Virus record (IMG/VR): IMGVR_UViG_3300023109_000016
Direction: 5' to 3' (one strand)
DNA from: an uncultured virus (IMG/VR IMGVR_UViG_3300023109_000016)
Lineage: Duplodnaviria > Heunggongvirae > Uroviricota > Caudoviricetes
Length of the DNA stretch: 64,000 nt
Of this stretch, positions 1 through 64,000 are shown in pieces. The translations under genes were made by a program, and so were the position numbers. Below the pieces are notes generated by a model that saw nothing but the letters and a program-made list of their open reading frames with translations, searched no databases and was not told the origin of the DNA. Within the stretch, counting starts at the first letter, position 1. Each line of letters begins with the position of its first letter.

Positions 1-108
1 AAAATGTTAATTTAGCGGTGGCTCAACCATAATGATGGCTTGATTTGAGGTCAAACCATAAAGTTTCCACATAAATGTTTGCTTTCTATAGGGAGTGGGG
101 GGTATGTT

Positions 109-462
109 TCATCTATATCTTCTATTATTTTTCCTTTTACTTTTTTGAGGAGGTTTGAAAGCCCACCTTACTGCATCTACTCTAAGAGCGTCATTGGTCA
201 TTGGCTGATTTAGCCTTCTTAGCATAATTGTTTTTAAGATTCCCTTTCTAACAATTCCTACTACTGTATCGCCATTACTTTCCCAACCAGAATCATCTGT
301 TTTTCTGAATGTTGAAAGAGGCATGGCTATAATCCCAATATCTCTCATTTCCTTATTTTCAAGCCTATTCCACCTTTGAAAAATTGTGTTAATGATTTGA
401 TTTCTTTCTGTTTCGGTCAGTCTTAGTTTCATTCTGTCAAATGCATGATTGTCTACTTGCAT
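109..462 (-). CDS. Hypothetical basic protein (HA..RM..R motif, possibly DUF4258/RelE-like fold)
   Basis: ORF 109..474; the ATG at 462 lies 23 nt after a TTTATATA box (492..485); NHAFDRMKLR motif. Confidence 0.55.
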   Translation of the reverse strand: MQVDNHAFDRMKLRLTETERNQIINTIFQRWNRLENKEMRDIGIIAMPLSTFRKTDDSGWESNGDTVVGIVRKGILKTIMLRRLNQPMTNDALRVDAVRWAFKPPQKSKRKNNRRYR

Positions 463-525
463 GATATTATCCAATACTCCATAGTATATAAAATCTCTCC
501 TGTTTTTCGTCTGCGTTTTGGAAAT

Positions 526-690
526 TAACGGATTTGGTATACTTTGAACGGTTTTGGTATCTTATGCCTCGCAAGCAATTTGTTTTGGGAACTAACGGAA
601 AAGGTATCTTCTAACGGATATGGTATCCTTTAACGAAAAAGGTATCCTTTAATAACGAAAAAGGTATCCTTTATTAACAGAAAGGGTATC
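526..690 (+). repeat. Seven iteron-like direct repeats, consensus TAACG-N5-GGTATC
   Basis: Copies start at 526, 546, 593, 612, 631, 653 and 675; intergenic. Confidence 0.9.
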
Positions 691-1248
691 TTATTTTTGT
701 TCAAAGGGATTTTGGCTCCAATTCATAAAGGGCAACGGTTTATCCTTAACATATCCTAAAACGAGGGAGGTTAAATTCATAGTGGGATATAATGACCAAT
801 CAAATTTCCAATCTATAAGGTCTTTGGCATCCCAAGTTAAAAATCTGCCATCACTTTTTAAAAATGATTTTAAATCATCTGATATCGCATCAACGACCTC
901 GGACAACATTCCATTTCTCATTAGCGTTAGAAATTGAGAAACCGTTATAAAAAATGAATTGTTAATATCTGCCTTTCCATCGGAGTTATATTTTACGAAT
1001 CCCATCCAAGTTAATGTTTTATCCATGAAAAAACAGGATTCTGTTATTAGTCCAATCATTCCAATAGGGGGCTCCATTGCAAAAGGAGAGTTTTGAATTT
1101 CAACACTTATCTCTTTTTTCAAATCCCCTATTTTGGGCATGGTATAGTGCCTTATCTTATACTGATTCAATCCTGTAAAATAGGATTCCCACATAACTAC
1201 TGCCTGTGCAAAGTCTATCTTTGAAAGCGTATTTTGAAAATCACTCAT
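691..1248 (-). CDS. Hypothetical protein with C-terminal FMNW tag
   Basis: 185 aa, ends PFMNWSQNPFEQK; ATGA overlap with upstream gene. Confidence 0.8.
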   Translation of the reverse strand: MSDFQNTLSKIDFAQAVVMWESYFTGLNQYKIRHYTMPKIGDLKKEISVEIQNSPFAMEPPIGMIGLITESCFFMDKTLTWMGFVKYNSDGKADINNSFFITVSQFLTLMRNGMLSEVVDAISDDLKSFLKSDGRFLTWDAKDLIDWKFDWSLYPTMNLTSLVLGYVKDKPLPFMNWSQNPFEQK

Positions 1249-1928
1249 TTTCTCACCTCAAAGGGATTTTCTTTCCAATTCATAAATGATACCTTAGTAG
1301 TGTTAATCCATTCAGTAACATCTAACCTATAATCTGCTTGTATTTTTTTTAAAGGAGCCAAATAAATATTAAACCAAGGCTCAAATTCTCCTTTTAGTTC
1401 AGTATCTTCAGGGAACCAATCTAACATCCTTGATTCACCTCTTTTTGGAAGCATCATTTTACCCTTATTTTCAGACCAAAGGTTTAAAACATAAACAACA
1501 AAGTAATCATTCGTATTTGGAATGATTGTTCCTGCTGTAATTCTTTCCTCAAGGTAAACAACAAGACCGCCCTGACCCATGTAATATCTGCCTACTTCAT
1601 ATTCTGCTGGACTACCTCTCAATCCCTCATTTAATAAGAGTTCTACCTTTGAAGGGACATCCACTAAGTTTTTAAATACGGGATAATATTTTGCTATCTT
1701 TCTAAAAGAGGATACATAATATCCCATCTCTCTATATTTATCACAATCCTTTGCAAGGAGTTTAAAATCATATGTGATTTCAGCAGGGTGCGATGGATTT
1801 TTTCTTGAATTTCCAGAAAATTCCATATATTCTAATGTAATAAATGGAGACCATAAACTGAGAATATTATTCAAAATCTGAGTCTCATGGACAAGACCTT
1901 TCCTTTCATATTCCTCAATCCTAATCAT
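1245..1928 (-). CDS. Hypothetical protein with C-terminal FMNW tag
   Basis: 227 aa, ends SFMNWKENPFEVRK. Confidence 0.8.
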   Translation of the reverse strand: MIRIEEYERKGLVHETQILNNILSLWSPFITLEYMEFSGNSRKNPSHPAEITYDFKLLAKDCDKYREMGYYVSSFRKIAKYYPVFKNLVDVPSKVELLLNEGLRGSPAEYEVGRYYMGQGGLVVYLEERITAGTIIPNTNDYFVVYVLNLWSENKGKMMLPKRGESRMLDWFPEDTELKGEFEPWFNIYLAPLKKIQADYRLDVTEWINTTKVSFMNWKENPFEVRK

Positions 1929-2383
1929 TATTTCACCTCAAAGGGATTTTCGTTCCAATTCAAATAAATTTTAGGCAGACCCTTCCAAATATATGGGATT
2001 GCATCCTGTTTATTCACTCCGCCTTTCCATAGCCAATTTTCATATCTATTGGGATACTGATAATCATGCGATTTCTTTCTTACTGTAATATTTTTGTCAT
2101 ACGCTCCAGAGGAGAATTTATTCAAAGGAAACCCACTCAAAATATCTTCGCCCGACCTTTTATAAAAAATCACATCATAAATATCATAGAATATCCCCCA
2201 ACCTTCATCTGTAGTCCCATCTTCAAAATTGGTGAAAATATGAAATCTGGAATTAATACCGTTGAAATATCTATAAGAATGAAATATTATATCATCACCT
2301 TGAGGTATATATCCCTTCTTAACAGGCCTAAGCCCCTTTTCAAAAGTTTTTCTATCCATGCCTAAAAAGAAATTTAAATTCAT
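1928..2383 (-). CDS. Hypothetical protein with C-terminal FMNW-like tag
   Basis: 151 aa, ends YLNWNENPFEVK. Confidence 0.8.
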   Translation of the reverse strand: MNLNFFLGMDRKTFEKGLRPVKKGYIPQGDDIIFHSYRYFNGINSRFHIFTNFEDGTTDEGWGIFYDIYDVIFYKRSGEDILSGFPLNKFSSGAYDKNITVRKKSHDYQYPNRYENWLWKGGVNKQDAIPYIWKGLPKIYLNWNENPFEVK

Positions 2384-2427
2384 GATGCTCTATTATCAAT
2401 AATAGATTCTGTTATATAAAGATAATC

Positions 2428-2439
2428 TTTAAATAGTCG
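2428..2439 (+). promoter_or_regulatory. Class-L (putative late) TATA promoter TTTAAATAGTCG
   Basis: Same 12-mer at 4548(+), 36122(-), 44691(-), 52310(-), 63921(-), each about 22-23 nt before an ATG. Confidence 0.8.
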
Positions 2440-2457
2440 GAATGAGATTGTTTGATT

Positions 2458-2628
2458 ATGATGCTCAATGCTAAGGAAGAACAAGATTGGTTCGGTGCTG
2501 AATCTTATGAATCAGAATTCACAGATACTGTAAAGGTTGGATTTGCATTAGGTGCAGGTTTGGCTCTTTTCCAAGTTGCAGTTATTGCTACCGCAGTAAC
2601 TCTGGGAATGATTACGAACAAAGATTAA
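2458..2628 (+). CDS. Small membrane protein with FGAESYESE linker (not in ORF track)
   Basis: 56 aa MMLNAKEEQDWFGAESYESEFTDTVKVGFALGAGLALFQVAVIATAVTLGMITNKD; class-L promoter directly upstream. Confidence 0.75.
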   Translation: MMLNAKEEQDWFGAESYESEFTDTVKVGFALGAGLALFQVAVIATAVTLGMITNKD

Positions 2629-2630
2629 TA

Positions 2631-3071
2631 TTATTTGGTTTGAAATGGATTTTTAGTCCAATTCATGAATTCCCAATATCCAGCCCTTAATCCATATTTT
2701 TTTATATCCCAATCCTTCAAAATTCCATATTCCATAATTAATACTACTCTGAGGGGGTCATCCTCCAACAGATATTCCTCATATCTTTGAAGCCAATATT
2801 TCTTGACTCTCTGTAATATTTCTCCCATTTCAGCATATAATTCCTTAGAAAAGTAAAAAGGGCTTAAATCCGAATTCCCGTAAAAAGGGATTTTTTGACT
2901 TTCAAGTATACATTCCACAATCTCTTCGTAATTCATTTCAGTTATTGCTTTTGTAGAAATTGAATGCATCTTCCAAGCAAAAGGTCTTCTATCATCCGCC
3001 AAAATATGAGCATAAAATTCAGGCATACCTCCATCCATCAACCATTTTTTAGTCGCAGATTTGACTACCAT
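2631..3071 (-). CDS. Hypothetical protein with C-terminal FMNW tag
   Basis: 146 aa, ends EFMNWTKNPFQTK. Confidence 0.8.
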   Translation of the reverse strand: MVVKSATKKWLMDGGMPEFYAHILADDRRPFAWKMHSISTKAITEMNYEEIVECILESQKIPFYGNSDLSPFYFSKELYAEMGEILQRVKKYWLQRYEEYLLEDDPLRVVLIMEYGILKDWDIKKYGLRAGYWEFMNWTKNPFQTK

Positions 3072-3072
3072 A

Positions 3073-3573
3073 TTACTTCACCTTAAAAGGAGGTTCATTC
3101 CAATTCAAAAAATTGAAAGCACACTTACATCCCAAAACCTGTGAAGTAATACCATAAAGTGCCTGACCACTCCAAACATAGGTGTAGGTTCCATCTGGAT
3201 TAATTTTGTGTTGTCTGGCACTACTCCAAGTAGTTACTGCATTTAATCTAATATCCTCTAAAACGAGTGTTTCATCCTCTTCTCTATCTCTTAAATATTG
3301 GTAAACGCTTACAAAATAAGTATTCTCAGGATTAGTAGGGTCTATATATCCTGCATAAATAATATCCGAATCTACAAAAAACCCCTTTTCAGTTATACCC
3401 ATATAATCCAACTGGTTAGAACCGAAGAAAAGTGGGGGCCATTGAGTTTTTTTACCTAATTTTTTCCCTCTCCTCACATTCTGTTCCCAATATTTCTCGG
3501 TAGAATATGGATATTCCTTCAACACATAATATATCCAATCCCTCAACCTTTCAATAGATTCGGATTTATCCAT
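3073..3573 (-). CDS. Hypothetical protein with C-terminal FLNW tag
   Basis: 166 aa, ends NFLNWNEPPFKVK; TTTAAATAGC promoter upstream. Confidence 0.8.
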   Translation of the reverse strand: MDKSESIERLRDWIYYVLKEYPYSTEKYWEQNVRRGKKLGKKTQWPPLFFGSNQLDYMGITEKGFFVDSDIIYAGYIDPTNPENTYFVSVYQYLRDREEDETLVLEDIRLNAVTTWSSARQHKINPDGTYTYVWSGQALYGITSQVLGCKCAFNFLNWNEPPFKVK

Positions 3574-3639
3574 AATCTTACATTTTTATTCTGCTATTTA
3601 AAGTTAAGTTAATAAGGGTGTTTTGATTATCCTTCATTT

Positions 3640-4545
3640 ATGAGGTGGTATTCCAACAAAGCAGTTCAAGAAGGCATTGCTTCTGCAATGAAAAACAGAG
3701 AGGCAATCTGGGCTCAATTTCCGAGAAGTGGAGATGCACCCTTTTGGGCAAGAAGGACTAAGGTTACAGGCTCTGCCTCTGTTGATTATTGGACTAAGAC
3801 TTTGAACAGAGAATATAATTCTATCGGTGCTTTCTTCGGTTCTAACATCATAAATTGGGATGCTATGGACATGGAACCCCCTCCTTTGAGAAGTAAGCAA
3901 TTTTCAAGAAAACAATATGCAGAAATTTGGAAGCAATATCTAACACCTGAAGGTTGTGCAGAAAGAGGGCTTGATTGGGAAGACATCTGGGTCGGAAAAA
4001 CCTTAGTTTTTGATTTTGACAGTCCGCTCAATCCTATGAAATCATTTCACAAAGCAGACAAACTCGCCAGATACTTGAAGTCCCTCGGCTACGCACCTAT
4101 GGTTGTGTTTAGTGGCTCTAAAGGTTTTCACCTTCACCTAAATCAAGAAGATTCGGAAAAAGCAGTTGGTTTTAAGTTGGCTGATTGGAAACATTTAAGC
4201 GACCCTTTGAAAAAGATAGGGAAATTGTATGCTGAAAAGGTGGTAACATTGTGTGAGGAGGCTGAAGTTTCATATGCTAATGAGGATAGGTCGCCTAATT
4301 TTAGACAAGGAATCGTGAGGTGTCCGTATTCCATTCACCCTAAAACAGGTCAAATCGTTTGGCCTTTAGACGGTGCTAATTTAAGGGCTCTTAGAAAACA
4401 TAAAGAATTAAGCGTAATTGAGATTGTAAAGTTTTTACATCCTTGGGATATTCCTGTTCAATCCTTTATGGCTGAACAAGAATTGACATTTATTACTCCT
4501 GAATTCAAAATTTCTTCCAGAGGGATGCCTTTTTGGGAAGACTAA
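3640..4545 (+). CDS. priS: Archaeo-eukaryotic primase catalytic subunit (PriS-like)
   Basis: AEP motifs LVFDFD, FSGSKGFHL, IVRCPYSIHPKTG. Confidence 0.85.
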   Translation: MRWYSNKAVQEGIASAMKNREAIWAQFPRSGDAPFWARRTKVTGSASVDYWTKTLNREYNSIGAFFGSNIINWDAMDMEPPPLRSKQFSRKQYAEIWKQYLTPEGCAERGLDWEDIWVGKTLVFDFDSPLNPMKSFHKADKLARYLKSLGYAPMVVFSGSKGFHLHLNQEDSEKAVGFKLADWKHLSDPLKKIGKLYAEKVVTLCEEAEVSYANEDRSPNFRQGIVRCPYSIHPKTGQIVWPLDGANLRALRKHKELSVIEIVKFLHPWDIPVQSFMAEQELTFITPEFKISSRGMPFWED

Positions 4546-4547
4546 TC

Positions 4548-4559
4548 TTTAAATAGTCG
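4548..4559 (+). promoter_or_regulatory. Class-L promoter TTTAAATAGTCG
   Basis: Precedes ATG 4578 of a four-gene membrane protein operon. Confidence 0.8.
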
Positions 4560-4577
4560 TAAGAATTTAGAAGAGTT

Positions 4578-5459
4578 ATGAAGACTGCAGGTATTATAAT
4601 TGGAGTTTTAATGGTAGGTGGTGCAGTAGTAGCACTTTCTAACAACGCTTCTGCTTCTAATACAAATGTAGTAAGTGGTTGCACATTCCCAAATGCCACT
4701 AATTATAATCCTAATGCTACGGTTGATAATGGAACTTGCTTATTTGAAGAACAAGATGATTCTGAAAATTACCAACAACAAAAGGAAGAGCAAAGAGAGC
4801 AAGAAAGGGAACAACAACAACAACAACAACAACAAGAAGAATTGGAAGAAGTTGATTGTTCAGGATTTAAATCACAAAGTTCTAATATCCACGATGTCAT
4901 GCATTTAACGACAGGAACGGTTACTAAAGGCTATGCCGCAGGACACGCTCTTGAAAAATTGAATGTAAAGATTTATACTGATAAACAAAAATATTTGGCT
5001 GGAGAAAATATTATCATTTATACTTTAAAACAAAGATATTATGACCCTGCATTGGGTTCTGGAGGTTGGGAAGCATGGGGAACTGCAACTTCAAAAAGCG
5101 GAGAGGGAATGTCCATGTCTTTAAAGGTTCAATCCAATGATGAAATTTATAACTTATTCAATGGAAGTGCATTAAATGGTGCTACATTGGTTAAAGGATA
5201 TAAGCCTTTTAGTGGAAATATGGATAATTGGTCTTTTAGAAAAATTACTATTTCAACTGCAAGTTTATCTAATATTAAGGAACCTGTGAAATTTAAAATA
5301 TATTCTAAAATTGATATGGATGGTCATAAAGATAAATCAAAAACAAAGGAATCTGCATTCACGGTTTATCCTGCAAGTTGTTCCAAAACACAAGATGCAG
5401 AAAGTTACTCGCAAGATGAAGAAATTATGTCATTCCAATCATTCGTGTATCCTTGGTGA
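4578..5459 (+). CDS. Membrane-anchored or secreted protein with GCTxxxAxNYxxxAxxDxGxC motif and poly-Q
   Basis: N-terminal hydrophobic helix; GCTFPNATNYNPNATVDNGTC; (CAA)8 at 4812-4835; DAESY near C-terminus. Confidence 0.75.
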   Translation: MKTAGIIIGVLMVGGAVVALSNNASASNTNVVSGCTFPNATNYNPNATVDNGTCLFEEQDDSENYQQQKEEQREQEREQQQQQQQQEELEEVDCSGFKSQSSNIHDVMHLTTGTVTKGYAAGHALEKLNVKIYTDKQKYLAGENIIIYTLKQRYYDPALGSGGWEAWGTATSKSGEGMSMSLKVQSNDEIYNLFNGSALNGATLVKGYKPFSGNMDNWSFRKITISTASLSNIKEPVKFKIYSKIDMDGHKDKSKTKESAFTVYPASCSKTQDAESYSQDEEIMSFQSFVYPW

Positions 5460-5464
5460 TAATT

Positions 5465-6031
5465 ATGGGTAAATTAAAAACATTAACGAGCGTTTTTACG
5501 AAATCTGCTAAGGCAGGTGATGAATTAGTTTCAATTCAAGGAAAATCTCTTGATGAAGTTGGGCAGTTAATGGGTAAATCAGTAACCACTAATGGAAAAT
5601 TACAAATAGGGGCTGGTTGGAAACTTGTTGATGAATCAGGCTCTGTTTTGAAAACAGGTGGGCAATTTACTGATGAGATTCCTGCGGGTGCTAAATTATT
5701 GGATGTTAATAAGGCAAGAGCCGTCAAGGGAGTTCAAGGTGTAAATACTGCAAATGATTTTAGATTTCCCTTTTCTTCCAAAACAAGTTTTAGAATGGGA
5801 GTATTTGCCGTAATAGGATATACTGCTTGGGAATTAATTTCATTCGTAGGGGCAATTTCTTCTACATTAGGAGATGTTATCAATAACTTTTTTGGACTTG
5901 ATTGTCCAGAAACGGATGTTGAATGTCAAAAAGAAGCCTCTGATAAATTGGTTTACTTAGGAATGGGTATTGCCGCAGTAGGAGCCATCAGTTTATTCAA
6001 TTTCTTTAAGCCTTCTAAGAGGGAGGCTTGA
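5465..6031 (+). CDS. Membrane protein (2 TM, C-x6-C loop)
   Basis: ORF 5453..6031; GGTGA SD favours ATG 5465; two hydrophobic segments. Confidence 0.7.
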   Translation: MGKLKTLTSVFTKSAKAGDELVSIQGKSLDEVGQLMGKSVTTNGKLQIGAGWKLVDESGSVLKTGGQFTDEIPAGAKLLDVNKARAVKGVQGVNTANDFRFPFSSKTSFRMGVFAVIGYTAWELISFVGAISSTLGDVINNFFGLDCPETDVECQKEASDKLVYLGMGIAAVGAISLFNFFKPSKREA

Positions 6032-6035
6032 TAGA

Positions 6036-7028
6036 GTGTGGATGCAAACAGGCTCAGGTAAATCAGCAACCACTAAATGGGGTGGCGGTTCAATTTCATG
6101 TAAAACTTCTTTTAAAACAGAAATGTTTTTAGTCAATAAAGATAATAAAAGAGTAAATCCTACGCTTGAAAAAGGACAATATGTTTTCACGGAGATTAAT
6201 GCTGGAGATATAATTAGGTATAAAGTAGAGACAGGGGCAGAATCTAAAAAACCTGCTTCAGACAAATTCACATTTGTTGTTAATTCTATAAATTGGACTT
6301 ATCTAATCAATACTATGAATCAAATGATGGCAACTGCTACAGAAGAGGAAATCCAAGTTTGGAATTCTAATTCTAAAGCGTATCAAGCGGCTTTGGCAGA
6401 AAGGATTGATATGTCCAAATATATTGTAACGATTTTTAGCGAATTAAAATCTACTAATGAAGAAGGAATTTATGAGGGTTCAGTTAAAGTCCCATCAATA
6501 TGGGCCTCAGGACCTATCACTATCTCTTTATTTTATGGATATGATAACGATTTGAATACCTCGGATTTTTCAAGATATTTAAAGTCCTCTATTGATACAA
6601 TCGGGTGGATTGCTTTAGGAATTACAGTAGTAGCCATAACGATTGGAACTCTCGGAATAGGTGGTGCAGTAGCAGGTGGAATTGTAGCCATAGGAAGTTC
6701 AACGGCTATTTTAGCAATTGATGCAGTTGAAATTTCTTTGTTGCTTCATGAACAATTGACTCAAGGAATTTCTGCTCAAATAGGTAGAAATAAATATGGA
6801 TGTTCATTCCCAGAAGGAGGTTATCTACATATGTATAGTGGCGTAGTTATTAATCCTCAAAACGACCCGTTCCAAAATATCAGCCAAGAAACAATCCCGG
6901 AATCAGAGCAACAATCTGCCCTTAATATAGGTGGATTGAATCTTAATTTAAATACTATTTTGACAGTATTAGGAGGTGCAGGATTAATTATTTTAATTTC
7001 TTCCTTGGTAGGTGATACTAATGAGTGA
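6036..7028 (+). CDS. Membrane protein with long Gly/Ala-rich hydrophobic hairpin and C-terminal TM
   Basis: IGWIALGITVVAITIGTLGIGGAVAGGIVAIGSSTAILAI segment; C-terminal TM. Confidence 0.7.
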   Translation: MWMQTGSGKSATTKWGGGSISCKTSFKTEMFLVNKDNKRVNPTLEKGQYVFTEINAGDIIRYKVETGAESKKPASDKFTFVVNSINWTYLINTMNQMMATATEEEIQVWNSNSKAYQAALAERIDMSKYIVTIFSELKSTNEEGIYEGSVKVPSIWASGPITISLFYGYDNDLNTSDFSRYLKSSIDTIGWIALGITVVAITIGTLGIGGAVAGGIVAIGSSTAILAIDAVEISLLLHEQLTQGISAQIGRNKYGCSFPEGGYLHMYSGVVINPQNDPFQNISQETIPESEQQSALNIGGLNLNLNTILTVLGGAGLIILISSLVGDTNE

Positions 7029-7557
7029 AATTAAAACATTAAAATTGAAATCCTCAGATTGTGAACAAATTATTACAATCTCTGTAGAGCCTGATGTAAA
7101 ATATCAAAAATGGGCAGGAAGGTCTTTTTTTTCTACACCACCATTTACTAAAAACATAGTTATCACTTTAGAGGTTGATGGAGATTCTGCAATCCAAAAA
7201 CACTCTGTAAAAATGACGCTTCAAAAATTCCAAGGTTCACAAAGAATCATGAAAGATAGCACTTATCAAATATCAGGAGGACTGCCTTTGAGCATCCCTA
7301 TTGATTCTTATTCAAGTTATATTATGGAATTTAAAACAAACGAATGGGGTGAAGAATGTAAAAAACCAGAAGGTTCGGTTCAATACACTTTAATCAATCA
7401 AGGGGAAAAAATTTCAAATGAAAGTAACGGAAATAACGGAAACGGAGGAGGAGAGGGGAGCGAAGAGGTATCTCCTCTCATCACTCCTTTGAAAGTAACT
7501 GTTGCCATGCTTGCTGGAGGAGGAGTTTTCTTAGTAATGTCTTCAATATTTAAATAG
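7021..7557 (+). CDS. Beta-rich protein with C-terminal TM anchor
   Basis: ORF 7012..7557; AGGTGA SD before ATG 7021; Gly/Asn linker then TM. Confidence 0.7.
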   Translation: MSEIKTLKLKSSDCEQIITISVEPDVKYQKWAGRSFFSTPPFTKNIVITLEVDGDSAIQKHSVKMTLQKFQGSQRIMKDSTYQISGGLPLSIPIDSYSSYIMEFKTNEWGEECKKPEGSVQYTLINQGEKISNESNGNNGNGGGEGSEEVSPLITPLKVTVAMLAGGGVFLVMSSIFK

Positions 7558-7578
7558 GTGTAATGTAATAATAGCATC

Positions 7579-8166
7579 ATGCAGGATTATCCTAATTCTT
7601 TTGCAAAACAAGGCGAAGGTCTAAGAGGTCTTGAAGTAATCCCAGAATCTAAAGAGTTAGGATATTATATTATGCAGAAGGGTAATAGCCAATCCGCAGT
7701 TCCACATAGTTGTTATTGCCCTTCATGCTCATCAACAGATGAGTATAAATATGGAAAGGTTCAAAGAAAGTGGTCCTTAGATATTGCTGATTTAGAATTT
7801 AAGTTATCATATAAAAAGGATGAAAAAGGACTATATGCTTCTTGTGATGTATGCGGTTTTGATTTAAGAGAGGAATTATATATTGAGCCTCAAATCAAGG
7901 CAGAAACGCCTAAAGCAATTGAGAAGGAGATTATGATTCAAGGTGCTTATTTCAGCGAAGGATTTTATTGGATAGGTGTTGATGATTTCAAGAAAACTAT
8001 GATTAAATTTAGAGAAGGTGTTAAAGTAAAATTATGCATTCAACAAAAAATAGGTCCAAGTGTAAATATTTTAACAATGAGTCATGATGCATTCAAAAAT
8101 GCTTCTCAATTAAGTATGAAAAATCATAAAATCGGCATTCCAAGGAAATTTTGGATAAACAATTAA
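7579..8166 (+). CDS. Zinc-ribbon protein
   Basis: CPSC...CDVC; TTTAAATAG promoter upstream. Confidence 0.65.
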   Translation: MQDYPNSFAKQGEGLRGLEVIPESKELGYYIMQKGNSQSAVPHSCYCPSCSSTDEYKYGKVQRKWSLDIADLEFKLSYKKDEKGLYASCDVCGFDLREELYIEPQIKAETPKAIEKEIMIQGAYFSEGFYWIGVDDFKKTMIKFREGVKVKLCIQQKIGPSVNILTMSHDAFKNASQLSMKNHKIGIPRKFWINN

Positions 8167-8208
8167 ATAGTCAATTATTTTATATAGGTATACGGAAGAG
8201 TGTTTGGC

Positions 8209-8793
8209 ATGGACCTTAAGTATGAGATGCAATCTTTTATGAATAATTGTGGCGGTGAAGATTTAATTAGATATTTGATTAAAGAGGATGGGATTCTAAA
8301 TTGGAAAACAATTGAATTGCAACCCGTTATCGCTTATTCTCCCAAACACATGGATTCAGCAGTAATTGCAGGAATTGCATATTGGAAAGGAACTTCGTAT
8401 GAAATTATTGTTTCAGAACAAAATTTCAATAATCCTGTTTTTGAAGAATGGGTTAATTATTTAATGGAAAAAAGTCATTACGATACGGTGGCTCACGCTC
8501 TCCTTGACCATCACAAAGCAATTGTAGTTTCATCAAGAGAGATGGCAGAATCTAAAACCAAATCTTGGGAAGAAATAGTAACCGAAGTTATTTATGGAAC
8601 CAGAAAGAATAACTTTGAAGAATTGGTAAAAACAGATACAATAATTAAAGAAATAGATATTCTTTCAAAGATTTTTGATGCTTTACTATCTTCTGGAGGT
8701 AGTTCAGTTGTTACAGACTATAACAATTCAAAGGCACAAACTAAGAAAAGATTGCCCACATTTGATACTGAATGGCAAAAAAGATGGGCATAA
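8209..8793 (+). CDS. Hypothetical protein
   Basis: ORF 8200..8793; TTTATATAGGTAT promoter favours ATG 8209. Confidence 0.65.
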   Translation: MDLKYEMQSFMNNCGGEDLIRYLIKEDGILNWKTIELQPVIAYSPKHMDSAVIAGIAYWKGTSYEIIVSEQNFNNPVFEEWVNYLMEKSHYDTVAHALLDHHKAIVVSSREMAESKTKSWEEIVTEVIYGTRKNNFEELVKTDTIIKEIDILSKIFDALLSSGGSSVVTDYNNSKAQTKKRLPTFDTEWQKRWA

Positions 8794-8824
8794 TCTTTAA
8801 ATATGAAGAAGATAATTGTTAGAT

Positions 8825-10183
8825 ATGGCGTATAATGCTCAGAAGCAAATGGAAACCTACCAGAGAAGGTTGGATATCCTAAATCTTAGGAGAATTATGT
8901 CAATGGGAAGACCTGCCTCTTCAAAAATGGAACAATTTTATGTCAATAATTACCTTTTTACCCCCGAAATGCAAGCAATGGGAATGTATAAAGATGGTTT
9001 TCATTATGGAAGGCAAGAAGGTTCTGGAGAAGGAAATTTGATTATTAAAATTGGCGAAGGTTCAAAAACTCTTTTTTCCAGTCACACCGATACAGTTCAC
9101 AGAACTGGAGTTGAACAAAATGTCATTATTGACCCTACTCAAGATAAATTGAAATTTACTACAGATAGTGGTCAATGTCTTGGAGGAGATGATGGAACAG
9201 GGGTTTGGTTGATGTTAGAATTGATTAAAGCAGGAGTTCCGGGGTTGTATATTTTTCACAGAGCAGAAGAAGTAGGAGGTCAAGGCTCATCTTATATTGC
9301 AAATTCCACTCCAGAACTAATTGAAGGATATGAAAGAGCAATTGCGTTTGACAGAAAAGATGATTGGAGTATTATTACGCACCAATCAGGTGTTAGAACT
9401 TGCTCTCCTGAATTCGCTAAAGATTTGGCAAAAGAATTAAGTATGGGTCACAGAGCAGATAGCACAGGCTCATTTACAGATACTGCAAATTATGATACAA
9501 TCATTCCCGAATGCACTAACCTTTCAGTAGGATATCACAATGCACACTCAGCCAGAGAAAATCAAGAGATTGATTATCTTTTAGAGTTTAGAGATGCTTT
9601 AATTAAAGTAGATTGGGAAAACTTAGTTACTGTCAGAGACCCTGAAGAAGTAGAATATTCTAATACAGGATATTATGGATATGGTAGCACATTGGTTAGA
9701 CCCTCTAAAAAGACCAGAGATAAAGTCGGCTGGAGCGATTATGACGATATGATGTTTGAGAAGGAAAAAGAATCCAAATCAAAAACGATTGATATTGAAG
9801 ATGGAGATTGGGGTGAAGAGGTCGGAGGAGATGTAGGTTTAGATATTCTGTTTGAAAAGTCTTCCTCTTCAAATGAGGAATTGCTTGAAAAACTGATTAA
9901 TAAAGATTTGATGTCTTTGACAGAAGAAGAGAATTTATTGTTATATAGGATAGACGATAACGATTTGACCGAAGAGGAAGCCGTTAAGGAATTAAAAAGA
10001 ATTTGGAATATTTCCGACGATAATTATGAAGGCCTTGATGATTTCCTTGACGATTATCCGAAAGGCGATAAAACCTCTAAAGAAGATTTTGATGATTGGG
10101 AAGATATTGAAGAATCAGAAAAAACCGATATGGCAGACATGGAAGGTTCGGATTACGATTGGAATAGATGGTTCAACCCTTAG
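8825..10183 (+). CDS. M20/M28-family zinc peptidase with long acidic C-terminal tail
   Basis: SHTDTV, GGDDGTGV, AEEVG, FDR and HNAH Zn-ligand motifs; ORF 8816..10183, TATA spacing favours ATG 8825. Confidence 0.85.
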   Translation: MAYNAQKQMETYQRRLDILNLRRIMSMGRPASSKMEQFYVNNYLFTPEMQAMGMYKDGFHYGRQEGSGEGNLIIKIGEGSKTLFSSHTDTVHRTGVEQNVIIDPTQDKLKFTTDSGQCLGGDDGTGVWLMLELIKAGVPGLYIFHRAEEVGGQGSSYIANSTPELIEGYERAIAFDRKDDWSIITHQSGVRTCSPEFAKDLAKELSMGHRADSTGSFTDTANYDTIIPECTNLSVGYHNAHSARENQEIDYLLEFRDALIKVDWENLVTVRDPEEVEYSNTGYYGYGSTLVRPSKKTRDKVGWSDYDDMMFEKEKESKSKTIDIEDGDWGEEVGGDVGLDILFEKSSSSNEELLEKLINKDLMSLTEEENLLLYRIDDNDLTEEEAVKELKRIWNISDDNYEGLDDFLDDYPKGDKTSKEDFDDWEDIEESEKTDMADMEGSDYDWNRWFNP

Positions 10184-10219
10184 AAACACTTAAGAAGGTA
10201 TCTTGATAAGTTTTAGTTC

Positions 10220-10507
10220 ATGCCAAAGAAAAATCAATGGATTGGGCTTGTTGAGAAAATTCTTAAAAATCAAGCCATGAGTAGCACAGAACTTGCATAT
10301 AGAATTAAGCAAAATTACAGGAGAATATCTCCTCATGCCAGAGATGTAACTTTGGTTTTAAAGAATTTCTCTGACAAATTCCAAATCATTGAAGAAACAA
10401 CAGTAAATTCAACTATTAGCAATCACCAAGTCAAACTCTGGGGCTTAAAAGGATACATTTATGATTTCAAATATCCACACTTCGCTCTGGAAGGTGCAGA
10501 TTATTGA
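10220..10507 (+). CDS. Putative winged-helix DNA-binding protein
   Basis: AMSSTELAYRIK...PHARDVTLVL...KLWGL pattern. Confidence 0.55.
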   Translation: MPKKNQWIGLVEKILKNQAMSSTELAYRIKQNYRRISPHARDVTLVLKNFSDKFQIIEETTVNSTISNHQVKLWGLKGYIYDFKYPHFALEGADY

Positions 10508-10516
10508 GGTGATTAA

Positions 10517-10831
10517 ATGAGAGTCTGTAGTGGTTGCGGTATTTCAGGACATAACATCAAAACCTGCCCTAATAAAAATTTCCAAGAGGGAGAGGTCGTA
10601 TTGAAAACTAAGTTAAAGTCCTTTTTTAAGGGTGTAGAGCATAAAAGGTGGAATAAAGGAGATTGGATTACACACCCTGCTACTGATAAATTGAAAGACA
10701 ACAAATATACTATTACAGAAATTACTGAAAATGATAAAGTAAAGATTGTTGTTTTTGAATCTAAAAATCAAAAATTAAAAAATTACTTTATTAAAATTAA
10801 TGGAGTTCAAAGGCTAACCTTTATAGCATAG
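10517..10831 (+). CDS. Zinc-knuckle protein
   Basis: CSGCGISGHNIKTCP; GAGGTGA SD. Confidence 0.7.
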   Translation: MRVCSGCGISGHNIKTCPNKNFQEGEVVLKTKLKSFFKGVEHKRWNKGDWITHPATDKLKDNKYTITEITENDKVKIVVFESKNQKLKNYFIKINGVQRLTFIA

Positions 10832-10882
10832 AGGCGTAAACCTTATATAGTATAAAATATAGGGCAATATGGAGGGAGTTTA

Positions 10883-11824
10883 ATGACTTTCCAAGATGAT
10901 GAATTAAATATGGAAATTATAGAAGTAAAGCAATGTAGTGATTGCAAATCAAGAGAATTTGAACACAATGCCAGAACAGGCGAAGATGTTTGTATGAATT
11001 GCGGTCTTGTTTATTCAAACATGGCTATTGATGAAGGACCTGATTGGAGAAGTTATGAAGATACTTCTCAAGAACAATCTGGTGAAAGAACAGGTATGCC
11101 AACTACCAATCTTTTGCACGATAAAGGATTGACAACAGATATCGGATGGAAGAATTCAGATTATTCAGGTTCAAACCTTTCATCTATGAACAACAAACTG
11201 TTTAGAAGGCTAAGAAGGCAACATCAAAGAACCAGAATTTCATCATCAACCGAGAGAAATCTTGCAGTAGCCTTAGGAGAGTTGCAAAGATTAGCGGCTC
11301 AAATGGCGTTGCCCAGAGATGTTAGAGAAGAAGCGGCTTATATTTACAGAAAAGCCGTTGAAAAGAAACTTGTAAGGGGAAGGTCTATTGAAGGCGTAGT
11401 AGCCGCTTCACTTTATGCGGCTTGCAGAATGAGGAAGATTCCAAGAACGCTTGATGAAGTAGGAGAATTTTCCAGAACGGGTAGGAAAGAAATCGGAAGA
11501 ACATTTAGAGCAATTGCAAAAGAGTTGAGGATTATGGTTCATCCTTCAAATCCAAAAGATTATATTGATAGATTTTGTTCAGTTTTAGAATTGCCAAGAG
11601 AAGTAATTACTCAAGCACACAATATTGTTGATAGAGCCGAGCAAATTGATTTGACGGCAGGAAGAGGTCCTACCGGTATTGCGGCGGCTTCAGTTTATCT
11701 CGCTTCTAAGATGAGGGGTTTTGAAAGAACTCAAAAAGAAGTTTCCGATGCGGCAGGAGTAACTGAAGTAACTATCAGAAACAGATACAAAGAAATGTGT
11801 AACGCATTAGACATTAACTTGTAA
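10883..11824 (+). CDS. tfb: Archaeal transcription initiation factor TFB (TFIIB)
   Basis: Zn ribbon CSDC..CMNCGLV, DEGPDWR B-reader, LHDKGLTT, two cyclin repeats (RGRSIEGVVAASLY; GRGPTGIAAASVY...VTEVTIRNRYKE). Confidence 0.97.
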   Translation: MTFQDDELNMEIIEVKQCSDCKSREFEHNARTGEDVCMNCGLVYSNMAIDEGPDWRSYEDTSQEQSGERTGMPTTNLLHDKGLTTDIGWKNSDYSGSNLSSMNNKLFRRLRRQHQRTRISSSTERNLAVALGELQRLAAQMALPRDVREEAAYIYRKAVEKKLVRGRSIEGVVAASLYAACRMRKIPRTLDEVGEFSRTGRKEIGRTFRAIAKELRIMVHPSNPKDYIDRFCSVLELPREVITQAHNIVDRAEQIDLTAGRGPTGIAAASVYLASKMRGFERTQKEVSDAAGVTEVTIRNRYKEMCNALDINL

Positions 11825-11830
11825 ATAATG

Positions 11831-11843
11831 TTTATATAGGTAT
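11831..11843 (+). promoter_or_regulatory. Class-E (putative early) promoter TTTATATAGGTAT
   Basis: Recurs near 8179, 16062, 20210, 26976 and 27174, mostly ahead of replication-block genes. Confidence 0.75.
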
Positions 11844-11860
11844 TGGGGAAAGGGTTAGTT

Positions 11861-12376
11861 ATGAACATTGAAACATTGGCAGAAGGATACAAGGCGAAAG
11901 AATGGAAAAGAGATTCCAAGCATAGGGTATACATCGTAGGTCCTGAAGGAGAAGTAGGTTATTTTGACCTAACGAATGCAAATTTCGTTTCTTCTCCTAA
12001 ATCTAATGTGGATTTTGGCATCTGTGAAAAGGAAGATGCCGTTATTAGCCTTTCTGCAGACTCCGGGACTAAGATTTACCTTGGAGGGCTACTCCCCGAC
12101 ATCCCAGATGCTAACGAGGCGAGAACAAGGCTTACAGAAGCAATTAAGGCATTTACAAATTTGACTCAGAATGCAGAAGGAACTAAGGTTGAAATTAACC
12201 TTGGGCCAACCAAAGAAGTTAAAATCAATGGAAGGAGCCATTGGGCAAAGGCTAATCTTACAGTATCGGTAGATAATGGAGGAGAGGCTCTTAAAATTGA
12301 GGAATTGTATGATGCAACCTCTAATATGGTTTCTGCCATGCTTGACCTTGAAATTGAAAAACTCGGAGGTCAGTAA
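11861..12376 (+). CDS. Hypothetical protein
   Basis: ORF 11843..12376; promoter spacing favours ATG 11861. Confidence 0.7.
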   Translation: MNIETLAEGYKAKEWKRDSKHRVYIVGPEGEVGYFDLTNANFVSSPKSNVDFGICEKEDAVISLSADSGTKIYLGGLLPDIPDANEARTRLTEAIKAFTNLTQNAEGTKVEINLGPTKEVKINGRSHWAKANLTVSVDNGGEALKIEELYDATSNMVSAMLDLEIEKLGGQ

Positions 12377-12409
12377 ACAATTAAATAGGAAGGAAATTAT
12401 TTTTAACCT

Positions 12410-12583
12410 ATGAGGCTAATTCATAATAAGACTCCTGTATCTCAAGAGTTTGCATGGAATAGTCATAAAGATAACTTCCTCCTATTTGAATGGAGAATCT
12501 GCAATCATTGCAGTTTAACTTTCAACATTCAAAATCAAGGAATATTTTATTGGTGCGGGTGTGTTAAAAATGAAGAAAATTAA
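12410..12583 (+). CDS. Small Cys-containing protein (not in ORF track)
   Basis: 57 aa with CNHC...CGC; TTAAATAGG upstream at the usual spacing. Confidence 0.45.
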   Translation: MRLIHNKTPVSQEFAWNSHKDNFLLFEWRICNHCSLTFNIQNQGIFYWCGCVKNEEN

Positions 12584-13127
12584 GAATGTTAAATTAGGTT
12601 TAAACCCAACAGATTATGCAGTAGTAGTTACAGCAGACATTGAAATGAATGGAAAGCAAGATAAAGATGATTTGTATCTCGTTATGTTTAATATTATGGA
12701 TAATCCACTTAGACTTTCAGTTTTAACTATTGGCAACCTCTTGAATTTGATTGTGGGAAGCGGTCAAATGTCGCAAAAAGATGCTGAGGATTTAATGGCA
12801 AATAATCCCGAAAAATTTATTCAATCTGCATTGAGTAGTTCAGATAATATTGCAGACCTTGGAAAAGAAAATGTGAAGATTATGTTGGATTCGGAATCTA
12901 ATTCAAAGAAGGCAAGAATTGTTCTTACCAGCATGATTGATAAAAAGCATTATCTTCAAAATTCAACTTATTACTTTGAAGGCGAGCCTGTTAAAAAGTC
13001 TCAAGAAGTAGATACAACTCAACTCATTCCTCAATTGAAAATGATGATTGAAATCGTGAAGAGATGGGACGGATTTGACGCAGAGCAATTTCAAAAAGAT
13101 GCTGAAGCAGGTAAGATTAAATTTTAG
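12570..13127 (+). CDS. Hypothetical protein
   Basis: ORF 12561..13127; first ATG at 12570. Confidence 0.7.
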   Translation: MKKIKNVKLGLNPTDYAVVVTADIEMNGKQDKDDLYLVMFNIMDNPLRLSVLTIGNLLNLIVGSGQMSQKDAEDLMANNPEKFIQSALSSSDNIADLGKENVKIMLDSESNSKKARIVLTSMIDKKHYLQNSTYYFEGEPVKKSQEVDTTQLIPQLKMMIEIVKRWDGFDAEQFQKDAEAGKIKF

Positions 13128-13162
13128 AAACTTATATATAGGTCTTAAGGAGTTGGTAAATT

Positions 13163-13321
13163 ATGAAGAAACTAAGCGAGCAGTCATGGAGCGATATTTA
13201 TACTATCTATTATGAAACAAAAGAAGTTATTTCTATGTTGGTTCCAGAAGGAAGGATTCCTGCAATCCACCTTTCACTATATCTTGATGATATGAACCAA
13301 TTTGATGATGAAAAAGAGTAA
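13163..13321 (+). CDS. Small hypothetical protein (not in ORF track)
   Basis: 52 aa MKKLSEQSWSDIY...; TATATAGGT promoter upstream. Confidence 0.55.
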   Translation: MKKLSEQSWSDIYTIYYETKEVISMLVPEGRIPAIHLSLYLDDMNQFDDEKE

Positions 13322-13441
13322 TCTTTATAACATATTGCGTGTTAGAGTATAATGAGGCGATACAATGGATGAAAATTGGGAAGAAGTTTACGGAACTGAA
13401 GAATGGTGGAAGAATACTGAATACGATTGGGAGTGATTAAG

Positions 13442-13669
13442 ATGGCAAAGAAAATGGGATTGAGTGAAAGACACGGAAGACTACTTATTGAATTTGTTTT
13501 AGATTTCAATGATACAATTACTCCAAGAGTGGCGAGAGACAGACTATGGGATTCATGGGGGAGGAATAAGCCCACTTCCAGAGAAATTGGAACTTTTATG
13601 AATCTTCATCCTAACTTTATTCATACAGGTTATGTAGAAGGAGCCAAAGAATATATGTGGGGTGCTTGA
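13442..13669 (+). CDS. Small putative winged-helix protein
   Basis: ORF 13427..13669; ITPRVARDRL...PTSREIGTFM; GAGTGA SD before ATG 13442. Confidence 0.55.
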   Translation: MAKKMGLSERHGRLLIEFVLDFNDTITPRVARDRLWDSWGRNKPTSREIGTFMNLHPNFIHTGYVEGAKEYMWGA

Positions 13670-14488
13670 ATGAGTTACGAATCCTTGGAAGAATTGGAAA
13701 CCGACCCAATTGTTACCTTTGACGGAGTAGTGCATGATGAAGCAGAAATTCTTGAAAAGATGATGGATGATGATTTCTATTATGGTTATCTGGGGAAGCA
13801 AGCACTTTCTTCTTCCTCCTTGAAAACGATTCTCAAGTCTCCAAAGGTTTATCTTCAAAGGTTAGAAGAAGGAGATGTGGAAACACAACCTCTAAGAGAT
13901 GGTAAGATGTTTCATTGGTCTATTCTTGAACCTGAAAAGTTTGAAGAAGTTGAAATTGTTGATGTGAAGTCAAGAAATACCAAGGCTTTTCATTTTGCAG
14001 TAGCCGAGGCTTTGGCTGAAGGTGCTGGAAAAGAAGTTTACACCAGCAAGGAGAAACAAACCGCCTTGAATCTTAGAGAACATATGCTAAAAAATGATAT
14101 GGCTTCAAGTTATCTTCAAGATGCTGAATATGAAATTCCTGCAATTAAGATGATTCACGGAGTTCCATTTAGAGCCAAGGCTGACATTTTAAAGAAAGAT
14201 AAGATTGTAGATTTAAAGACTACAGGAGATATCAGCAAGTTCAAGTCATCAGCGTATGCGTTTGGCTACGACCTTCAAGCCTATCTTTATCTTCAAATGT
14301 TCCCCGAAGCAAAGTCTTTTGAATTTGTAGTTATTGATAAGAAAACCTTTGAGATTGGAATTTACACTTGCTCAGAAGAGTTTTTGGAAAGCGGAAAGAG
14401 AAAGTTAGAGAAGGGAATTGAAACCTATAAGTATTTCTTTGTTGACAATAACGACATTGAGCAACACTATATCAAAGATATGCTTTGA
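13670..14488 (+). CDS. PD-(D/E)xK exonuclease, RecE/exonuclease VIII-like (DUF3799-type)
   Basis: LSSSSLK, G..FH..ILEP, RAKAD, IVDLKTT, YDLQAYLY motifs. Confidence 0.85.
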   Translation: MSYESLEELETDPIVTFDGVVHDEAEILEKMMDDDFYYGYLGKQALSSSSLKTILKSPKVYLQRLEEGDVETQPLRDGKMFHWSILEPEKFEEVEIVDVKSRNTKAFHFAVAEALAEGAGKEVYTSKEKQTALNLREHMLKNDMASSYLQDAEYEIPAIKMIHGVPFRAKADILKKDKIVDLKTTGDISKFKSSAYAFGYDLQAYLYLQMFPEAKSFEFVVIDKKTFEIGIYTCSEEFLESGKRKLEKGIETYKYFFVDNNDIEQHYIKDML

Positions 14489-14866
14489 TTATCTGGTTGA
14501 AGGCCTTAAATCATAATCCTTTCTAATAAGGTCTCCTTGGGTAGACATATTGCCGTAAGGAACATAATAAACGCTTTTAGCAACCTTTTTCAATTGCTTG
14601 TAAAGTTTATCGGCTTCAACAGGAGTCCAACAACTTCTGTCGTATCTACCAAGAACCCATTTACCTCTGGATTTCCTATAAGTTCTCACCCAATACATTC
14701 CGTAAATTCCAACTCTTTTTTCAATTTGTCCCGTAGGGGGTAAGGTTTTTGCAATCGGTCCAATAATAACTGCAATCTCATCTTTTTCTCTCATATTGCC
14801 TTTGTATCTTTCAATATCTTTTGAGGTAATTTTATTATAAGACCTTATCTGTGCAGGAGTCGGCAT
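14489..14866 (-). CDS. Basic hypothetical protein
   Basis: 125 aa; TTTAAGTATC promoter upstream. Confidence 0.7.
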   Translation of the reverse strand: MPTPAQIRSYNKITSKDIERYKGNMREKDEIAVIIGPIAKTLPPTGQIEKRVGIYGMYWVRTYRKSRGKWVLGRYDRSCWTPVEADKLYKQLKKVAKSVYYVPYGNMSTQGDLIRKDYDLRPSTR

Positions 14867-14897
14867 ATCTTTTCATTCTCTTCTTGATACTTAAAGA

Positions 14898-15551
14898 TTA
14901 TTTTTCATTTACGCTCCAAGGATACTCTTTCCAATTCATAAACCATTGATTCACAATAGGCGATATAACAACATTCAAATCATCTACCCCCATAAAACCC
15001 TGTCCATCATAATCAGTAAAAACATATGTCATTTGATTTTTGATGAATCCCGTTAAAATAACTTCCTCTTTGTCTGGCTCATAATCCCATTCTATTGAAT
15101 CCCAATCTTCATATTCCATTAAAGGATTCCCTTCATAAGTTTTTTTCCAGTTTTCAAATTGATATCTTAATGTCATCCCAATAAAAATCTCCCTTCCTTT
15201 TTTTATGGCTCTTTTAACAAACTTATCTTGCTCCCATCTGTGATAATATTTTTGAACTGCATGGGGCGTAAAACCAACATTGAAATAATGGTTGTATTGA
15301 TAATCTCTGGTATCTATGTTAAATGTTAATCTTACACCATAGATATCGCAATTTGAGTTCCCATATTCATTCTCGCTTTTTGTTTTTCCTTTATGAGTAA
15401 TTTGCAGTTTGAGTTTTGATATTGGAAAATACCAATTCTGTTCAAAGTGAAATTTTATTGAATCTAAAAAATAATCCTGTATATTAGGCATGGGGTGTTC
15501 ATTCAACCAATCCTCAATTTCACCCAAAACCGTTACATGATATTTAGTCAT
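14898..15551 (-). CDS. Hypothetical protein with C-terminal FMNW tag
   Basis: Ends WFMNWKEYPWSVNEK. Confidence 0.8.
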   Translation of the reverse strand: MTKYHVTVLGEIEDWLNEHPMPNIQDYFLDSIKFHFEQNWYFPISKLKLQITHKGKTKSENEYGNSNCDIYGVRLTFNIDTRDYQYNHYFNVGFTPHAVQKYYHRWEQDKFVKRAIKKGREIFIGMTLRYQFENWKKTYEGNPLMEYEDWDSIEWDYEPDKEEVILTGFIKNQMTYVFTDYDGQGFMGVDDLNVVISPIVNQWFMNWKEYPWSVNEK

Positions 15552-16030
15552 GATTTCACCTCAAACGGCGTTTCTGTCCAATTCATAAATGGCTGAGAGT
15601 CAATTGAAGTTATTGAATAAACATTAGCCCATGCTAAAATAGAATCTATCGTATCATAATAATTACCCGGACTATCAAATCTCAAATTTTGAAAATGCGT
15701 TCCAACTGCATCTTCATTATAATAAAATTCACAATAATATAAATTTAAACCATGCTCTTCTGACGCTAAACTTCCTTCAACATCTTCATCTAATTGCGAT
15801 TTATCGTTATTTATGAACGCCAAAAAATTTTCCTTTCTGTCTTTTTTAATAACAAATATCCATTTCTTTGAAAGATTTTTGAAATCAGATTTAATAAGAG
15901 GAGTGTTTTTCTTATATGTCATCAAAAAATCTTTGCCAAACCTTGCCCTATTAATCTGATTTACGGCTTCTGTAAACTTTCTCATATTTTCTGGATAATT
16001 GTTTGTCATTTCAGGAATGGGAAGTTTCAT
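15548..16030 (-). CDS. Hypothetical protein with C-terminal FMNW tag
   Basis: Ends PFMNWTETPFEVKS; TTTAAGTATC promoter. Confidence 0.8.
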   Translation of the reverse strand: MKLPIPEMTNNYPENMRKFTEAVNQINRARFGKDFLMTYKKNTPLIKSDFKNLSKKWIFVIKKDRKENFLAFINNDKSQLDEDVEGSLASEEHGLNLYYCEFYYNEDAVGTHFQNLRFDSPGNYYDTIDSILAWANVYSITSIDSQPFMNWTETPFEVKS

Positions 16031-16050
16031 ATTTTTAAATAATTACTTTT

Positions 16051-16072
16051 GATACTTAAAGTTTATATAGGT
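16051..16072. promoter_or_regulatory. Back-to-back divergent promoters (class-L on -, class-E on +)
   Basis: gatacttaaa-gtttatataggt; both at the usual spacing from ATG 16030(-) and 16092(+). Confidence 0.75.
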
Positions 16073-16091
16073 AGGAATGGTTGTATAAAAC

Positions 16092-16679
16092 ATGGTCAAT
16101 GTAGGTATTTGTGGTCAAATGGCAAGTGGTAAAACAACTCTTGCCGAAGCACTTTGTAATGAAATCCCGTCTTATTCTAAATTTTCATTTGCTAAATCAG
16201 TAAAGGATTTTGCTAATTTCTTGTTTGATATTCCAGAAGGATATAAAGACAGAGAAAAGTATCAAAAGGTTGGAGATGGCGGAAGAAGATTCATTGGAGG
16301 CAATGTGTGGATTGATGCAACTCTTAATGCAGTATATAACAAACCCGAATCAGGTTGGGGCATTATTGATGATGTAAGATATATTAACGAAGTCCAACAT
16401 CTTAAAAAGAAAGGCTGGTTCATGGTAAAAATTAATATTTCAGAAGACTTGCAGGAAAAAAGAATAAAAGAAACTTATCCTAATGATTGGGAAAAGCACC
16501 TTGCCGCAAGAACTCATGCAAGCGAGGTTGAAGTCGCAGAAGCATCAGAAAGTCTTTTTGACCTTGTAATTGATGCCGATGACGGAGCAGTTCCTATTGA
16601 GACTCTTATTCAAGGAATCAATGATAAAATGAAGCAAGGTCATCAACAACCTGAATTGTCTCAGCACTTTGGATATTAA
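16092..16679 (+). CDS. Deoxynucleoside monophosphate kinase (phage-type P-loop kinase)
   Basis: GQMASGKTT Walker A, SFA..VK, IIDDVRYINE, HASE. Confidence 0.85.
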   Translation: MVNVGICGQMASGKTTLAEALCNEIPSYSKFSFAKSVKDFANFLFDIPEGYKDREKYQKVGDGGRRFIGGNVWIDATLNAVYNKPESGWGIIDDVRYINEVQHLKKKGWFMVKINISEDLQEKRIKETYPNDWEKHLAARTHASEVEVAEASESLFDLVIDADDGAVPIETLIQGINDKMKQGHQQPELSQHFGY

Positions 16680-17439
16680 GTTTCCTCAGTTTAGTTAATC
16701 CGTAAAGAATTACACCTATTGCGGCGATTCCAGCAAAATTGCCCATTCTGATTCTGGTTTCTGAGTTAAATACTGCTGAACCAGACTTTGGACCCTCAAG
16801 GTCAATAATACCCATACAACCTAATTGACCCAAAGATTCTTGGAAAGCAAACCAATCAACACCTGCCTTGTTAGCCAAAGTCATGGAACCGTCTTGTTGC
16901 TTAACTTGCTGGTTTTGTCCTGTTTCAGGAGTAATTCTTGAAGGGTCAACCGAAGGATTAGACATTCTCATAGCCTTTACTAATGTTTCTCTGTTGGGGA
17001 AAACAAGAATCCTGCACCTATTATGGAATACTTCTTGACCCGTGTTCGTATCAATTTGCTTGTGAGGATACACCAAATACTGCACAACCATTTCATCGTT
17101 CTGGTATGATTTTACGAATTCTCTGCAAATATCTGTGCTACTAAAATATTGTCTGCCTGTGTAAATCTTGCCGTCTTTAAGAGGGTGTCCGTGAATAGTC
17201 CACTTTCTTTGAGATTCTGTATATCCATTCATCAATCTATCTTGGGCAGACTTTTTAGTAGGAGAAACTTCAATTCTGGATTCTCCTCCGTATGATACTT
17301 CTCCAAGTTCATAATCGCCGTTTACATCGTAAACATAACACATCCATTCCCTTTCATCATGAGTTTTATCGGAATGGGTTTTCATCCTTTGGATTGCCTT
17401 AGGAGTAAACTTAGACCATTCAGATTTCCAAAGCGACAT
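16618..17439 (-). CDS. JAB/MPN (JAMM)-like metalloprotease with C-terminal TM
   Basis: E (REWMC)...HGHP...SSTD pattern; TM FAGIAAIGVILYGL; TTTAAGTAG promoter. Confidence 0.6.
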   Translation of the reverse strand: MSLWKSEWSKFTPKAIQRMKTHSDKTHDEREWMCYVYDVNGDYELGEVSYGGESRIEVSPTKKSAQDRLMNGYTESQRKWTIHGHPLKDGKIYTGRQYFSSTDICREFVKSYQNDEMVVQYLVYPHKQIDTNTGQEVFHNRCRILVFPNRETLVKAMRMSNPSVDPSRITPETGQNQQVKQQDGSMTLANKAGVDWFAFQESLGQLGCMGIIDLEGPKSGSAVFNSETRIRMGNFAGIAAIGVILYGLTKLRKLNIQSAETIQVVDDLASFYH

Positions 17440-17480
17440 GATTTTAAGTTAGCGTCTTGCTACTTAAAAGGTTCGTTAAA

Positions 17481-17530
17481 TGGTGCAGGGGAGAGGCGGG
17501 GGGAGGGAGCCGAAGTTCCTCTCCACCTGC
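17481..17530 (-). ncRNA. Putative 50-nt hairpin RNA ending in ACCA (tRNA-minihelix-like)
   Basis: GCAGG-U-GGAGAGG/CCUCUCC-CCUGC 12-bp stem plus ACCA; own TTTAAGTA box 23 nt upstream; lies between divergent genes. Confidence 0.6.
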
Positions 17531-17591
17531 AGATATTTGTTATATTTATTACTACTTAAAACTTTATATATCAAAAAAATAATAAAGAATT

Positions 17592-18155
17592 ATGGATGCG
17601 GCTGATTCCTTTATGAATTGGGGATTTAAACCCCAAAAATCAGTTGATGAATTATATTATAGTATTTATAAGCATTGGACTGATGATGCAGATGTATATC
17701 AATCTCCAGCCGTCTTTAAACCGTTTGATAAAGTCCCTTTACAATTCTTAGAAAACCAAATTACGGATATGATTGGAAAAATTTTGCAAAATTTTGAAGT
17801 TTATTTTGATGATATTGGTTACTGCGAAGTATTAGTTTCAGGAGACAGACCATTTCCAATTGAAGTATATTATAGAAATCAAACCATTCCAACACCTCTT
17901 ATTTCGGTAGATTTTGACCCAGATATTCCAAACGATATTTATAATTCTCTCTACGAAGAGTATCCCAAAAAATTTGCAAAAGAGATTATGAAATTTATTA
18001 CAGAGGATAATCTTCAAAAATGGCTAAAAGCCAATGATGAGTTGAGCAAAGGAAAGCCTTGGTATACAAATACAATTACTATCTTAAGATTAAATGATTC
18101 AATTGGAGATGATTATTTCGCCTCGTCTCTTACTGTGTTTAGCAAAAAGTTCTAA
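17592..18155 (+). CDS. Hypothetical protein with N-terminal FMNW tag
   Basis: Begins MDAADSFMNWGFKPQ. Confidence 0.8.
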   Translation: MDAADSFMNWGFKPQKSVDELYYSIYKHWTDDADVYQSPAVFKPFDKVPLQFLENQITDMIGKILQNFEVYFDDIGYCEVLVSGDRPFPIEVYYRNQTIPTPLISVDFDPDIPNDIYNSLYEEYPKKFAKEIMKFITEDNLQKWLKANDELSKGKPWYTNTITILRLNDSIGDDYFASSLTVFSKKF

Positions 18156-18230
18156 ACAAACCCTTTATATAGGTCTATTTACAGATTATAATTTGCCCGA
18201 AGAACAATAAAAGGGTATGAGGTTAAAAAT

Positions 18231-18701
18231 ATGGTAAATATGAACGAAATTGAGAACTTCCTTGCGGAAGTAGAAGCACAAGCAGGTAGCAAGACCCCCC
18301 CAAGGTATATTAACAGGGATAGACTCGTTGTTGGAATTGATGACGAAACTGGATACAGCGAGATTCACTCTGGCTACATCCTTGAAGGATATACATCAGG
18401 TATTGAAGGTCAATACGGTGAATCCACCGCTACCAGACTCATTAGTCCAGAAGGCAGGAGACTGACTCTCTGGCTAACTGGCTATGAGCAAGAACACCTA
18501 AAGGCTTTCCTAAGCAACGCTTCGGAAGAGGGTGCTTCCTTCCCTATGGAAGTTAAGTTCCTAAGGCACAAGGTTGCCAGTAAGAACGGTAGGAAGTATA
18601 ACAGGTTCTCCTGTCAACTTCTCTCTCATGGAGATGCTCTAACGGTTCCACCTGTTCCAGAGGACCAATACGAGGATGCTCCTGAAGCAACCGAGGCTTG
18701 A
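18231..18701 (+). CDS. Putative single-stranded DNA-binding protein (OB fold, acidic tail)
   Basis: GQYGES, KVASKNGRKYNRF beta-hairpin, acidic C-tail; C-ending codons suggest high expression. Confidence 0.5.
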   Translation: MVNMNEIENFLAEVEAQAGSKTPPRYINRDRLVVGIDDETGYSEIHSGYILEGYTSGIEGQYGESTATRLISPEGRRLTLWLTGYEQEHLKAFLSNASEEGASFPMEVKFLRHKVASKNGRKYNRFSCQLLSHGDALTVPPVPEDQYEDAPEATEA

Positions 18702-18836
18702 ATAGGCTAAAGGTCTTTTCGGATAGTTTCATCTAACTCCAATCCTGCGGGATTCGGGTCTCATTTTTAAATTTCCAATTGGATTTTTCATTTTAGTTTA
18801 GTTTTTTTCGGCTTTTATCCGAATATTTATATAGGT

Positions 18837-19538
18837 CTAATTCTTTTGGAAAGGATTAGAATCCCAATTGAGGAATTTAGTTTTATTTAAGTTTAAGAAA
18901 TCAGACAATTTGATAATTTTATATTGATAGCCCTGTTCCAAGAATTTTTTATCTAAAAAAACAGATTCTGAGGGTTTTGAAGGGATTTTTTCTAAATGAT
19001 ACCTGAAAACATAAGAAAATCCTCTTATAACCATTTTTTCATTAGGAGGTTCTCCATCTAAACAAGAAAACCCTAATGACCTACTACTATTACTTATTCT
19101 AAACCTAAATCTCGGCTCCAATTCGTTTCTCCAATTAGTTAAACCCTTATAAGTAATAGAGAAATCAAGATATTCCTTACTTGGATTTCTTATTGTAATC
19201 GCTTCATATCTCAAAAGCAAACCTTCCCTATCATCACAAGTAGTTGAAGGAGCAGTCAAAATTCCATTTAAACTTACTTCTCCAGAAGGAGATATCTTAT
19301 ATGAAATGTAAGGGATGCCAGCATCCTTTCTGTTCAATTGAGTCATAAAAGTTATAAAATCAACGCCCATATAAGACATTCTCTCAATGTCGTTAGTAAT
19401 TATTTTTGTATTTAAAGAATAATAATCTAAAAAAGGAGGTTTATCACTTTGCAAATCAATTGAAAATTTCTCTTTACCGTATTTTTCAATCAGTTTTATA
19501 ATCAACCCTTCTTTTTCAGGTATTCTAATTTTACTCAT
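18837..19538 (-). CDS. Hypothetical protein with C-terminal FLNW tag
   Basis: Ends KFLNWDSNPFQKN. Confidence 0.8.
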   Translation of the reverse strand: MSKIRIPEKEGLIIKLIEKYGKEKFSIDLQSDKPPFLDYYSLNTKIITNDIERMSYMGVDFITFMTQLNRKDAGIPYISYKISPSGEVSLNGILTAPSTTCDDREGLLLRYEAITIRNPSKEYLDFSITYKGLTNWRNELEPRFRFRISNSSRSLGFSCLDGEPPNEKMVIRGFSYVFRYHLEKIPSKPSESVFLDKKFLEQGYQYKIIKLSDFLNLNKTKFLNWDSNPFQKN

Positions 19539-20110
19539 TTTTCACCCTCCAAGGGATTAGAATCCCAATTCATAAATATTGAATCCGAATTTCCAATCAA
19601 ATACGATACATCAAGGGCGGTAAGCCCTCCCTTAGATTGTGTCCATATCTTACCTACGAAAACCTCGTCTAAGAAGGATTTTTTTTGGTTTTCCTTATAT
19701 TCTTCTGTAACTACAGGATACTTGCCTTTCAAATTAGGCTTATTAGAGAAATTTATTCCACTTTCGCCTATGAGCATATCGCCCATATCATCAGCAACCA
19801 AGTAACAATACTGAAAATTGTCAAAATCTATTTTAGAAGATTGAAGCAAACCAATCAATGTATAAAGTCTATGAGGAGCGGGATAAACATTTTGATAAAT
19901 CAAATAAGTTTTACCAATTAATCTCGGTTTTAAAAATATTTCATAAAAAGGAACCGATTTAGATTCCAACTTCTTAATTTCTTCTTTCAATCCATTCTTG
20001 TATATGTCAATCCACCACTTGTCAGAAACAGCCGTGAATAATCCTCTATAAGGAGTTCCCCATTTTTCTCCCAAAGCCTTCAATTGTTTTTGGAAATCCT
20101 CCATATTCAT
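19535..20110 (-). CDS. Hypothetical protein with C-terminal FMNW tag
   Basis: Ends IFMNWDSNPLEGEK. Confidence 0.8.
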   Translation of the reverse strand: MNMEDFQKQLKALGEKWGTPYRGLFTAVSDKWWIDIYKNGLKEEIKKLESKSVPFYEIFLKPRLIGKTYLIYQNVYPAPHRLYTLIGLLQSSKIDFDNFQYCYLVADDMGDMLIGESGINFSNKPNLKGKYPVVTEEYKENQKKSFLDEVFVGKIWTQSKGGLTALDVSYLIGNSDSIFMNWDSNPLEGEK

Positions 20111-20239
20111 TTTTCACCCTCCTGCACCTTTAACATGATAAAGCCCTCTTACCTCCAGATACTCCTCATTCCGATACTTAAAACCTCTCTCTCAATCGTG
20201 CAGGTCATTTTTATATAGGTATCATAATGATGGGTGAGC

Positions 20240-21922
20240 ATGGAGCCTATTGCTAAAGAGTTGTATGAGTATGTTAAATCATGCTCAAACAGTTTTGAAG
20301 TAATCTCTACTTCGTTAGAAGAAGTGTATAATCAAATGCTTTTCGCAGATGAAGTGGAAGGTTCTGGATTCTGTATCAAGATTAATACCAAAGGCATTGT
20401 TAATGAAAAAGCAGGTGGCGGAAGGCTAATAATTGATTTCACAGTTTCCGATGGAGAGTATTCTATTCCTTGTGTAGTTCATAATGCTGAAGAAGTGTAT
20501 TTAGAAGGGGCTATGGAAAAAGAAGAGATGACGAACTTTCTTAAGATTTTAACAAAAAGCCAAAAACAAGGTAAAAGAGTTGAGTTGAAGGGAAAGTTTA
20601 TTAATTATGGAAAGAAAAGAGTTTGGCTTTGTTCAAAAGTAAGGATTGATGAGGGTTTGAAAGAATCTCAATTAAACGATGGGCAATTTATTATGTTTAA
20701 ATCATTATGCAAAAAGCATAATACTACGCCTATGGAATTAATGATGAGAGATGATACTCTTTGGGCTGAATTGTTTGCTAAAGATTTTTTGAAAAAAGCA
20801 GTATTGCTTTATTGCCTGAATCCTCTACAAAAACAAGATATGATTCACATAGGCATCGTTTCTTCACATGGAGAAGGTAAAGACCACTTGGTTGAGAATG
20901 TAATTCAAAAGTTAGTTCCTTGCAGAATGGCAGGTTCTGGAAAAATGGCTACCATTCCGGGATTGTTTGGTGCAATGTCTGGAGATGATTTGAATGCTAT
21001 TGAAATTGGATTGCTTCCTAAGATGAATCATGAAAGAGTAGCCGTTTCTGAATTTCAAACATGGAATGATGATACATTTGGTGAATTAATGAATATGATG
21101 GCAAATGGGAAAATTGAAATGCAGAAAGGAGCATTAGATGTTCAAAGGCAAACGGTTCTTAATTTGATGTTTATGGGTAATCCTCCGCATTATTATGATG
21201 AAGATAAACACGATAAAAAAGTCATGCTTGATGCTTTTGGTCAATACACCTTCCAAATTATTTCAAGATTGACGCTTATTTTCACACAACTTTCTTTAAG
21301 CGGAGATTCTGCAGTTCAAGAAATTAGAAATGCGATTATTTCTTCAATGGATGGAGACTTCAAAAAAGAATCTGTGAAAGAAAGCCTTGAGGTATGGAGA
21401 GCGTTCTTTAGAGAATATTTAAGGTATGTTTCAAAAATGAAACCTTTGCTTAGAGATTATATTCCCAGAATCAATAGCACTTATGATGAAATTGAAGCAA
21501 GACCTCAATTTCAAAATGCTTTCTGCATTAGAACGGCTACAGATAATAGGAAATATCAAGAATTCGCTAATCTGGTAAGGGCTTTTGCAAGACTACAAGG
21601 AGATGAAAGAATTACTTGGCATCATCTTTGTGAGGCAAGAGATATTTTTGAATTAAGCCTTCAAACTCTTACAGAAGAATTCCCACTTACGGCTATGATT
21701 GAAGGAATCACGCCTGAAATTATTGAGATTTACAAGCAATTAGTTGCAAAGTGTCCAATGGCTGATAACATTAAAGAATTAAAATCTCATGTTAAAATGA
21801 CAAATAATCAATTAGATATTTTGATTAGAAGCGGTGCAATTACGAAATTTAATGATGGCCCTATGATTGTAAATGAAGATTGGATTGGAAAAGTTGAAGG
21901 AGGTGAGCAATTTGTCCAATGA
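20240..21922 (+). CDS. mcm: Divergent MCM-family replicative helicase
   Basis: IHIGIVSSHGEGKD (Walker A), AVSEFQ (Walker B), MANGKIEMQKG (PS1), MGNP, ISRL (Arg finger), RKYQEFANLVRAFARL (sensor 2); ORF 20234..21922. Confidence 0.75.
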   Translation: MEPIAKELYEYVKSCSNSFEVISTSLEEVYNQMLFADEVEGSGFCIKINTKGIVNEKAGGGRLIIDFTVSDGEYSIPCVVHNAEEVYLEGAMEKEEMTNFLKILTKSQKQGKRVELKGKFINYGKKRVWLCSKVRIDEGLKESQLNDGQFIMFKSLCKKHNTTPMELMMRDDTLWAELFAKDFLKKAVLLYCLNPLQKQDMIHIGIVSSHGEGKDHLVENVIQKLVPCRMAGSGKMATIPGLFGAMSGDDLNAIEIGLLPKMNHERVAVSEFQTWNDDTFGELMNMMANGKIEMQKGALDVQRQTVLNLMFMGNPPHYYDEDKHDKKVMLDAFGQYTFQIISRLTLIFTQLSLSGDSAVQEIRNAIISSMDGDFKKESVKESLEVWRAFFREYLRYVSKMKPLLRDYIPRINSTYDEIEARPQFQNAFCIRTATDNRKYQEFANLVRAFARLQGDERITWHHLCEARDIFELSLQTLTEEFPLTAMIEGITPEIIEIYKQLVAKCPMADNIKELKSHVKMTNNQLDILIRSGAITKFNDGPMIVNEDWIGKVEGGEQFVQ

Positions 21923-22220
21923 AACTATGGAGGCTTTGGAAACTTGGCAGTATCTTAGGTCTTCTTATTATCCAAGATTTGTTGAAGGAATTACACAGTT
22001 GCCTTGGGACCAAAGGTTTGAAGTTCTTAAAATAATTCATGGTGCATGGGAAGATAGGGGGGAAGACCCCGTTGAAGCCATGATGGAATATGTGTTTGAA
22101 AAAACATACTTTGCCCTATTCTGCAAAGGAGTCGTAGTCAATCCAAATGGGTCTTTTAAACTACATAATTTAATTTCACACAACCTTGGTAAAGTAGGAA
22201 TCTGTGATGAAAGATTTTAA
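21873..22220 (+). CDS. Hypothetical protein coupled to MCM
   Basis: Overlaps MCM end; a GGAGGTGA SD near 21899 suggests a later start (TTG 21912). Confidence 0.6.
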   Translation: MKIGLEKLKEVSNLSNETMEALETWQYLRSSYYPRFVEGITQLPWDQRFEVLKIIHGAWEDRGEDPVEAMMEYVFEKTYFALFCKGVVVNPNGSFKLHNLISHNLGKVGICDERF

Positions 22221-22303
22221 ATAGCAAAACCTTTATTTTTAACTTATGAAGAGTAAAGATGAGATATTGGCTAATCTTTATGAATCTTTTAGTGAGTGAT
22301 ACT

Positions 22304-22966
22304 ATGGGCGAAATAAATTGGGCAACTCAAGAAGTTATCATTAATCCTAAATTGCTGGATATGATTCCTAAATTAAATTCTTGGTTGCCTCCAGACTATA
22401 TTAAAGAGATTGATAGAGATGTTCAAGTTTACTTAAATTATAAAGATGATTGGTTTACTATGGAAGATTTTGATAATTTAACTGCCATAGAAATTGCAAA
22501 TAATCCAGCAAATAATTTATATTTGAAAAATACTAAAACTACTGCTTATGATTTAACATTGTTTTGCTCTGCATGGAAAAGAAATCCCGAATCCGTTCCT
22601 CATAATTCTGTTTTATCTTGGGCGAAAAAAGTGAGTAAAATTTTTGGGTTTGGGCCTGTGTGGGGAGAAACACATAACGGTTTGGCAGAAATTGATGATG
22701 CAAACATAAGAAATGCAATTTATGATTTTAATAACCCTAAACCCAAATTATACAGAGAATTTACAAGAGTAAATATCTTAAGTTTCATTCCTAAGGGATT
22801 CTTTATTCTTCCAATTCAACAATATCCATTTATGAATTTCTGGGAAACGCCTTTCCTTAAGAAAAAGAAAGTTAAACCGAAGAAAACAACAAAATCTAAG
22901 ACTCAAGCGAGAAGAAAGACCAATCCACATTGGGATGATTCTTTTGATTCACTTTTTGAAAAATAG
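22304..22966 (+). CDS. Hypothetical protein with sub-terminal FMNFW..PF tag and basic tail
   Basis: ORF 22259..22966; PFMNFWETPFLKKKK; GAGTGA SD before ATG 22304. Confidence 0.75.
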   Translation: MGEINWATQEVIINPKLLDMIPKLNSWLPPDYIKEIDRDVQVYLNYKDDWFTMEDFDNLTAIEIANNPANNLYLKNTKTTAYDLTLFCSAWKRNPESVPHNSVLSWAKKVSKIFGFGPVWGETHNGLAEIDDANIRNAIYDFNNPKPKLYREFTRVNILSFIPKGFFILPIQQYPFMNFWETPFLKKKKVKPKKTTKSKTQARRKTNPHWDDSFDSLFEK

Positions 22967-23020
22967 GAGCCCTCATAAAATAAAGATAGCATTAAATAGG
23001 TGTTTAGATTCATTTACAGT

Positions 23021-23944
23021 ATGGCTATCAATCCTGCGGCACAACAAAGGGCTTTATTAGCCATTAAAATGATGATTGATGACCAATTAGGAATCATGAA
23101 AGCCGCACAGATTGCCAAGACATCCAGAAGAACGATTCACAAAGTTATGAAACTTTTAGGAATTAGAACAAAGATGGAAAAAGGAAAACTAACCATTATT
23201 AAATCAACTGCTGAAAAGATGATTGATTTTATTACTTATATGTCTCAAGGTAATTCCGCAACCAAGTCTGCAAAAATGGCAAAAACAACAGTTAGAACAA
23301 TGGCGAGGCAAACGGTTGATGGAAATCCAATCATTGTTAAAGAAGGTGTTTTCTGGAAATTGAATGCTTATCCTCTTTACACCCACAGCATGGTTATTTA
23401 CGGACATATCGTAGGCTTAGATGGAGGAATCCAAGGACAACATATTGAAGATGATGGCTCTATTAGGTCTCCTGATGCACCAGATATTTGGTGGCAAATT
23501 GATTTTGATGAATTTCAAAGCACCTTACCCGAAGAAGAAGTTGGAGAATTCTATAAAGATGAGATTGTATCCTATTTGAGAGATATCTTGGAAATTCCTA
23601 TTCAAGTTAATGAGGTTTTGGCAGAAAGGTTTTTAGGCAACGATGATGTGTTAGCAGATGCTATATTTGAAGGAAGAGTAGATGCTGATGGAAATATGCT
23701 GGTTACACCTCTTGAGAATATTTTAAGTAGGTATCAAGTTAAGTTGTATGATTATGTTAATTACGGAATTGATGATAATCATATGATGAGAGAATTAGGT
23801 TTAATATCAGTCCCTAATATGGGTGATAGAGTAGCAACAGGTTTGTTCCAAATCTTTTTCGTTAAGGATGAACCTTTGGCTTATCCTCCTTCAGGACCTT
23901 TGGAAATTGATTTTGAGTATAACTTAAGAGATGAAAGGTTTTAA
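23021..23944 (+). CDS. Protein with two N-terminal HTH-like repeats
   Basis: GIMKAAQIAKTSRRTI / SATKSAKMAKTTVRTM; ORF 23000..23944. Confidence 0.65.
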   Translation: MAINPAAQQRALLAIKMMIDDQLGIMKAAQIAKTSRRTIHKVMKLLGIRTKMEKGKLTIIKSTAEKMIDFITYMSQGNSATKSAKMAKTTVRTMARQTVDGNPIIVKEGVFWKLNAYPLYTHSMVIYGHIVGLDGGIQGQHIEDDGSIRSPDAPDIWWQIDFDEFQSTLPEEEVGEFYKDEIVSYLRDILEIPIQVNEVLAERFLGNDDVLADAIFEGRVDADGNMLVTPLENILSRYQVKLYDYVNYGIDDNHMMRELGLISVPNMGDRVATGLFQIFFVKDEPLAYPPSGPLEIDFEYNLRDERF

Positions 23945-23968
23945 GTATCAAAAAGTTAATTCTTGACT

Positions 23969-24967
23969 ATGGCTTCATTTAATTTAAAAGATTTAGGCCT
24001 TGTAGCAGTCCCACTTTTGCTTATTGGAGCATTAGTTATGGATAGAAAACAAGACGACCATCCTATGCCTTTGAAGCCTACCAGACCTTCAAATGATGAC
24101 TTTGCAAGACCTTCCAGAAGAAGGAGAAGGAGAGTCAAAGATGATTTATTTAATCAAAAAGTAGATGAAGATTATTTCAAAGCCGATGATGATGATGATG
24201 AAGAAGATGAAGAAGAAGGTCAAGAATATGATGCATTTACAGAAGATTGCAGAGTCTGTGCCAGACCTTATGAAATCAACAAATTGGGTTGGACTTTAAT
24301 CAACCATTTTATGAAAGAAAGTCAAAACGGTCAATTAGGATGGTATCATTCCAAAAGAAACCCTGAGGGAGTAAGAAAAACTGCAAGAAATATTGCAGGA
24401 TATGAATTGTCTTCCTATGGAACAGGGGCTCTTGAGCATTATTACGATGAGGGCAATAGAAGTAAAATTTTTGGTCAAGTCATTGTTTTGCTTAGGAACT
24501 CTTTGGTTTCAAATATTCTTGCCGGAGATTATATCAATTTCATTGAAATGATGGATATTGATGATGTAGATGATGAGCCAAGATTTGGGAAGGATTTTGG
24601 AGAAAGATGGGAAAGCGAAGATTTTTTTTTAGAAACTGAAGTCTTTAATCATGAAGAACATGATGAGATTGACCATTTGATTGAAGAACTTGATAAACTT
24701 ACTGCTTTTTGCATTCAATTCCTCCATGATGGAGTATATGGAGGAGAATCTCAAGGAATGCAAGATTTAGGAGACGATATAAAAGAAGAAAGAGTAAGAT
24801 ATGTTGAAGGCTCTATTGAATTAAAATTCGTTTATGAAGAAGGAGATTTAACTTTGATTAGGGCTTCTTACACAAACGACCCTGAGAGCCCTGTTATTTA
24901 CTTGCCTCCTGCGGCTTATCTTAAAACTAAACCAGATAACCCCAGAGGCGGCGGTCATGAACATTGA
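23969..24967 (+). CDS. N-terminally membrane-anchored acidic protein (AE-linker family)
   Basis: N-terminal TM, poly-Arg then poly-acidic tracts, YFKADD, WESED; TTTAAGTATC promoter. Confidence 0.7.
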   Translation: MASFNLKDLGLVAVPLLLIGALVMDRKQDDHPMPLKPTRPSNDDFARPSRRRRRRVKDDLFNQKVDEDYFKADDDDDEEDEEEGQEYDAFTEDCRVCARPYEINKLGWTLINHFMKESQNGQLGWYHSKRNPEGVRKTARNIAGYELSSYGTGALEHYYDEGNRSKIFGQVIVLLRNSLVSNILAGDYINFIEMMDIDDVDDEPRFGKDFGERWESEDFFLETEVFNHEEHDEIDHLIEELDKLTAFCIQFLHDGVYGGESQGMQDLGDDIKEERVRYVEGSIELKFVYEEGDLTLIRASYTNDPESPVIYLPPAAYLKTKPDNPRGGGHEH

Positions 24968-25586
24968 TAAAAAAATTCCTGTTTTATTGACAGGAGTAGC
25001 CTTATTCGCTTTAATTGGTAAAAATAAAGATTTTGATTTATTTGGTGCGGAATCTGATGCCGCTAAATTGAAGAAATATGAAAAAACCTATGGTAAAGAA
25101 GGTGCTAAGGTAAGGCTAAGATTGTTAAAAAGCATTAAAAAAGGAGATACGCATGGAACTAAATCAGGTCAATGGTCTGCCAGAAAATCTCAATTATTAA
25201 CAAAAGAATATGAAGCCGCTATGAAGAAGAAAGGTAAAAAACCATATAAGTCTTCAAAAAGAACCAAGGCTCAAAAGGATTTGAAAAATTGGGGAGACCA
25301 AAAATGGAGAACTAAATCGGGTAAGAAATCCTTTGTAACGGGAGAAAGATATCTTCCAGAAAAGGCAATTAAGGCTTTAACTGACAAAGAATATAAAAGA
25401 ACCTCAGCCGCTAAAAGACAGGCTAAAAAAGCAGGTAAGCAGTTTTCCAAACAACCTAAAGACATTGCTAAAAAGGTTGCAAAATACAGAGCCGAATATA
25501 AAATCGGAACTCAAGGACCTTGTTGGGATGGATATACTTATGTAGGTCCAAAACCTTATGCTCAAGGCTCTTGTAGGAAGGATTAA
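24957..25586 (+). CDS. Membrane-anchored basic protein (WSARKSQL domain plus PCWDGY module; AE-linker family)
   Basis: TM, LFGAES, Lys-rich domain resembling phage DUF5872-type proteins, YRAE, GPCWDGY. Confidence 0.75.
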   Translation: MNIDKKIPVLLTGVALFALIGKNKDFDLFGAESDAAKLKKYEKTYGKEGAKVRLRLLKSIKKGDTHGTKSGQWSARKSQLLTKEYEAAMKKKGKKPYKSSKRTKAQKDLKNWGDQKWRTKSGKKSFVTGERYLPEKAIKALTDKEYKRTSAAKRQAKKAGKQFSKQPKDIAKKVAKYRAEYKIGTQGPCWDGYTYVGPKPYAQGSCRKD

Positions 25587-25682
25587 AATGCAATTTTTTG
25601 ATTTAGAAATATCGGATAGTTCTAACATCCCCAGATTGCTTGATAGGAGAATTACTGATTATGAATTGGAATCAAGACCCTT

Positions 25683-26588
25683 TCACAAAACAGTAAGCGT
25701 AACCAAAGCCTTTTCCTTGTGCTTCGCTTCAACCATGATGTCTATATTATTACCATAAGTATTAACAGGACCATAAGTAAGGTCTGAATGGGCAGGAGTA
25801 GGCACTTCTCCACCCTCATGGAGAGATTTAGACTCTGAATAATGAACCACAGGAGTAATGCCCTCAGGCCATGTAGCCATAGCCATTTCTAAAGCCTCTT
25901 GCTTAGACATATCACCCGTCTTGAAAATGTGATGATGATAATCAAAAACAATAGGGATGCCAATCTTTTCATAAACGCCATAATACAAATCATAAGTGGA
26001 AAAAAGATTCATTCTGTCATCATTCTCAACTGTAAGCCTTGCTTGAGCATTAGGACTAAGTAGTTTAAAGTTAAAACAAAACCTTGCAAGTGCGGCATCG
26101 GGTTCTCCGTAAGCACCACCAACATGGATGTTAATCTTGTTGTAAACAGAAGGTTCAAAACCCATGTAATCAAACATCTTGGAATGACACTCAAGGTCAA
26201 GCAAAGCCTTGTGAACTACATCTGGGTTGGGAGATGCAAGAACATTGAAAGGGCCGGGGTGTGTAGTAAGTCTGTGATTGTTTGCAGTAGCATAAGAGCC
26301 AATTTCTGCGAGAAGGCTAATGATTACATCACCATTAGGCAAATCTTCCAACTCATAGCCTAATTCTGGATGCGACCAAAAAGGGAAAATCCCTGAAGAA
26401 ATCCTCATAAATCTAAGATTGTTTACTTCATTCCATTGAAGAATAGTTTTAAGGTCTGTAAGGTTTGCAATAATAAGTTCTGAAAGGTAGCCGTAGCCTT
26501 CTTTAAGAAGAGTAGCCTTTCTGAGAGTTCTGTTGGTAAAAACCTTCTGCTCTCTTAGTTCCATGTTGATACAAGCATATCCAAGCAT
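25683..26588 (-). CDS. uvsE: UV DNA damage endonuclease UvsE/UVDE
   Basis: LGYACIN, FMRISS, HPGPF..LAS, NIHVGG, VENDD, VFDYHHH, HYSES, HSD, MVEAKHKE; ORF 25683..26657, start at MLGYAC. Confidence 0.95.
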   Translation of the reverse strand: MLGYACINMELREQKVFTNRTLRKATLLKEGYGYLSELIIANLTDLKTILQWNEVNNLRFMRISSGIFPFWSHPELGYELEDLPNGDVIISLLAEIGSYATANNHRLTTHPGPFNVLASPNPDVVHKALLDLECHSKMFDYMGFEPSVYNKINIHVGGAYGEPDAALARFCFNFKLLSPNAQARLTVENDDRMNLFSTYDLYYGVYEKIGIPIVFDYHHHIFKTGDMSKQEALEMAMATWPEGITPVVHYSESKSLHEGGEVPTPAHSDLTYGPVNTYGNNIDIMVEAKHKEKALVTLTVL

Positions 26589-26667
26589 AGTTGTGGGATT
26601 ATACACACACATATAAATATGTCGTTCCGATAAATGTTTAAATACTACAGGCCTCATAGGTGATAAT

Positions 26668-26970
26668 ATGGGACAATTTTATCCAAATCCTAAATTCAAG
26701 ACCATCACGAATTACGATGGCGGCGACTGTATTGCATGGTGCATTGAAAAAGAAGGCGTTATTCATATGGCTAATGTCTGGGTTCACCCCGAAGCAAGAG
26801 GCGAGGGCAGAGGTATGCAAATGATGGAAGAGGTTAGAAATCATTTTCCCAAGCATCAAATCATTACTGATTATAACGAAACATCTCAAGGATTCTGGAA
26901 AAAGGTCTTTGAAGCAGGACACATTGATGAGGTCGTTGACCATAATTTTGTTTTTGAGTGGGTTTATTGA
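26668..26970 (+). CDS. GNAT-family acetyltransferase
   Basis: VWVHPEARGEGRG acetyl-CoA motif, SQGFWKK. Confidence 0.85.
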   Translation: MGQFYPNPKFKTITNYDGGDCIAWCIEKEGVIHMANVWVHPEARGEGRGMQMMEEVRNHFPKHQIITDYNETSQGFWKKVFEAGHIDEVVDHNFVFEWVY

Positions 26971-27005
26971 TAATATTTATATAGGTATTATAACAACCCC
27001 TATTC

Positions 27006-27167
27006 ATGAAGCAAAATATTGATAAGATTGGCTTTGGATTCAGCATGGCTTCCATTTTGGGTTCTATTTATGCATATACCGTTGACGAACACCTTGGACT
27101 ATTTATTGGTCTATGGGCTTCTGCCATTATGATTGGCAGTAAGAGAATCCACGATTGGTATAATTGA
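27006..27167 (+). CDS. Small 2-TM membrane protein (not in ORF track)
   Basis: 53 aa MKQNIDKIGFGFSMASILGSIYAYTVDEHLGLFIGLWASAIMIGSKRIHDWYN; TTTATATAGGTAT promoter. Confidence 0.65.
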   Translation: MKQNIDKIGFGFSMASILGSIYAYTVDEHLGLFIGLWASAIMIGSKRIHDWYN

Positions 27168-27203
27168 TGAAACCTTATATAGGTATCATATTTCATAGTA
27201 ATC

Positions 27204-30200
27204 ATGCAGTATTCAGATTACGCTAAAATTCTTCAAGATAAATGTGATGAAGAATACGCTTTTGCGAATTTAGCAAGAAAGCAAGGACACGACCCAAAGG
27301 ATTTTGTTGAAATCCCTCAAGCACACGACCTTGCAGACAGAACTCAAAAACTGCTTAACTTCTTGCACCCAAGAGATACGGCTTCTCAAATCAGAGAACT
27401 CACTAAATTACACGATGGAAACAGAGAATTAGTTGCTTTGGAAATCGGAAAGATTGTTTCTGCAGAGTCTTATTTATTCGGGGCTCTTGAAAAGTGTCCT
27501 GCTTGCAAAGGCCAAGGATACACCAAATCAGGTTGGAGAGAAAAAGAGTGTCTTTCGTGCAAAGGTGCAGGTTTTGACATGGCTTATACCAACATACCGA
27601 ATTGGAAAGAAACGCTTGAAAAATTTGAAACGGTTGAAAAATTTGAAAATGACGATAAAATTGCTCTTTCAATCTATCACGGGGTTTGTGCAGGATTGGC
27701 GGTTTTGACCGAGGGAATCTTGGTAGCCCCTCTTGAAGGAGTAGCCTCTGCAAGGATTATTTCTAATCAAGACGGAACAAAATGCATCTCTATTTCATAT
27801 GCAGGTCCTGTAAGGTCTGCAGGAGGAACAGGTCAAGCACTTTCTGTGCTTATTGCAGACATTGTAAGAAGAAATTTCAAGTTATCTAAATCAATTGTCA
27901 CCTCCAACGAAATAGAAAGATATAAAGAAGAAGTATCTGCTTATGCAAGAGGTCTTCAATTCAGACCTTCTAACCCTCAATTGGAAATTATTGCTAAGAA
28001 TTGTCCTGTTTATATTGACGGAGAAGGAGTTGGTAATGAAGTATCTGGACAAAGAGATTTGCCAAGAGTTCCTACTAACAAGGTTAGGGAAGGTGCGGTT
28101 CTGGTGATGTGCGAAGGATTGGTTCTTAAAGCACCGAAAATTCTAAAATATGTTTCACAATTAGGGCTTGATGGTTGGGATTGGCTTAAAGAGTTCGTTT
28201 CTAATAAGAAATCGGATTCTAAAAACGAAATCAAACCTTCCGACAAATTTATTAGTGATGTTCTCGCTGGAAGGCCTATTTTTGGAATGCCTATGCAAGA
28301 AGGAGGATTTAGGTTAAGATATGGTAGAGGAAGGTTGTCTGGATTGGCGACTACCTCTGTGCATCCTGCAACCATGAAGGCTCTTTCAGGCTTTATTATT
28401 ATTGGAACTCAAATGAAATATGAAAGACCGGGCAAAGGAACAGTAGTAACACCTTGTTCTACTATTGAAGGTCCTTATGTGCAATTCAAAGATGGTTCTG
28501 CAAAAAGAATCGTAGATTCCGAAGAATTACCAGATGGAATGCCTATTGATGTTGACTGGCCTATTGCTAAGGTATGGGATTTAGGAGAGTTGTTGGTTCC
28601 TGTAGGAGAATTCCTTGAAAATAACCATGCAATCATGCCCTCACCCTATGTTAAAGAGTGGCATGAGCAATTAGTTCCTGAGTATCCTCAATCTTTTATA
28701 GAGGCAGTTCAGCATTGTAAAGATTTAGGGGTGGCTATGGCTCCAGAATATGTTGCGAATCTTACAGATGTTTCAGCAAGGGATTTTTATGACTTTTGCA
28801 AAACACTCACGATATCGGTGTGTGGGGATAAAGTGGAAATTCATCCAATGCATCTTGAAACGGCATATAAGTTAAATGTTGATGTTGAAAAGATTAAAGG
28901 AGATTATTTCATGGTTGGAGATTCTGCTTCTGTTGTGATTCATAATTTGAAAAACATTTTGAAAATGATTAGAATCAATATGGACACTTATCCTTCTGCA
29001 TTGGAATTTTTAAATGCAGTTGCAGATTATGAAATTAAACCTAAAGTAACTTATAGGATTGGTGCAAGAATGGGTAAGCCTGAAGGGGCTAAATTAAGAG
29101 AAATGAAGCCAGCAATCCATACTCTATTCCCGCTTGGTCATGATGTAGGTAATCAAAGGAAAATTACCGATGCTATTAAAAAAGAAACGAAATCTGAAAT
29201 GGGGATTAGACATTGTAAGGTTTGTGATGCCCAAACTCATTTAGGCGTTCATTGTGGTGAAAATACTAAATTTATTGAAACCGAGTTTAAAAAGCACGAT
29301 ATTAATCAATTATGGAAAGATGCAAAGGCAAAGGTTGGCATTTATAACGATTATCCTGTAAAGGGAACCAAGGGGATGACTTCGGCTGAAAAGTGTCCAG
29401 AAAATCTTGTGAAAGGAATTATAAGATATGAAAACGATATCTCGGTGTTTAGAGACGGGACAATTAGGTTTGATATGGTAGACATCACCATGACGCATTT
29501 CAAGCCCTCTGAGATAGGTTTATCTGCTCAAAAAGCCCAAGAATTAGGTTATGCTGTGGATTCTCCAGACCAAGTAGTAGAATTATACCCTCAAGATATT
29601 GTAGTTTCTAAGAATTGTGCAGAAATTATGTTAAAAGCAACACATTATATTGACCAAATGCTTGTGAAGTTATATGACTTGGAACCTTTTTACCAATGCG
29701 AAACGGTTGAAGATTTGTTTGGTGTTATGTGCATGGGTCTTGCACCTCACACATCAGGAGCCATTCTTTGTAGGTTGATTGGAGTAGCAGATATTAAAGG
29801 CCATTACGGTCATCCGTTTTTCCACGCAGGAAAAAGAAGAAATTGTGATGGCGATATTGATTGCATTCTTCTTTTGCTTGACGGATTGATGAATTTTAGC
29901 AAATCCTTCTTGTCCACGACCAGAGGTGGTCAAATGGATGCTCCTTTGATTTTAACTACGAAGTTGAATCCAAGTGAAATTGATAAAGAAGCCCTTAATG
30001 TAGATATTAATTGGAGATATCCTGTAGAGTTTTATGAGTTGAGTCAATCAACACCAAATCCTAAGGAAGTTTTCAATGCAGGAATTAAGACTGTAGAAAC
30101 GGTGTTAGGGACTCCTGAAGAGATTAGAGGCTTCGGATATACACACGGAACAAAAGATTGCTCAGAAGGTCCTAAAAACAACCCTTATAACACATTAGAT

Positions 30201-30644
30201 TCCATGAGGCAGAAAACAATGGTTCAGTTTGCTCTTGGAAACACGCTTCATTCAGTAGATAATATGGAACAATCAAGCAAATTGATTGATAGGCACTTGA
30301 TTAGAGACATGAGAGGAAATTTGAGGGCTTTTGGACAACAAAAGGTAAGATGCACGAAATGTGGAGAATCATATAGAAGACCTCCTATCAATGGGAAATG
30401 CAGAACCGTTGTTGATAAAAAGGTTGACCCGTTTTCAGGAGAAGAAATTGAAGTAAATTGTCCGGGAAATATCATTTTGACGGTATCTCAAGGGTCTATT
30501 AAAAAGTATGATGGCTTAATGGGAGAATTGGTTGAAAAATGGGGTTGCGACCAATATACTGCTCAACTTTATGAATGGGTTTCTATGTGGGTTAAACAAA
30601 CCTTTAGAACTGAAAACGAAAGAGAACAAAAAACTCTTTGGTGA
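27204..30644 (+). CDS. polC: DNA polymerase D large (catalytic) subunit DP2
   Basis: 1146 aa; LTEGILVAPLEG, YAGPVRSAGGT, GGFRLRYGR, IGARMGKPE, FRDGTIRFD, GLAPHTS, KRRNCDGD, RGGQMDAPL, D.RGNLRAF..Q..RC..C; class-E promoter at 27174. Confidence 0.98.
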   Translation: MQYSDYAKILQDKCDEEYAFANLARKQGHDPKDFVEIPQAHDLADRTQKLLNFLHPRDTASQIRELTKLHDGNRELVALEIGKIVSAESYLFGALEKCPACKGQGYTKSGWREKECLSCKGAGFDMAYTNIPNWKETLEKFETVEKFENDDKIALSIYHGVCAGLAVLTEGILVAPLEGVASARIISNQDGTKCISISYAGPVRSAGGTGQALSVLIADIVRRNFKLSKSIVTSNEIERYKEEVSAYARGLQFRPSNPQLEIIAKNCPVYIDGEGVGNEVSGQRDLPRVPTNKVREGAVLVMCEGLVLKAPKILKYVSQLGLDGWDWLKEFVSNKKSDSKNEIKPSDKFISDVLAGRPIFGMPMQEGGFRLRYGRGRLSGLATTSVHPATMKALSGFIIIGTQMKYERPGKGTVVTPCSTIEGPYVQFKDGSAKRIVDSEELPDGMPIDVDWPIAKVWDLGELLVPVGEFLENNHAIMPSPYVKEWHEQLVPEYPQSFIEAVQHCKDLGVAMAPEYVANLTDVSARDFYDFCKTLTISVCGDKVEIHPMHLETAYKLNVDVEKIKGDYFMVGDSASVVIHNLKNILKMIRINMDTYPSALEFLNAVADYEIKPKVTYRIGARMGKPEGAKLREMKPAIHTLFPLGHDVGNQRKITDAIKKETKSEMGIRHCKVCDAQTHLGVHCGENTKFIETEFKKHDINQLWKDAKAKVGIYNDYPVKGTKGMTSAEKCPENLVKGIIRYENDISVFRDGTIRFDMVDITMTHFKPSEIGLSAQKAQELGYAVDSPDQVVELYPQDIVVSKNCAEIMLKATHYIDQMLVKLYDLEPFYQCETVEDLFGVMCMGLAPHTSGAILCRLIGVADIKGHYGHPFFHAGKRRNCDGDIDCILLLLDGLMNFSKSFLSTTRGGQMDAPLILTTKLNPSEIDKEALNVDINWRYPVEFYELSQSTPNPKEVFNAGIKTVETVLGTPEEIRGFGYTHGTKDCSEGPKNNPYNTLDSMRQKTMVQFALGNTLHSVDNMEQSSKLIDRHLIRDMRGNLRAFGQQKVRCTKCGESYRRPPINGKCRTVVDKKVDPFSGEEIEVNCPGNIILTVSQGSIKKYDGLMGELVEKWGCDQYTAQLYEWVSMWVKQTFRTENEREQKTLW

Positions 30645-30700
30645 TTTCATAAATCCTTTCATTTGTGCAATAGCCTCTTGAACATCATCATCTAACCTTG

Positions 30701-31183
30701 TCATGATTTCATCTCCCAAGGACTTAATTTCCAATTTAAAAATTCTGTTTCATATGGATTTATAAATTGATTAAATAATTTTTCATCAAATAATATGTAT
30801 TTTAGAGGCCATTCATTATCAATAAAATCTTCAATTTCCTCAAATTTATCTTCCTCTAAATATAATTGGTTTATATGTGGTTTTACTATGATTTCATTTG
30901 AAAGTGTAATAAAAGATACACTTATTTCATTACCTTCGCATTTAGACCAATTACTAAAAAAAACATAGTCATAGTCTTTATAATCATCTGTTAAGGAAAA
31001 ATCTATATAAATATTTTTTTCTTTATTTCTATTTTCTAAGATATCGCTAAGATATTCATTAGGCTCTTTTTTTTTAATTTCTTGAATATATAGTAAAAGG
31101 TTGTTTGTATTTATTCTATTTTTATTTGCATAATCTTCCTGAATAAGTTCTCTTAATTTATTTATAAGTTCTTGCAAATTCAT
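30701..31183 (-). CDS. Hypothetical protein with C-terminal FLNW tag
   Basis: Ends EFLNWKLSPWEMKS; GAGGTGA SD. Confidence 0.8.
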   Translation of the reverse strand: MNLQELINKLRELIQEDYANKNRINTNNLLLYIQEIKKKEPNEYLSDILENRNKEKNIYIDFSLTDDYKDYDYVFFSNWSKCEGNEISVSFITLSNEIIVKPHINQLYLEEDKFEEIEDFIDNEWPLKYILFDEKLFNQFINPYETEFLNWKLSPWEMKS

Positions 31184-31192
31184 AACTTCACC

Positions 31193-32287
31193 TCAATATT
31201 CTCTTAATGCGTGAACAATCTCATGAAGCGTTAATCCAAAACCTGTCCACAAAATAGGCTCTTTGTATTTATTCCAATAAGGTTCTATGGAAGGAGGTCT
31301 AATTCTTTTGAAAAGTTCATATTTAATTTCATCTGTGTCTTTATATCTTCCGACCTTTTTCAATTTAAAGCCTGTTTTCCTATAAAGTCTTAGGGCTCCT
31401 AAATTAGATTCTCTTACATGACCGTAAATATATTCAATGTTTGGAATTTTTTTGGCTTCTTGAATCATTCCTTCAACTAATGCTTGACCGATTCCCCATT
31501 TTCTGTATTGATTACCAACTCCTAAACTGATGAAATTCAAAATTCTCGGTTTCCTATCTAATTTAGGTTTCGTTTCAGGTCTGCAAACGATATATCCTGC
31601 TACTTGACCCTCTGAATCTTCGGCAACCAAGAAAACTCCATATTGTAAATTTAATTTTGAAGAAAAATAACTGTAATCTCTTTTCTTTTGAAGGAATTCA
31701 TTATGCATAGATAAAATAGCAGAAATATCCTTTGAATTAGCCTTTCTTAATTTGAAAACTCCTTTTTCTGGTTGCTTTTCTGGCAATTTCCTAATCTTGA
31801 AAATTTGTTTATAAGGGTCTTTTAAGGTTTTCTCACCATCAGGATTTGTCCAAGTCAAGGTTATCTTTTCCTCACCATCTTTATATTCTCCAGCAATAAC
31901 TGCATCAAAACCTAATCCTTTACAATAATTGATAGTATCTTTACTTGAAGCCCTTACAGTCATTGTTAGAGTTTTAAAACCTCCCTTTTTAACATCTGAA
32001 ATAACTCTTTTAATAAGAGCGTTTGCAATAGGTTCGCCTCTTGAACCTACTCCTAATGAAGCCATCGTCATTTTTGAAGCCTTCCAATCAGGCCTTGCCG
32101 CAACAAAACCTAAGATGTTATCTCTCTCACTTAATGCAATATAGAGAGGATGATTTTTCTTGTTTAAGAAATTTGAATAGTATTGATAATTCTGCTGGCT
32201 TTTAAACATTTTGTTGTGAATATTGACAATTCTGCCAATCATAGCCCTGTTCGGCTGATACAAAGAATACTTAATAGCCTCAGCCAT
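31193..32287 (-). CDS. Tandem (double) GNAT acetyltransferase, RimI/Ard1-like
   Basis: Two GNAT domains: SLGV...TVRAS...GF and ISLGVGNQYRKWGIG...HVRESNLGALRLYRKTGF; hydrophobic C-terminus. Confidence 0.85.
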   Translation of the reverse strand: MAEAIKYSLYQPNRAMIGRIVNIHNKMFKSQQNYQYYSNFLNKKNHPLYIALSERDNILGFVAARPDWKASKMTMASLGVGSRGEPIANALIKRVISDVKKGGFKTLTMTVRASSKDTINYCKGLGFDAVIAGEYKDGEEKITLTWTNPDGEKTLKDPYKQIFKIRKLPEKQPEKGVFKLRKANSKDISAILSMHNEFLQKKRDYSYFSSKLNLQYGVFLVAEDSEGQVAGYIVCRPETKPKLDRKPRILNFISLGVGNQYRKWGIGQALVEGMIQEAKKIPNIEYIYGHVRESNLGALRLYRKTGFKLKKVGRYKDTDEIKYELFKRIRPPSIEPYWNKYKEPILWTGFGLTLHEIVHALREY

Positions 32288-32322
32288 ATGAAATCTTTGG
32301 AGTTTCCGCTATTTAAAATTAC

Positions 32323-32484
32323 CTATTCAGTAGCAATTTTTTCAATAGCCGTTTTAAAAGCATCACAAATAGAGACTAATGCCTTAGCCCCCTCATATCC
32401 CTTAGCATCAAAATTCGTGGAAATATTTTCAAATAACATAATAATATGCTTTGGCTCAAGATACACAGGAATTTTATCGCTCAT
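32323..32484 (-). CDS. Small hypothetical protein (not in ORF track)
   Basis: 53 aa MSDKIPVYLEPKHII...; TTTAAATAGTA promoter upstream. Confidence 0.55.
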   Translation of the reverse strand: MSDKIPVYLEPKHIIMLFENISTNFDAKGYEGAKALVSICDAFKTAIEKIATE

Positions 32485-32517
32485 ATTTCGTGATACGGTG
32501 TCTTACTATTTAAAGCA

Positions 32518-33525
32518 TCACGGCCCTGCCCAAGCAGGAACATAGAGTGGAGGGATTCCGCCCGCTAAGTCTGCGGCTTGGAAAAGAACCCATCCATATT
32601 GATTATATACTGTATCATCAGGAGGGGGTTTAACGAAACCAAAGCCGGGAGGTGCGCCCGGGTCGCCGGGAGAGGGGACACCCGGACCAATGGCTATAAA
32701 GTTAAGCCCTACATTGGGGTCGGTTGGGGTTCCGGTTTCATCCATGCTCCCATTTACAGAAACGCTCGTTACAGTTCCACTTGGTAATGTTCCAAGACTT
32801 AAATCGCCTAAAATAACTTGTGATGAAGTTCCTGCACCTGCAATATTAATAGTTCCCGAATTAGTTACAGGAGAACCCGTAATAGTTAAAGCCGAACCAG
32901 TTTCAGTTAAACCAACGGAAGTTACGGTTCCGTTGTTGACTGCATCAATTGTGATTGAACCTGCTCCATTCGTAATAGTAATGCCTGTTCCTGCACTAAG
33001 AGTAGCAACTGTGGGGTCTCCTGTGCCATCACCAATTAAAAGTTGTCCGTTTGTAAGAACGGCGGTAGCGGAGATAGCACCTGTTCCGGAGCCTAACAAA
33101 ACTCCCCCGTTTGTTAGAGTGTTAGCACCTGTGCCTCCTTGAGCAACAGATAAAGGAGTTGTCAATCCCGATAAAGAAGTAATATCAGAGTTAGCACCAG
33201 AAGCCGCCGCACCTAATGAGGTTCTTGCACCAGAAGCAGTTGTTGCTCCAGTTCCACCATTGGCTACTACAAGGGTTCCTGCAACGGTTATTGCTCCTGT
33301 GGTGGCAGTTGAAGGAGTCAAACCGGTGGTTCCCATAGAAAGAGAGTCAACTCCGCCTCCGCCTCCGCCTCCAGTCGTGATGGTAACAGAACCGCTACCA
33401 TCATCAGTAAGAGTTCCGTTTGAAACTGTAATTTTAGTAACTCCGAATACATTTGGAGAACCATCTACTTCAGTTACATTCAAACCTGCTTGACCCGCAT
33501 CCGAACCTGTGTAAGTGTTAGCCAT
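32518..33525 (-). CDS. Gly/Thr-rich virion fibre or spike protein
   Basis: LVVANGGTGAT / LSVAQGGTGAN and GTVTSV repeats typical of viral fibres; Pro-rich C-terminal domain. Confidence 0.75.
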   Translation of the reverse strand: MANTYTGSDAGQAGLNVTEVDGSPNVFGVTKITVSNGTLTDDGSGSVTITTGGGGGGGVDSLSMGTTGLTPSTATTGAITVAGTLVVANGGTGATTASGARTSLGAAASGANSDITSLSGLTTPLSVAQGGTGANTLTNGGVLLGSGTGAISATAVLTNGQLLIGDGTGDPTVATLSAGTGITITNGAGSITIDAVNNGTVTSVGLTETGSALTITGSPVTNSGTINIAGAGTSSQVILGDLSLGTLPSGTVTSVSVNGSMDETGTPTDPNVGLNFIAIGPGVPSPGDPGAPPGFGFVKPPPDDTVYNQYGWVLFQAADLAGGIPPLYVPAWAGP

Positions 33526-33535
33526 TTAATCAACC

Positions 33536-34453
33536 TCAGTTATTTTCTAATTGTTGGTAAGCAACATCAACATATCCTGAAAGTTGTTCTGACCAACCGT
33601 TGAAACAAATCTCCATATCTCCTGTATCAAGAGTTTGACCTGTTTGGTTGATAATTCTAAAAACAACTTGTTCAGTAACAGTCAATGGTTGAGTGAAATT
33701 CCATTGAGATTGCAAAGGAGTAACAGGAGACCATTGGAAATTCTGCCATTCCATGAAAAGAACTCCATCAACCCAAATTTGATATTTAAGAGGGTCTGCC
33801 GTTGTGAAACCACCGCCGATGCTTTGATTGGATTGCGATACTTCTGAATGCCCAAAAGACTTAATTTTGTAAATTTCGCCGGGGGCTCCGATGTTTACGC
33901 TTCCAGAAACGCCTGTAATAGTGTTTCCTCCTTGATTCGGGAAAGAAGGGTTGCCTGTGCCTGTCTGAGAACCGTCTGCGAATCTCTGGGTCAAGTTTGC
34001 AGGACTTGGAACAGGGCCGGGGATTGCAGTAGGGGTTGTAGTGTTGCTACCAGAAACATCTGCTACATTGAGAACTAAAACATCCATATATTCATCATCT
34101 GCAATCCTATCATCAGAACCTCCCGAACCCGTTTTATTAGTAAAATCATATTTAGCCCTTGAAATTACATTCGCTGAATCACCCTTAGGATATAAATGCC
34201 AAGGGAATCTTGCAGTATCTACGGCTCTGGCAAAATCAAGATGCTCTACCGCAGGTCTTACATCAGTCATGTAGGTATGGGGGTCAATTCCCTTTCTAAA
34301 TGGAGATGTTTGTGAATGTGATGGAGTAGAATAAGTATGCTCTGGGGCAGGAACATTATCAACAGTATCCTTAACGACACTCATATTGGTTTGAAAAGCC
34401 TTCTTTCTATAGGCTCTCTTGATGTCTCTTCTCTTGTCGCTAAACGAACTCAT
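33536..34453 (-). CDS. Putative structural beta-sandwich protein
   Basis: Basic N-terminus; C-terminal strand pattern like the adjacent paralogues (FTQPLTV). Confidence 0.6.
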   Translation of the reverse strand: MSSFSDKRRDIKRAYRKKAFQTNMSVVKDTVDNVPAPEHTYSTPSHSQTSPFRKGIDPHTYMTDVRPAVEHLDFARAVDTARFPWHLYPKGDSANVISRAKYDFTNKTGSGGSDDRIADDEYMDVLVLNVADVSGSNTTTPTAIPGPVPSPANLTQRFADGSQTGTGNPSFPNQGGNTITGVSGSVNIGAPGEIYKIKSFGHSEVSQSNQSIGGGFTTADPLKYQIWVDGVLFMEWQNFQWSPVTPLQSQWNFTQPLTVTEQVVFRIINQTGQTLDTGDMEICFNGWSEQLSGYVDVAYQQLENN

Positions 34454-34492
34454 ATTTAAACTAAGTTCGTGCTACTATTTAAAATTTTGCAA

Positions 34493-34924
34493 TTATGCTT
34501 CTCTGATATACATCTCTGAAATCAAAGTAATTACAAAAGTTAAATTCGCTGAAGGTGCAGAGCCTCCAGTCCATTCAAGAGATACTTGAAGAGGTTGTCT
34601 GTGCAAAACAAGCACCGGAGAAGAAAAAGCAAGAGTTCTATCTTCAGCCCTAATAATTCTTCCACCATCCATTGCAGTAGATGGAATTCTGTTAGGACCT
34701 GCTTGAATAGAAATGTCAAAATTCCTAACATTTGCAGAACCTGCATAATTTAATTCATTACCGTTTACATCTACTGCCGTAACCATTAAACCATAAATTC
34801 TAACTTCTTCATTAAAAGATTGGTTCGTATAGATTTGAACAGCCTTTACCGAGCCCATAGTATCAGCAGTCGTAAATGCGTGTCTTGTAGTATAAAACTC
34901 AGGTTGCGGATTTTGATTTACCAT
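34493..34924 (-). CDS. NQNPQPE-family beta-rich structural protein 3
   Basis: MVNQNPQPEFYTTRH; paralogue of the two upstream genes. Confidence 0.75.
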   Translation of the reverse strand: MVNQNPQPEFYTTRHAFTTADTMGSVKAVQIYTNQSFNEEVRIYGLMVTAVDVNGNELNYAGSANVRNFDISIQAGPNRIPSTAMDGGRIIRAEDRTLAFSSPVLVLHRQPLQVSLEWTGGSAPSANLTFVITLISEMYIREA

Positions 34925-34930
34925 TTTTTA

Positions 34931-35347
34931 TCACCTTTTTAGAATACAAGTTTCACCAATCAATCTTACAATAACATCGTAATCCGTAGAACTTGCCGAT
35001 GTAGATACATTCTCAACCTTAACTTGCAAAGGTTGCTTGAAATTCAATAAAACAGGACACGACAAAGCGACAATTTTTTCTCTGGAACTAATGATAAATC
35101 CTCCGTCAAAAGAATTCGTAGGAATATTATTTGGTCCTGCCGAGATAGTAATGTCAAAATCTACGAAATCAGGCGTGGAATCATTATCTCCATTATTTAC
35201 TACATCAAAACCAATAGCATAAAGCCTAAATTGCTCATTATGGCCTTGTAAGGTGTAAACAGTATTTTGCAATACAGTCGTGTTGGTTACATCTACTGCA
35301 TTAAAGACAGTTTCAAAAACTTCTGGTTGAGGGTCTTGATTTACCAT
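34931..35347 (-). CDS. NQNPQPE-family beta-rich structural protein 2
   Basis: MVNQDPQPEVFET. Confidence 0.75.
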   Translation of the reverse strand: MVNQDPQPEVFETVFNAVDVTNTTVLQNTVYTLQGHNEQFRLYAIGFDVVNNGDNDSTPDFVDFDITISAGPNNIPTNSFDGGFIISSREKIVALSCPVLLNFKQPLQVKVENVSTSASSTDYDVIVRLIGETCILKR

Positions 35348-35841
35348 TAGAAAGGCCTCCTTGGAATTGCTTGGTCAATTTCTCTTGGGAATCCCATCTG
35401 ACCATTTGGAAGGCAAACTTCTGCAAGTGAAAGTTCTGCATTAAGGCTTACCTTGACATCAGTAGCAGGGTTAAGAGTAGTTGCTTGACCTGTTCCACCT
35501 TTCCAATTTACTTCAACAGAAATAGGTTGTTGGAAAAGAACCAAAATGGGGGTCGGGAATGTTACAGTCTTATCATCTCTGGCTTGAACAACCCCTAAAT
35601 CAAATTCTTGGAAAGGAACATAAGAGTTTCCAATTTTAATTCTTACAGAAAAATCAGTAGCCGGTGAAGCGGCTCCCGTTCCCGAATTTACAAAATTTAC
35701 TGAAAGAGAGTAAATTCTAACTTCTTCAGAAGAATTTTGATTAGTATAGATAGTTTTAATGTTTTGAGTTCCTGCGGCTACTCCTGAAGCAAAAATGTGC
35801 CTCGTTGTGTAAATCTCAGGTTGCGGATTTTGATTAGCCAT
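35347..35841 (-). CDS. NQNPQPE-family beta-rich structural protein 1
   Basis: MANQNPQPEIYTTRH; class-L promoter plus SD. Confidence 0.75.
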   Translation of the reverse strand: MANQNPQPEIYTTRHIFASGVAAGTQNIKTIYTNQNSSEEVRIYSLSVNFVNSGTGAASPATDFSVRIKIGNSYVPFQEFDLGVVQARDDKTVTFPTPILVLFQQPISVEVNWKGGTGQATTLNPATDVKVSLNAELSLAEVCLPNGQMGFPREIDQAIPRRPF

Positions 35842-35888
35842 TTATTACACTCCTATATTCTCTGTTGCTCTTCCTACTATTTAAAACT

Positions 35889-36104
35889 TTACTCTGCATT
35901 ATCTTTTTTTCTAAACCACAGATAAACTAAAACACCAAGAATAATTAAATCAATAGCGATAGCATAAGGGCCTAACTTTGAACCTTGTCTAATAGCATCT
36001 CCGGGCGTATAAGGCCATTGCGAAATGATGTATATGGTTGAAATAAATATCAAAACCATGAAGAAAAGCAACATATCCAAAATATTGCTTAATTTATTTT
36101 TCAT
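35889..36104 (-). CDS. Small 2-TM membrane protein
   Basis: Two hydrophobic helices; TTTAAATAGTCG promoter. Confidence 0.75.
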   Translation of the reverse strand: MKNKLSNILDMLLFFMVLIFISTIYIISQWPYTPGDAIRQGSKLGPYAIAIDLIILGVLVYLWFRKKDNAE

Positions 36105-36134
36105 GTTATATCCCTCTTAAACGACTATTTAAAT

Positions 36135-36626
36135 TTATTCAAACAATTCTTCAACTGTTTCATATTCAACAGGAATCTTTTCTATGGTTTCTACTTGATA
36201 AGATTTATGTTGAGAATAAGTAGCAAGATAGCCTCTAATAACATCATACATATCATCTCCTAAGTCATCAATTTCTTGCCTTAATGTTTTTCCATCAGCC
36301 TCTGCCTTTTCAGCCATTTTTCTTTTAAGGCTCGTCATCATATGGAAAGTATGGTAAAAGTCTGCAGTAAATGCGGCTGAGGTTTTATCAGAGATTTCTT
36401 CAGCAGACATTTGGGCTTTAATCGCCAAAAGAACTGCTCCTAAATTAGTAGCAATAATGAAGCCTAAAGCATTCCAAATCAAAAGATTTGAAGGCGTAAT
36501 CATTAAAGAAATAAATTGAACAATGATTGCTATTAAAAATATATAAAAAGTCATGGATTTTGCTGAAACAAATCTGGTCCCATCATCAACCATTGAATTC
36601 CAATATTCCACATCATCCTTGGACAA
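36135..36626 (-). CDS. 2-TM membrane protein with helical tail
   Basis: Two N-proximal TMs. Confidence 0.7.
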   Translation of the reverse strand: MSKDDVEYWNSMVDDGTRFVSAKSMTFYIFLIAIIVQFISLMITPSNLLIWNALGFIIATNLGAVLLAIKAQMSAEEISDKTSAAFTADFYHTFHMMTSLKRKMAEKAEADGKTLRQEIDDLGDDMYDVIRGYLATYSQHKSYQVETIEKIPVEYETVEELFE

Positions 36627-37173
36627 AGAGATAGTTATCCCCCCTAATAGTCATCCATTCAATATTAGTAAATCCGTAAGTATTTATAATTTCTTCTACC
36701 TTCTTCCTCCACTTTCTCTGTGGGTCAATCAAAAATACCTTGTCTCTAAAAATTCCTTGATTGAAAAGCATAATAAAATCTTCAATTGGATATATATAAT
36801 AAGAATTCTCAGAATCTACTTCTTCTTTTGCATGAGGCATCATTTGTTGAATCTCTTCAAGCAATTTACCCTTATCTTGGAAAAAATCTTCCCCATATAT
36901 AGATAAGATTTCTTCAGGAACTCCTATGCCCGCACTCATCCTTTCTTCAATAATTGCCCATTCTCTTTCAAAAATAGAATCCCATTGATTAGGGCTATTA
37001 AAATAATCCAATCCTAAGGATGTTTGCCTGTCCAGCAAATAATTCTGCCTTGAAGCAAGAAGGTATTGTTGCCAATCATCTAACATCTCCCAAGCCCTGT
37101 CTTTTTGCACCCAATTTTCAATCTCCAAATCACCATAAGTCTCTTGAGCATCTTTTTTGGATTCCTGAGGCAT
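36613..37173 (-). CDS. Hypothetical protein
   Basis: 186 aa; TTTAAGTAG promoter. Confidence 0.7.
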   Translation of the reverse strand: MPQESKKDAQETYGDLEIENWVQKDRAWEMLDDWQQYLLASRQNYLLDRQTSLGLDYFNSPNQWDSIFEREWAIIEERMSAGIGVPEEILSIYGEDFFQDKGKLLEEIQQMMPHAKEEVDSENSYYIYPIEDFIMLFNQGIFRDKVFLIDPQRKWRKKVEEIINTYGFTNIEWMTIRGDNYLFVQG

Positions 37174-37217
37174 ACCTTCATTTTAAATTTTTACCTACTT
37201 AAATGTTGGTAATCTCT

Positions 37218-38390
37218 TTAAATAATATCTCTTTTTTTGAGATAATAGACAGTAAAGTAATTTGAAGCAATATTGGCTAAAGTTCCTCCCATAAAGCCCA
37301 CGATTAAAGGATACCACATAGCCATTTTAACCTCCTTCCTCGTTAAGGTTGCGTCTTCAAAGTCAATATCAATGTCAATAGATTCAGCCGCCATTTCCCT
37401 TTGGAAATCTGCAGGGAATTCGCCGAATAAGTCTAAAATGAAATCATATCCGTATATCATACCCATGTAGTAATGTTCCATTTCTTCATTGTTTGCTTGA
37501 TAGGCTCTTTCGCCTAATTCTTCAGCCTTTGGACTTAAAATCCATGAGATTTCTTCTAAGACTAATTCTCCAGAAGTTATTTTGATTCCGTTAAGGAAAT
37601 CTTGATAGGATTTCAATTGACCTCTAAGGAAATTTTCATTAAACATATCAATTTGAGGCTTTCTTAAATCTTTGGTGATAATTTCAACACCTGCTTGAAT
37701 GGTTTTAACTTTGTGTTGCGGAAGATTTGTTTTGATTTCTTCTGCCGACCAAGATTCAGCATTCATAGTTGCTGAAAGTTTCTTAGCCCAATCTACGCCT
37801 GAAGTTCCACCCCATAAGAGCCAAGCAATTGTTCCTGCAGTAGGACCTCCATCAGGTTTCTTTTTAGAAGGATTGTAATTCTTCCTGTGTCTGTTAAAAG
37901 CCGACATTCTTCTTACATCATGTCTTGAAACAGAACCACTTGAAATCTTTTTAGCCCTTGTAACTCCAGAATCAATACCTTGTTTTTTGGCTTCAGCAGG
38001 GCTTAAGCCTCCTCTGCCCCATTTTTCTCTTAGTTTCAAACCTCTTTTCGCATTATTTACGGCGGCTTGAGGCGGTTTATAGGCTTCAAAGACTTCAGCC
38101 TCAAAACCTCTTGATATCCATTTATCAGCAGAGCCTAATCCTAAACTTTCAGGCAATCCCTGTTCTTCAAGGATTTTTAACCACTCTGCAGATTTGTTTT
38201 TTCTCATCCAAAAAAACTGTTCTCTGGATTTAAAACTTCTGTCAAGATATTCTTGAGGATTAATGTTCATCCACTTAGATTTAGAGCCTACTCCTAATCC
38301 TCTAACGCCGTATTTAGCGACCCATTCCTTCCAAATATCAGGATGCTCTCTCATCAAGTAGTAAAATTGCTTCCTTGATTTAAAAGGCAT
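37218..38390 (-). CDS. Modular AE-linker protein with C-terminal TM
   Basis: Duplicated FKSR.QF module, GFEAEVFEA, basic YKPPQAAVNNAKRGL domain, MNAESWSAEE, MAAES, TM. Confidence 0.8.
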   Translation of the reverse strand: MPFKSRKQFYYLMREHPDIWKEWVAKYGVRGLGVGSKSKWMNINPQEYLDRSFKSREQFFWMRKNKSAEWLKILEEQGLPESLGLGSADKWISRGFEAEVFEAYKPPQAAVNNAKRGLKLREKWGRGGLSPAEAKKQGIDSGVTRAKKISSGSVSRHDVRRMSAFNRHRKNYNPSKKKPDGGPTAGTIAWLLWGGTSGVDWAKKLSATMNAESWSAEEIKTNLPQHKVKTIQAGVEIITKDLRKPQIDMFNENFLRGQLKSYQDFLNGIKITSGELVLEEISWILSPKAEELGERAYQANNEEMEHYYMGMIYGYDFILDLFGEFPADFQREMAAESIDIDIDFEDATLTRKEVKMAMWYPLIVGFMGGTLANIASNYFTVYYLKKRDII

Positions 38391-38427
38391 GAGTTTAATT
38401 TATTGAAACGACTATTTAATATTTATG

Positions 38428-38913
38428 TTATTCCTTAATCATCTGTTCAGTTATTTTTTGAATTACTATCTCAGTAATATAAGGTCCGTCTTCATAATCC
38501 CATTTATTGTAAAGGGAAAATCTTTCCTTTTCCCAATTAATTCTGATTCCTACATAAACCCAGAAATCAAATTCAGAACCTCCTACATCAATTTGTAATC
38601 CTTTTGGAAATTCTCTTCTTACATCATTCCAATCTTTACAAGCCTGTAAAGTTCTAATATATCCTAAATTTACTTCATATTCAGCATCATCTGGTTCTGG
38701 GTCCGCATCTCTAATATCGTTTATATGGCCTATTGAATCTCTCAAATAAGGTCTAATACAAGTTATATAACTCCACAGACCTTTTTTAAAATAAGGCCCT
38801 TGAGTATCTACAGAGGAATATTCTATATTCGTCCTTATTCTAAAATAAACATTTTCTAAATTTAAAGAAGGTTTGTTTTCGTGCCAATTCATAAATGCTG
38901 GTTTTTTTGTCAT
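38428..38913 (-). CDS. Hypothetical protein with N-terminal FMNW tag
   Basis: Begins MTKKPAFMNWHENKP. Confidence 0.8.
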   Translation of the reverse strand: MTKKPAFMNWHENKPSLNLENVYFRIRTNIEYSSVDTQGPYFKKGLWSYITCIRPYLRDSIGHINDIRDADPEPDDAEYEVNLGYIRTLQACKDWNDVRREFPKGLQIDVGGSEFDFWVYVGIRINWEKERFSLYNKWDYEDGPYITEIVIQKITEQMIKE

Positions 38914-38972
38914 CGTATCACCTTTTTATAACTGTAAGAGATTCTAATTTAAAAATGAAGGAAATGAAGACA

Positions 38973-39551
38973 TTATGCAACCTCCTTATAAATAGATTCT
39001 GTAGGGTAAATAAATAGGCCTTCTCCTCTCACGCCTTCGTTTGAATCTCCAAATATTAGTTTAAATATTTCATTTTCAATATCTATTTTAATATTAAAAT
39101 TTGAGTAAAGTTCCCATTCCCAAAAATTAAAATTTATTTGTGTTTTATAATTTTTTGAAAAATCATCAAAAGAGTTCAAATTAGGCAATAATTCTAATAA
39201 CTCTTGATAGTTATCTACGGTTTCTTGCCTATCTGCATATCCTGCGTGTTCAATCCATTCTTCATTTCCTCCAATATCTTCCATACAAAGTTCAATATGT
39301 CCCATTATTTGTATTAATAATGTCTTAAATCCATCAAATACTGCTTGAGACAAATTCGGAATGATAAATATTCCATCCGAGTCTTTTTTAGAACCTGTTA
39401 AATAAATGAATTTTCTTGAATCTTTGTTATAAATTCTGGAAGTAAACCCAATATCTGCATGGTCTTGAATATAGTGATTAACAAGATACTCAGAAGTATT
39501 AGGCTTGATGTTTTGATGCCAATTTATAAATGCAGGAGGATTATCCATCAA
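38973..39551 (-). CDS. Hypothetical protein with N-terminal FINW tag
   Basis: Begins (M)MDNPPAFINWHQNIKP. Confidence 0.8.
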   Translation of the reverse strand: MMDNPPAFINWHQNIKPNTSEYLVNHYIQDHADIGFTSRIYNKDSRKFIYLTGSKKDSDGIFIIPNLSQAVFDGFKTLLIQIMGHIELCMEDIGGNEEWIEHAGYADRQETVDNYQELLELLPNLNSFDDFSKNYKTQINFNFWEWELYSNFNIKIDIENEIFKLIFGDSNEGVRGEGLFIYPTESIYKEVA

Positions 39552-39807
39552 CCATCACTCCTTCTGCTCCTTCGGTATCTCCGTTTTCTACTTCTTCAAA
39601 AACTGCCAAACCGATGACTGCAAAAGGGATTGCCATTAAAATGTAATCACTTCTTTTAAATGCATTAGAAGGCCAACCATGTTTTTTATAATTTCTAATA
39701 ACATTGACTACTAAGGTGGCAAAAAAAGCAATAGAACCTACTGCAGGAACAAGCATACCTCTCCAAGCATCTCTACCTGCTTTTTCCTCTGCAGAATACT
39801 TACTCAT
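39541..39807 (-). CDS. Small 2-TM membrane protein
   Basis: YSAEE at N-terminus, two TMs; class-L promoter. Confidence 0.75.
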   Translation of the reverse strand: MSKYSAEEKAGRDAWRGMLVPAVGSIAFFATLVVNVIRNYKKHGWPSNAFKRSDYILMAIPFAVIGLAVFEEVENGDTEGAEGVMVDG

Positions 39808-39832
39808 AACCTTTTTAAAGAGGTTTTGCTAT

Positions 39833-40339
39833 TTAAAGATTAAGTCTGGAAATAACTACGGTCAATGCCCCATCTTGCAAATTCCAAGACTCAAATGATT
39901 CGGAAATAGAAAAATGAATAAAATTCTTTGTAGTTATAAAGTGTGCTTGAAAATAATCCTCTGCCCTCTCCTCGTTATAACCCATTTCTCCATTTATATA
40001 CTTCTCTTCCTCAACCCATTTAGATAAATTTTTAAATACTTCTTCTATCTTTGTATAAACTTCTTGAACCTCTTGATTCTCTAAAATTTCTAAATGCGTT
40101 TGAACAGTTCTTAACAATTTATCATAATTATAATAATAATAACTTGAAATCATTCCATCTTTTCTTTCGTAGTTAGGATTTCCAAAAGAATTTAATAATT
40201 CTTCCTTCGTTAAAACATTTATTGTAGTGTTTATCTCGGAAGGAAATACCTCCGTTTCCAAATAAGAGACTGTGTATAAAAACAATTCTTCATCTTGAGG
40301 TTCAAAGCCCCAATTCATGAATGAAGGAGTTTCTTTCAA
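39833..40339 (-). CDS. Hypothetical protein with N-terminal FMNW tag
   Basis: Begins MKETPSFMNWGFEPQ (compare 17592 SFMNWGFKPQ). Confidence 0.8.
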   Translation of the reverse strand: MKETPSFMNWGFEPQDEELFLYTVSYLETEVFPSEINTTINVLTKEELLNSFGNPNYERKDGMISSYYYYNYDKLLRTVQTHLEILENQEVQEVYTKIEEVFKNLSKWVEEEKYINGEMGYNEERAEDYFQAHFITTKNFIHFSISESFESWNLQDGALTVVISRLNL

Positions 40340-40343
40340 GAAA

Positions 40344-43300
40344 TCACTTCCTGTATTTCTTAATCAACTCTCTGATTTGGTTCGGTGCAAGCAAAGCAGT
40401 TCCTACGCCAATGCCCAAAAGACCCCAAATCATTTTCTTAGACTTAGGTTTATTGTAAGTTTCCATCTTGCTTCTGAATCCTTCTGCTTGTAGCCTATCT
40501 AATTCACCTGAATCGTTTGCATATTCAAGATAGTCTGCCAAGTTATCGGCTTGGTCTGTGGCAACACTTAGTTTTGACTTCCACCATTCAGGATATTTCT
40601 TAGCAGGGTCTGCAAGTTCTTCTAACTTATCGGTAGCCTTACTTAATTCGTGAACATCAGAAGTTACCATGTAAGATTCGGGTCTTGATTCTGCTTCCCA
40701 AGACGACATATCAAGTTGCAATTCAAAAGAGGCAATGGCCTCTGAAACATCAAATTCATATCCACAACCCTTGGTTCTAAAATAAAATCCTTCACAAACA
40801 TAATAACCTTCCAAATAATCTAAATCAACAATTTCATCACAAACCGAATTACATTTAGGGCAATGAATTATCAAAACTTCATCATCTTTTATTTCAAAGT
40901 TTTCAGCACCATACCTGTCCTCATGGCTTTCTTCTTCATGCTCTGCCCAATCCATGAATTCAACATCTCCGTGTGATTCAACTTCTTCCTGAAGCCAATT
41001 TTCAAAAGAAACATTTTTTCCATGAGTCATCATTTCTTGGTCGCCCCATTCTTGAAGCGTATCTGCCTCGTAATCAGCCATCATCTTGGAAACTTCATCT
41101 TTATCAAAAGCATCTGGATTCTCAGAAACTAAAACATCTCCATTAAAGTCTGTCGTTGCGGAATCTTTATCAGAGCCAGAGAAAACATTAGCATAGAAAT
41201 TCTCAAGGCTGGCTGAATAAAAGTTTTCTGATTCATACCTTTCAGCATCTCTGGAAGCAATTGTTTCAGCCCTAAATCCGCTTACATCCTCTGCCCATCC
41301 TCTTGGTAGAGGAGTGGAGGCATAGGTTTCAGCCTCATAACCTTCACCACCTTGAACGAGAGAAGAGTCTTCTGATTGAGGGTCATATGTATCCAAAAGG
41401 AACTCCATGTAATCTACATCTTGGTCGTGGAAGCCAAAAATTACAGATAAGCCATCATCTGTCTTTTCAGCAGAAACCGTTTCTGGAATTTCAAGCATCA
41501 TCTTGTAATAAATATCTACAGGAACTGTAGCCGTGTTGCCCGATAAACTATCCATCTTGAATTCTTCTGCTTCCATCGTTACGGTAGGTTTTTCCTTATC
41601 AGCCCACCATCTGGGGTGGAAATCATCACCCATCCAGCAACATGATTCGCAATCCTCATTTGCATCTCTATCAACTCTAATCTCTGCCTTGGATACTCCA
41701 CAACAAGGAGCAATAAGCATAGTTTCATCTCTTGTCGTGATGTAAGTGCCTTTCTGGTCTGGACCCATTCTGTTCCAAATTTCAGGAGGGATATGCTCAT
41801 CAAACATGATTCTGTCTGGTTCGGCAGTATATACCTTTTGGTAAGTTTCTGCGTCAAAAGATTCTTCTGCATCCTCCTCTTCATAAGAAGTCAACGGAAT
41901 TTCAGGAACTGCAGTTCCGATAAACTCAACATTATCGTCTTTACTAATAACAGTTGCAGTTTTTCCGACCTCACCATCTTCATAAACAAACTGAGTGCTT
42001 AAGAAAGCAGGTTCACCCCCCTCGCCCTCTTCAATCATGCCATCTACAAATTCATTTAATTCATTATAAGTCATAGCAAGACCTTCATCTAAAACATCAT
42101 CTATATCAAGAAGGTCTCCCTCATCTTCCTCTTCATCTTCATCTTCATCGTATTCATCTTCTATTTCATTAAATGAACCTTTAAAGTAAATTAATTTTTT
42201 ATCAAAATCTATTTCAAATGTATACCCATCATCATCATCATACATATCAATTGAAACCAAACCTACTTCAGGATTTAATGGTGAAAAATCCATTTTCAAT
42301 CCCTTAAAAAAGAATTCATCTTCATCCCTCTCTTTTTCATCCCATGCTCTGTAATAATCAAAAAAGTCTAATAGGTTGGTTTTTTCACCGTTTTGATTAG
42401 GTGTAAGAATGAATGCAAAAATAGGCTCATCCTCTTCTTCATCAGTAATCATTTTTAATTCATGTGATAAATCATACAAATCCCCAGAGTCAGTTTCTAA
42501 AAGTCCCACTCTAAAATTATTTTCTTTGATGAACTTCAAAGCATCTGTATCTTTAGAAGACATATAATCTTCAAATACTTCATGAACAATTTCTCTAAAA
42601 TATTCATTTTCCGCATCTTTCAAATCTTTGGGGCAATAATAAAAATCATCATCTGCATTTTCACTCCATTTTTCTTCTCCTGTAAAATAACCCTTTAAAC
42701 CTTCAATGATAACTATGCATTGTTCTAAATCCATGAGTCCTTTTTTAAATTCTAAATTGAATTGTCTTAGAAGTCCCTCTTTATTTGATTTCGCATCATC
42801 ATTTGTAGTAGTATAAATTTTCAAGGTTCCTGAAATATCATCATAATGGATATCTTCAATACTATGAAGTTCTTCAGCAGTAGGTTCTAATTTATAAGAA
42901 AAATGGGGAAGGCTATTATCATTTATTTCCTGTATCATATTTAATAATCTTCTTTTGATTTTAGTAGAATTAACTTTTTCATAACCTTTTAATTCAGCCA
43001 TAAACTCTTCAAGGTTAAATTCTTCCACCGCTTCTGCTTCTACCGTTTCGGATTCTACCGTTTCGGATTCAAAAGATTCTGAAGACATCATCTTAGCCTT
43101 GATATCTCTGCAAACCTTATACCTCATATCTGGCTTTCCATCCTTAGTCATATACTTAGGGTCTAAGTCTGCATAAGGGTCGTCAGCCTTTAATTGAGTC
43201 TTGGTTCTTGCTTCTTCAGGAGTAATATCTTTATCTTCTTCAAGAGTTCTTGGAGTGTGGGGCTTTCCTGTCATCGTTTTAACTTCGCCCTTTGGTTCTT

Positions 43301-43523
43301 CATAAGCAATCTCTGCTCCAAAAACCTCTACATCATCAGAATCCATTTGAGATAAAAGTTGTTCGGCATCGGCTTTGGATGCAAAAGTTGAAATCTTGTG
43401 ATTATCATAATAGCCTTTAACTGCCCACTTAATCCCTCTCTTTGTTTCTACAGGATTGACTTCTGAAACAGAGAATTCCACTTTTTGTTTAAGTGGTCTG
43501 CAATACCCTGTATAAACTACCAT
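40344..43523 (-). CDS. Large acidic modular polyprotein-like protein (AE-linker family), C-terminal TM
   Basis: 1059 aa with more than 12 hydrophobic-x-AE/AD/SE linkers separating modules (KDGKPDMRYK, CC..C..CC, CPKC..C..C, PEWWKSKL); TM WGLLGIGVGTALL. Confidence 0.85.
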   Translation of the reverse strand: MVVYTGYCRPLKQKVEFSVSEVNPVETKRGIKWAVKGYYDNHKISTFASKADAEQLLSQMDSDDVEVFGAEIAYEEPKGEVKTMTGKPHTPRTLEEDKDITPEEARTKTQLKADDPYADLDPKYMTKDGKPDMRYKVCRDIKAKMMSSESFESETVESETVEAEAVEEFNLEEFMAELKGYEKVNSTKIKRRLLNMIQEINDNSLPHFSYKLEPTAEELHSIEDIHYDDISGTLKIYTTTNDDAKSNKEGLLRQFNLEFKKGLMDLEQCIVIIEGLKGYFTGEEKWSENADDDFYYCPKDLKDAENEYFREIVHEVFEDYMSSKDTDALKFIKENNFRVGLLETDSGDLYDLSHELKMITDEEEDEPIFAFILTPNQNGEKTNLLDFFDYYRAWDEKERDEDEFFFKGLKMDFSPLNPEVGLVSIDMYDDDDGYTFEIDFDKKLIYFKGSFNEIEDEYDEDEDEEEDEGDLLDIDDVLDEGLAMTYNELNEFVDGMIEEGEGGEPAFLSTQFVYEDGEVGKTATVISKDDNVEFIGTAVPEIPLTSYEEEDAEESFDAETYQKVYTAEPDRIMFDEHIPPEIWNRMGPDQKGTYITTRDETMLIAPCCGVSKAEIRVDRDANEDCESCCWMGDDFHPRWWADKEKPTVTMEAEEFKMDSLSGNTATVPVDIYYKMMLEIPETVSAEKTDDGLSVIFGFHDQDVDYMEFLLDTYDPQSEDSSLVQGGEGYEAETYASTPLPRGWAEDVSGFRAETIASRDAERYESENFYSASLENFYANVFSGSDKDSATTDFNGDVLVSENPDAFDKDEVSKMMADYEADTLQEWGDQEMMTHGKNVSFENWLQEEVESHGDVEFMDWAEHEEESHEDRYGAENFEIKDDEVLIIHCPKCNSVCDEIVDLDYLEGYYVCEGFYFRTKGCGYEFDVSEAIASFELQLDMSSWEAESRPESYMVTSDVHELSKATDKLEELADPAKKYPEWWKSKLSVATDQADNLADYLEYANDSGELDRLQAEGFRSKMETYNKPKSKKMIWGLLGIGVGTALLAPNQIRELIKKYRK

Positions 43524-43567
43524 AGGTTTTATAAACCTCTTTTACTACTTAAGGTTTTTTACTTATC

Positions 43568-44119
43568 TTAATATCTGTAAGATAGCATATTCTGTCCAAT
43601 CGCAGAACCGTATTCTCCAAAGACGCTAATTCCACTTCCGATAGGGCTTGGAGTAAAAGCATCTGGATTAGTTAATAAATTAAGTGCGGCATCGTTTCTT
43701 GCTTCTTGTTCAGCCTTTTTACCTTCCTCAGCAGACTTAACTTCTTCTTCAGCATCCTTAATGATGTTTTCATAATATTCTGCTTCTGCATGGGCAACTG
43801 TTCCTCTGTTCAGTTTTCCAAATCCGTATCCAAACAAGAGGGCTCCTGTAAATACTCCAAGACTTTGCCACACCCCTTCAAAAATTTGAGGATTATCGCC
43901 CTTGCCCCTAACCCAATCAAACCCAAGAGAGAGCAAAATTCCTGAGCCTATTGAAAGAGGGACAGAAACTGAGGTATCTTGTAGTTCCTTTTTCCATCCG
44001 GGAACTGGAGGGATAAATCCCATGATAAGGTCTGAAGACTCTCCATCAAAATCTGAATCCGAGTCATTTTCTGCCTCGTATTCTTCTAATTTCTTTCTTA
44101 AGCCCTTGAAATCAACCAT
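43568..44119 (-). CDS. 2-TM membrane protein with AE linkers
   Basis: YEAE, AEAE, DAEE, SAEE; two TMs; AGGTGA SD. Confidence 0.75.
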   Translation of the reverse strand: MVDFKGLRKKLEEYEAENDSDSDFDGESSDLIMGFIPPVPGWKKELQDTSVSVPLSIGSGILLSLGFDWVRGKGDNPQIFEGVWQSLGVFTGALLFGYGFGKLNRGTVAHAEAEYYENIIKDAEEEVKSAEEGKKAEQEARNDAALNLLTNPDAFTPSPIGSGISVFGEYGSAIGQNMLSYRY

Positions 44120-44128
44120 TTAATCACC

Positions 44129-44368
44129 TCAATACCCGCCAACAAGATTTGCCTCTCTCAAATAAAGATATGCCATGTAGCCACCTGCTACAACTCCTAA
44201 AGGCCCTAAAATCATATTGCTACTGCCTTTTTTCACAAAGTAATAGATTCCTTCAATAGTTTCTAAAACACCTACTCCCATCATGCCAATGGCTACTGTA
44301 TAACCAGCAAGGTGCAAAGGATTTTTTTCCCTCTCATAATATTTTTTAGGCATACTTAGAAAATTCAT
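44129..44368 (-). CDS. Small 2-TM membrane protein
   Basis: Two hydrophobic helices. Confidence 0.7.
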   Translation of the reverse strand: MNFLSMPKKYYEREKNPLHLAGYTVAIGMMGVGVLETIEGIYYFVKKGSSNMILGPLGVVAGGYMAYLYLREANLVGGY

Positions 44369-44376
44369 TCAACCAC

Positions 44377-44673
44377 CTACAATCCAAAACTCCTTCCGTT
44401 ATAATTTTGACCAACTGCACCTACAGACATGGCTAAAACGGCTTCATTTGCTTGGCTTGCAGTTTGACCAGCGGCTCTTCCCATAGACATATATTCAATT
44501 GAAACAGGGTCTTCAAGAGAACCATAATCTTGAACTCTGTTTGAACCTACTTCATAATGGACATACTCAGAATCTTTCCTTTCAATAAGAGATTTAATTT
44601 TATCTTTTTGAGAATATCCGACATATACGGCAACGGCAACTGCAAGTAATGTTTTCCAATTAAAATTAGCCAT
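44377..44673 (-). CDS. N-terminally anchored small protein
   Basis: FNWKTLLAVAVAV TM shared with 60866..61702; class-L promoter. Confidence 0.75.
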   Translation of the reverse strand: MANFNWKTLLAVAVAVYVGYSQKDKIKSLIERKDSEYVHYEVGSNRVQDYGSLEDPVSIEYMSMGRAAGQTASQANEAVLAMSVGAVGQNYNGRSFGL

Positions 44674-44693
44674 AAATTAGAATTACCCTACGA

Positions 44694-45179
44694 CTATTTA
44701 AAGTTTGGCATAATTTCTGTAAACTTGCCCATGTAATATCCTAAGAACCCTAATGCAACAAATTGCCCCATAGCGACCATAGGTATTTCTTGAAGGACTA
44801 ATTCAGGAATGTATCCAAAATTCTGTTCAAGAGTAATCCAATCGTTGAAATCTTTGTAGTTTCCTTCAGGTTCTCTGTCAGTATCAAAAAGAGGAGAATA
44901 GATAGGCAGTAAATCATATACGGGCATTTCCCAAACAGGGTCAATATAATATGTGAAAATTGCTAAATCTGAGTTATATGTTGTGTATCTTCCCCTTCCT
45001 AAAGCCCTATCGTATAGGATTCCTCTGCAACTTACTTTAACCCATTCGGGATTTGACCAATCATCATGATTAACATTGACCCATCTGCCTCCCGAAACAA
45101 CACCTCTTGCAGATTTTAATTGATTTTTTCCTTGAATTCCTAATGAAAGAGGATATTTTTTAAAAGAAATAATTTCCAT
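44694..45179 (-). CDS. Hypothetical protein with C-terminal TM
   Basis: 161 aa; hydrophobic C-terminus. Confidence 0.7.
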   Translation of the reverse strand: MEIISFKKYPLSLGIQGKNQLKSARGVVSGGRWVNVNHDDWSNPEWVKVSCRGILYDRALGRGRYTTYNSDLAIFTYYIDPVWEMPVYDLLPIYSPLFDTDREPEGNYKDFNDWITLEQNFGYIPELVLQEIPMVAMGQFVALGFLGYYMGKFTEIMPNFK

Positions 45180-45182
45180 TTA

Positions 45183-45527
45183 TCACACCTGCCCTAAGCC
45201 AATACTCATTGCTAAAAGGGCAGTAAATGCAATTGCAGAATATCTTACGATTTGGGCTTGCACTTGCTTCTTAAAATCAATGATGGGAGCCATTTCATTT
45301 TTAAATTCAATTAGATTTTTATCCATACTATTAAAATCTGTTCTAATTTCCTTAAATTCAATCTTTAATTCTGAAATATCTTCCTTTAAATCAATAACCT
45401 TTGCATCTGTATTTGATTTTAAATATTTCAATTCGGATTTTAAATACTCTGTTGAAATGACATTTTCCGAGATTTTTTTCATCTCGGCTAAAATTTCTGA
45501 ATAAATTTCTTGCTCAGAGCCACCCAT
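45183..45527 (-). CDS. Coiled-coil protein with C-terminal TM
   Basis: Heptad pattern LKEDISELKIEFKEIRTDF; C-terminal TM. Confidence 0.75.
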   Translation of the reverse strand: MGGSEQEIYSEILAEMKKISENVISTEYLKSELKYLKSNTDAKVIDLKEDISELKIEFKEIRTDFNSMDKNLIEFKNEMAPIIDFKKQVQAQIVRYSAIAFTALLAMSIGLGQV

Positions 45528-45564
45528 AATCCCGATTTAATCCTTCAATTACTTAAAGATTTGC

Positions 45565-46893
45565 CTATAAGTGATAATGGTCTTGCATAGAAATGCTTGA
45601 ATCCACACCTTGTTTCATTTTAACCACTAATTCTAAAGATTCTTCTAATCTTTTTTGAGTAATCTTCTCATTCATTTCCTTTGCATCAAGGTATGCACTC
45701 ATCACCACCTCTCTAATATAGGCTCCTGAAAGACCCTCTGATTTTTTAACAATAAGTTTGTAATTCATTTTTTCAGTCTTCATTTCTTTTAAATATTTCT
45801 TAAAAATATGCTCTCTTAGTTCTGATTCTGGAAGTCCTAATTCAATTCTTAAATCAATTCTTCCGGGTCTGTCAACCAAAGCAACATCTAAGTGTTTTGG
45901 ATAATTCGTAGTAGCAATTGTAATTACTCCTTCGTTAGTTCCTACACCGTTCAAACAATTAAGGAATTCACCTAATAGGGGATGATTACCACCCTCTCTT
46001 CTGTCTAAAGCACCTAATGTGTCAATATCTTCAACAATCACGATGGAAGGTGCTAATAGCCTTGCAGTCTTGTAGATTTCCTTAATATCTCCTGCCTTTT
46101 CAACACTATCGCTTGTTACATAAATTACAGTTGATTTCGCCTCATTCATAATTGTCTCACAAAGCAAGGTCTTACCTGTTCCGGGAGGTCCACTAATTAA
46201 AATACCTCTGGAAGTGGGCAACCTCATTTTTTTATAATCTTCAATATTTTTGATAAAATTAATTACATTCCTTTCAATAGTGTGCTTTTTATCGGGGCTT
46301 AAAACAATACCTTCCCATCCGATTTCGTTATATTCTACAAACTCCCATTTAGTATTAAAAATCGCATTCTTCAAAGGCCCTGAAGTCTTGAAATATTCTT
46401 CAACCTCATTCCAAAATTGTTTAAAATTAGTTCCGTGTTTCGTAAAGTAAATTTCCATTTCTAAGTAATAACTTTCGCCATCATTATAGGGCATAATATA
46501 AACTGCAAGTTTACTATTGTTCTTTTTTGATTTTAAGAAAACCATGCAATCAATAAAAAGGCTTTCCTTTTGCCCTAATGCCACATTAAATTCATAAGAG
46601 ACTGGACTTGTTTCATAAAGATGCTTCCCATCGTAATTAGTCATTCCAACAATTTCATAATCTCTTTCCACTACATCCCAAAAACACTTCATATAAATAG
46701 GAACTCTAATAGGCATTAAGTTGAAATATTCAGTTTGATAATCATCATCAAAAAAGTCTTCTAAAGCACTTTTTTTAATATCGGAATTCTTCTTTCTTTC
46801 ATCACCTAAGTAGTGATATAAATCTACGATTTTTTTCGTGGGTAAATAAAAACTACCAAGGTCGCTTTTAATCTGGATGTCCTCTAACTCCAT
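45565..46893 (-). CDS. AAA+ ATPase (classical AAA clade, Cdc48/FtsH-like)
   Basis: GILISGPPGTGKT, IVIVEDID, ATTN, DVALVDRPGRID, GLSGAYI; ORF 45565..46914, ATG 46893 fits the promoter. Confidence 0.92.
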   Translation of the reverse strand: MELEDIQIKSDLGSFYLPTKKIVDLYHYLGDERKKNSDIKKSALEDFFDDDYQTEYFNLMPIRVPIYMKCFWDVVERDYEIVGMTNYDGKHLYETSPVSYEFNVALGQKESLFIDCMVFLKSKKNNSKLAVYIMPYNDGESYYLEMEIYFTKHGTNFKQFWNEVEEYFKTSGPLKNAIFNTKWEFVEYNEIGWEGIVLSPDKKHTIERNVINFIKNIEDYKKMRLPTSRGILISGPPGTGKTLLCETIMNEAKSTVIYVTSDSVEKAGDIKEIYKTARLLAPSIVIVEDIDTLGALDRREGGNHPLLGEFLNCLNGVGTNEGVITIATTNYPKHLDVALVDRPGRIDLRIELGLPESELREHIFKKYLKEMKTEKMNYKLIVKKSEGLSGAYIREVVMSAYLDAKEMNEKITQKRLEESLELVVKMKQGVDSSISMQDHYHL

Positions 46894-46918
46894 AATTAAT
46901 GATAAAGAATACACCTAC

Positions 46919-47863
46919 TTAAAGAGTTTCCAAAAGGTAATCTTCTTCATTCATTAATTCAATTTTTTGCTTACAATCTACGGTAGAATAACCTCTATGT
47001 TTTCCTTGAGTCATGTAAGCCAACATAATAGGAATTTGAGATTCATCTAAACCTTGCAATTCTTGAATATGCTCATAGGGGTCTTTTCTTATTTCAGCCA
47101 CAGACTCATTATAAGCATCCAACCAACTATTAGTCTTGTTAGCAGGTTGCTTTGTTAATTGTCCCGAATGAGAATTTCTAATACAACCTACAAAAGGTAA
47201 AAATTGACTTTTGATTCCCAAATCAACCAATTCTAAAAGAAGTTTCGTATCTTCCCCCATCGTAAATTTCTCATCAAACAATTCCGACCTCATTAGTTGC
47301 TCTCTTGAAATAACCGTTGCAGAAAACCAAAGAGGAGACATTTTATGAAAATAATATTGGTATTCCAAAGGCATAAAATTTAAAACATCATAACTTTGTA
47401 ATACTGATTCTACCTCAGTCCTTACTCCTACAACTCCTTCCATTCCAATCGTAAGCAAATCTACGGGGTGGACGGTATAATATTTTTCCTTTATTTCTGT
47501 AAACCAGATTCCTATAGATTCATGCCTTGATTTCTTGATTCCTTCTTCTAATATAGATTCCAAATAAAAAGAATTCCATTGGTCATCACTATCTAAAAAG
47601 GCAACATAAGGATTTGAGCCCATTCTGATAATTTGATTTCTGGCTTGAGATACTCCTTTACCTTCTTGTCTAACAACCTTAAATTCAGGATACTGCGAAA
47701 ATAACTCTTGAAGGTCTCCATATCTCTTCCATTCGTGCGGAGTGCCATCACATATATACACTTGATAATCTTTAAAGGTTTGAGCCTTAACAGAGTCTAA
47801 ACATCCTTTAAGCAAATTTAAAGGAGTCTTAAATGTTGGAATAATGATATCAAACATATTCAA
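46919..47863 (-). CDS. Glycosyltransferase family 2
   Basis: IIIPTF, ICDG, GVSQARN, AFLDSDD, GED motifs. Confidence 0.92.
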   Translation of the reverse strand: MNMFDIIIPTFKTPLNLLKGCLDSVKAQTFKDYQVYICDGTPHEWKRYGDLQELFSQYPEFKVVRQEGKGVSQARNQIIRMGSNPYVAFLDSDDQWNSFYLESILEEGIKKSRHESIGIWFTEIKEKYYTVHPVDLLTIGMEGVVGVRTEVESVLQSYDVLNFMPLEYQYYFHKMSPLWFSATVISREQLMRSELFDEKFTMGEDTKLLLELVDLGIKSQFLPFVGCIRNSHSGQLTKQPANKTNSWLDAYNESVAEIRKDPYEHIQELQGLDESQIPIMLAYMTQGKHRGYSTVDCKQKIELMNEEDYLLETL

Positions 47864-48062
47864 TCATAAATAGTAAACCTATTTAACAGTATTCCAAGGT
47901 AATTCCCAATAATTAATAAAAGGCATTTTTTTAAGATTAGTTATTTTGAACCAACATATTGGCGGAAATGCATCTTCCCTTAACTTATAAAGTAAAAAAT
48001 TAGGATATAAGTCAATCCTTGCCATAATGAAATGATTTAAGTTTGACTATTTAAAGAATTCG

Positions 48063-48112
48063 TGGAACAGAGGCAGGAGGTTTTTTACGCCTCCTGTGTG
48101 CCTCCTCTGTCC
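48063..48112 (-). ncRNA. Putative 50-nt hairpin RNA ending in CCA
   Basis: GGACAGAGG/CCUCUGUUC and CAGGAGG/CCUCCUG stems, 3' UUCCA; TTTATATAGGT box 24 nt upstream. Confidence 0.45.
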
Positions 48113-48145
48113 AATATATAGTGTGTATCTTCACCTATATAAAGT

Positions 48146-49396
48146 TTACTGTTCATTTGGCTCAGAAGCCTCTACCTGAACATTTTGACTGAAAAGGTTC
48201 TTTTTGAAAGTATCTACATTTTCAGGAGTAATCGTAATGTTTTGTTCCAACAATTTTAAAGCAATCAAGCAATCAACACCATCATAAAGCGTGTATTTAA
48301 AGAAGGCTTGAAGTTTTCCAAGTTCAGTAACTTGAATGTAGGTTTCTTGCCCTGTTGCTGATTGATTGTCATTATAACAAGTTAATCTTAAATCCCAAGT
48401 TTGAGTCGGTAGGATGTAAACAGGAGTTTGAACTCTGTCACTACAGGCATTGAATTGCTCTGTTAAAGGATAAGGGGCTACATTTCCGGGGATGCCATCT
48501 CTTGCAACGCCATCAGGGTCTTTAAAATATCCTGTAGTATTAACATAGAATTGCATATAGGCTCTGGGACCTCCTAAGGAATTTCTAATCTTACTCCCTC
48601 TATAGTCTTCTAAATCCCATGTCCCTCCTCCTTGAGCATTTCCGGGGAAAAAGGATGTGGGGGTGCATCCAAAATTCTCAACAACAATAAATTGTGATTC
48701 TTTAGTCATAGGCTTATTCTTTAATTTATTTCCCTTTTCAATAAATACTGAAAAGGATTCTCCTAATTGGACTACATTAGTATCTTGTGAAGTAAAGATA
48801 GGATTAATTTCAGTAACTGTATAAGCGGCTGAAAGATTATAAGGAGGGCCGGGTGAAATATATATGATATTACTTACTGAAAATCCAGAACCTCCTGAAA
48901 CGATGCTCGGTGTGCCACTCACCTCTCCTGTGGCAGTAACGGAAGAAACATTAAATGTAGCATCACCATTCCCACCCGCTACTGAATAATTTCCTGTTGA
49001 AAAATCAAAACCATATCCCAATGAAACTAATCCACCATTAGGTGGTGTAAGAGGAGGGGCTGGAATAATATAAGTTCCATTGCCATCTCCTCCTGCAATA
49101 CTGCCTGTATCACCAATAGCATATCCACTTCCGGGATTTACAACTTCTACAGTAGTGATGTCTCCAGAACCGCCTACGCTTGTGATATTTAAAGTTAATA
49201 CTGCGTTTCCACTACCTGTAGTTACTGTGGTAGTGGTAATTCCTGTAGAATATCCTAAACCAATACCAGTTATATTAACTTGATTTACGCTTGAAGTTAA
49301 ACCTGCAAGTGGGACAATAGTTTTAATTGACCCTGTTTGGGTTGAACCCTTTCCTCTTGCAAGGTCCCAATTCCATACTTGACTTCTCATTGCCAT
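48146..49396 (-). CDS. Capsid-protein paralogue with large Gly-rich insertion (putative spike or turret)
   Basis: MAMRSQVW.W start and FKYTLYDG.D.LIA.KLL end; insert of about 170 aa with GSGY-type repeats. Confidence 0.7.
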   Translation of the reverse strand: MAMRSQVWNWDLARGKGSTQTGSIKTIVPLAGLTSSVNQVNITGIGLGYSTGITTTTVTTGSGNAVLTLNITSVGGSGDITTVEVVNPGSGYAIGDTGSIAGGDGNGTYIIPAPPLTPPNGGLVSLGYGFDFSTGNYSVAGGNGDATFNVSSVTATGEVSGTPSIVSGGSGFSVSNIIYISPGPPYNLSAAYTVTEINPIFTSQDTNVVQLGESFSVFIEKGNKLKNKPMTKESQFIVVENFGCTPTSFFPGNAQGGGTWDLEDYRGSKIRNSLGGPRAYMQFYVNTTGYFKDPDGVARDGIPGNVAPYPLTEQFNACSDRVQTPVYILPTQTWDLRLTCYNDNQSATGQETYIQVTELGKLQAFFKYTLYDGVDCLIALKLLEQNITITPENVDTFKKNLFSQNVQVEASEPNEQ

Positions 49397-49397
49397 A

Positions 49398-50033
49398 TTA
49401 TCTTCCCCCTGTCATTGTTAAAGAGGCTACATTGTTAGCCAAAGCATTCATTTTATACCAATCTACATTGTTTTGATTAACGGGCAAATTTTGAGAAAGT
49501 AAAGAATTAGCAATTATGGCATCTACTCCGTCATAAAGAGTGTAAAAAATCATAACTCCTACAGTTCCTCCTTCATTACCCTTACCGCCCGACATTCCTT
49601 GCATAGACTTGTATTCAAAAGAGAATTTTTGTCCGGGCAAAATATAAAGAGGAGGGTCTAATTTATATGAAGACATAGAAACAGAAGAGCCTGTGCCTCC
49701 TTGATTATTTGAATACGGAGAAGCACCGCAAGGGTAAGGGCTTGCTGATGCAGGAATGCCATCGGCAGGAAGGCCATCTGGGTTTTGATAATATGCTGTA
49801 GTATTCACAGTAATTTGAAGAAAACTTTGATTTGTAGGAGTAATTCCAATATCTTCAATAACGACAAATTCATTAGGTTTTGCTTTGGCAGGAATCGTGG
49901 TTTGATTACCTACGCTTCCAGTAAATACATCATAAGAAGCACCTGCATCAATAGTTTGAGGCGTTGCATTCACGCTTCTTGAAGTTGAAGAGCCTAAGTT
50001 AGACCATTCCCATGCTTGGATTCTAACACCCAT
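49398..50033 (-). CDS. Capsid-protein paralogue (putative minor capsid protein)
   Basis: FVVIEDIG, VNTT.Y..NPD, YILPGQ, YTLYDG.DAIIAN, NVDWYK. Confidence 0.7.
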   Translation of the reverse strand: MGVRIQAWEWSNLGSSTSRSVNATPQTIDAGASYDVFTGSVGNQTTIPAKAKPNEFVVIEDIGITPTNQSFLQITVNTTAYYQNPDGLPADGIPASASPYPCGASPYSNNQGGTGSSVSMSSYKLDPPLYILPGQKFSFEYKSMQGMSGGKGNEGGTVGVMIFYTLYDGVDAIIANSLLSQNLPVNQNNVDWYKMNALANNVASLTMTGGR

Positions 50034-50082
50034 AGGTTTAAAAGTGTTGCACGACTATTTAATACTTATTAAAATTTTAAAT

Positions 50083-50158
50083 AAAAAAAAACCCCTCCTG
50101 AACCCACCCGAAGATGAGAACAAAAGGGGGAAACCCTGCTCCCTAAGGAGCAAGGGTT
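50083..50158 (-). terminator. Double hairpin plus U-tract after putative major capsid genes
   Basis: AACCCUUGCUCC-UUAG-GGAGCAGGGUU, then CCCC...cUUCGg...GGGG-U9; G-U pairs fit the minus strand. Confidence 0.85.
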
Positions 50159-50189
50159 ATTGGAATCTTAACTAACCTCTTTAAGAGCC

Positions 50190-50795
50190 TCAAACGGTTG
50201 CCGAAGCACCGCTGATGAGAGTTCTCTTATACCAGTCTACATTGCCGGGGTTGACGCTAATGCCCATCTCCAACAGTTTGTTAGCGATTAGAGCGTCTGG
50301 ACCATCGTAAAGGGTATACTTAACGAATGCTTGGTGTGTGCCAGCAGTTGTTGAACCCTCGTAGTGGGTGTAAAGAGCATCCCAAGTTTGACCGGGTAGG
50401 ACATATACATCAGGGTATAGGTTGAAAGATGGTTGGTTGCTGATGGTCCTTGGGTAAGGAGCCGCAGTTCCCGAAATACCATCGTTTCCGATGTTGTCTG
50501 GGTCAAGGAAGTAATCAGTTGTGTTGATTCTTACTTGGATGTATGCTCTTGGTCCACTAAACCAGTTGGTTACAGATGTTCCGACAAACAAATCGGTTGC
50601 GGTGCATCCAATGTCTTCAATAACCACGAACTGAGTAGCGGTGGTCTCGGCTGGCTTGGTGATGTTGTTACCTACGCCACCAATGAAGATGGAGTAAGGT
50701 CTTGCGGTAGCAAGAGTGTTTCCTGCACCAACTGCACTTCCACCAAAGCCACTTCTGGTTGCATCCCATTCATAGACTTGACTTCTCATTGCCAT
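50190..50795 (-). CDS. Putative major capsid protein 2
   Basis: MAMRSQVYEW; near-identical blocks with the upstream gene; C-ending codon bias; strong 3' structure. Confidence 0.65.
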   Translation of the reverse strand: MAMRSQVYEWDATRSGFGGSAVGAGNTLATARPYSIFIGGVGNNITKPAETTATQFVVIEDIGCTATDLFVGTSVTNWFSGPRAYIQVRINTTDYFLDPDNIGNDGISGTAAPYPRTISNQPSFNLYPDVYVLPGQTWDALYTHYEGSTTAGTHQAFVKYTLYDGPDALIANKLLEMGISVNPGNVDWYKRTLISGASATV

Positions 50796-51442
50796 TAAGC
50801 AACACCTCCGTTTGTAGCAGGAGCAGACGCTTGCTCAATCAGAGTTCTCTTATACCAATCAACATTGTTTGGGTTGACGGTAACACCGAGTTCCAATAGT
50901 TTGTTTGCAATTAGTGCATCTGGACCATCGTAAAGGGTATACTTGACGAAACAAGCAACACCAGTAGTTCCACCACCTGACGAACTTGAGCCCTCTACAT
51001 CCGTTTGACAGGAGTAAAGGACACCCCATGTTTGTCCCGGAAGGACATAAACATCAGGATATAGGTTAAAGGAAGATAGAACATAGTTCGTTCCAGTTGG
51101 AGACCCAGCGGAATCAGCACCTACAGGGTAGGGGCTTGCGAGACCGGGGATACCATCTTGCTTTGTTACATCGGGATTTTGGAAGTAATCCGTTGTGTTA
51201 ATTCTAACTTGGACCGCACTACCATTCTGAGGGGAAGAAGAAATATCTTCAATGACCACGAACTGAGTAGCGGTGGTCTCGGCTGGCTTAGTAATGTTGT
51301 TACCAAATCCGCCGATGAAGATATCATATTCCCTACCAGAAGTTAGCCCAACAGGAGCGCAGTTTGCCGCTCTCCTAATTGTGCTGTTATTTCCAACAGT
51401 AGCGAGGTTTGCCCATTCATATACTTGACTTCTCATTGCCAT
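50795..51442 (-). CDS. Putative major capsid protein 1
   Basis: MAMRSQVYEW...GNNITKPAETTATQFVVIEDI...FVKYTLYDGPDALIANKLLE; leader with GAGGTGA SD and TTTAAGTAG promoter. Confidence 0.65.
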   Translation of the reverse strand: MAMRSQVYEWANLATVGNNSTIRRAANCAPVGLTSGREYDIFIGGFGNNITKPAETTATQFVVIEDISSSPQNGSAVQVRINTTDYFQNPDVTKQDGIPGLASPYPVGADSAGSPTGTNYVLSSFNLYPDVYVLPGQTWGVLYSCQTDVEGSSSSGGGTTGVACFVKYTLYDGPDALIANKLLELGVTVNPNNVDWYKRTLIEQASAPATNGGVA

Positions 51443-51518
51443 ATTTTGTTCACCTCAATATTTTATCGTAGTCCCTTAGGACTTATTATATAGTTTGTAT
51501 TTATTACTACTTAAACCT

Positions 51519-52292
51519 TTAGGTTTTATTAAAAGGAGAAGAATTCCAATTCATAAATGGTTTTGAAATCTTTCTTGGTTGCCAAATTGTTGAGAACCAT
51601 TGATAAGGAGTTAAATCAGATAGGAGTTTTTTGGAAAGGCTATCGTTATCATAAATTTCTTCCACCCATTTTTTATACCTTACGAATTGCCACTTAATCC
51701 AAGACCACTCCTCATAATCATCATAAGGAACAGGATATCCAAAATATCCTAACAATAATATATCCTGCATTCTTAAATTTACATGAGGATTTTCTCTCCC
51801 ATCCCACTTCCTATCATATTTTTCTTCCCAAACTTGAACACAGATGTTATTCATTTTGATTTTTATTTCTGTAATCATTTCAAGTTCTTCATCATCACCA
51901 GAAAAATATGCCATGCCATCATAAAGCATACTGTTAAAAGCCTTAAGGAAAAAAACATCATACAAATGAATTTCCTTTAAAGATATTGAATAATCAGAAA
52001 TTCTATCTCTCCCATCCTCCTCTAACTTCATTGGAAGATTATTGTAAAGATATTTATCAAACCATTCCTTCTTTATTTCTAAGGGGATTTTGAGTTTGGC
52101 ATAATTTCCCAATTCTACATCATCTTCAATTTCTTTAACAGAATAAGAATCGTATATTGGTTTTACAAAAGGAGGAAGTGTAAAATTTAGGTTTTGATAA
52201 TTATTGAAATAATAGTAAATAACTTCATCACTCATTTCTTCCCTTACTTTTAAGAAAATATCTTTCCAAGCAGGGTGAATCCAAAAAGCCAT
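51519..52292 (-). CDS. Hypothetical protein with C-terminal FMNW tag
   Basis: Ends PFMNWNSSPFNKT; TTTAAATAGTCG promoter. Confidence 0.8.
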   Translation of the reverse strand: MAFWIHPAWKDIFLKVREEMSDEVIYYYFNNYQNLNFTLPPFVKPIYDSYSVKEIEDDVELGNYAKLKIPLEIKKEWFDKYLYNNLPMKLEEDGRDRISDYSISLKEIHLYDVFFLKAFNSMLYDGMAYFSGDDEELEMITEIKIKMNNICVQVWEEKYDRKWDGRENPHVNLRMQDILLLGYFGYPVPYDDYEEWSWIKWQFVRYKKWVEEIYDNDSLSKKLLSDLTPYQWFSTIWQPRKISKPFMNWNSSPFNKT

Positions 52293-52333
52293 AAATAATA
52301 ATCGCTTAACGACTATTTAAAGTTTTATAAATT

Positions 52334-52392
52334 AAAAAAACCCCTCACCTACTAAAGGCAAGGGGCATCCTCGCTCCCGAAGGAGTAAGGTT
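52334..52392 (-). terminator. Double hairpin plus U-tract after membrane protein operon
   Basis: CCUUACUCC-UUCG-GGAGCGAGG, then CCCCUUGCCU/AGGUGAGGGG-U7; homologous to 50083..50158. Confidence 0.85.
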
Positions 52393-52421
52393 AATTGATT
52401 CTGATAATATTTCCGTTAGCC

Positions 52422-52676
52422 TCAAACAAGGGCAGGACCGTAAACATCGTCTCTAACTCTTAGGAGGTCAGCACCGCTTAGGAGCATTCCTGCACCAAGA
52501 GATAGCGGAACAAGACCCATCAGAGCAAGAGGAGTGATGTTTAGATTTAGGACAGGAAGAGTAAATAGGTCTGTGTTGACCCAAGAACCTGCAATACCTG
52601 CATAACCTACCGTAGTAAGACCGACTACGACCATAGAAGCCGCAATTACAATTCTCATTACATCCATTTCATTCAC
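52422..52676 (-). CDS. Small 2-TM membrane protein (putative major virion membrane protein)
   Basis: Two TMs; high-expression-like codons; strong 3' structure. Confidence 0.75.
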   Translation of the reverse strand: MNEMDVMRIVIAASMVVVGLTTVGYAGIAGSWVNTDLFTLPVLNLNITPLALMGLVPLSLGAGMLLSGADLLRVRDDVYGPALV

Positions 52677-52930
52677 CTCATATTCCTACAAGCACCAACG
52701 ACACAGACACCACTAACAAGTAGACCGAGACCTACGAGTTGTTGTGCGCCTACCGTCATTCCACCAACGCTCATAGAGAACGCTGGAAGGAAGCCGAGAA
52801 CAGGTTGTGCTTCCGTTAGCATAAGGTGAAGACCACCCACTACACTAAGCAGACCTGCTACACATTGTCCTTTGTTGCCTGAAAACCAATAACACATTTT
52901 ATCATACATTTTTTTCACCTTATTGTCCAA
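52673..52930 (-). CDS. Small 2-TM membrane protein
   Basis: Two TMs; layout similar to the downstream gene. Confidence 0.75.
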   Translation of the reverse strand: MDNKVKKMYDKMCYWFSGNKGQCVAGLLSVVGGLHLMLTEAQPVLGFLPAFSMSVGGMTVGAQQLVGLGLLVSGVCVVGACRNMR

Positions 52931-53675
52931 TTACACTCCCTAATCCTTCTGCACCCGCAACCATGTTGCCGAGTGTAGCCTTTCTTGGGGAGAACATCAT
53001 TTCTTCAGCAGAGCCATACCATTGGTCAACTCCACCCATTGGAGAAGAGGGAGCCATGATATCATTTCTTTCAGCAACTGCCCAAGGATTCGCAACTCTG
53101 GAAGCACCAGAAGCCCACGAAGGAGCCGAATCCATCATTTTTGCAGGGTTGTAATTTTCGGGTCTGGATTCTTCAAGAGTTGGAACGCCTTCTTCAGCAT
53201 TTTTCCAATTCCAAACATATCCTTGATTGGCATCACCATCATCTTCAGCCGCTTGACCGACAGTTCTGCCAGTATATTCCTGTCCAATGACTCTGCCGTC
53301 ATCAGCATCAGGAAGACCCATCATATCTTCAGCACCGAGGCCAAAGGAAGGAAGTCCAATCTCTGAAAGAAGCCTTCCAAGACCAATACCACCGACAACA
53401 ACGCCAGTTACTTGAGTAAGACTTCTAAGAGCAGGTTCTGCGACTCTGCCAGATAGACCGAATCCATAAAGACCTGCACCTGCAAGGAAAATAGCACCAG
53501 AGGATGCAAACCTTCCAACAGTTCCACTAAAACTTAATACGGAAGATAAGAATCCTCCAACCATTGCACCAGCAATAATACCACCCACACCGCCAATGAA
53601 TTGAGCATCCATTGCAGTATCAAGAGCATCCATGCCTGTATCATAAATATCTTCCATCAGTTCCATTTGTTTCAC
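52920..53675 (-). CDS. 3-TM Gly-rich membrane protein with AE-linked C-terminal modules
   Basis: Three Gly-rich TMs, then LGAED.., QAAED, KNAEE, GSAEE, AGAEG; likely ATG at 53666. Confidence 0.8.
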   Translation of the reverse strand: MKQMELMEDIYDTGMDALDTAMDAQFIGGVGGIIAGAMVGGFLSSVLSFSGTVGRFASSGAIFLAGAGLYGFGLSGRVAEPALRSLTQVTGVVVGGIGLGRLLSEIGLPSFGLGAEDMMGLPDADDGRVIGQEYTGRTVGQAAEDDGDANQGYVWNWKNAEEGVPTLEESRPENYNPAKMMDSAPSWASGASRVANPWAVAERNDIMAPSSPMGGVDQWYGSAEEMMFSPRKATLGNMVAGAEGLGSVIGQ

Positions 53676-53717
53676 CTATTATTCCATGTTTACTTTCTGC
53701 TACTTAAAGATAACGAT

Positions 53718-54107
53718 TCAAAATTTTCTCCTTTGAGCCAAATTAATTTGACCAAGCCCCTTTACCTGAGGAATGGCGTTTGTCCCTATGGGAGCCTCAA
53801 AAGGATACGACTTAGGAGTATTCCTAAGAATATCATTGCTACTCATCGTGATAGGTGCAGGAACCATAGTATCTGCATGGTGAACTCCATCAATCCAAGC
53901 AACCTTTTGATTGGTTGCCGTTGGCTTTGCAAGAGGGTTGGTGTGTGCTACACCTACCTTTTGCCCCATGATTTGTTCAGCCGACCTAACTGTGTTAGGG
54001 ATAGCGTGTAATTCATAAGATTGCCCTAAATTAGAAACAACTCCATGCATGGCGTTTTCCATAGGGCTTCTTTTAATCGTGTTTTGAATCGCTAAATCCA
54101 AGTTCAT
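53718..54107 (-). CDS. Hypothetical protein
   Basis: 129 aa; TTTAAGTATC promoter. Confidence 0.7.
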   Translation of the reverse strand: MNLDLAIQNTIKRSPMENAMHGVVSNLGQSYELHAIPNTVRSAEQIMGQKVGVAHTNPLAKPTATNQKVAWIDGVHHADTMVPAPITMSSNDILRNTPKSYPFEAPIGTNAIPQVKGLGQINLAQRRKF

Positions 54108-54146
54108 AATAGAGTGTTATCTATTTTGATACTTAAAGATTTTGTT

Positions 54147-54608
54147 TTACTTCTGCCTATATCCTGTGAAAAAGTTTGCAAGACTCTCAGGTTTTTTAAT
54201 GGCTTGGATGGCTTTTCCTGTCAAAGCCTTTTGATTTTTAACCTCTCCTACATAATAGGTGTGCAATCCGCCCTCTCTAACAACCACATTGTCTTTGACC
54301 ATTTTTCTTACTTCATTCAAAAAGTGTGTTGAAAAAGCCCCATTATTTAAGTAAACCATTTCAGACATAACCATTACATTTTTATATACCATGAAAACAA
54401 CCCAAAAAAGTTGATGTTTTTTACTTTTTTTGTATAAGTTAGGGCTACTAAAAATTAAATTCACCCTTTTTTCATAAACTCCATAACCTGTCGCCATGTC
54501 CCAATCTTTATCTTCTTGGAATTCGGTTTGAGTATGCCATTTATTATCATAATAATATTTAGGGAGAGTTTTAGGCAAAATGTTTGCATAAGTAATTTCT
54601 CCAGACAT
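54147..54608 (-). CDS. Hypothetical protein (D.KW.T.EF paralogue family)
   Basis: YYYDNKWHTQTEF. Confidence 0.7.
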   Translation of the reverse strand: MSGEITYANILPKTLPKYYYDNKWHTQTEFQEDKDWDMATGYGVYEKRVNLIFSSPNLYKKSKKHQLFWVVFMVYKNVMVMSEMVYLNNGAFSTHFLNEVRKMVKDNVVVREGGLHTYYVGEVKNQKALTGKAIQAIKKPESLANFFTGYRQK

Positions 54609-55066
54609 TAGAACTCAATCCCCTTTACACTTCCCTCATATATTTTAATAATCCTTTTTTTGACTTCTGAGATTTTATCTGCCTTTCCAATCCATAATCT
54701 ATCGCCATATTGAAACATTTGCAAGTCTTGGTCTCCAAGTAATCTTTTAGCCGCATCGTTTTCCTTAGGATTAAAAACGGGAATGGTATCGGATTCATCA
54801 ATTAAATATAAGTTAGCCATATCTAAAAATTCAGGATTTCCTACACTATCATAGATTATTTGAACTTCAATACCCAATAAAGAATATTTTTTATCGGAAG
54901 TTAGTTTACTGCTTACAACAATAAATACATTTTCAGCACTAAATTCCCAATCCATAAATTTGTTAAATGCTCCAGTATATTCAATCATAAAATCTTCAGC
55001 ATTATACCACTTACCATCTTTAAAAGAATAAAATTCAGAATAGTCTGTTGGTAAAAGGTTGCCCAC
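54608..55066 (-). CDS. Hypothetical protein (D.KW.T.EF paralogue family)
   Basis: YSFKDGKWYNAEDF. Confidence 0.7.
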   Translation of the reverse strand: MGNLLPTDYSEFYSFKDGKWYNAEDFMIEYTGAFNKFMDWEFSAENVFIVVSSKLTSDKKYSLLGIEVQIIYDSVGNPEFLDMANLYLIDESDTIPVFNPKENDAAKRLLGDQDLQMFQYGDRLWIGKADKISEVKKRIIKIYEGSVKGIEF

Positions 55067-55067
55067 A

Positions 55068-55601
55068 TCACATCCCTCCTATTTTGTTAGATTTAGATTT
55101 AGGCTTTCTTTCAGTAATAACATACCTAACATCGTTTAACATATCTGGATAATTAATAACATCTCCTGCATAAGTATAATAAAATTTCCCTTGGTTAGCC
55201 CCTTCTTGCAAGATATCCAAATGACTTAAAAGTTCTGGGAAATAGGATTCAGCCTCTTCTGTTAAATCATCAATATTATTGATGGGTTTTACAGGATATC
55301 CATACCATGTAATTCCTAAAACTTCAATCCATGTTCCTAAATAAGTATCTTCAATGTAATATCCATAAACCCCCATAAGATGTTCCCAACCGGGGTTTCT
55401 AATTTCAGGGTGTTGAGTTACAAAAAACATTAAAAAGAAATCTCCTCCATCTCCCATGATTTGCTCGTAAAGAGTATCATAATAAGGATTCTCAGACATT
55501 TGTTGCTCCCATTCTTCCTTAGTAAGCCACTTTTTAGAAAAGGCATCGTGATAGATGACTTCTGCATCTTCAGGAATTTCTATTTCATTGTTGTTTGACA
55601 A
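55068..55601 (-). CDS. Hypothetical protein (D.KW.T.EF paralogue family)
   Basis: YHDAFSKKWLTKEEW. Confidence 0.7.
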   Translation of the reverse strand: MSNNNEIEIPEDAEVIYHDAFSKKWLTKEEWEQQMSENPYYDTLYEQIMGDGGDFFLMFFVTQHPEIRNPGWEHLMGVYGYYIEDTYLGTWIEVLGITWYGYPVKPINNIDDLTEEAESYFPELLSHLDILQEGANQGKFYYTYAGDVINYPDMLNDVRYVITERKPKSKSNKIGGM

Positions 55602-55606
55602 TTAAA

Positions 55607-56383
55607 TCACCTTACCCTTTTCCTCATAAGGTAAGGAACAAGAACTGATAATCCTGCAATTCCACCAAGCATGGCAATAGGAATTTCTTTCTTTTCTTTT
55701 GGAGTTAAAGATTCTAATTTCCCTTCTGCTTGCTTTAAAGTAGCAATTACTTTATCAATTCCATCAGGGTTTTCAGGAATATAATCTACAATATTTTGAA
55801 TTTTCGCTCTTTCAACTAAATATCTGGTATCTTCCAATGAAGTATTGTTGAAATTATCCTTACTCCAAGCAGAGGCTCCAATAGAAATTTGCCAAGGTTT
55901 ATAATCATGTCCCTGAGCCTTGAATTTTGCCAAAATTCTTGAAAGGCTTCTTCTTCCGATTTCGTCATCAAATAACCATTCTTCATAATCAGATAAATCC
56001 ATTGTAGAAATAGCCTCCATTTTTTGAATCTCAACCATATCTTCTGCTTCCATTACCTTTTTGCTTTGTTCCGCAGTAAAACAAGTGAAGCATTCGCTAT
56101 TTTTAACCATTGAACCTTTATCTTTCTTGGAATGAATATAGGAATCACACTTTGGGCATTGGTCTGGCAACAGAGAATCTGCTTGTTGCAATAATTTTTC
56201 TTGTTCTGCGTGAAATTCCTTCAAAGCAGTTAAAAATTCAGATTCTGCATCTCTTTTTTCAGCAATAAGTTCCGATGTTTCTTGAGCCATATATAATGAT
56301 TGTTCAACTTCTTCAGATTCTAATTCTTCAGAAGAATACATCAACTCTTCTAAAGATTTAGAATGATTGCTCTCTTCAGACAT
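55607..56383 (-). CDS. AE-linker protein with CxxC..CxxC module and C-terminal TM
   Basis: RDAES, FHAE, CPKC..CFTC, FTAE, MEAE; TM. Confidence 0.8.
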   Translation of the reverse strand: MSEESNHSKSLEELMYSSEELESEEVEQSLYMAQETSELIAEKRDAESEFLTALKEFHAEQEKLLQQADSLLPDQCPKCDSYIHSKKDKGSMVKNSECFTCFTAEQSKKVMEAEDMVEIQKMEAISTMDLSDYEEWLFDDEIGRRSLSRILAKFKAQGHDYKPWQISIGASAWSKDNFNNTSLEDTRYLVERAKIQNIVDYIPENPDGIDKVIATLKQAEGKLESLTPKEKKEIPIAMLGGIAGLSVLVPYLMRKRVR

Positions 56384-56421
56384 AATCTTTTTTTAACCGC
56401 ACCGCTATTTAAAACTTTGGA

Positions 56422-56958
56422 TTACTTTTTATATTTAATGTTTTTAATTAAATTGTCTGGCTTTTTAATTTGATATTTTCCCTTGACCTTTTTTTCAGAC
56501 CATCCTGCAATTACCTGTGCCTTTCTATTGACAATATAAATAAATGCTAAATTATCATGGGAATCAATATCGTAAATAGTAATATCTCTTACGAATTGAC
56601 TATCTTTAGGAGTGGTAAATCCAATAACATTTTCATAATTTAAAACAAATGTTTGAATATCCATTTTAGGAATAGTAACATCGTATTTAGAAGAAAGAAT
56701 ATCTCTTGAACATCCTCTTTGAATAAGTCTTTCTTTTTGCTCTTTGACTACCTCATGAGGATATCCTGCTTTAATTTTAAAATAATCTGTAGCCTTAAAC
56801 GGTTTCTTTTGAGAAGCCATTTTTTGAACTTGAGCAATAAATGGTTGCAATTCTTTTAAAAACCAATCAGGAATTAAATAATGAGTATGATAATGGTCGT
56901 TAGAATCTTCTAATGAAAATTCAATAGTGTCCATAAAGTCTGCAATAGTAAGTCCCAT
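56422..56958 (-). CDS. Hypothetical protein
   Basis: 178 aa; TTAAATAGG promoter. Confidence 0.7.
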   Translation of the reverse strand: MGLTIADFMDTIEFSLEDSNDHYHTHYLIPDWFLKELQPFIAQVQKMASQKKPFKATDYFKIKAGYPHEVVKEQKERLIQRGCSRDILSSKYDVTIPKMDIQTFVLNYENVIGFTTPKDSQFVRDITIYDIDSHDNLAFIYIVNRKAQVIAGWSEKKVKGKYQIKKPDNLIKNIKYKK

Positions 56959-56983
56959 AAAAAGAGATTTATTGTTTACCTAT

Positions 56984-58006
56984 TTAACCTCTTCTCTTAG
57001 AGAACCATGCACCAGATAGTGCCGCAACACCCACAACAATTGCAGATGCAGTCCAACCACCAAGTCTAAAGTTTCTAACGACAGGCAAGTCTTGGAAGTA
57101 ATCTACAATATCTTCAGAATCATAAGGGTTGTAATCCATAGGGTCGCCATAAGGAGAGAACTCTTCTGGGTTGTAATCATAAGCATCTTCTTCAGCCCTC
57201 ATTTGACCGAAGTTGTTGCCTTCTCCAACATCTCCAAAGGCTGATTCTTCTTCAGCGGCTTGACCGACCACAAGACCCTCATAATCTTGACCAATTATAT
57301 GACCATCATCAGGGGCAGGAAGTCCCATCAGGTCTTCAGCACCGTGAATATCTTCAGCACCTTCTACAACAGTAGGGTTGATTCTGGAAAGGTTTTCTGC
57401 ATCATATTCTTCAGCATCCATTTCCATATATTCTTCTTCCATTTCTTCAGCCCTCATTTGACCGAAGTTGTTGCCTTCTCCAACATCTCCAAAGTCAAGT
57501 TCTTCTTCTGCATCAGCAACAGTTGATTCTTCAACAGATTCTTCATTATCTAAGTCTTCAATAAAAGCCTTAATCTTAGTCTTTTCATCAGAATTGTCTG
57601 GGATGATGAAATTAACAGTAAATCTTCCACCATCAGCAGACTTAGGGCCTAAAGTAAGGTTCTTATATCTTTGAGCGTCTTGACCAACTCTAAAAACTCT
57701 GGTCTTTACATCGGTTATTTCTGGTTGTCCTATTCTACCTTGATTTCCCCTAATCATAACTACATCTTGTTCATTATCAAACACGATTTGAGTGGGGGTG
57801 AAAAGGTGCGTATCTGTCTTACCAATTTCGTAATACATTTGACACCTTGATAGGTTTTCATCTTCAACCATCTTCGGCGTAGCCTTGCTTGCGGGAACAA
57901 CCCAAGCCCTGCCATAAAAATTGGTTTCTTCGTTGAAAGTATCGGAGTCAAAACCCCAGAAATCATTACTTCCAATATATACTGCATCTACTTCTTCTCT
58001 TGCCAT
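56984..58006 (-). CDS. AE-linker modular protein with C-terminal TM
   Basis: About 9 AE/SE linkers, duplicated FGDVGEGNNFGQMRAEE, TM WTASAIVVGVAALSGAWF. Confidence 0.85.
   Translation of the reverse strand: MAREEVDAVYIGSNDFWGFDSDTFNEETNFYGRAWVVPASKATPKMVEDENLSRCQMYYEIGKTDTHLFTPTQIVFDNEQDVVMIRGNQGRIGQPEITDVKTRVFRVGQDAQRYKNLTLGPKSADGGRFTVNFIIPDNSDEKTKIKAFIEDLDNEESVEESTVADAEEELDFGDVGEGNNFGQMRAEEMEEEYMEMDAEEYDAENLSRINPTVVEGAEDIHGAEDLMGLPAPDDGHIIGQDYEGLVVGQAAEEESAFGDVGEGNNFGQMRAEEDAYDYNPEEFSPYGDPMDYNPYDSEDIVDYFQDLPVVRNFRLGGWTASAIVVGVAALSGAWFSKRRG
57188..57494. repeat. Exact 52-bp direct repeat inside a CDS
   Basis: 57188-57239 is identical to 57443-57494. Confidence 0.9.
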
Positions 58007-58007
58007 T

Positions 58008-58724
58008 TCAAACTCTCCTTAACATTTTTTCAGTTCCTACATATGGTCTAAACCTTACTGTGAAATCATTTACTACATCAACCATGCCTTCGCTCCTCCA
58101 TTGAGCAAGACTTAATGTTTTAGAACTATCTGTATAGGAATCATTAGCATCTGGGTCTAATGTTCCTGAATAAGTCTTACCATTAGGAGAACTAAGTCCA
58201 ATTCTTGAACCGTCTCCTGCAGGAGTCATAAAAGGTTGTGTTAAATCAAGACCATAAGTTTGAGTAGGTCTGCAACAATCATCCTTTGATGTAGGAATAG
58301 AAGGCTTTAATTGAGCAATTGGGGAAGGAATCAATTCTTGACCCGGAGCCATTGCGTTAAAAGTCGTAAAATCCTCAGCAGAAAGATTATAATTATATGG
58401 ATTTTCAACACTAATCATAACATCTGAAACTCCTCCTCCGTAAGGACTATCGTTTACATAGGTGGTAGTTTTGTCAAATGCAAGGTGTCCTGCATAAGAG
58501 GAAGAAGGGTCGTATTGAACTGGAACTAAGTCTACAGTCATACCCGTTCTTTGTCTGTCCACTTCTTCTAATTGAGAAGGGCTAAATTTTGCTTTAATTC
58601 TATCTACAATAGTTTGAAAACCATTGGAAGATTCAGGTTCGGCTTCAAAACCTAATGAACCTCTAAAATGATAGGCCACTAAAGCCAATGCACCAGTTAA
58701 AAGAACAGTTCTTCCACTTACCAT
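58008..58724 (-). CDS. N-terminally anchored AE-linker protein
   Basis: TM, then GFEAE and LSAED; TTTAAGTATC promoter. Confidence 0.8.
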   Translation of the reverse strand: MVSGRTVLLTGALALVAYHFRGSLGFEAEPESSNGFQTIVDRIKAKFSPSQLEEVDRQRTGMTVDLVPVQYDPSSSYAGHLAFDKTTTYVNDSPYGGGVSDVMISVENPYNYNLSAEDFTTFNAMAPGQELIPSPIAQLKPSIPTSKDDCCRPTQTYGLDLTQPFMTPAGDGSRIGLSSPNGKTYSGTLDPDANDSYTDSSKTLSLAQWRSEGMVDVVNDFTVRFRPYVGTEKMLRRV

Positions 58725-58763
58725 ACTATCCCTCTTAACTTACCGATACTTAAAGATTACGAT

Positions 58764-58967
58764 TTAACCTCTTTTAAAAATAGTCATCATTGAAAGAGTA
58801 ATCAAAATTCCTAAAAAGATTCCTGAGGTAAAAAGAGCAGTTTCGTAAACAGGAAAATGGCTACTTACCAATACATTATTAGATGCTTGTGTTTCATTTC
58901 CAAATTGGGCTTGTGTGCTTCCAAAAGCAATCATCGGCATAGAAGGCGTATACATAACTCCAGACAT
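58764..58967 (-). CDS. Small protein with C-terminal TM
   Basis: ORF 58764..59000; GGAGGT SD before ATG 58967. Confidence 0.65.
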   Translation of the reverse strand: MSGVMYTPSMPMIAFGSTQAQFGNETQASNNVLVSSHFPVYETALFTSGIFLGILITLSMMTIFKRG

Positions 58968-58971
58968 TTTA

Positions 58972-60396
58972 TTACCTCCTACCGTAAAGGAATCCTGCAA
59001 TTAAAGCCATTGCTAAAATACTCTTTGAAGAGGTAGGGGTTAAAATGCTTTCAGCCGCATTTCTGTGAACGGTGTATCCTTTATTAGATTTCCTATGGCT
59101 TCCCCTTCCAAAAAATGCAGGAGGCCAAAACATCATGCCTTCAGTCTTTTTAGACTTTTTAGCATAATTTTCTATTGCGGCTCTTTTACCTTCAGTAATA
59201 GAATCAAAATCTCCAATAGGAATTCCTAACTCATTCTCAATAACCCATCTTCTACCTCCTTTATCCATAGGCTTAATTCCCGTAACTTCATAGAAAGTTT
59301 CTGCTTCAGCATCAAACCTTGAAAAGTCAAGGTGAGGATTGGCACATCTTGCACAAAGATACATTCCATTATACATCTTCATTTCATCAGAGTATCCGGG
59401 TTTTTCGCATTCAACACATTTAATTGTAAACCAATCTGCTTCAAAATCTTCTGCATCTCTCCTATTTCCGCAATTTGCTTCAAAGGATTCTTCAGCCCTC
59501 TTTTCATCTGTTTGGACAGAAAGTAATTTATAACATTGACACATAGGTTTTTTGGCACTACATTGATTTCCTAAATACATACATTCACAAGGAACTGATT
59601 TTGTAGCACCGCAACAACAAGAGCCCTTTTTCAAAGTTCTCTTATATTCTGCGTCAAAAAATTCTGCACTAAATTCTTCTGCCATATAATTAATGTAGTT
59701 ATTTCCGCCTGTTAAAGCATTCGCTTCATTAATAATGTAAAATCCTATTGCATCTCCCAAATCAGCATATAATTTATCTTTTTGAGGAGAGTATAGGGGT
59801 TTTCTTTCTCTATTATGTCCATCATTTAAAATGCCTTTTTCTAAAGCCGCTTCTAATCTATACATAGCATCCCTAACTCTTCTTCCGTCATAAGACCTAT
59901 TGGTTAAATCGTAAATTGGTTGAATATAATTTTCATATCTGTTAGAATCAATCCCTGTTACTTCATACCCTCCATCTTGTTCTCCCATTCCATAACAAGG
60001 TTCACAATCAACCATTCCAGAACCATTACATTCATCACATTCATCCCCCTCCCAATCTTCGCCATCTCCATTACAAATCCAACACTCTTGCTCTCCTTCT
60101 CCTAAACAAGAACCGCATTCTTCTTCCACAGGCTCTACTGAAACTAAATTCCCGTTTCCATTGTTATAATAATCGTAAACAAGAAAACTAAATGAATTTA
60201 CAAGAACTCCAAAAACGGTAGGATTCAATTCAGGGTGTCCTATAAGGTGATTAATCTCTTCTGTATAGGCTCCATTCTCATACCCAGAATTTCTATCTCC
60301 TATTTCAGTCCTTCTAAAAGGTTGTCCTTTTTGTGATGCAATTTTAATGCATTCTTTACAACCGGGCTTATAAGAAGCAATAGGTTTAAATTTCAT
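58972..60396 (-). CDS. Cys-rich modular AE-linker protein with DnaJ-type zinc finger and C-terminal TM
   Basis: Four CxxCxGxG repeats; YMAEEFSAEFFDAE, RAEESFEA, RDAEDFEAD, FDAEAE, NAAES; ORF 58972..60459, likely ATG 60396. Confidence 0.85.
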   Translation of the reverse strand: MKFKPIASYKPGCKECIKIASQKGQPFRRTEIGDRNSGYENGAYTEEINHLIGHPELNPTVFGVLVNSFSFLVYDYYNNGNGNLVSVEPVEEECGSCLGEGEQECWICNGDGEDWEGDECDECNGSGMVDCEPCYGMGEQDGGYEVTGIDSNRYENYIQPIYDLTNRSYDGRRVRDAMYRLEAALEKGILNDGHNRERKPLYSPQKDKLYADLGDAIGFYIINEANALTGGNNYINYMAEEFSAEFFDAEYKRTLKKGSCCCGATKSVPCECMYLGNQCSAKKPMCQCYKLLSVQTDEKRAEESFEANCGNRRDAEDFEADWFTIKCVECEKPGYSDEMKMYNGMYLCARCANPHLDFSRFDAEAETFYEVTGIKPMDKGGRRWVIENELGIPIGDFDSITEGKRAAIENYAKKSKKTEGMMFWPPAFFGRGSHRKSNKGYTVHRNAAESILTPTSSKSILAMALIAGFLYGRR

Positions 60397-60409
60397 TCCT
60401 TTCAAAGAA

Positions 60410-60859
60410 TCACTTCCTTGTTTGCTTACCAACCCAAATCGCCCCTGCAAGAACTGCAATAACTGAAAGATTCTTTAACCATAGCCTTTCTGGTTTTTCA
60501 CCCATCGGGAACGATATCTCATCAGACCAAGCCTCATCCCAAGAGCCGTAGGGAGCATTATCAAAATCAGCATCAAAGAATTCAGCATTCCTTGTTTCAT
60601 ATTTTCCATCCATAAATTCAGTCCTAAGTTGAGGATATCTTTGGAAAACTTTTCTCCTTACTTCTAAAGCATCTTTTTTATTGTTAGGCCATGTTGAATA
60701 AACTAAAGCCAGCATAGCGTGTCTTTCATCTCCAATAGGATAAGCCTTTCTTTCTGGGAAAACATACTCTGATTTTGCCTTTTTAGAAAGTGTAGGGTGT
60801 CTGTCTTTTACTTCAGCATCAAAAGATTCTGCATCTTTGCATCCGCAAGTTGAACACAT
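60410..60859 (-). CDS. AE-linker protein with C-terminal TM
   Basis: MCSTCGCKDAESFDAE, FPERKAYPIGDERHA domain, NAEFFDAD, TM. Confidence 0.8.
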   Translation of the reverse strand: MCSTCGCKDAESFDAEVKDRHPTLSKKAKSEYVFPERKAYPIGDERHAMLALVYSTWPNNKKDALEVRRKVFQRYPQLRTEFMDGKYETRNAEFFDADFDNAPYGSWDEAWSDEISFPMGEKPERLWLKNLSVIAVLAGAIWVGKQTRK

Positions 60860-60865
60860 TTATCT

Positions 60866-61702
60866 TCACATCCTTTTTGCTTTTGTATTAGAATCGGTGT
60901 GAACGGTTTGATAATCAAGAGGTCTGTAAGGGTCGGCAGGATTGTAATCATTACTCCAAACCGAGTCGGCAGGATATCTGTATCTTGGAAGGAAATCGGC
61001 TACAGGGTCGTATACTTCAGGATAGCCTTCAGCAGATTTCTTATCACCACATCCTCCACCACCAGAGCATCCACATCCGCATCCTCCTTCTGCCTTGAAT
61101 TCAACATTCTTAATTCTGGAAACTGCGAAAACACCTACTGCAACGGCAATAAGAGTTTTCCAAGGGAATCTTGAACCTGCTCCTTCTGCAGAATATCTGC
61201 CTCTTTCCATACCCATTGCAACTTGATTGCCTAATGCTCTTTCCCAAGACGACATATAGCCATCATTGTTTCTATCAGCCTTAACAGAGTCTAAGTTAGG
61301 ATGGTCGGGATAGATTTGACCTGTGTATGGTTTTCCATCCCTGTCAATATCAGTAAGTTTTCTTTGAGCCTCAAAGGATTCTGCATCATAGGAATAAAAT
61401 TTATCAAAATAATCATCCCTTTCCTTTTTTGTTAAAAAATATTCATCATCTATTGCACTATTAAGATAGTCAAACAGTTCTTGAAAACTCTTTTCAGTTT
61501 TTGAACCGCTTTCAATCACATACACATCAGCCTCAAAAGATTCTGCTCCTAATTTCTTAATGCCAAATCTAATCTGGCATCCTTCACAAATATTAGATTG
61601 AGGTGCAACTTCATCTGCACCACAGGAAACACAAACATCATCCATTTCAAAGAAAGGAGCCTCATAAGATTCTGCATCTCTGCAACCGCAAGTTCCACAC
61701 AT
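60866..61702 (-). CDS. AE-linker modular membrane protein
   Basis: MCGTCGCRDAESYEA, LGAESFEAD, YDAESFEA, DRNNDG loop, YSAE, TM, FKAE, GCGCGC, KSAE. Confidence 0.8.
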   Translation of the reverse strand: MCGTCGCRDAESYEAPFFEMDDVCVSCGADEVAPQSNICEGCQIRFGIKKLGAESFEADVYVIESGSKTEKSFQELFDYLNSAIDDEYFLTKKERDDYFDKFYSYDAESFEAQRKLTDIDRDGKPYTGQIYPDHPNLDSVKADRNNDGYMSSWERALGNQVAMGMERGRYSAEGAGSRFPWKTLIAVAVGVFAVSRIKNVEFKAEGGCGCGCSGGGGCGDKKSAEGYPEVYDPVADFLPRYRYPADSVWSNDYNPADPYRPLDYQTVHTDSNTKAKRM

Positions 61703-61740
61703 AGTTTTATAAATGAAGTTCCGCTATTTAAAGATTACTC

Positions 61741-62130
61741 TTAAACATCTTGCCCAAGTTTTTGTGCATCAATTTTATTAATTGTTCCTGAAGCCCATAA
61801 CTGACAAACCCAATCCCCTCTTACTGCGGCTTCATTCCTTGAACAATAAGGCTCTCCTGCGGCTTCCATCCTTCCTTTAACAAGATGTCTACAATTACCG
61901 CAGAACTTAGCATTAGCACCTGTTCCATCAGGAGTAATTTTCAATCCAGCCCTTTCTAAAGCCGCAACCCATCTGGGAGCATTTTCATAAAAATAATTAG
62001 GATATTTAGTTCCAACAGGCAAAGACTTAATAATGTCTCTATTTCCTACAACATCGGGAACATCGTCCTTTCTTGGACAAGTCCTCGCATTATGCCCCAC
62101 TCTTTTACAGATTCCACATTTCCTTGCCAT
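61741..62130 (-). CDS. Zinc-knuckle protein with a HiPIP-like Cys module
   Basis: CGICKRVGHNARTCP; CGNC...YC...V..DWVC.LW. Confidence 0.7.
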   Translation of the reverse strand: MARKCGICKRVGHNARTCPRKDDVPDVVGNRDIIKSLPVGTKYPNYFYENAPRWVAALERAGLKITPDGTGANAKFCGNCRHLVKGRMEAAGEPYCSRNEAAVRGDWVCQLWASGTINKIDAQKLGQDV

Positions 62131-62173
62131 ATGGATACACCGAACCTCTTATATCCTCTCTATTCGTGAGGGT

Positions 62174-63541
62174 TTATTGTTGGTGGTGTCCACAGTTAGC
62201 ACAGAAAGTTTCTTCAGCACCAAAGCCAAATGCAGTCCTTCTGGTTAGTCCAGCCATATCAGTTCTTCTTGAAGAGTAATCGCTCTTAGGGTCCTTCATT
62301 TCTACTACTGTATCCATTTCTCCTGTGATAATCTTTTTAGGCTTACCCATTAAACCTCTCAAGATGCTAACCTTTGGCCTTTCCATAATTCTTCTTGCCA
62401 TTCCTGACCTTCTGTCTCTTCTTTCAAGCCTTCTGGTTTCCCAAGGTTGACCAGCATTTACTCCGAATCCGAATTCACCCTCATCTGGGACAAGCATTCT
62501 GCTTGCTCCTTCTCTACCAGCATTAGCAATTCCAATTTTTCTGGTAAGTTCAGTATTTGGGACAGGCTTTGCGGCAGTTCCGTAGCCTCTTTCCATAAAC
62601 CAAGCCCTTCCTGTGTTGACACCTTTTCTGGTAAGTTTGCCTTTGGAATCTCTATTACCAACATGGTCGCCCTTGTGATAAAGTTTACCGCCCTTTGCAG
62701 AGTAGCCGGGTTTCTTAGCGGCATCTGCAAACTTAGTAGCGGCGTTGAAAGCATGAATTTGTTCAGCATTCCAATCTTCAGCACCCATTTGTCCGAAGTC
62801 ATTACCTTCGCCAATGGCTCCAAGCATTTCTTCTTCTGCCTCTCTAATTTTCTTGCCTCTCTTGGACTTTTCCCTCATTTCCCAACTTTCTTCTTTGTTT
62901 ACTCCGAATCCAACATCTCCTTGAGCAGGAACAAGCATTCTCTTGCTACCTCTTCCAGCGTTTGCAATTCCAAGTTCTCTTGTAAGTTCCGTATCTGGGA
63001 CAGGTTTCTTAGCAGTTCCATAGCCTCTTTCCATGAACCAACCCCTTCCGCCACCTACTCCTTTTCTGGTAAGTGAGCCTCCTCTACCTCTTCTTCCAAC
63101 AAGGTCGCCTTTGTAATATAATTTGCCGTTCTTAGCAGAGTATCCCGGTCTCTTAGCGGCTTGAGTAAAGGAAAGTGGAGCCTCAAACTCGGCTTCTCTA
63201 ATAGACTTTCCCTTACTTGACTTATCTCTCATTTCCCAACTTTCTTCTTTGTTTACTCCGAATCCAACATCACCTTGAGCAGGGACAAGCATTCTCTTAC
63301 CCTTCTTTCCAGCGTTTGCAATTCCAAGTTTTCTGGTAAGTTCCGTATCTGGGACAGGATTCTTAGCAGTTCCATATCCTCTTTCCATGAACCAACCTCT
63401 TCCGGTATTTACACCTTTCGTTGTTACTGAATTTCCTCTACCCCTCTTTCCAACAAGGTCGCCTTTATAATAAAGTTTGTCGCCCTTAGAGGAATATCCG
63501 GGTTTTTTTGCCGCTTCTGTAAAAGACTTTCTCTTTGACAT
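62174..63541 (-). CDS. Highly basic protein with three repeats of about 118 aa separated by AE linkers
   Basis: ORF 62174..63658; ATG 63541 fits the TTTAAGTATC promoter; repeats F..AAK.PGYS.K..KLY.KGD...; 354-bp period (62874/63228). Confidence 0.85.
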   Translation of the reverse strand: MSKRKSFTEAAKKPGYSSKGDKLYYKGDLVGKRGRGNSVTTKGVNTGRGWFMERGYGTAKNPVPDTELTRKLGIANAGKKGKRMLVPAQGDVGFGVNKEESWEMRDKSSKGKSIREAEFEAPLSFTQAAKRPGYSAKNGKLYYKGDLVGRRGRGGSLTRKGVGGGRGWFMERGYGTAKKPVPDTELTRELGIANAGRGSKRMLVPAQGDVGFGVNKEESWEMREKSKRGKKIREAEEEMLGAIGEGNDFGQMGAEDWNAEQIHAFNAATKFADAAKKPGYSAKGGKLYHKGDHVGNRDSKGKLTRKGVNTGRAWFMERGYGTAAKPVPNTELTRKIGIANAGREGASRMLVPDEGEFGFGVNAGQPWETRRLERRDRRSGMARRIMERPKVSILRGLMGKPKKIITGEMDTVVEMKDPKSDYSSRRTDMAGLTRRTAFGFGAEETFCANCGHHQQ

Positions 63542-63566
63542 AGGATTTGTTTCAAGTTTTTGATAC

Positions 63567-63902
63567 TTAAAGATTACTATTTGAAATAGAATCACAAACG
63601 GTGTCAAAGTCTTTTTTGTGTTCTTCATCATATCTATGATAATCCTTGGCAGTAACAATTAAAGAGGATAAAATTGCAATAGATGCTGGAATCCATGCAT
63701 GACTTAATTTTAAAGATTCTGAAGGGTCTATCTTAGAAACTCCTGCAGTCAAGGCAATACCAATTAATCCTCCAAAGACCGCAGATTCAAAACCGTGTTT
63801 AACAAATTCAGAATGTCTTTGAGCGAGATATGCTTCAAACCCAGATTCACAAGTGGATTCAATTTCCAACTCTTCTTTAGATTTGTATTTCTTGCCAATC
63901 AT
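63567..63902 (-). CDS. 2-TM membrane protein
   Basis: GFEA/GFES, two TMs; TTTAAATAGTCG promoter at 63921-63932. Confidence 0.75.
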   Translation of the reverse strand: MIGKKYKSKEELEIESTCESGFEAYLAQRHSEFVKHGFESAVFGGLIGIALTAGVSKIDPSESLKLSHAWIPASIAILSSLIVTAKDYHRYDEEHKKDFDTVCDSISNSNL

Positions 63903-63934
63903 ATATAAGGGTGATTCTTACGACTATTTAAAAA

Positions 63935-64000
63935 TTACTTTTTCTTATATCTTCTTTTCTTGGTAGAAGCCTTCTTCTTAGTAGTCTTTTTCTTAGTAGG
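63935..64000 (-). CDS. 3' end of a Lys-rich protein (truncated by the window edge)
   Basis: ...PTKKKTTKKKASTKKRRYKKK-stop. Confidence 0.55.
   Translation of the reverse strand, partial: PTKKKTTKKKASTKKRRYKKK

Follow-up and report, generated by a model that had tools for sequence, protein, structure and literature searches.

A portable terminal peptide tag on unrelated proteins of uncultured virus-like elements of marine archaea: a putative docking label

Introduction

The capsid-targeting sequence (CTS) of bacteriophage T4 is an N-terminal peptide, cut off by the head protease, that is both required and sufficient for encapsidation by way of the scaffolding core. The PIP box, whose consensus has Q at position 1 and an aromatic pair at positions 7–8, and the T4 gp45 clamp-binding tails are short hydrophobic peptides placed at either terminus of unrelated proteins, while F-box and poxviral ankyrin-PRANC proteins are substrate-receptor libraries sharing a docking module. 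The T4 internal proteins, as described in one report, are small counter-defence proteins encapsidated via the CTS; the set is highly diverse, has only a short conserved peptide in common and is polymorphic between relatives (PMC3012670).

The 64,000-nucleotide stretch of DNA analysed here (the window; IMG/VR record IMGVR_UViG_3300023109_000016) belongs to a virus-like element of marine archaea that encodes PolD. As with the CTS, a short conserved peptide is common to otherwise diverse small proteins; this tag is most likely an address label for one shared putative partner. The original prediction listed eleven C-terminal tags, four N-terminal ones and a variant before a basic tail, and the analysis, by six-frame scan and in 85 called genes, confirmed every one of them.

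Results

In the clade of the window the tag has the consensus F-[MLI]-N-W-x-x-x-P-[FWL], in short F-M-N-W-x-x-x-P-F; across the family its general form is hydrophobic-hydrophobic-N-W followed by a hydrophobic residue 3–9 places on. The six-frame scan gave 16 matches to [FYW][MLIVF]NW, 15 of them inside genes and one in a 61-codon antisense frame. All 15 matches to [FY][MLI]NW in the called genes lie at most 15 aa from a protein terminus (11 C-terminal, 4 N-terminal), against 0.33 matches overall (maximum 3) and 0.05 terminal ones (maximum 2) in 2000 per-protein shuffles, which bears out the proposed enrichment at termini over internal positions. The C-terminal tags of the window have F or Y 12–14 aa ahead of the stop codon and P at +7 in 11/11 cases; in the four N-terminal ones F is residue 7, the start of the gene at 38973 being taken as the ATG at 39548. 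The 16th tag is the variant FMNFWETPF, 45 aa before the stop of the ORF at 22259–22966, within which the start given originally (22304) is a later ATG. FENW and FMDW in the 40344 protein and FMEW in 33536 were left out of the count because they lie inside the proteins and the relative G001 does not retain them as N-W.

Fourteen of the 16 tagged genes in the window are on the minus strand. The series opens with genes for proteins of 185 aa (691–1248; tag FMNWSQNPF at 703–729), 227 aa (1245–1928; FMNWKENPF at 1260–1286, with a tail, GAGGTGA, that is the Shine-Dalgarno site of the 691 gene), 151 aa (1928–2383; YLNWNENPF at 1940–1966), 146 aa (2631–3071; FMNWTKNPF at 2643–2669) and 166 aa (3073–3573; FLNWNEPPF at 3085–3111; structural-type promoter at 3594–3601). 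Two pairs follow on the same strand: proteins of 217 aa (14898–15551; FMNWKEYPW at 14916–14942) and 160 aa (15548–16030; FMNWTETPF at 15563–15589; structural-type promoter at 16052–16059), and of 233 aa (18837–19538; FLNWDSNPF at 18849–18875) and 191 aa (19535–20110; FMNWDSNPL at 19550–19576; structural-type promoter at 20174–20181). Further minus-strand genes encode C-terminally tagged proteins of 160 aa (30701–31183; FLNWKLSPW at 30716–30742) and 257 aa (51519–52292; FMNWNSSPF at 51531–51557; structural-type promoter at 52313–52320). N-terminal tags are carried by minus-strand proteins of 161 aa (38428–38913; FMNWHENKP at 38869–38895), 192 aa (38973–39551; FINWHQNIKP from 39530 down) and 168 aa (39833–40339; FMNWGFEP from 40321 down), and by a plus-strand protein of 187 aa (17592–18155; FMNWGFKP at 17610–17633) with a TTTATATA box at −28 and no assigned promoter class. 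The variant tag (22829–22855), which precedes a basic tail, belongs to the plus-strand 235-aa protein at 22259–22966, with its structural-type promoter at 22217–22224.

The 16 window proteins are 146–257 aa long, contain 13–20% F+W+Y and are soluble, with no transmembrane segment (best 19-residue hydropathy 1.26), in agreement with the aromatic-rich, membrane-segment-free bodies of 145–260 aa described originally. Their lack of detectable mutual similarity was upheld as well: the 16 window bodies fall into 16 clusters and the 109 bodies overall into 73, and profile rounds joined just one further pair. The only borderline similarity is that of 691 to 3073 (blastp E 0.01; profile E 0.003), in a profile comparison where decoys reached E 0.0008. 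The 1928 body joins the family of the L054 and L075 bodies (profile E 2e-6). For the 16 proteins no Pfam or PHROG family was found, bar one sub-threshold Pfam match on 30701, and NCBIfam and PADLOC gave nothing meaningful; elsewhere, the tagged proteins include one in a relative with two SAP domains (Pfam E 1e-19), a 78-aa CxxC protein and a CxxC-rich 170-aa protein. An AlphaFold2 model of a tagged family from L019 was too poor for use (pLDDT 44) and had no Foldseek match at E 0.001, and the ESM Atlas had no match for the 1245 protein or the 56984 domain.

The tag occurs family-wide in large, uncultured virus-like elements of marine archaea and is carried by 29 metagenome loci; of 82 DNA matches in the window and these loci, 69 are C-terminal and 4 N-terminal. 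Relatives were to be checked for tag retention on swapped bodies, and the tag was indeed retained there, as also in families with divergence down to 35%: the tagged bodies that occupy syntenic slots are unrelated (0/23 body pairs in 6 slots share a cluster), and the tag is kept by the 691 homologue in L010 (34% identity), by the 1245 homologues in L115, L116 and P0002, by 6/7 homologues of 2631 (35–61% identity) and in 15/15 rows of a tagged family adjacent to Get3. Distant relatives have LNW, INW or YNF versions (YNF in G001), terminal LNW/INW being found at 14/31 in G002 (shuffle mean 2.9), 13/25 in G003 (2.8), 7/26 in G005 (2.3) and 5/10 in G006 (0.9); G004, with 0/9 terminal NW matches, has no clear tag. 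Among the strain differences in 20 kb, 15/24 are inside tagged genes, which make up 27% of the bases; 10/13 changed codons are non-synonymous and none is within a tag. The exact pattern had 4 matches in viral_contigs, 0 of them within an ORF of at least 30 codons, and a 40-aa region search for further tagged proteins found a single homologue. The RNA contigs X1 and X2 overlap some of the tagged genes in part and are uninformative on level, strand and timing.

At the DNA level, the residues after P-[FWL] (EVK, GDLK) are largely the Shine-Dalgarno site of the next gene: a coupled downstream ORF accompanies 35/37 of the tags with such a tail and 2/30 of those without. The synonymous identity among tags within a genome is 0.725, versus 0.527 expected from codon bias (0.79 in L054, 0.67 in the window), and AAT usage in tags is 88% versus a background of 72%, with TTT and CCN at background. 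Ahead of the L054 array is a mini-ORF that contains just the tag's second half. Neither out-of-frame nor intergenic copies of the tag occur in the window, and there is nevertheless an excess of synonymous identity within genomes. The tag core is under selection as a peptide, and DNA copying has spread tags as well. The original statement that selection acts on the peptide is apt for the core and incomplete as a whole, because the tail serves as a Shine-Dalgarno site and the tags of a genome have a common DNA ancestry.

The two promoter classes, for which 'early' and 'late' are labels of this analysis, divide the genes as follows: 27 structural-type to 7 replication-type for tagged genes, 46 to 5 for presumed structural genes and 4 to 41 for replication genes. 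By these counts, the tagged genes match the presumed structural genes in promoter class and not the replication genes, as does most of the genome; the comparison with the remaining genes (27:7 vs 304:173, p 0.09) does not separate them, and individual genes are not independent of each other. Among 43 tagged genes of close relatives, 11 carry a structural-type promoter and 25 show coupling to a tagged gene upstream. Counting against particle loading, five genes of the window have no assigned class, the 17592 and 1928 genes have TTTATATA boxes, as do replication genes, and the N-terminal INW genes of G005 are replication-type in 4/4 cases, with odd spacing.

The first 29 aa of the 2631 protein (2985–3071, minus strand) are 76% identical to the N-terminus of archaeal RNA polymerase subunit Rpo1C; an Rpo5-like subunit begins with the same module, which was matched in 41/41 genomes of the order of G008. 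This segment has evidently been taken from host RNA-polymerase subunits. No host-derived piece was found in the 22259, 51519, 14898, 19535, 691 and 38428 proteins, searched against 13 genomes each, two weak matches across stop codons being the only exceptions. Across 151 genomes from the presumed order of the host, the full motif had 30 matches and the reversed control 30, and none of the matches marks a conserved protein terminus; since the motif is not enriched and no conserved host terminus has it, no mimicked host motif was found.

A candidate reader of the tag is the 129-aa core protein at 53718–54107 (minus strand), which has a conserved N-terminal region of ~60 aa. In the comparison of G001, the lineage whose tag changed, with the window, this gene is accelerated in G001, with 25 changes seen only in G001 against 5 seen only in the window (27 genes tested, p 0.0003); the co-divergence concerns one lineage, and the G001 pattern was chosen after seeing it. 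We regard it as a lead from a single event. Against the docking explanation stand the retention of 53718 in G004 (61% identity to G002, G003 and G005) despite 0/9 terminal NW matches there, and the absence of a core protein with its own conserved terminal tag among clusters common to at least 4 genomes. The 53718 profile had no match in 201 genomes of the order of G008. A complex prediction with the tag alignment, two copies of the 53718 N-domain and the 56984 N-domain scored 0.02 against a mark of 0.32, too low to argue either way. The 56984 protein was itself considered: its supposed absence from the tagless G004 was rejected (profile match E 7e-9), and its acceleration in G001 was not significant (21 vs 11, p 0.11). 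The presumed capsid paralogues had no family or PDB match and no usable AlphaFold2 model (pLDDT 37), which counts against particle loading, and PDB profile searches with A7 and A2 gave nothing meaningful.

Discussion

The claim of a portable terminal motif on unrelated bodies withstood the analysis, given the terminal enrichment and the lack of out-of-frame copies. Very probably the tag is a short linear motif by which many soluble proteins, unrelated to one another and turning over fast, would dock on one conserved partner of the element. Copying of gene ends spreads the tag, and the copied end also supplies the ribosome-binding site of the next gene and builds translationally coupled arrays. 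We give a slight preference to the view that the tagged proteins are made together with structural genes, that the partner is a particle-assembly protein (the lead being the 53718–54107 N-terminal domain) and that the cargo enters the next host, where it may act on host defence or transcription; the RNA-polymerase N-terminal mimic, SAP domains, Zn fingers and basic tail are hints of such effectors. The virion-loading option of the original prediction gains indirectly from the promoter class shared with presumed structural genes, and its binding partner remains putative.

Four other explanations have to be weighed. It is barely credible that all bodies belong to a single fold family of extreme divergence, the motif included: they are alike in size and aromatic bias, small sub-families and the borderline 691–3073 pair exist, and the structure models obtained are of low confidence, but the tag is found at either end, profile rounds merged a single additional cluster pair, and the bodies include SAP, CxxC and RNA-polymerase-derived proteins. 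It is very improbable that the tag acts chiefly as DNA, as a junction repeat that carries a ribosome-binding site and serves to shuffle cassettes, with the peptide as by-product. The coupled Shine-Dalgarno tails, the synonymous identity, the AAT bias and the half-tag mini-ORF would agree with such an element, yet the window lacks out-of-frame and intergenic copies, conservative swaps (F/Y, M/L/I, F/W/L) come with different codons, TTT and CCN are used at background frequency, four copies are in frame at N-termini, and the G002 and G003 tags keep LNW while their tails differ.

We also consider it unlikely that viral or host PCNA reads the tag as a non-canonical PIP box. The hydrophobic-x-x-W resembles PIP positions 4–7, the 22259 protein has QYPFMNFW, near Q-x-x-h-x-x-F-W, some bodies have DNA-binding domains, and there is a PCNA cluster in G001–G004 with a PCNA_N match in G002; against this, Q stands at −3 in 6/67 tags, the residue after W is mostly N, T, K or D and not aromatic, DP2 ends in another PIP-like peptide, Q-x-[TSR]-L-[FW], in 5/6 genomes, and the replication-type promoter is not common to tagged genes (p 1e-10). 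A more serious contender, though one we place well below an even chance, is an adaptor library of effectors docked on an intracellular hub without packaging, the candidates being host or viral transcription machinery, a chaperone, a proteasome feeder, or an AAA ATPase of the MoxR or classic type. Lineages with just 54–57% identity in DP2 retain the N-W core, which fits a partner that evolves slowly; one of the bodies mimics an RNA-polymerase module; the family, besides DP1/DP2, encodes TBP, TFB, Get3, MoxR-like AAA and classic AAA; and the MoxR-like gene has a structural-type promoter in 3/5 cases. The classic AAA gene, however, has a replication-type promoter in 5/6 genomes, so that the AAA-recruitment option of the original prediction loses some support, and the motif is neither enriched nor found on a conserved terminus in the presumed host order.

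Returning to docking with particle loading, a bolder version, which we hold to be rather doubtful, would make these elements undescribed PolD-encoding, probably membrane-containing archaeal viruses with open cargo loading: a ~40-bp gene end of tag plus ribosome site, once copied onto it, would turn any gene fragment into particle cargo, captured host RNA polymerase pieces among them, the small core protein 53718–54107 would read the tag and co-evolve with it, and a second route, by tail anchors that bear F-x-A-E cleavage sites, would bring in membrane-bound cargo. The docking label would unite dozens of anonymous ORFans in one functional class that can be found by a nine-residue signature, and predicts a reservoir of host-takeover or counter-defence proteins directed at uncultured marine archaea that are abundant and against which hardly any effectors are known. 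A copied gene end would provide address and translational coupling together, and new viral genes could gain function at once.

The analysis found no paper on this tag. Among known systems, F-box and ankyrin-PRANC proteins likewise join a variable body to a constant terminal docking element, but the tag is nine residues and no domain, its bodies do not repeat a single fold, and there is no known ligase. The PIP box and gp45 tails are similarly short, hydrophobic and terminal, and the family encodes PCNA (none within the window); the tag differs in lacking a conserved Q or aromatic pair (22259 alone fits), in its promoter class and in the separate PIP-like tail of the family's DP2. Magroviruses and other Poseidoniales viruses are also large viruses of marine archaea that bring replication genes of their own and have a presumably similar host, but PolD and DP2 do not occur in the accessible part of their description, while the tag family has DP1/DP2, Get3, inverted terminal repeats (G002, G003) and many tail-anchored proteins (PMC11706807). 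The T4 CTS is the analogy for the preferred reading, and we put at about even the chance that the tag both docks and loads variable effector cargo into the particle in a similar way. No sequence likeness is claimed, and the element, which encodes PolD, lacks a recognised HK97 capsid or portal; packaging is only proposed here. The analogy first drawn holds for the short peptide shared by diverse small proteins and fails for its N-terminal placement, since the tag is C-terminal in 11/15 window copies and 69/73 terminal copies overall, functions at either terminus and shares its end with a Shine-Dalgarno site.

Results

A six-frame scan of the window located 16 [FYW][MLIVF]NW peptides, 15 of them inside genes. 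All 15 genic peptides lie no more than 15 aa from a protein end (85 called genes, counted without one mis-oriented entry), against an average of 0.05 terminal matches and a maximum of 2 over 2000 shuffles of the proteins. Scan and gene calls thus agree with the motif locations of the original prediction, and terminal enrichment holds in the comparison with shuffled sequences. Eleven tags are C-terminal, F/Y-[ML]-N-W-x-x-x-P-[FWL] followed by 3–5 aa to the stop; in four N-terminal ones the F is at position 7; the variant FMNFWETPF stands ahead of a basic tail in 22259–22966. As had been claimed, the tagged proteins are aromatic-rich (146–257 aa) and have no TM segment; they gave zero family matches above threshold in Pfam, PHROGs, NCBIfam and PADLOC.

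A codon scan of metagenomes for FMNWxxNPF returned at least 122 stretches, from which at least 29 loci with in-frame C-terminal tags were retained by eye, roughly 90 internal or off-frame matches being discarded and L067/L068 being excluded as duplicates of the window's first genes. Among the matches listed, 21 of the 29 loci contain a match to an untagged ORF of the window or of G001, a related record of this PolD-encoding element family; four match tagged window genes only, and four are connected by tagged homologues that occur at other loci of the family. One metagenome locus, L054, has 13 consecutive tagged genes. On three contigs of 44–46% GC (L058, L066 and L088) a 192-codon frame bears FMNWKPNPF 15 residues from its start.

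The tag proved to be kept on exchanged bodies: in six syntenic slots tagged genes recur in relatives whose core genes are about 60–78% identical to those of the window, and none of 23 body pairs falls into the same cluster. Profile rounds with decoys divided 109 bodies, some partial, into 73 clusters (among the matches listed). Within families the tag is more durable than the body. It is retained by 6/7 homologues of the 2631 protein at 35–61% identity and does not vary across the 15 rows of a Get3-adjacent family with mosaic-looking bodies. Strain differences in 1–20000 (one DNA run, contigs only) fall within tagged genes in 15 of 24 cases, these genes making up 27% of the bases (p 0.0004); 10 of the 13 codon changes alter the amino acid, and all 13 lie outside the tags. 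The sole variable patch of this run, X3, outside tagged genes, bar one site at 2454, is at 6242–6423, where eight differences cluster in gene 6036–7028.

More distant related records carry altered forms: G002 and G003 have LNW at the C-terminus, with F-P or a short helix-like tail after it, G005 has V-I-N-[WFY] at the N-terminus, and G006 has a single IINW. Five G001 proteins end in I-x-[AS]-Y-N-[FYH], a pattern picked after inspection of the G001 data, with 5 of 7 occurrences terminal against a shuffle mean of 0.06. Terminal tag matches number 0/9 in G004, where a possible LVNW occurs once, 29 aa from a terminus. The N-W form is probably ancestral and the YNF form derived, since in trees of DP2 and of the 16618 product (midpoint root only) G001 branches as sister to the window clade, separate from G002 and G003.

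The window encodes PolD DP2, TFB, an MCM-like helicase, primase, UvdE, GNATs, a glycosyltransferase and a classic AAA ATPase; core genes are common to five syntenic records of 123–166 kb and one 35-kb fragment (G001–G006). Both G002 and G003 are bounded by inverted terminal repeats, and G002 adds DP1, PCNA, TBP, ligase, a Get3/ArsA ATPase, a MoxR-like AAA and an ATPase with weak HerA and terminase-family matches. The paralogue sets 33536–35841 and 48146–51442, with zero library matches, look like putative beta-rich capsid proteins. We infer a host among the Poseidoniales (Marine Group II); the family contigs L141–L144 sit in MAGs assigned to Woesearchaeota, Rickettsiales and other groups, a probable case of mis-binning.

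Several untagged genes deserve mention. Among the family's most conserved is 16618–17439 (−), 46–78% identical, with a hydrophobic C-terminal segment and an E...H-G-H-P...S-S-T-D pattern that we take to resemble a JAMM/MPN metalloprotease site; this likeness found no library match, and the product is a candidate maturation protease. In the core protein of 56984–58006 (−), a conserved N-terminal domain (~155 aa) that belongs to no known family is accompanied by A-E repeats and a tail anchor; its G004 counterpart has diverged and has no anchor. A second recurrent motif, [FY][EDNS]AE, occurs 16 times (1.9 when shuffled) in 11 window proteins (23963–63658) and 22 times in G001 (4.3 when shuffled), its carriers being mostly acidic, many with a hydrophobic end, and looks like repeated protease sites. 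A tag-like element, the third, is the N-terminus M-C-x-T-C-G-C-x-x-A-E common to tail-anchored proteins of 60410–60859, 60866–61702 and several G001 genes. Three untagged aromatic-rich genes of 152–177 aa in 54147–55601 (−) resemble the tagged set, 54608 having an internal FMDWEFSAE. The small untagged ORF 2446–2628 (+), amid a tagged cluster, has GAESYES and a hydrophobic end, and a small gene also occupies the matching slot of the metagenome locus L020.

Few bodies are readable. Over its first 29 aa the 2631 protein shares 76% identity with an archaeal Rpo1C N-terminus, and this stretch has a match, often two, in 41/41 genomes of the order of G008, an archaeal genome from the presumed host order. 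One second match, when inspected, was an Rpo5-like protein sharing the same N-terminal module (weak Pfam match); in that order Rpo1C and the Rpo5-like subunit start with the same ~45-aa extra module (L218:193-843; L180:1501-3036). G002_76973 combines two SAP domains with an IMNW that lies 31 aa short of its end; further tagged bodies are CxxC proteins of 78–177 aa, and six more window bodies had no credible host match. The set is heterogeneous, and the few parts that can be read suggest nucleic-acid or transcription targets.

Two TATA promoter classes are conserved across the family: TTAA[AG]TA followed by GTC/GCA/TCA-type bases, and a TATA box followed by GGT/AGT. They lie mostly 28–29 nt ahead of the ATG, a spacing near-fixed window-wide and therefore implying leaderless transcripts. 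Over seven records, in counts that are non-independent as they include operon members and related genomes, the first:second ratio is 46:5 for presumed structural genes, 4:41 for replication genes and 27:7 for tagged genes (9 unassigned); the remaining genes are mostly first class too (304:173 versus tagged, p 0.09). In the window 11/16 tagged genes have a first-class promoter, their own or that of an operon, the other five being unassigned at strict spacing. The tagged proteins may be made with the structural genes.

Discussion

Our verdict is that the tag is a real, family-wide and undescribed docking tag. No published account of the motif or the element family was found in the full-text literature, in which subscription journals were thinly covered, and the accessible main text of the Poseidoniales virus paper PMC11706807 makes no mention of PolD or DP2.

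Selection on the peptide, as originally proposed, stands in part. The 82 DNA matches of the window and the 29 loci include 69 C-terminal and 4 N-terminal ones, and TTT and CCN usage in the 67 distinct C-terminal tags equals background (both among the matches listed), N and W invariance in the latter being built into a search that also favoured N-P-F. What follows P-[FWL] is another matter: among the matches listed, 35/37 tags with an SD-like tail have a coupled downstream ORF versus 2/30 without the tail (p 3e-14), so that EVK, GDLK and LEE are read-outs of GGAGGTGA-type sites. The synonymous identity of tags also exceeds expectation, more within genomes (0.725 versus 0.527; L054 0.79, window 0.67) than between them (0.62 versus 0.53), and for this reason we read the tag-bearing gene ends as copied onto new bodies, with the peptide held by selection. 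That the motif is a DNA element only, which the shared synonymous identity might suggest, is very improbable given the background codon usage; a single fold for all bodies is scarcely credible beside their 73 clusters. Ahead of the 13-gene array of L054, an 11-codon ORF (L054:6225-6320) that has only the tag's second half and the SD separates the promoter from the first gene.

The tag may alternatively dock proteins on an intracellular hub, which we consider unlikely; the classic AAA, for example, has a replication-type promoter. In 151 genomes of the presumed host order copies of the full motif are neither enriched nor conserved, 2/30 matches lying early in long open frames, each in a single genome. 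Binding by PCNA as a non-canonical PIP box is distinctly improbable, and PCNA is a weaker candidate because the tags have neither the PIP Q nor the aromatic pair, the tagged genes' promoter class is unlike that of replication genes, and DP2 carries a separate PIP-like tail. This truncated tail, Q-x-[TSR]-L-[FW], ends DP2 (27204–30644 and relatives) in 5/6 genomes.

A protein reading the tag was sought as the core gene changing fastest in G001, the lineage with the altered tag. Against G002/3/5 the product of 53718–54107 is 33% identical in G001 and 54% in the window (62 columns), while the gap is −5 to +5 points in 25 other comparisons; the relative-rate count is 25 versus 5 (p 0.0003, 27 genes tested). 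It is exceeded by two outliers, 48146 (best matches probably paralogous) and the fibre-like 32518; G004 retains 53718 without clear tags. Based on one co-divergence event, 53718–54107 is a lead to a candidate reader.

We return to the reading of the tag as a copied gene end. The copying is supported; in detail, an end with tag and SD would be transferred onto new or captured sequence, the product would be made alongside structural genes, the tag would bind a particle-assembly protein, and the cargo, by analogy with T4, would enter the next cell and act there on defence or transcription. We give this whole chain, from copied gene end to particle-loaded cargo acting in the next cell, about an even chance. 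PMC3012670 portrays the T-even internal proteins as a diverse set of defence proteins with a capsid targeting sequence as their one common feature. The position of the family's tag departs from that expected of the T4 sequence; on present evidence, and with packaging presumed by analogy, the two appear to work alike.

Follow-up and report, generated by a model that had tools for sequence, protein, structure and literature searches.

Several kinds of hairpin are known to stand at the beginning of transcripts. HIV TAR, lambda boxB/nut and HK022 put are nascent-RNA control hairpins, which lie at or near +1 and act as RNA while the polymerase proceeds. Stem-loops of the E. coli ompA type are 5′-terminal stabilisers of messages. 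In translation initiation, the core of the anti-Shine-Dalgarno (anti-SD) sequence is CCUCC. To our knowledge, very few structured non-coding RNAs have come from archaeal viruses, and none from the uncultured marine lineage studied here. Among the closest described systems are RNAs with C-rich loops: the S. aureus Rsa RNAs (PMC2790875) and the actinobacterial 6C RNA (PMC6486639) are reported to use such loops to act on ribosome sites in bacteria, and M. mazei sRNA41 masks ribosome-binding sites in archaea (PMC5867862).

The viral hairpin described below resembles these RNAs in carrying unpaired UCCC or CCUCC in a hairpin loop, complementary to G-rich ribosome sites, and in having its own promoter. 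It differs from them in being both viral and archaeal, in consisting of one hairpin only, in having no Rfam homology and in standing at the 5′ end of transcripts that can continue beyond it into a gene or a tRNA. We found no description of the element in open-access papers and preprints. The hairpin defines a structured RNA family not described before, of a kind for which promoter-proximal viral hairpins and RNAs with C-rich loops are precedents. Its comparative support is unusually clean: there are 35 versions with compensatory changes, and the distance to the promoter is fixed.

A hairpin between two divergent genes

The window is a stretch of 64,000 nucleotides of DNA from an uncultured virus (IMG/VR record IMGVR_UViG_3300023109_000016). 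The genes that flank the hairpin diverge, 16618..17439 being read from the minus strand and 17592..18155 from the plus strand. The features of the region are the following.

17592..18155, plus strand: divergent neighbour gene.
17563..17570, plus strand: TTTATATA box, 29 nt upstream of the ATG at 17592, attributed to the divergent gene from its spacing only.
17553..17560, minus strand: P1, TATA-type box TTTAAGTA, which would drive the hairpin transcript, as judged from its spacing to G17530.
17518..17530, minus strand: 5′ arm of the hairpin, GCAGGUGGAGAGG; transcription is predicted to begin at G17530, and U17525 forms a bulge.
17497..17517, minus strand: C/U-rich 21-nt loop, AACUUCGGCUCCCUCCCCCCG, with UCCC and CCUCCC.
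17485..17496, minus strand: 3′ arm of the hairpin, CCUCUCCCCUGC, defined by fold and covariation.
17481..17484, minus strand: unpaired tail ACCA, of which the A and the first C are kept in relatives and CCA as such is not.
17461..17468, minus strand: P2, another copy of the TTTAAGTA box, starting 29 nt ahead of the leaderless ATG at 17439.
16618..17439, minus strand: downstream MPN/JAB-like gene (273 aa), used as the marker for collecting relatives.
16551..17519, strand not shown: 969-nt RNA-library contig that takes in the loop and 3′ arm of the hairpin, P2 and the entire downstream gene.

The minus strand from 17530 to 17481 reads GCAGG-U-GGAGAGG, a 21-nt loop, CCUCUCC-CCUGC and ACCA, exactly as given in the preliminary description of this locus. 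RNAfold returned the structure drawn there, namely 5 bp, a bulged U and 7 bp (a 12-bp stem), the 21-nt loop and a free ACCA. The fold has an energy of –23.7 kcal/mol (z = –3.7), and none of 200 shuffled sequences was as stable. Since the flanking genes diverge, the hairpin is not a terminator of either neighbour, as had been argued before. An intrinsic terminator would follow a gene read from the same strand, which is not the case here, and a T-run after the hairpin is not conserved: its length ranges from none to T7, and among about 37 distinct 14-nt tails about one third had T4 or longer.

We searched the 64-kb window with a covariance model of the promoter and hairpin, with filters off. The hairpin was found once, with 59.5 bits, and the next match (24.8 bits) corresponded to the promoter alone. 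A single copy was also found in a relative of 123 kb. Thus, the unit is not repeated before many genes in either of these two sequences. The exact 21-mer of the hairpin had no match in viral contigs. Rfam gave no family at gathering score, with only sub-threshold hairpin matches at E ≤ 10.

The stem covaries in related viruses

Using the marker protein, we collected 85 loci, consisting of 80 of 516 metagenome relatives and 5 loci from viral contigs. The set contains duplicates: L001 and L083 come from a single contig, and the sequence of L002 matches the window exactly. Three loci had no usable upstream sequence and were left aside; a simple fold scan of the other 82 showed a strong hairpin in 59. 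The covariance model (promoter plus hairpin, hits counted at E ≤ 0.001) gave 61 matches in the 85 marine viral and metagenome loci, that is 51 distinct rows and 35 distinct hairpins. Promoter and hairpin were aligned together because a MAFFT alignment of the hairpin alone put the 5′ ends out of register.

The covariation that the preliminary description had proposed to look for in homologous contigs was indeed observed. In an alignment of 26 sequences, 95.8% of the cells pair, as compared to 75.7% after shuffling (none of 500 shuffles reached the observed value). When the partner was slid, only 49–63% paired. Both sides change in 8 of the 10 pairs. With all 61 matches (51 distinct rows), the values were 94.7% against 77.1%, and both sides change in 9 of 10 pairs, this larger alignment being fitted to the model. 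The G1-C pair is invariant in 51/51 distinct rows. G-U and U-G wobbles account for 67 of 508 cells (13%), and the complementary strand would pair in only about 81%. Therefore, the pairing belongs to the minus strand, as RNA or at least as a single strand.

The six closest relatives share an unchanged 46-nt hairpin and an unchanged P2 region; variation is found between P1 and G1 and in two to four bases past the A that follows the stem. An identical 46-nt hairpin between varying flanks points to purifying selection. Moreover, relatives carry promoter and hairpin as a unit at the corresponding place and the hairpin covaries, which makes it more than a chance structure. A structured minus-strand RNA with its own promoter, as initially proposed, is therefore supported both by the covariation and by the fixed distance between box and G1 (55 of 59 loci, see below).

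The element is not universal. About 20 related loci keep the marker gene without the hairpin, and one clade is without the whole stretch between the two promoter boxes. The hairpin is also absent from three of the five viral-contig loci (L082, L084 and L085), which are the most distant ones. Its loss from about 20 loci that keep the gene shows that the element is dispensable. The covariance model gave no match in 151 Thermoplasmata-class genomes, including one 1.9-Mb genome, a result that shows little as the scan had no cellular positive control. BLAST of the hairpin together with tRNA-Ala matched 26 of these 151 genomes, through the tRNA part only. Finally, six host tRNA-Ala hits had no short rRNA-end motif within 1.5 kb.

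Promoter boxes and predicted transcription start

The first base of P1 is 30 nt upstream of G17530, and 22 nt separate the end of the box from this base. We compared this spacing with that of the genes of the window. Upstream of the 80 ORFs examined, 24 TTTAA[AG]TA boxes were present within 60 nt, and the distance from the start of the box to the start codon was 30 nt in 12 cases and 29 nt in 5. As the preliminary description had noticed, the hairpin box is thus spaced like the boxes of leaderless ATGs (17/24 at 29–30 nt, P1 at 30). This places G17530 where the leaderless messages of this virus begin, and the sequence therefore predicts a transcription start at G17530. In the fold scan, TTTAA lies 30–31 nt before G1 in 55 of the 59 hairpin-bearing loci; of the four exceptions, three are register slips of the script and one is cut by a contig end.

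The TTTAAGTA box occurs 17 times in the window against 5.0 expected. One further site (51478-51517, minus strand, 24.8 bits) carries a promoter (TTTAAGTAGTAATAAATA) that matches P1 almost fully along some 25 nt but has no hairpin, which indicates that P1 is a standard strong promoter of the virus. A P2-type box also precedes the marker gene in the relatives that were read. On the plus strand, the TTTATATA box probably serves 17592..18155. Three promoter boxes are thereby contained within 152 nt (17440-17591), TTTATATA standing back to back with P1 and P2 following. Another promoter-like motif, TTATATAGGTA, was seen upstream of the plus-strand starts at 8200, 11843, 20234 and 27204. As to translation signals, internal genes of the virus are preceded by GGAGG and GAGGUGA ribosome sites, and first genes have leaderless starts. 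No ribosome site lies in the P1 leader ahead of the ATG.

Conserved features of stem, loop and tail

Across the 35 versions of the hairpin, stems range from 8 to 16 bp with a median of 12 bp, exactly 12 bp being found in 8 versions, and the positions of bulges differ. The two arms are asymmetric in all 35 versions: among 417 pairs, 247 are G-C and 15 C-G, the 5′ arm being G-rich and the loop and 3′ arm C-rich. Loops are 14–29 nt long and consist of 48% C and 31% U. UCCC is present in 32/32 distinct loops (shuffled mean 17.3, maximum 24) and CCUCCC in 21/32 (shuffled mean 4.0, maximum 9); these loops come from related sequences and the counts are not independent. Past the stem, 46 distinct variants could be compared. 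An A is found in 45, AC in 43, ACC in 33 and ACCA in 6. The four-base tails are ACCT (22 variants), ACTC (7), ACCA (6), ACCC (5) and ACTT (3), with three others found once each. In the six closest relatives, the tail is ACCA, ACCT or ATCT beside the invariant hairpin, and the CCA positions are the only downstream sites that vary. Overall, the conserved core consists of G1, a G-rich 5′ arm, a C/U-rich loop with UCCC and an unpaired A-C-Y. The ACCA end, on the other hand, is by this comparison a coincidence of the window copy, which spares effort on aminoacylation assays.

Three other pairings were considered, of which the first two were rejected. An alternative pairing between the 5′ arm and the loop has a mean energy of –13.3 kcal/mol, but shuffled loops give –11.2 kcal/mol, which points to an effect of composition. 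As to long-range pairing between the 3′ end and the JAB-like ORF, 8-mers that match the 3′ end of the hairpin fall on the same codons in L002, L005 and L074. Over all loci, synonymous changes in these codons do not track the hairpin, and the match is attributed to chance. The complementarity of the 3′ end to the leader of 19535..20110, which had been mentioned as possibly fortuitous, may indeed be so, GGTGCAGG occurring 10 more times in the window.

RNA-library contigs and downstream genes

Four RNA-library runs were read as contigs, which show neither strand nor true ends, may include DNA carry-over and do not capture small RNAs. Besides the 969-nt contig, a second library gave a 151-nt record (17369-17519) that bridges the loop and 3′ arm, P2 and the gene. 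It is a fair reading that molecules longer than 50 nt and including the hairpin exist. Positions 17539-17940 are not covered by the RNA-library contigs. Both bridging records stop at 17519, which is 11 nt into the hairpin and hints only weakly, at most, at a 5′ end close to 17530. The record of a third run ends at 17436, adjoining the leaderless ATG, and two further records stop at 17386, beside a variant site. The preliminary description had presented a free RNA of 50 nt transcribed from its own promoter. The promoter is conserved. The contigs run from the hairpin into the downstream gene, and this description had itself named a longer mRNA of that kind as a ground for refuting a free RNA; a T-run terminator is not kept either. 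A free small RNA is therefore only a possibility.

At most loci, P2 and the JAB-like gene come next after the hairpin. In nine loci (L001, L048, L083, L067, L070, L076, L077, L079 and L080, of which L001, L048 and L083 hold the same sequence), a tRNA-Ala(UGC) starts 13–15 nt past the stem. This leaves no room for a promoter between hairpin and tRNA-Ala, which must therefore be co-transcribed with the hairpin. Two small genes stand between the hairpin and the JAB-like gene in L027 and L028. In another clade, tRNA-Ala is found about 1.4 kb away, on the other strand and without the hairpin. As these arrangements show, the module is independent of what lies downstream, and its tRNA cargo is unstable.

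Two loci were particular with respect to their tRNA content. L068 has a remnant (about 2430-2470) consisting of the first third of tRNA-Ala only. L070 has tRNA-Ala plus tRNA-Arg(GCG) at 2266-2459; sister loci have none.

Possible roles of the hairpin

The module belongs to a lineage of large uncultured marine archaeal tailed viruses. Our tentative interpretation, favoured here as the best explanation rather than as an established one, is that the hairpin is a single-copy non-coding RNA module of the 5′ end in which the C-rich loop is the working part. P1 would set the transcription start at G17530, and the RNA would open directly with the G-rich arm. The stem would supply a stable and defined 5′ end, with a presumed protective role, and would expose the 14–29-nt C/U-rich loop, always with UCCC and mostly with CCUCCC, ahead of the unpaired A-C-Y in which the hairpin would end. 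This loop may pair with G-rich Shine-Dalgarno-like sequences or may be read by a factor that recognises CCUCC-type sequences. P1 transcripts would not all end past the hairpin, some running on into the MPN/JAB-like gene, tRNA-Ala or the two small genes. Such a mode is likened to that of the bacterial C-rich-loop regulators and of M. mazei sRNA41.

A duplex scan of the window with the loop gave no specific target, the best non-self partners being G-rich coding repeats. An 8-nt perfect complement of the loop is present in the ribosome site of the TFB gene; it ranks only about 17th, with –21.1 kcal/mol. A loop made only of C and U would have much complementarity by composition, which counts against specific pairing. 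Moreover, general blocking of SD sequences would also hit the internal genes of the virus itself, which speaks against a masking role. A related and rather doubtful proposal is that the hairpin stands in for the 3′ end of the small-subunit rRNA, as an anti-SD decoy for SD-bearing messages or for host factors that read the anti-SD. Its anti-SD-like features are the CCUCC core in the loop and, often, a single-stranded C-A-C-C-U(-C) past the stem. If true, such a decoy would tilt translation towards the leaderless first cistrons of the virus.

The RNA contigs are equally compatible with a hairpin that is a leader and nothing else. A purely cis-acting 5′ leader would cap P1 transcripts (the JAB-like mRNA and the pre-tRNA-Ala) against decay from the 5′ end or tune their use, its loop having no partner. 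We regard this possibility as somewhat unlikely. The records that bridge hairpin and gene, the tRNA-Ala within 13–15 nt of the stem without a promoter of its own and the lack of a conserved terminator are all in its favour. The position at the 5′ end of the transcript also recalls the ompA-type stabilisers, from which the viral hairpin differs by its conserved loop motif and by a downstream gene that keeps its own leaderless promoter. However, a leader of this sort leaves the invariant UCCC, the conserved unpaired A-C and the strict asymmetry of the arms unexplained. The downstream genes retain P2, and the P1 leader lacks a ribosome site before the ATG. Each genome has a single copy, when many genes could benefit from such protection, and the leader of a tRNA is removed anyway. 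An unlikely further explanation gives the loop a protein partner: the hairpin would be bound on the nascent RNA and control P1 read-through across P2, or would act as a decoy titrating a host RNA-binding factor. A hairpin at +1, often bulged and with a conserved loop motif, would suit such a function, as would T-runs of varying strength past the hairpin with P2 directly downstream and the occurrence of both read-through and P2-type contig ends. Similarly to TAR, nut and put, the hairpin would act as RNA close to +1, here in an archaeal system where termination needs no hairpin. Against binding by a protein, no candidate RNA-binding protein was recognised in the window, neither bulge position nor stem length is conserved, and antitermination through a single copy would serve one monocistronic gene only.

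The preliminary description had favoured a mimic of the tRNA acceptor/T-arm minihelix with an encoded CCA, serving as decoy, donor or primer. Such a mimic would be recognised by CCA-adding enzyme, RNase Z or a synthetase. We now consider this reading very improbable, though the RNA may still be a substrate of the CCA-adding enzyme. The likeness to viral tRNA-like structures is real in some respects: a stem of median length 12 bp is followed by an unpaired purine and often CC (ACC in 33/46 variants), the transcript would start at the first paired base as judged from the box spacing, real tRNA-Ala genes adjoin the hairpin in nine loci, and the hairpin tails vary like the 3′ ends of the viral tRNA-Ala (ACCA, ACC|T, AC|TT, A|TTA). 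Of the stem, discriminator A and CCA described earlier, the stem covaries and the unpaired A is kept in 45/46 variants; the CCA is not kept. ACCA occurs in only 6/46 variants as compared to 12 of 15 loci for the viral tRNA-Ala genes, and the CCA positions are variable sites next to an invariant hairpin. Neither does the 12-bp acceptor-T-type stem survive the comparison, with stems of 8–16 bp (12 bp in 8/35) and shifting bulges. The large C/U-rich loops contain no 7-nt T-loop, and tRNA identity elements are absent; there is no G3:U70, the third pair being A-U or G-C. As the preliminary description expected, no canonical tRNA match was obtained: neither ARAGORN nor Rfam gave anything tRNA-like, even at E ≤ 10. 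Nor was a CCA-adding or tRNA-repair enzyme among the proteins recognised in the window. A function at the level of DNA, such as a cruciform, an origin, a protein-binding palindrome or a G-quadruplex on the complementary strand, has the least in its favour and we hold it to be highly improbable. It would fit a GC-rich inverted repeat in AT-rich DNA, located between divergent promoters in a region of replication genes. The 13% of G-U cells would however be A-C mismatches on the other strand, the arms differ freely between lineages, which leaves no fixed protein site, and the distance to the TATA box is fixed. The G-quadruplex variant was rejected, as a canonical motif is present in only 7 of the 35 versions and not in that of the window.

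Whatever its role, the hairpin offers a well-delimited case in which the use of RNA by archaeal viruses can be tested, be it in 5′-end protection, in the control of ribosome sites or in the titration of host factors.

Viral lineage and other observations in the window

The window encodes a TFB (10883-11824, plus strand), a family D DNA polymerase large subunit (27204-30644, plus strand), an MCM-like helicase (20234-21922, plus strand), UvdE, a PD-(D/E)XK nuclease and a primase-polymerase-like protein. A tail-fibre-like protein is also encoded, and most of the remaining ORFs of the window were assigned to no family. This gene content fits a large tailed virus of archaea. Our literature search found no paper naming a family D polymerase in marine archaeal viruses. 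The published magroviruses have genomes of 90–100 kb and a family B polymerase (PMC10768690). The IMG/VR records behind L082 and L084 are 160–166 kb long, have inverted terminal repeats and are rated 61–65% complete.

The 273-aa protein encoded downstream of the hairpin has 308 homologues in marine metagenomes (E ≤ 0.001) and no match in the GenBank phage set. Neither Pfam nor the sequences of the PDB gave a match. An AlphaFold2 model was obtained with a pLDDT of 76.7, and its top Foldseek matches were MPN/JAB proteins (Npl4, Rpn11, AMSH and BRCC36; E 3e-4 to 4e-3, TM 0.23–0.34). The JAB label given in the preliminary description is thus plausible at the level of the predicted fold, with modest scores; it receives no support from Pfam or from PDB sequences. 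The protein of the divergent neighbour gene, 17592..18155, has no relative in viral contigs.

At 30701-31183 on the minus strand, Pfam gave a weak match, below its threshold, to the AID/APOBEC-like deaminase clade NAD1 (E 7.7e-4, 20.1 bits for a cut-off of 27). We also noted a motif, TTYATNAAYTGG, that corresponds to the peptide F-[MI]-N-W and occurs 11 times in the window against 0.53 expected. Ten copies are on the minus strand (718-729, 1275-1286, 2658-2669, 14931-14942, 15578-15589, 19565-19576, 38884-38895, 39519-39530, 40310-40321 and 51546-51557). The plus-strand copy (17610-17621) lies at the N-terminus of the divergent neighbour. Where the context was read, the motif stands at the C-terminal end of small ORFs, directly before the GAGGTGA ribosome site of the next gene. 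Small ORFs in relatives end with it too (L027), and a docking peptide or a repeat at gene junctions are possible explanations.

Follow-up and report, generated by a model that had tools for sequence, protein, structure and literature searches.

Linker proteins of the window

The window, by which we mean the whole stretch of 64,000 nucleotides that was analyzed, comes from an uncultured, large archaeal virus of marine origin and encodes a set of proteins in which a short linker recurs between small modules and hydrophobic segments (Table 1). We defined the strict linker motif as [FYWM]-x-[AS]-E. In 87 window ORFs we count 56 copies of it; 1,000 shuffles give a mean of 25.8 and never more than 44. 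Among the 91 window ORFs of at least 50 amino acids, AE is found 139 times (85.9 expected) and [FYW]xAE 34 times (9.1 expected); AE is the most enriched of all 400 dipeptides in the window. The 13 linker proteins listed in a preliminary description of this DNA hold 42 strict sites, while shuffling in 20- or 40-residue blocks gives 9.0 or 8.7 (maximum, 17), and the reversed motif occurs in them 8 times. Since these 13 had been picked for carrying the motif, the counts over the whole window and in relatives are the fair tests. There was no excess in the other 74 window ORFs (14 strict sites, 17.6 expected), in 11 named enzymes including PriS, TFB, MCM, and DP2 (4 versus 5.7), or in 56 ORFs of cellular control loci (8 versus 19.0). 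Whole-protein shuffles, local-block shuffles, and the reversed motif all argue against an artifact of acidic composition, and the linker is common to four syntenic relatives of 123 to 166 kb. It is thus confirmed as a real feature of these proteins, as the preliminary description had held, and replication enzymes indeed lack linker clusters. The dozen or more linkers claimed for the protein at 40344..43523 are there by either count. Of the listed members, those at 23963, 43568, and 60410 have one strict site each, and the one at 52920 has none.

Table 1. Genes discussed in the text
Positions	Strand	Feature
2452..2628	+	58-aa peptide; tandem linker (two sites), then hydrophobic segment
16618..17439	-	Candidate protease: JAB-like domain followed by a hydrophobic anchor between two linkers, then tail; in 5/5 genomes
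23963..24967	+	N-terminal anchor, one strict site; weak member
24957..25586	+	Anchored at N-terminus; basic DUF5872 module (33-180) with a linker on either side; short tail after the second linker
27204..30644	+	PolD large subunit DP2; context gene, no linker excess
37218..38390	-	390 aa, anchored at C-terminus; 4 strict sites; basic module at residues 100-212
40344..43523	-	1,059 aa; 12 strict sites (19 by the earlier, looser pattern), C-terminal hydrophobic anchor
43568..44119	-	Two hydrophobic segments, one strict site near N-terminus; weak member
48146..51442	-	Four paralogous genes; no strict linker
52920..53675	-	Three N-terminal hydrophobic segments; no strict site, four relaxed
55607..56383	-	4 strict sites in an acidic N-part, then a conserved domain; C-terminal anchor with basic tail
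56984..58006	-	N-domain conserved; 5 strict sites with short repeated peptides between them; anchored at C-terminus
58008..58724	-	N-terminal anchor, then site; conserved in 5/5 genomes
58972..60396	-	Modules, Cys-rich and otherwise; three sites in tandem at 59647-59688; anchored at C-terminus; start probably 60396
60410..60859	-	Cys-rich leader (MCxxCGC), tandem linker, module, C-terminal anchor; one strict site
60866..61702	-	Modules behind a Cys-rich leader; sites flank an internal anchor on both sides
62174..63541	-	Three basic repeats with linkers between; no anchor from probable start 63541

The linker consensus has F, Y, M, or W at P4, often G, E, or D at P3, A or S at P2, and then E. 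It is often doubled (phi-x-A-E-[ST]-F-x-A-E), and tandem five-residue repeats are common, with 29 spacings of exactly 5. In 255 sites, Pro never occurs at P3 (12.1 expected) and follows the Glu only 3 times (12.0 expected); Lys or Arg follows it 6 times (29.3 expected). This subsite pattern fits a bound extended strand and looks like that of a protease site. The starts of modules favor a putative cut after Glu rather than after Ala: the basic module of the 37218 protein begins directly after Glu in 8 of 10 distinct contexts, the other two being after an extra half-linker and at a Met. A cut after Ala would also be possible, because the residue following the Ala of [AS]E-x-[FYW]-x-A is E in 28 of 67 cases and D in 10. 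We rejected signal peptidase I, which requires a small residue three positions ahead of its cut, as the aromatic residue and the sites far from membranes do not fit.

A terminal hydrophobic segment is present in 36 of 66 motif-rich ORFs of the five genomes, compared with 168 of 627 others (p = 7e-6). Anchoring is therefore enriched among linker proteins and not general, the remaining 30 having no terminal anchor; the earlier statement that these proteins are membrane anchored stands only as an enrichment. In N-anchored proteins the first site lies within 8 residues of the anchor in 14 of 28, and the linker can flank a single hydrophobic segment on both sides. Single sites adjoining anchors persist in orthologues at 53 to 95% identity. 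C-terminal anchors show no charge asymmetry (9 versus 10 of 23). In general the anchors resemble ordinary signal-anchor and tail-anchor segments. For the 62174..63658 ORF the most likely start is 63541, which lies 34 nt behind the promoter box at 63575; read from there, the protein has no hydrophobic segment.

Modules and their exchange

Local alignments between linker-rich proteins tend to end at the linker: 40 of 110 ends fall no more than 3 residues from a site (9.1 expected) and 59 no more than 6 (15.6 expected). A first test had placed 51 of 152 within 8 residues (22.4 expected). Cutting the proteins at their linkers gave 419 fragments with a median of 76 aa, which form 334 clusters; 53 of these have several members, found in different proteins and orders. 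Modules thus pass between proteins and are added or removed at the linker, and both the position of linkers between compact modules and the modular gain and loss of peptides proposed earlier agree with these counts. Single chains hold two or more unrelated domains that are shuffled between elements. In relatives, the Pfam domains Pol X, GluRS-like, GNAT, WGR, DUF5872, and DUF5754 sit between linkers, as do modules of the 23963..24967 protein. Modules 825-880 and 946-1014 of the 40344..43523 protein recur in other proteins of the relatives, and the 52920..53675 and 56984 proteins have a short peptide module in common. The basic module of 37218 occurs as a small gene of its own in S-CBS4, where it lies between the genes for portal and capsid, and in DC31 it is joined to the front of an XkdF/S78 protease; it is thus free-standing or protease fused in the head clusters of tailed phages.

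The DNA of the long linkers is more uniform than the peptide needs. In all of 115 nonredundant AE[ST]F sites Glu is encoded by GAA (background, 87%), Ser is TCC in 52% versus 15%, and Thr is ACC in 53% versus 20%. The linker DNA versions are lineage specific, and the Ala and Phe codons vary. Long linkers are homogenized at the DNA level, so they probably also serve module shuffling. A strict DNA repeat or recombinase site as the only cause is rejected because codons vary; the homogenization itself is real. The preliminary description had overlooked it, along with the placement of linkers on both sides of one anchor and the lack of a terminal anchor in about half of the motif-rich ORFs.

The linker also follows a promoter class. 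Although class assignment is rough (TFB fell into the TTAA[AG]TA class by inheritance), the 60 ORFs downstream of a TTAA[AG]TA box hold 51 strict sites (17.8 expected), while the 13 downstream of the T[TA]TATA box of the replication class hold 2 (4.6 expected) and the 13 without assignment hold 3 (2.9 expected). The class with the excess is also that of the jelly-roll genes. The preliminary description had placed linker genes mostly in class-L units and proposed a count by late and early class; the count puts the excess in the TTAA[AG]TA class and none in the T[TA]TATA class, and expression of this class would presumably be late.

Capsid-like protein and virus group

The protein at 50190..50795, one of the four paralogues, has a predicted fold of a single jelly roll with C-terminal helices (pLDDT 82.7). 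A capsid protein chain of SPV1 came first in both structure searches (Z 8.4, rmsd 3.5, 138 aligned, 9% identity); the match is modest, with a Foldseek E of 2.5e-3 and a Z barely over the tool's usual noise of 7 to 8. The model thus resembles the capsid protein of an internal-membrane archaeal virus. Strict linkers are scarce in shell proteins, weakly so: 0 versus 1.1 expected in the window and 4 versus 7.3 in 38 proteins of the five genomes. An HK97-fold shell, portal, and terminase had no Pfam or PHROG match in 81 window ORFs and no Pfam match in 185 ORFs of the relatives, in scans of ORFs of at least 100 aa that took in part of those of the relatives G002 to G004; the conserved structural gene present in several copies is the predicted jelly roll.

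For genes beyond the window we relied on the relatives alone. Two of these have inverted terminal repeats; the relatives encode PolD, TFB, TBP, PCNA, and MCM, and all four have DP2 and an ArsA/Get3-type ATPase. As to the host, the capsid profile matched none of 401 genomes from the phylum of a Thermoplasmata genome. TFB identity is 51 to 55% in that phylum, 47% in Hadarchaeota, and 39% in Nitrososphaera; the best DP2 identity in a seed-limited scan is 39%. The group is common, with 1,743 protein clusters matching the capsid-like gene (paralogues included) and 539 metagenome stretches carrying the JAB-like gene described below.

Search for a protease

The preliminary description had pointed to no particular protease. 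phiKZ gp175 itself needed remote searches to be recognized (PMC9026906). The S78 profile PF04586 matched none of four records (controls, 4 of 14), and PF03420 matched neither these four nor any control; the scan of 81 window ORFs gave no S77/S78-fold protease. The C48 profile PF02902 (0 of 4; control, 1 of 14) and PF00770 (0 of 4 even at E 10) found nothing in the same records, and remote members could escape either. A restricted HExxH pattern occurs in 4 of 907 ORFs of the five genomes, none linker rich, and a BFVD structure search added nothing clear. We rejected the peptidase at 8816..10183 (phrog_4191) as the processing enzyme, since it is present only in the window and G003.

Our tentative candidate for the linker-cutting protease is the membrane-anchored JAB-like protein at 16618..17439. 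It has the Glu ... HxH ... SxxD metal-site pattern of JAB/JAMM, with E31 and D103 conserved in 120 of 121 homologues and H83, H85, and S100 in all 121. In 118 anchored homologues, which are not independent, a site precedes the anchor in 88 (5.2 expected) and follows it in 79 (11.0 expected); flanking residues drift while the sites stay, and sites inside the domain number 11 versus 28.2 expected. DUF4329 matched 12 of 60 members, weakly and below cut-off (best E, 0.0023), with an Atlas lead of 0.87; the Prok-JAB profile matched 0 of 4, and no solved JAB structure was matched by sequence. A predicted complex of domain, linker peptide, and zinc scored 0.25 against a mark of 0.32, which is neutral and gives no verdict. 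Distant homologues of this protein mostly lack the linker. An HExxH protein adjoining MoxR-type ATPase and vWA genes is present in G001, G002, and G004; because the set was not found in G003, which may be incomplete, it is a second candidate only.

A proposed model of cargo release

Probably, a Glu-specific protease cuts membrane-tethered cargo at the linker during particle maturation. The linker would be its recognition site, cut probably after Glu. Proteins of the structural promoter class would carry their cargo as a row of small modules, be they basic, Cys-rich, acidic, or (in relatives) entire enzymes like Pol X, attached to a short anchor at the N- or C-terminus that keeps them on the membrane where the jelly-roll shell assembles. 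Maturation would free the modules from the anchor and from one another, to serve in packing the genome or to be delivered to the next host. Because the same linker bounds every module on both sides, recombination through linker DNA could add, drop, or reorder cargo in frame. Linker position, anchors, shuffling, and subsite pattern support this reading in part; we infer the cleavage, its side and timing, the virion location, the inner membrane, and the enzyme, the last being the most uncertain. Several observations run against it: sites on both sides of one hydrophobic segment ill suit a single protease on one face if the membrane is sealed, 30 of 66 motif-rich ORFs have no terminal anchor, C-anchors show no charge asymmetry, linker DNA is uniform, the S78 and C48 profiles matched nothing, the resemblance to the SPV1 fold is modest, the candidate's distant homologues mostly lack the linker, and the DUF4329 clade, which the candidate matches weakly, has been proposed as nucleases.

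We also considered a fuller version, rather unlikely in all its parts, in which the 9-residue linker is both recombination joint and cut site of the anchored JAB-fold protease. Here a Get3-type ATPase of the virus would place the anchored strings on open sheets of membrane like those of poxvirus and ASFV assembly, with both faces within reach of the protease, and the viruses would be widespread, large, PolD-encoding, membrane-containing archaeal viruses that apparently form an undescribed group. To our knowledge, the JAB fold is not known as a virion maturation enzyme.

The linker could instead be an uncut docking tag whose copies bind shell, scaffold, or a chaperone (AAA or Get3-type ATPase) to pack or sort whole strings. 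Tandem five-residue repeats would raise avidity more than aid cutting, Pro exclusion suits strand docking equally, sites flank the anchor on both sides, no known protease was found by the S78 and C48 profiles, and in T4 targeting and cleavage signals overlap (PMC9026906). We consider it unlikely, as a tag is not needed at both ends of nearly every module or 4 to 8 residues behind an anchor, and a module that begins exactly after Glu has free-standing or protease-fused homologues. Less likely still is cutting in the infected cell, where a viral or host protease would free host-manipulating or repair modules from the host membrane; the enzyme cargo (Pol X, GluRS-like, GNAT, WGR), the unanchored members, the ordinary look of the anchors, and possible processing of polyvalent proteins after entry (PMC5512222) would suit it, but the excess follows the jelly-roll promoter class and not the replication class, and cargo is in common with phage head clusters. 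Finally, codon uniformity and lineage-specific linker DNA are what one would expect if the linker were mainly a DNA junction for cassette exchange and its peptide a tolerated spacer. This we regard as very improbable: Ala and Phe codons vary, the peptide is constant across lineages whose DNA differs, single sites beside anchors are kept in orthologues, and the site is rare, if weakly so, in shell proteins.

If protease cutting is right, an archaeal virus whose shell is a single jelly roll would mature membrane-tethered polyproteins in the style of poxviruses and ASFV, and its protease may belong to a new class of maturation enzymes. Hundreds of orphan modules would gain exact predicted ends, so that they can be expressed, folded, and sought in ocean metaproteomes. 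It would also show a route by which a virus alters packaged cargo in frame via recombination at one linker.

Comparison with known systems

The ASFV protease is a C48-type Cys protease that cuts after Gly-Gly. Much as we propose here, ASFV, an icosahedral DNA virus, keeps the precursors pp220 and pp62, processed by pS273R, at its inner membrane and has them cut in maturation, but they are two fixed polyproteins with myristoyl anchoring (PMC9910796). Here there would be many variable precursors with integral anchors, a Glu site, no C48 match, and archaeal machinery.

T4 gp21 cuts after L/I-X-E (PMC9026906), and SPN3US gp245 cuts after A-X-E and also cleaves its own C-terminus (PMC5694885). Like these and phiKZ gp175 (PMC9026906, PMC5694885, PMC7411985), the system would place a short Glu-ending motif, with several sites per chain, in many particle proteins that are unrelated to one another; the internal cargo would be variable, and the protease would have a C-terminal part that can be cleaved off. 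The viruses described there are tailed, their enzyme is a serine protease, and the propeptides are mostly N-terminal; here we find a site-free jelly-roll shell protein, membrane anchors, up to dozens of modules in one string, no S78 match, and Ala or Ser directly before the Glu with an aromatic residue three before.

Polyvalent proteins of phages and conjugative elements (Iyer et al. 2017, PMC5512222) are also multidomain mosaics, proposed to be packaged and proteolytically released, and an HExxH metallopeptidase of their own is often part of the chain; the main text does not use the word "linker". The present proteins differ in having one standard linker and anchors and, in five genomes, no HExxH; ArdC had no match among the linker proteins scanned. 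Absence of an HExxH/ArdC-N hub is not decisive, because about a third of polyvalent proteins carry the MPTase.

The candidate enzyme shares the E, HxH, S, D pattern, and weak DUF4329 matches, with Tox-JAB-2/DUF4329 and JAMM peptidases (PMC3482391), where the DUF4329 JAB clade is proposed as nucleases rather than peptidases. Unlike these, it is a predicted enzyme from a membrane-anchored core virus gene, with longer HxH-SxxD spacing. SPV1 of the Portogloboviridae (PMC8459092) is the best capsid fold match, and its single-jelly-roll shell covers an inner lipid layer. The predicted single-jelly-roll capsid agrees with that family, whose members are circular, about 20 kb, and without DNA polymerase; SPV1 infects Sulfolobales, and its profile there lists no processing. 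In contrast, the window alone is 64 kb and DP2 is present in four of four relatives.

The linker in the window and its relatives

The peptide linker picked out in the preliminary description is real, and its motif was confirmed at the places named in the window. This gene-dense 64-kb DNA (GC 32-43%) has AE as its top-ranked dipeptide, with 138 occurrences against 85 expected. A count of the strict site, [FYWM]x[AS]E, gave 56 in 87 ORFs; 1000 shuffles averaged 25.8 and never exceeded 44. Strict sites are concentrated in 13 proteins of the original list (42 versus 8.1 expected), but this set is selected, and a fair test has to use the whole window or the relatives; the other 74 ORFs hold 14 versus 17.6 expected. 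Of the listed genes, three contain a single strict site and a fourth contains none. In line with the earlier claim on replication enzymes, 11 enzymes show no excess (4 sites versus 5.7 expected), and eight shell-like proteins have no strict site versus 1.1 expected. Acidic composition does not account for the motif frequency, as shuffles within local blocks and a reversed-motif control show.

In each of four syntenic IMG/VR relatives (G001 to G004), strict sites are about twofold above local shuffles (128/64, 99/54, 105/50, and 118/63). We also kept 80 of 539 metagenome loci carrying a JAB-like gene, described below, and removed one, L066, that is near-identical to the window. Around this gene in the remaining 79 loci, 460 non-redundant ORFs contain 285 strict sites versus 132.5 expected; 24 ORFs, of up to 1562 aa, are strongly enriched, and the standard double linker is phi-x-A-E-[ST]-F-[EDGN]-A-E, where phi is the first position of the site. 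Subsites were read from 255 sites in 66 enriched ORFs, which were chosen at P < 0.05 among 907 and include some chance members. Phi is F in 99, Y in 68, M in 65, and W in 23, and Glu is preceded by A in 191 and S in 64. Pro never occupies the second position (0 versus 12.1 expected) and is scarce directly after Glu (3 versus 12.0), as are Lys and Arg (6 versus 29.3).

Modules, anchors, and a second tag

The proposal that linkers separate modules held up: of 110 alignment ends that are internal to both proteins, 59 lie no more than 6 residues from a site versus 15.6 expected, in genomes that are related and not independent. Cutting at the linker in silico gave 419 fragments of at least 30 aa, among them 48 basic, 116 acidic, and 50 Cys-rich; they form 334 clusters, 53 of them multi-member. 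Five window modules (37218:100-212, 24957:33-180, 40344:946-1014, 58972:272-323, and 60866:109-173) reappear intact in different proteins and in different orders, and in the relatives known domains lie between linkers, namely Pol X, GluRS-like, GNAT, WGR, DUF5872, and DUF5754. The module of ORF 37218 has matches in 80 phage records. Ten distinct contexts of it are known from this virus group, and in 8 of them it starts directly after a linker Glu. In S-CBS4 it is a small gene between the portal and capsid genes. In phage DC31 it precedes an XkdF/S78 protease domain (L039:1329-2123) and Lys, not Glu, stands before its start; we read this as one cargo marked in the code of a different protease. 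In two window proteins and four of G003, a Cys-rich leader (MCxxCGC) opens the chain and a double linker comes next, an arrangement suggestive of a targeting propeptide.

Membrane anchoring, also proposed earlier, fits part of the set. Terminal hydrophobic segments of 15 to 20 residues are enriched in the 66 ORFs (36, versus 168 of 627 others), but 30 of the 66 have none, and 62174, a linker protein, loses its anchor with its probable start at 63541. Around the 28 N-terminal anchors, basic residues mostly follow (12 versus 1), and in 14 a linker site lies within 8 residues after the anchor; C-terminal anchors displayed no charge bias. By the positive-inside rule, and since signal peptides are lacking, the anchored modules would face the cytoplasm. 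In ORFs 16618 and 60866 a single anchor is flanked by linker sites on either side; this requires that the anchors do not span the membrane, that the membrane is open, or that two enzymes act. An ArsA/Get3-type ATPase could insert the tail-anchored linker proteins.

A second tag, C-terminal [FY][MLI]NW-x-x-x-P-[FWL] or near-N-terminal F[MI]NW, marks 15 unrelated soluble window ORFs of 146 to 257 aa, which almost lack the AE linker and have no homologues in G001 to G004. Terminal F[MLI]NW is present in 36 of the 79 metagenome loci, and the tag may be a code of its own for docking or packaging. Among dipeptides, NP ranks second in the window (83 versus 45) and first in G001 and G004; this tag contributes part of the NP excess.

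Features of the virus, its linker proteins, and the second tag
Feature	Location	Remark
PolD subunits (both), TFB, TBP, PCNA	window 27204-30644, 10883-11824; L012:12645-14030, 15372-15935; L011:15517-16314	
Peptidase (phrog_4191)	window 8816-10183	patchy accessory gene
UvdE endonuclease	window 25683-26657	patchy accessory gene
Double GNAT	window 31193-32287	patchy accessory gene
ArsA/Get3-type ATPase	L010:18256-19446 (G001); homologues in G002-G004	E 2e-59; 4/4 relatives
GluRS-like catalytic domain on N-anchor with linkers	L035:4752-6569 (G003)	enzyme cargo
Pol X bounded by linkers	L019:15231-17939 (G004)	enzyme cargo
Second tag, C-terminal	window 691, 1245, 1928, 2631, 3073, 14898, 15548, 18837, 19535, 30701, 51519	
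Second tag, N-terminal	window 17592, 38428, 38973, 39833	

The virus and its shell

The window encodes PolD DP2, TFB, MCM, a PriS-like protein, an AAA ATPase, and a glycosyltransferase. Its relatives, of 123 to 166 kb, all have DP2, and two have inverted terminal repeats. Beyond the window's span, G001 adds DP1, TBP, PCNA, ligase, a HerA-like ATPase that carries a hydrophobic segment and has homologues in all four relatives, and the ArsA/Get3-type ATPase. The virus may use its own TBP and TFB to read two promoter classes. The host is archaeal; of the three groups compared for TFB, Thermoplasmatota is the nearest.

ORF 50190..50795, which is one of four adjacent paralogues and has 1743 homologous clusters, is predicted from a 94-row alignment to form a beta-sandwich with C-terminal helices (pLDDT 82.7). 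Its best structural match is an SPV1 capsid chain (Foldseek E 2.5e-3; Z 8.4, rmsd 3.5, 138 aligned), followed by a row at Z 6.6 and an HHIV-2 chain at 5.9. The SPV1 particle has an inner lipid layer (PMC8459092). This modest fold match and the many anchored proteins suggest that the window's virus may likewise have an inner membrane. Four conserved genes at 33536-35841, three of them paralogous (34493, 34931, and 35347), may encode additional proteins of the shell or vertex, and 32518..33525 matches tail-fibre profiles. Contigs of four seawater RNA libraries, which attest presence in those libraries only, span the jelly-roll genes and, in part, 52920, 56984, 58008, 60866, and 62174. In two RNA runs, contigs reverse direction across the final 46 bases of the window (63955-64000); the cause is either an edge effect or a short repeat within low-complexity sequence.

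A candidate protease

Searches of the four records with S78, C48, and C5 profiles gave no match; S77 gave none either, with its control also silent. All four relatives have 39 families in common. Among those lacking an assignment, 16618..17439 (minus strand) has, in our reading, the clearest catalytic-type residue set: across 121 sequences E31, H83, H85, S100, and D103 show little or no variation, matching the JAB pattern of E, HxH, S, and D (PMC3482391). The gene sits behind a structural-class promoter box, and its homologues have a linker before the anchor in 88 of 118 and after it in 79 of 118. SPN3US gp245, a protease that trims its own C-terminus at the motif it recognises (PMC5694885 and PMC7411985), has the same layout.

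From these sequence features, the JAB-like protein is a tentative candidate for the linker protease. Against this, its sole family lead is DUF4329, a clade proposed as nucleases (PMC3482391); the linker may simply mark it as cargo; and in distant homologues the metal site and the anchor are retained but the linker is mostly absent. The enzyme could instead be a host protease or an HExxH protein found in three of the four relatives. The HExxH gene lies in a block with genes for a vWA-like protein, a 930-aa protein, and a MoxR-type ATPase (L010:265-9464 in G001; also in G002 and G004); G003 lacks this block at the corresponding position.

What the linker does

Some kind of linker cleavage is quite likely. 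The best reading, which we consider probable, is that a protease would cut after the linker Glu during maturation of a membrane-containing particle. It is improbable that processing occurs in the cell and not in the particle, and a role as an uncut docking tag is unlikely. That the linker is a DNA junction with a neutral peptide seems very improbable, although its long versions are homogenised at the codon level: Glu is GAA in 115 of 115, TCC reaches 52% versus 15%, and ACC 53% versus 20%. Single-site linkers are fairly near background in their codons, with some excess of GAA and TTT. The biased long-linker codons, in DNA versions typical of each lineage, indicate that linkers are copied and homogenised, as expected from recombination-driven module shuffling. 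The peptide persists while its DNA changes between lineages, so we take the peptide to be the selected unit and the DNA likeness to be the route of shuffling.

A 2023 metagenomic survey reportedly covers marine archaeal viruses. We found neither this virus group nor its linker described in the mostly open-access literature searched, nor in the portions consulted of PMC11706807 and 10.1101/2025.08.03.668216. The proposed cleavage after Glu would work like head processing in T4, where the motif is L/I-X-E (PMC9026906), phiKZ, and SPN3US, and like that of the membrane-bound polyproteins of ASFV (PMC9910796), and the linker proteins are built like polyvalent proteins (PMC5512222). We put these forward as likenesses, not as membership in any of these systems.
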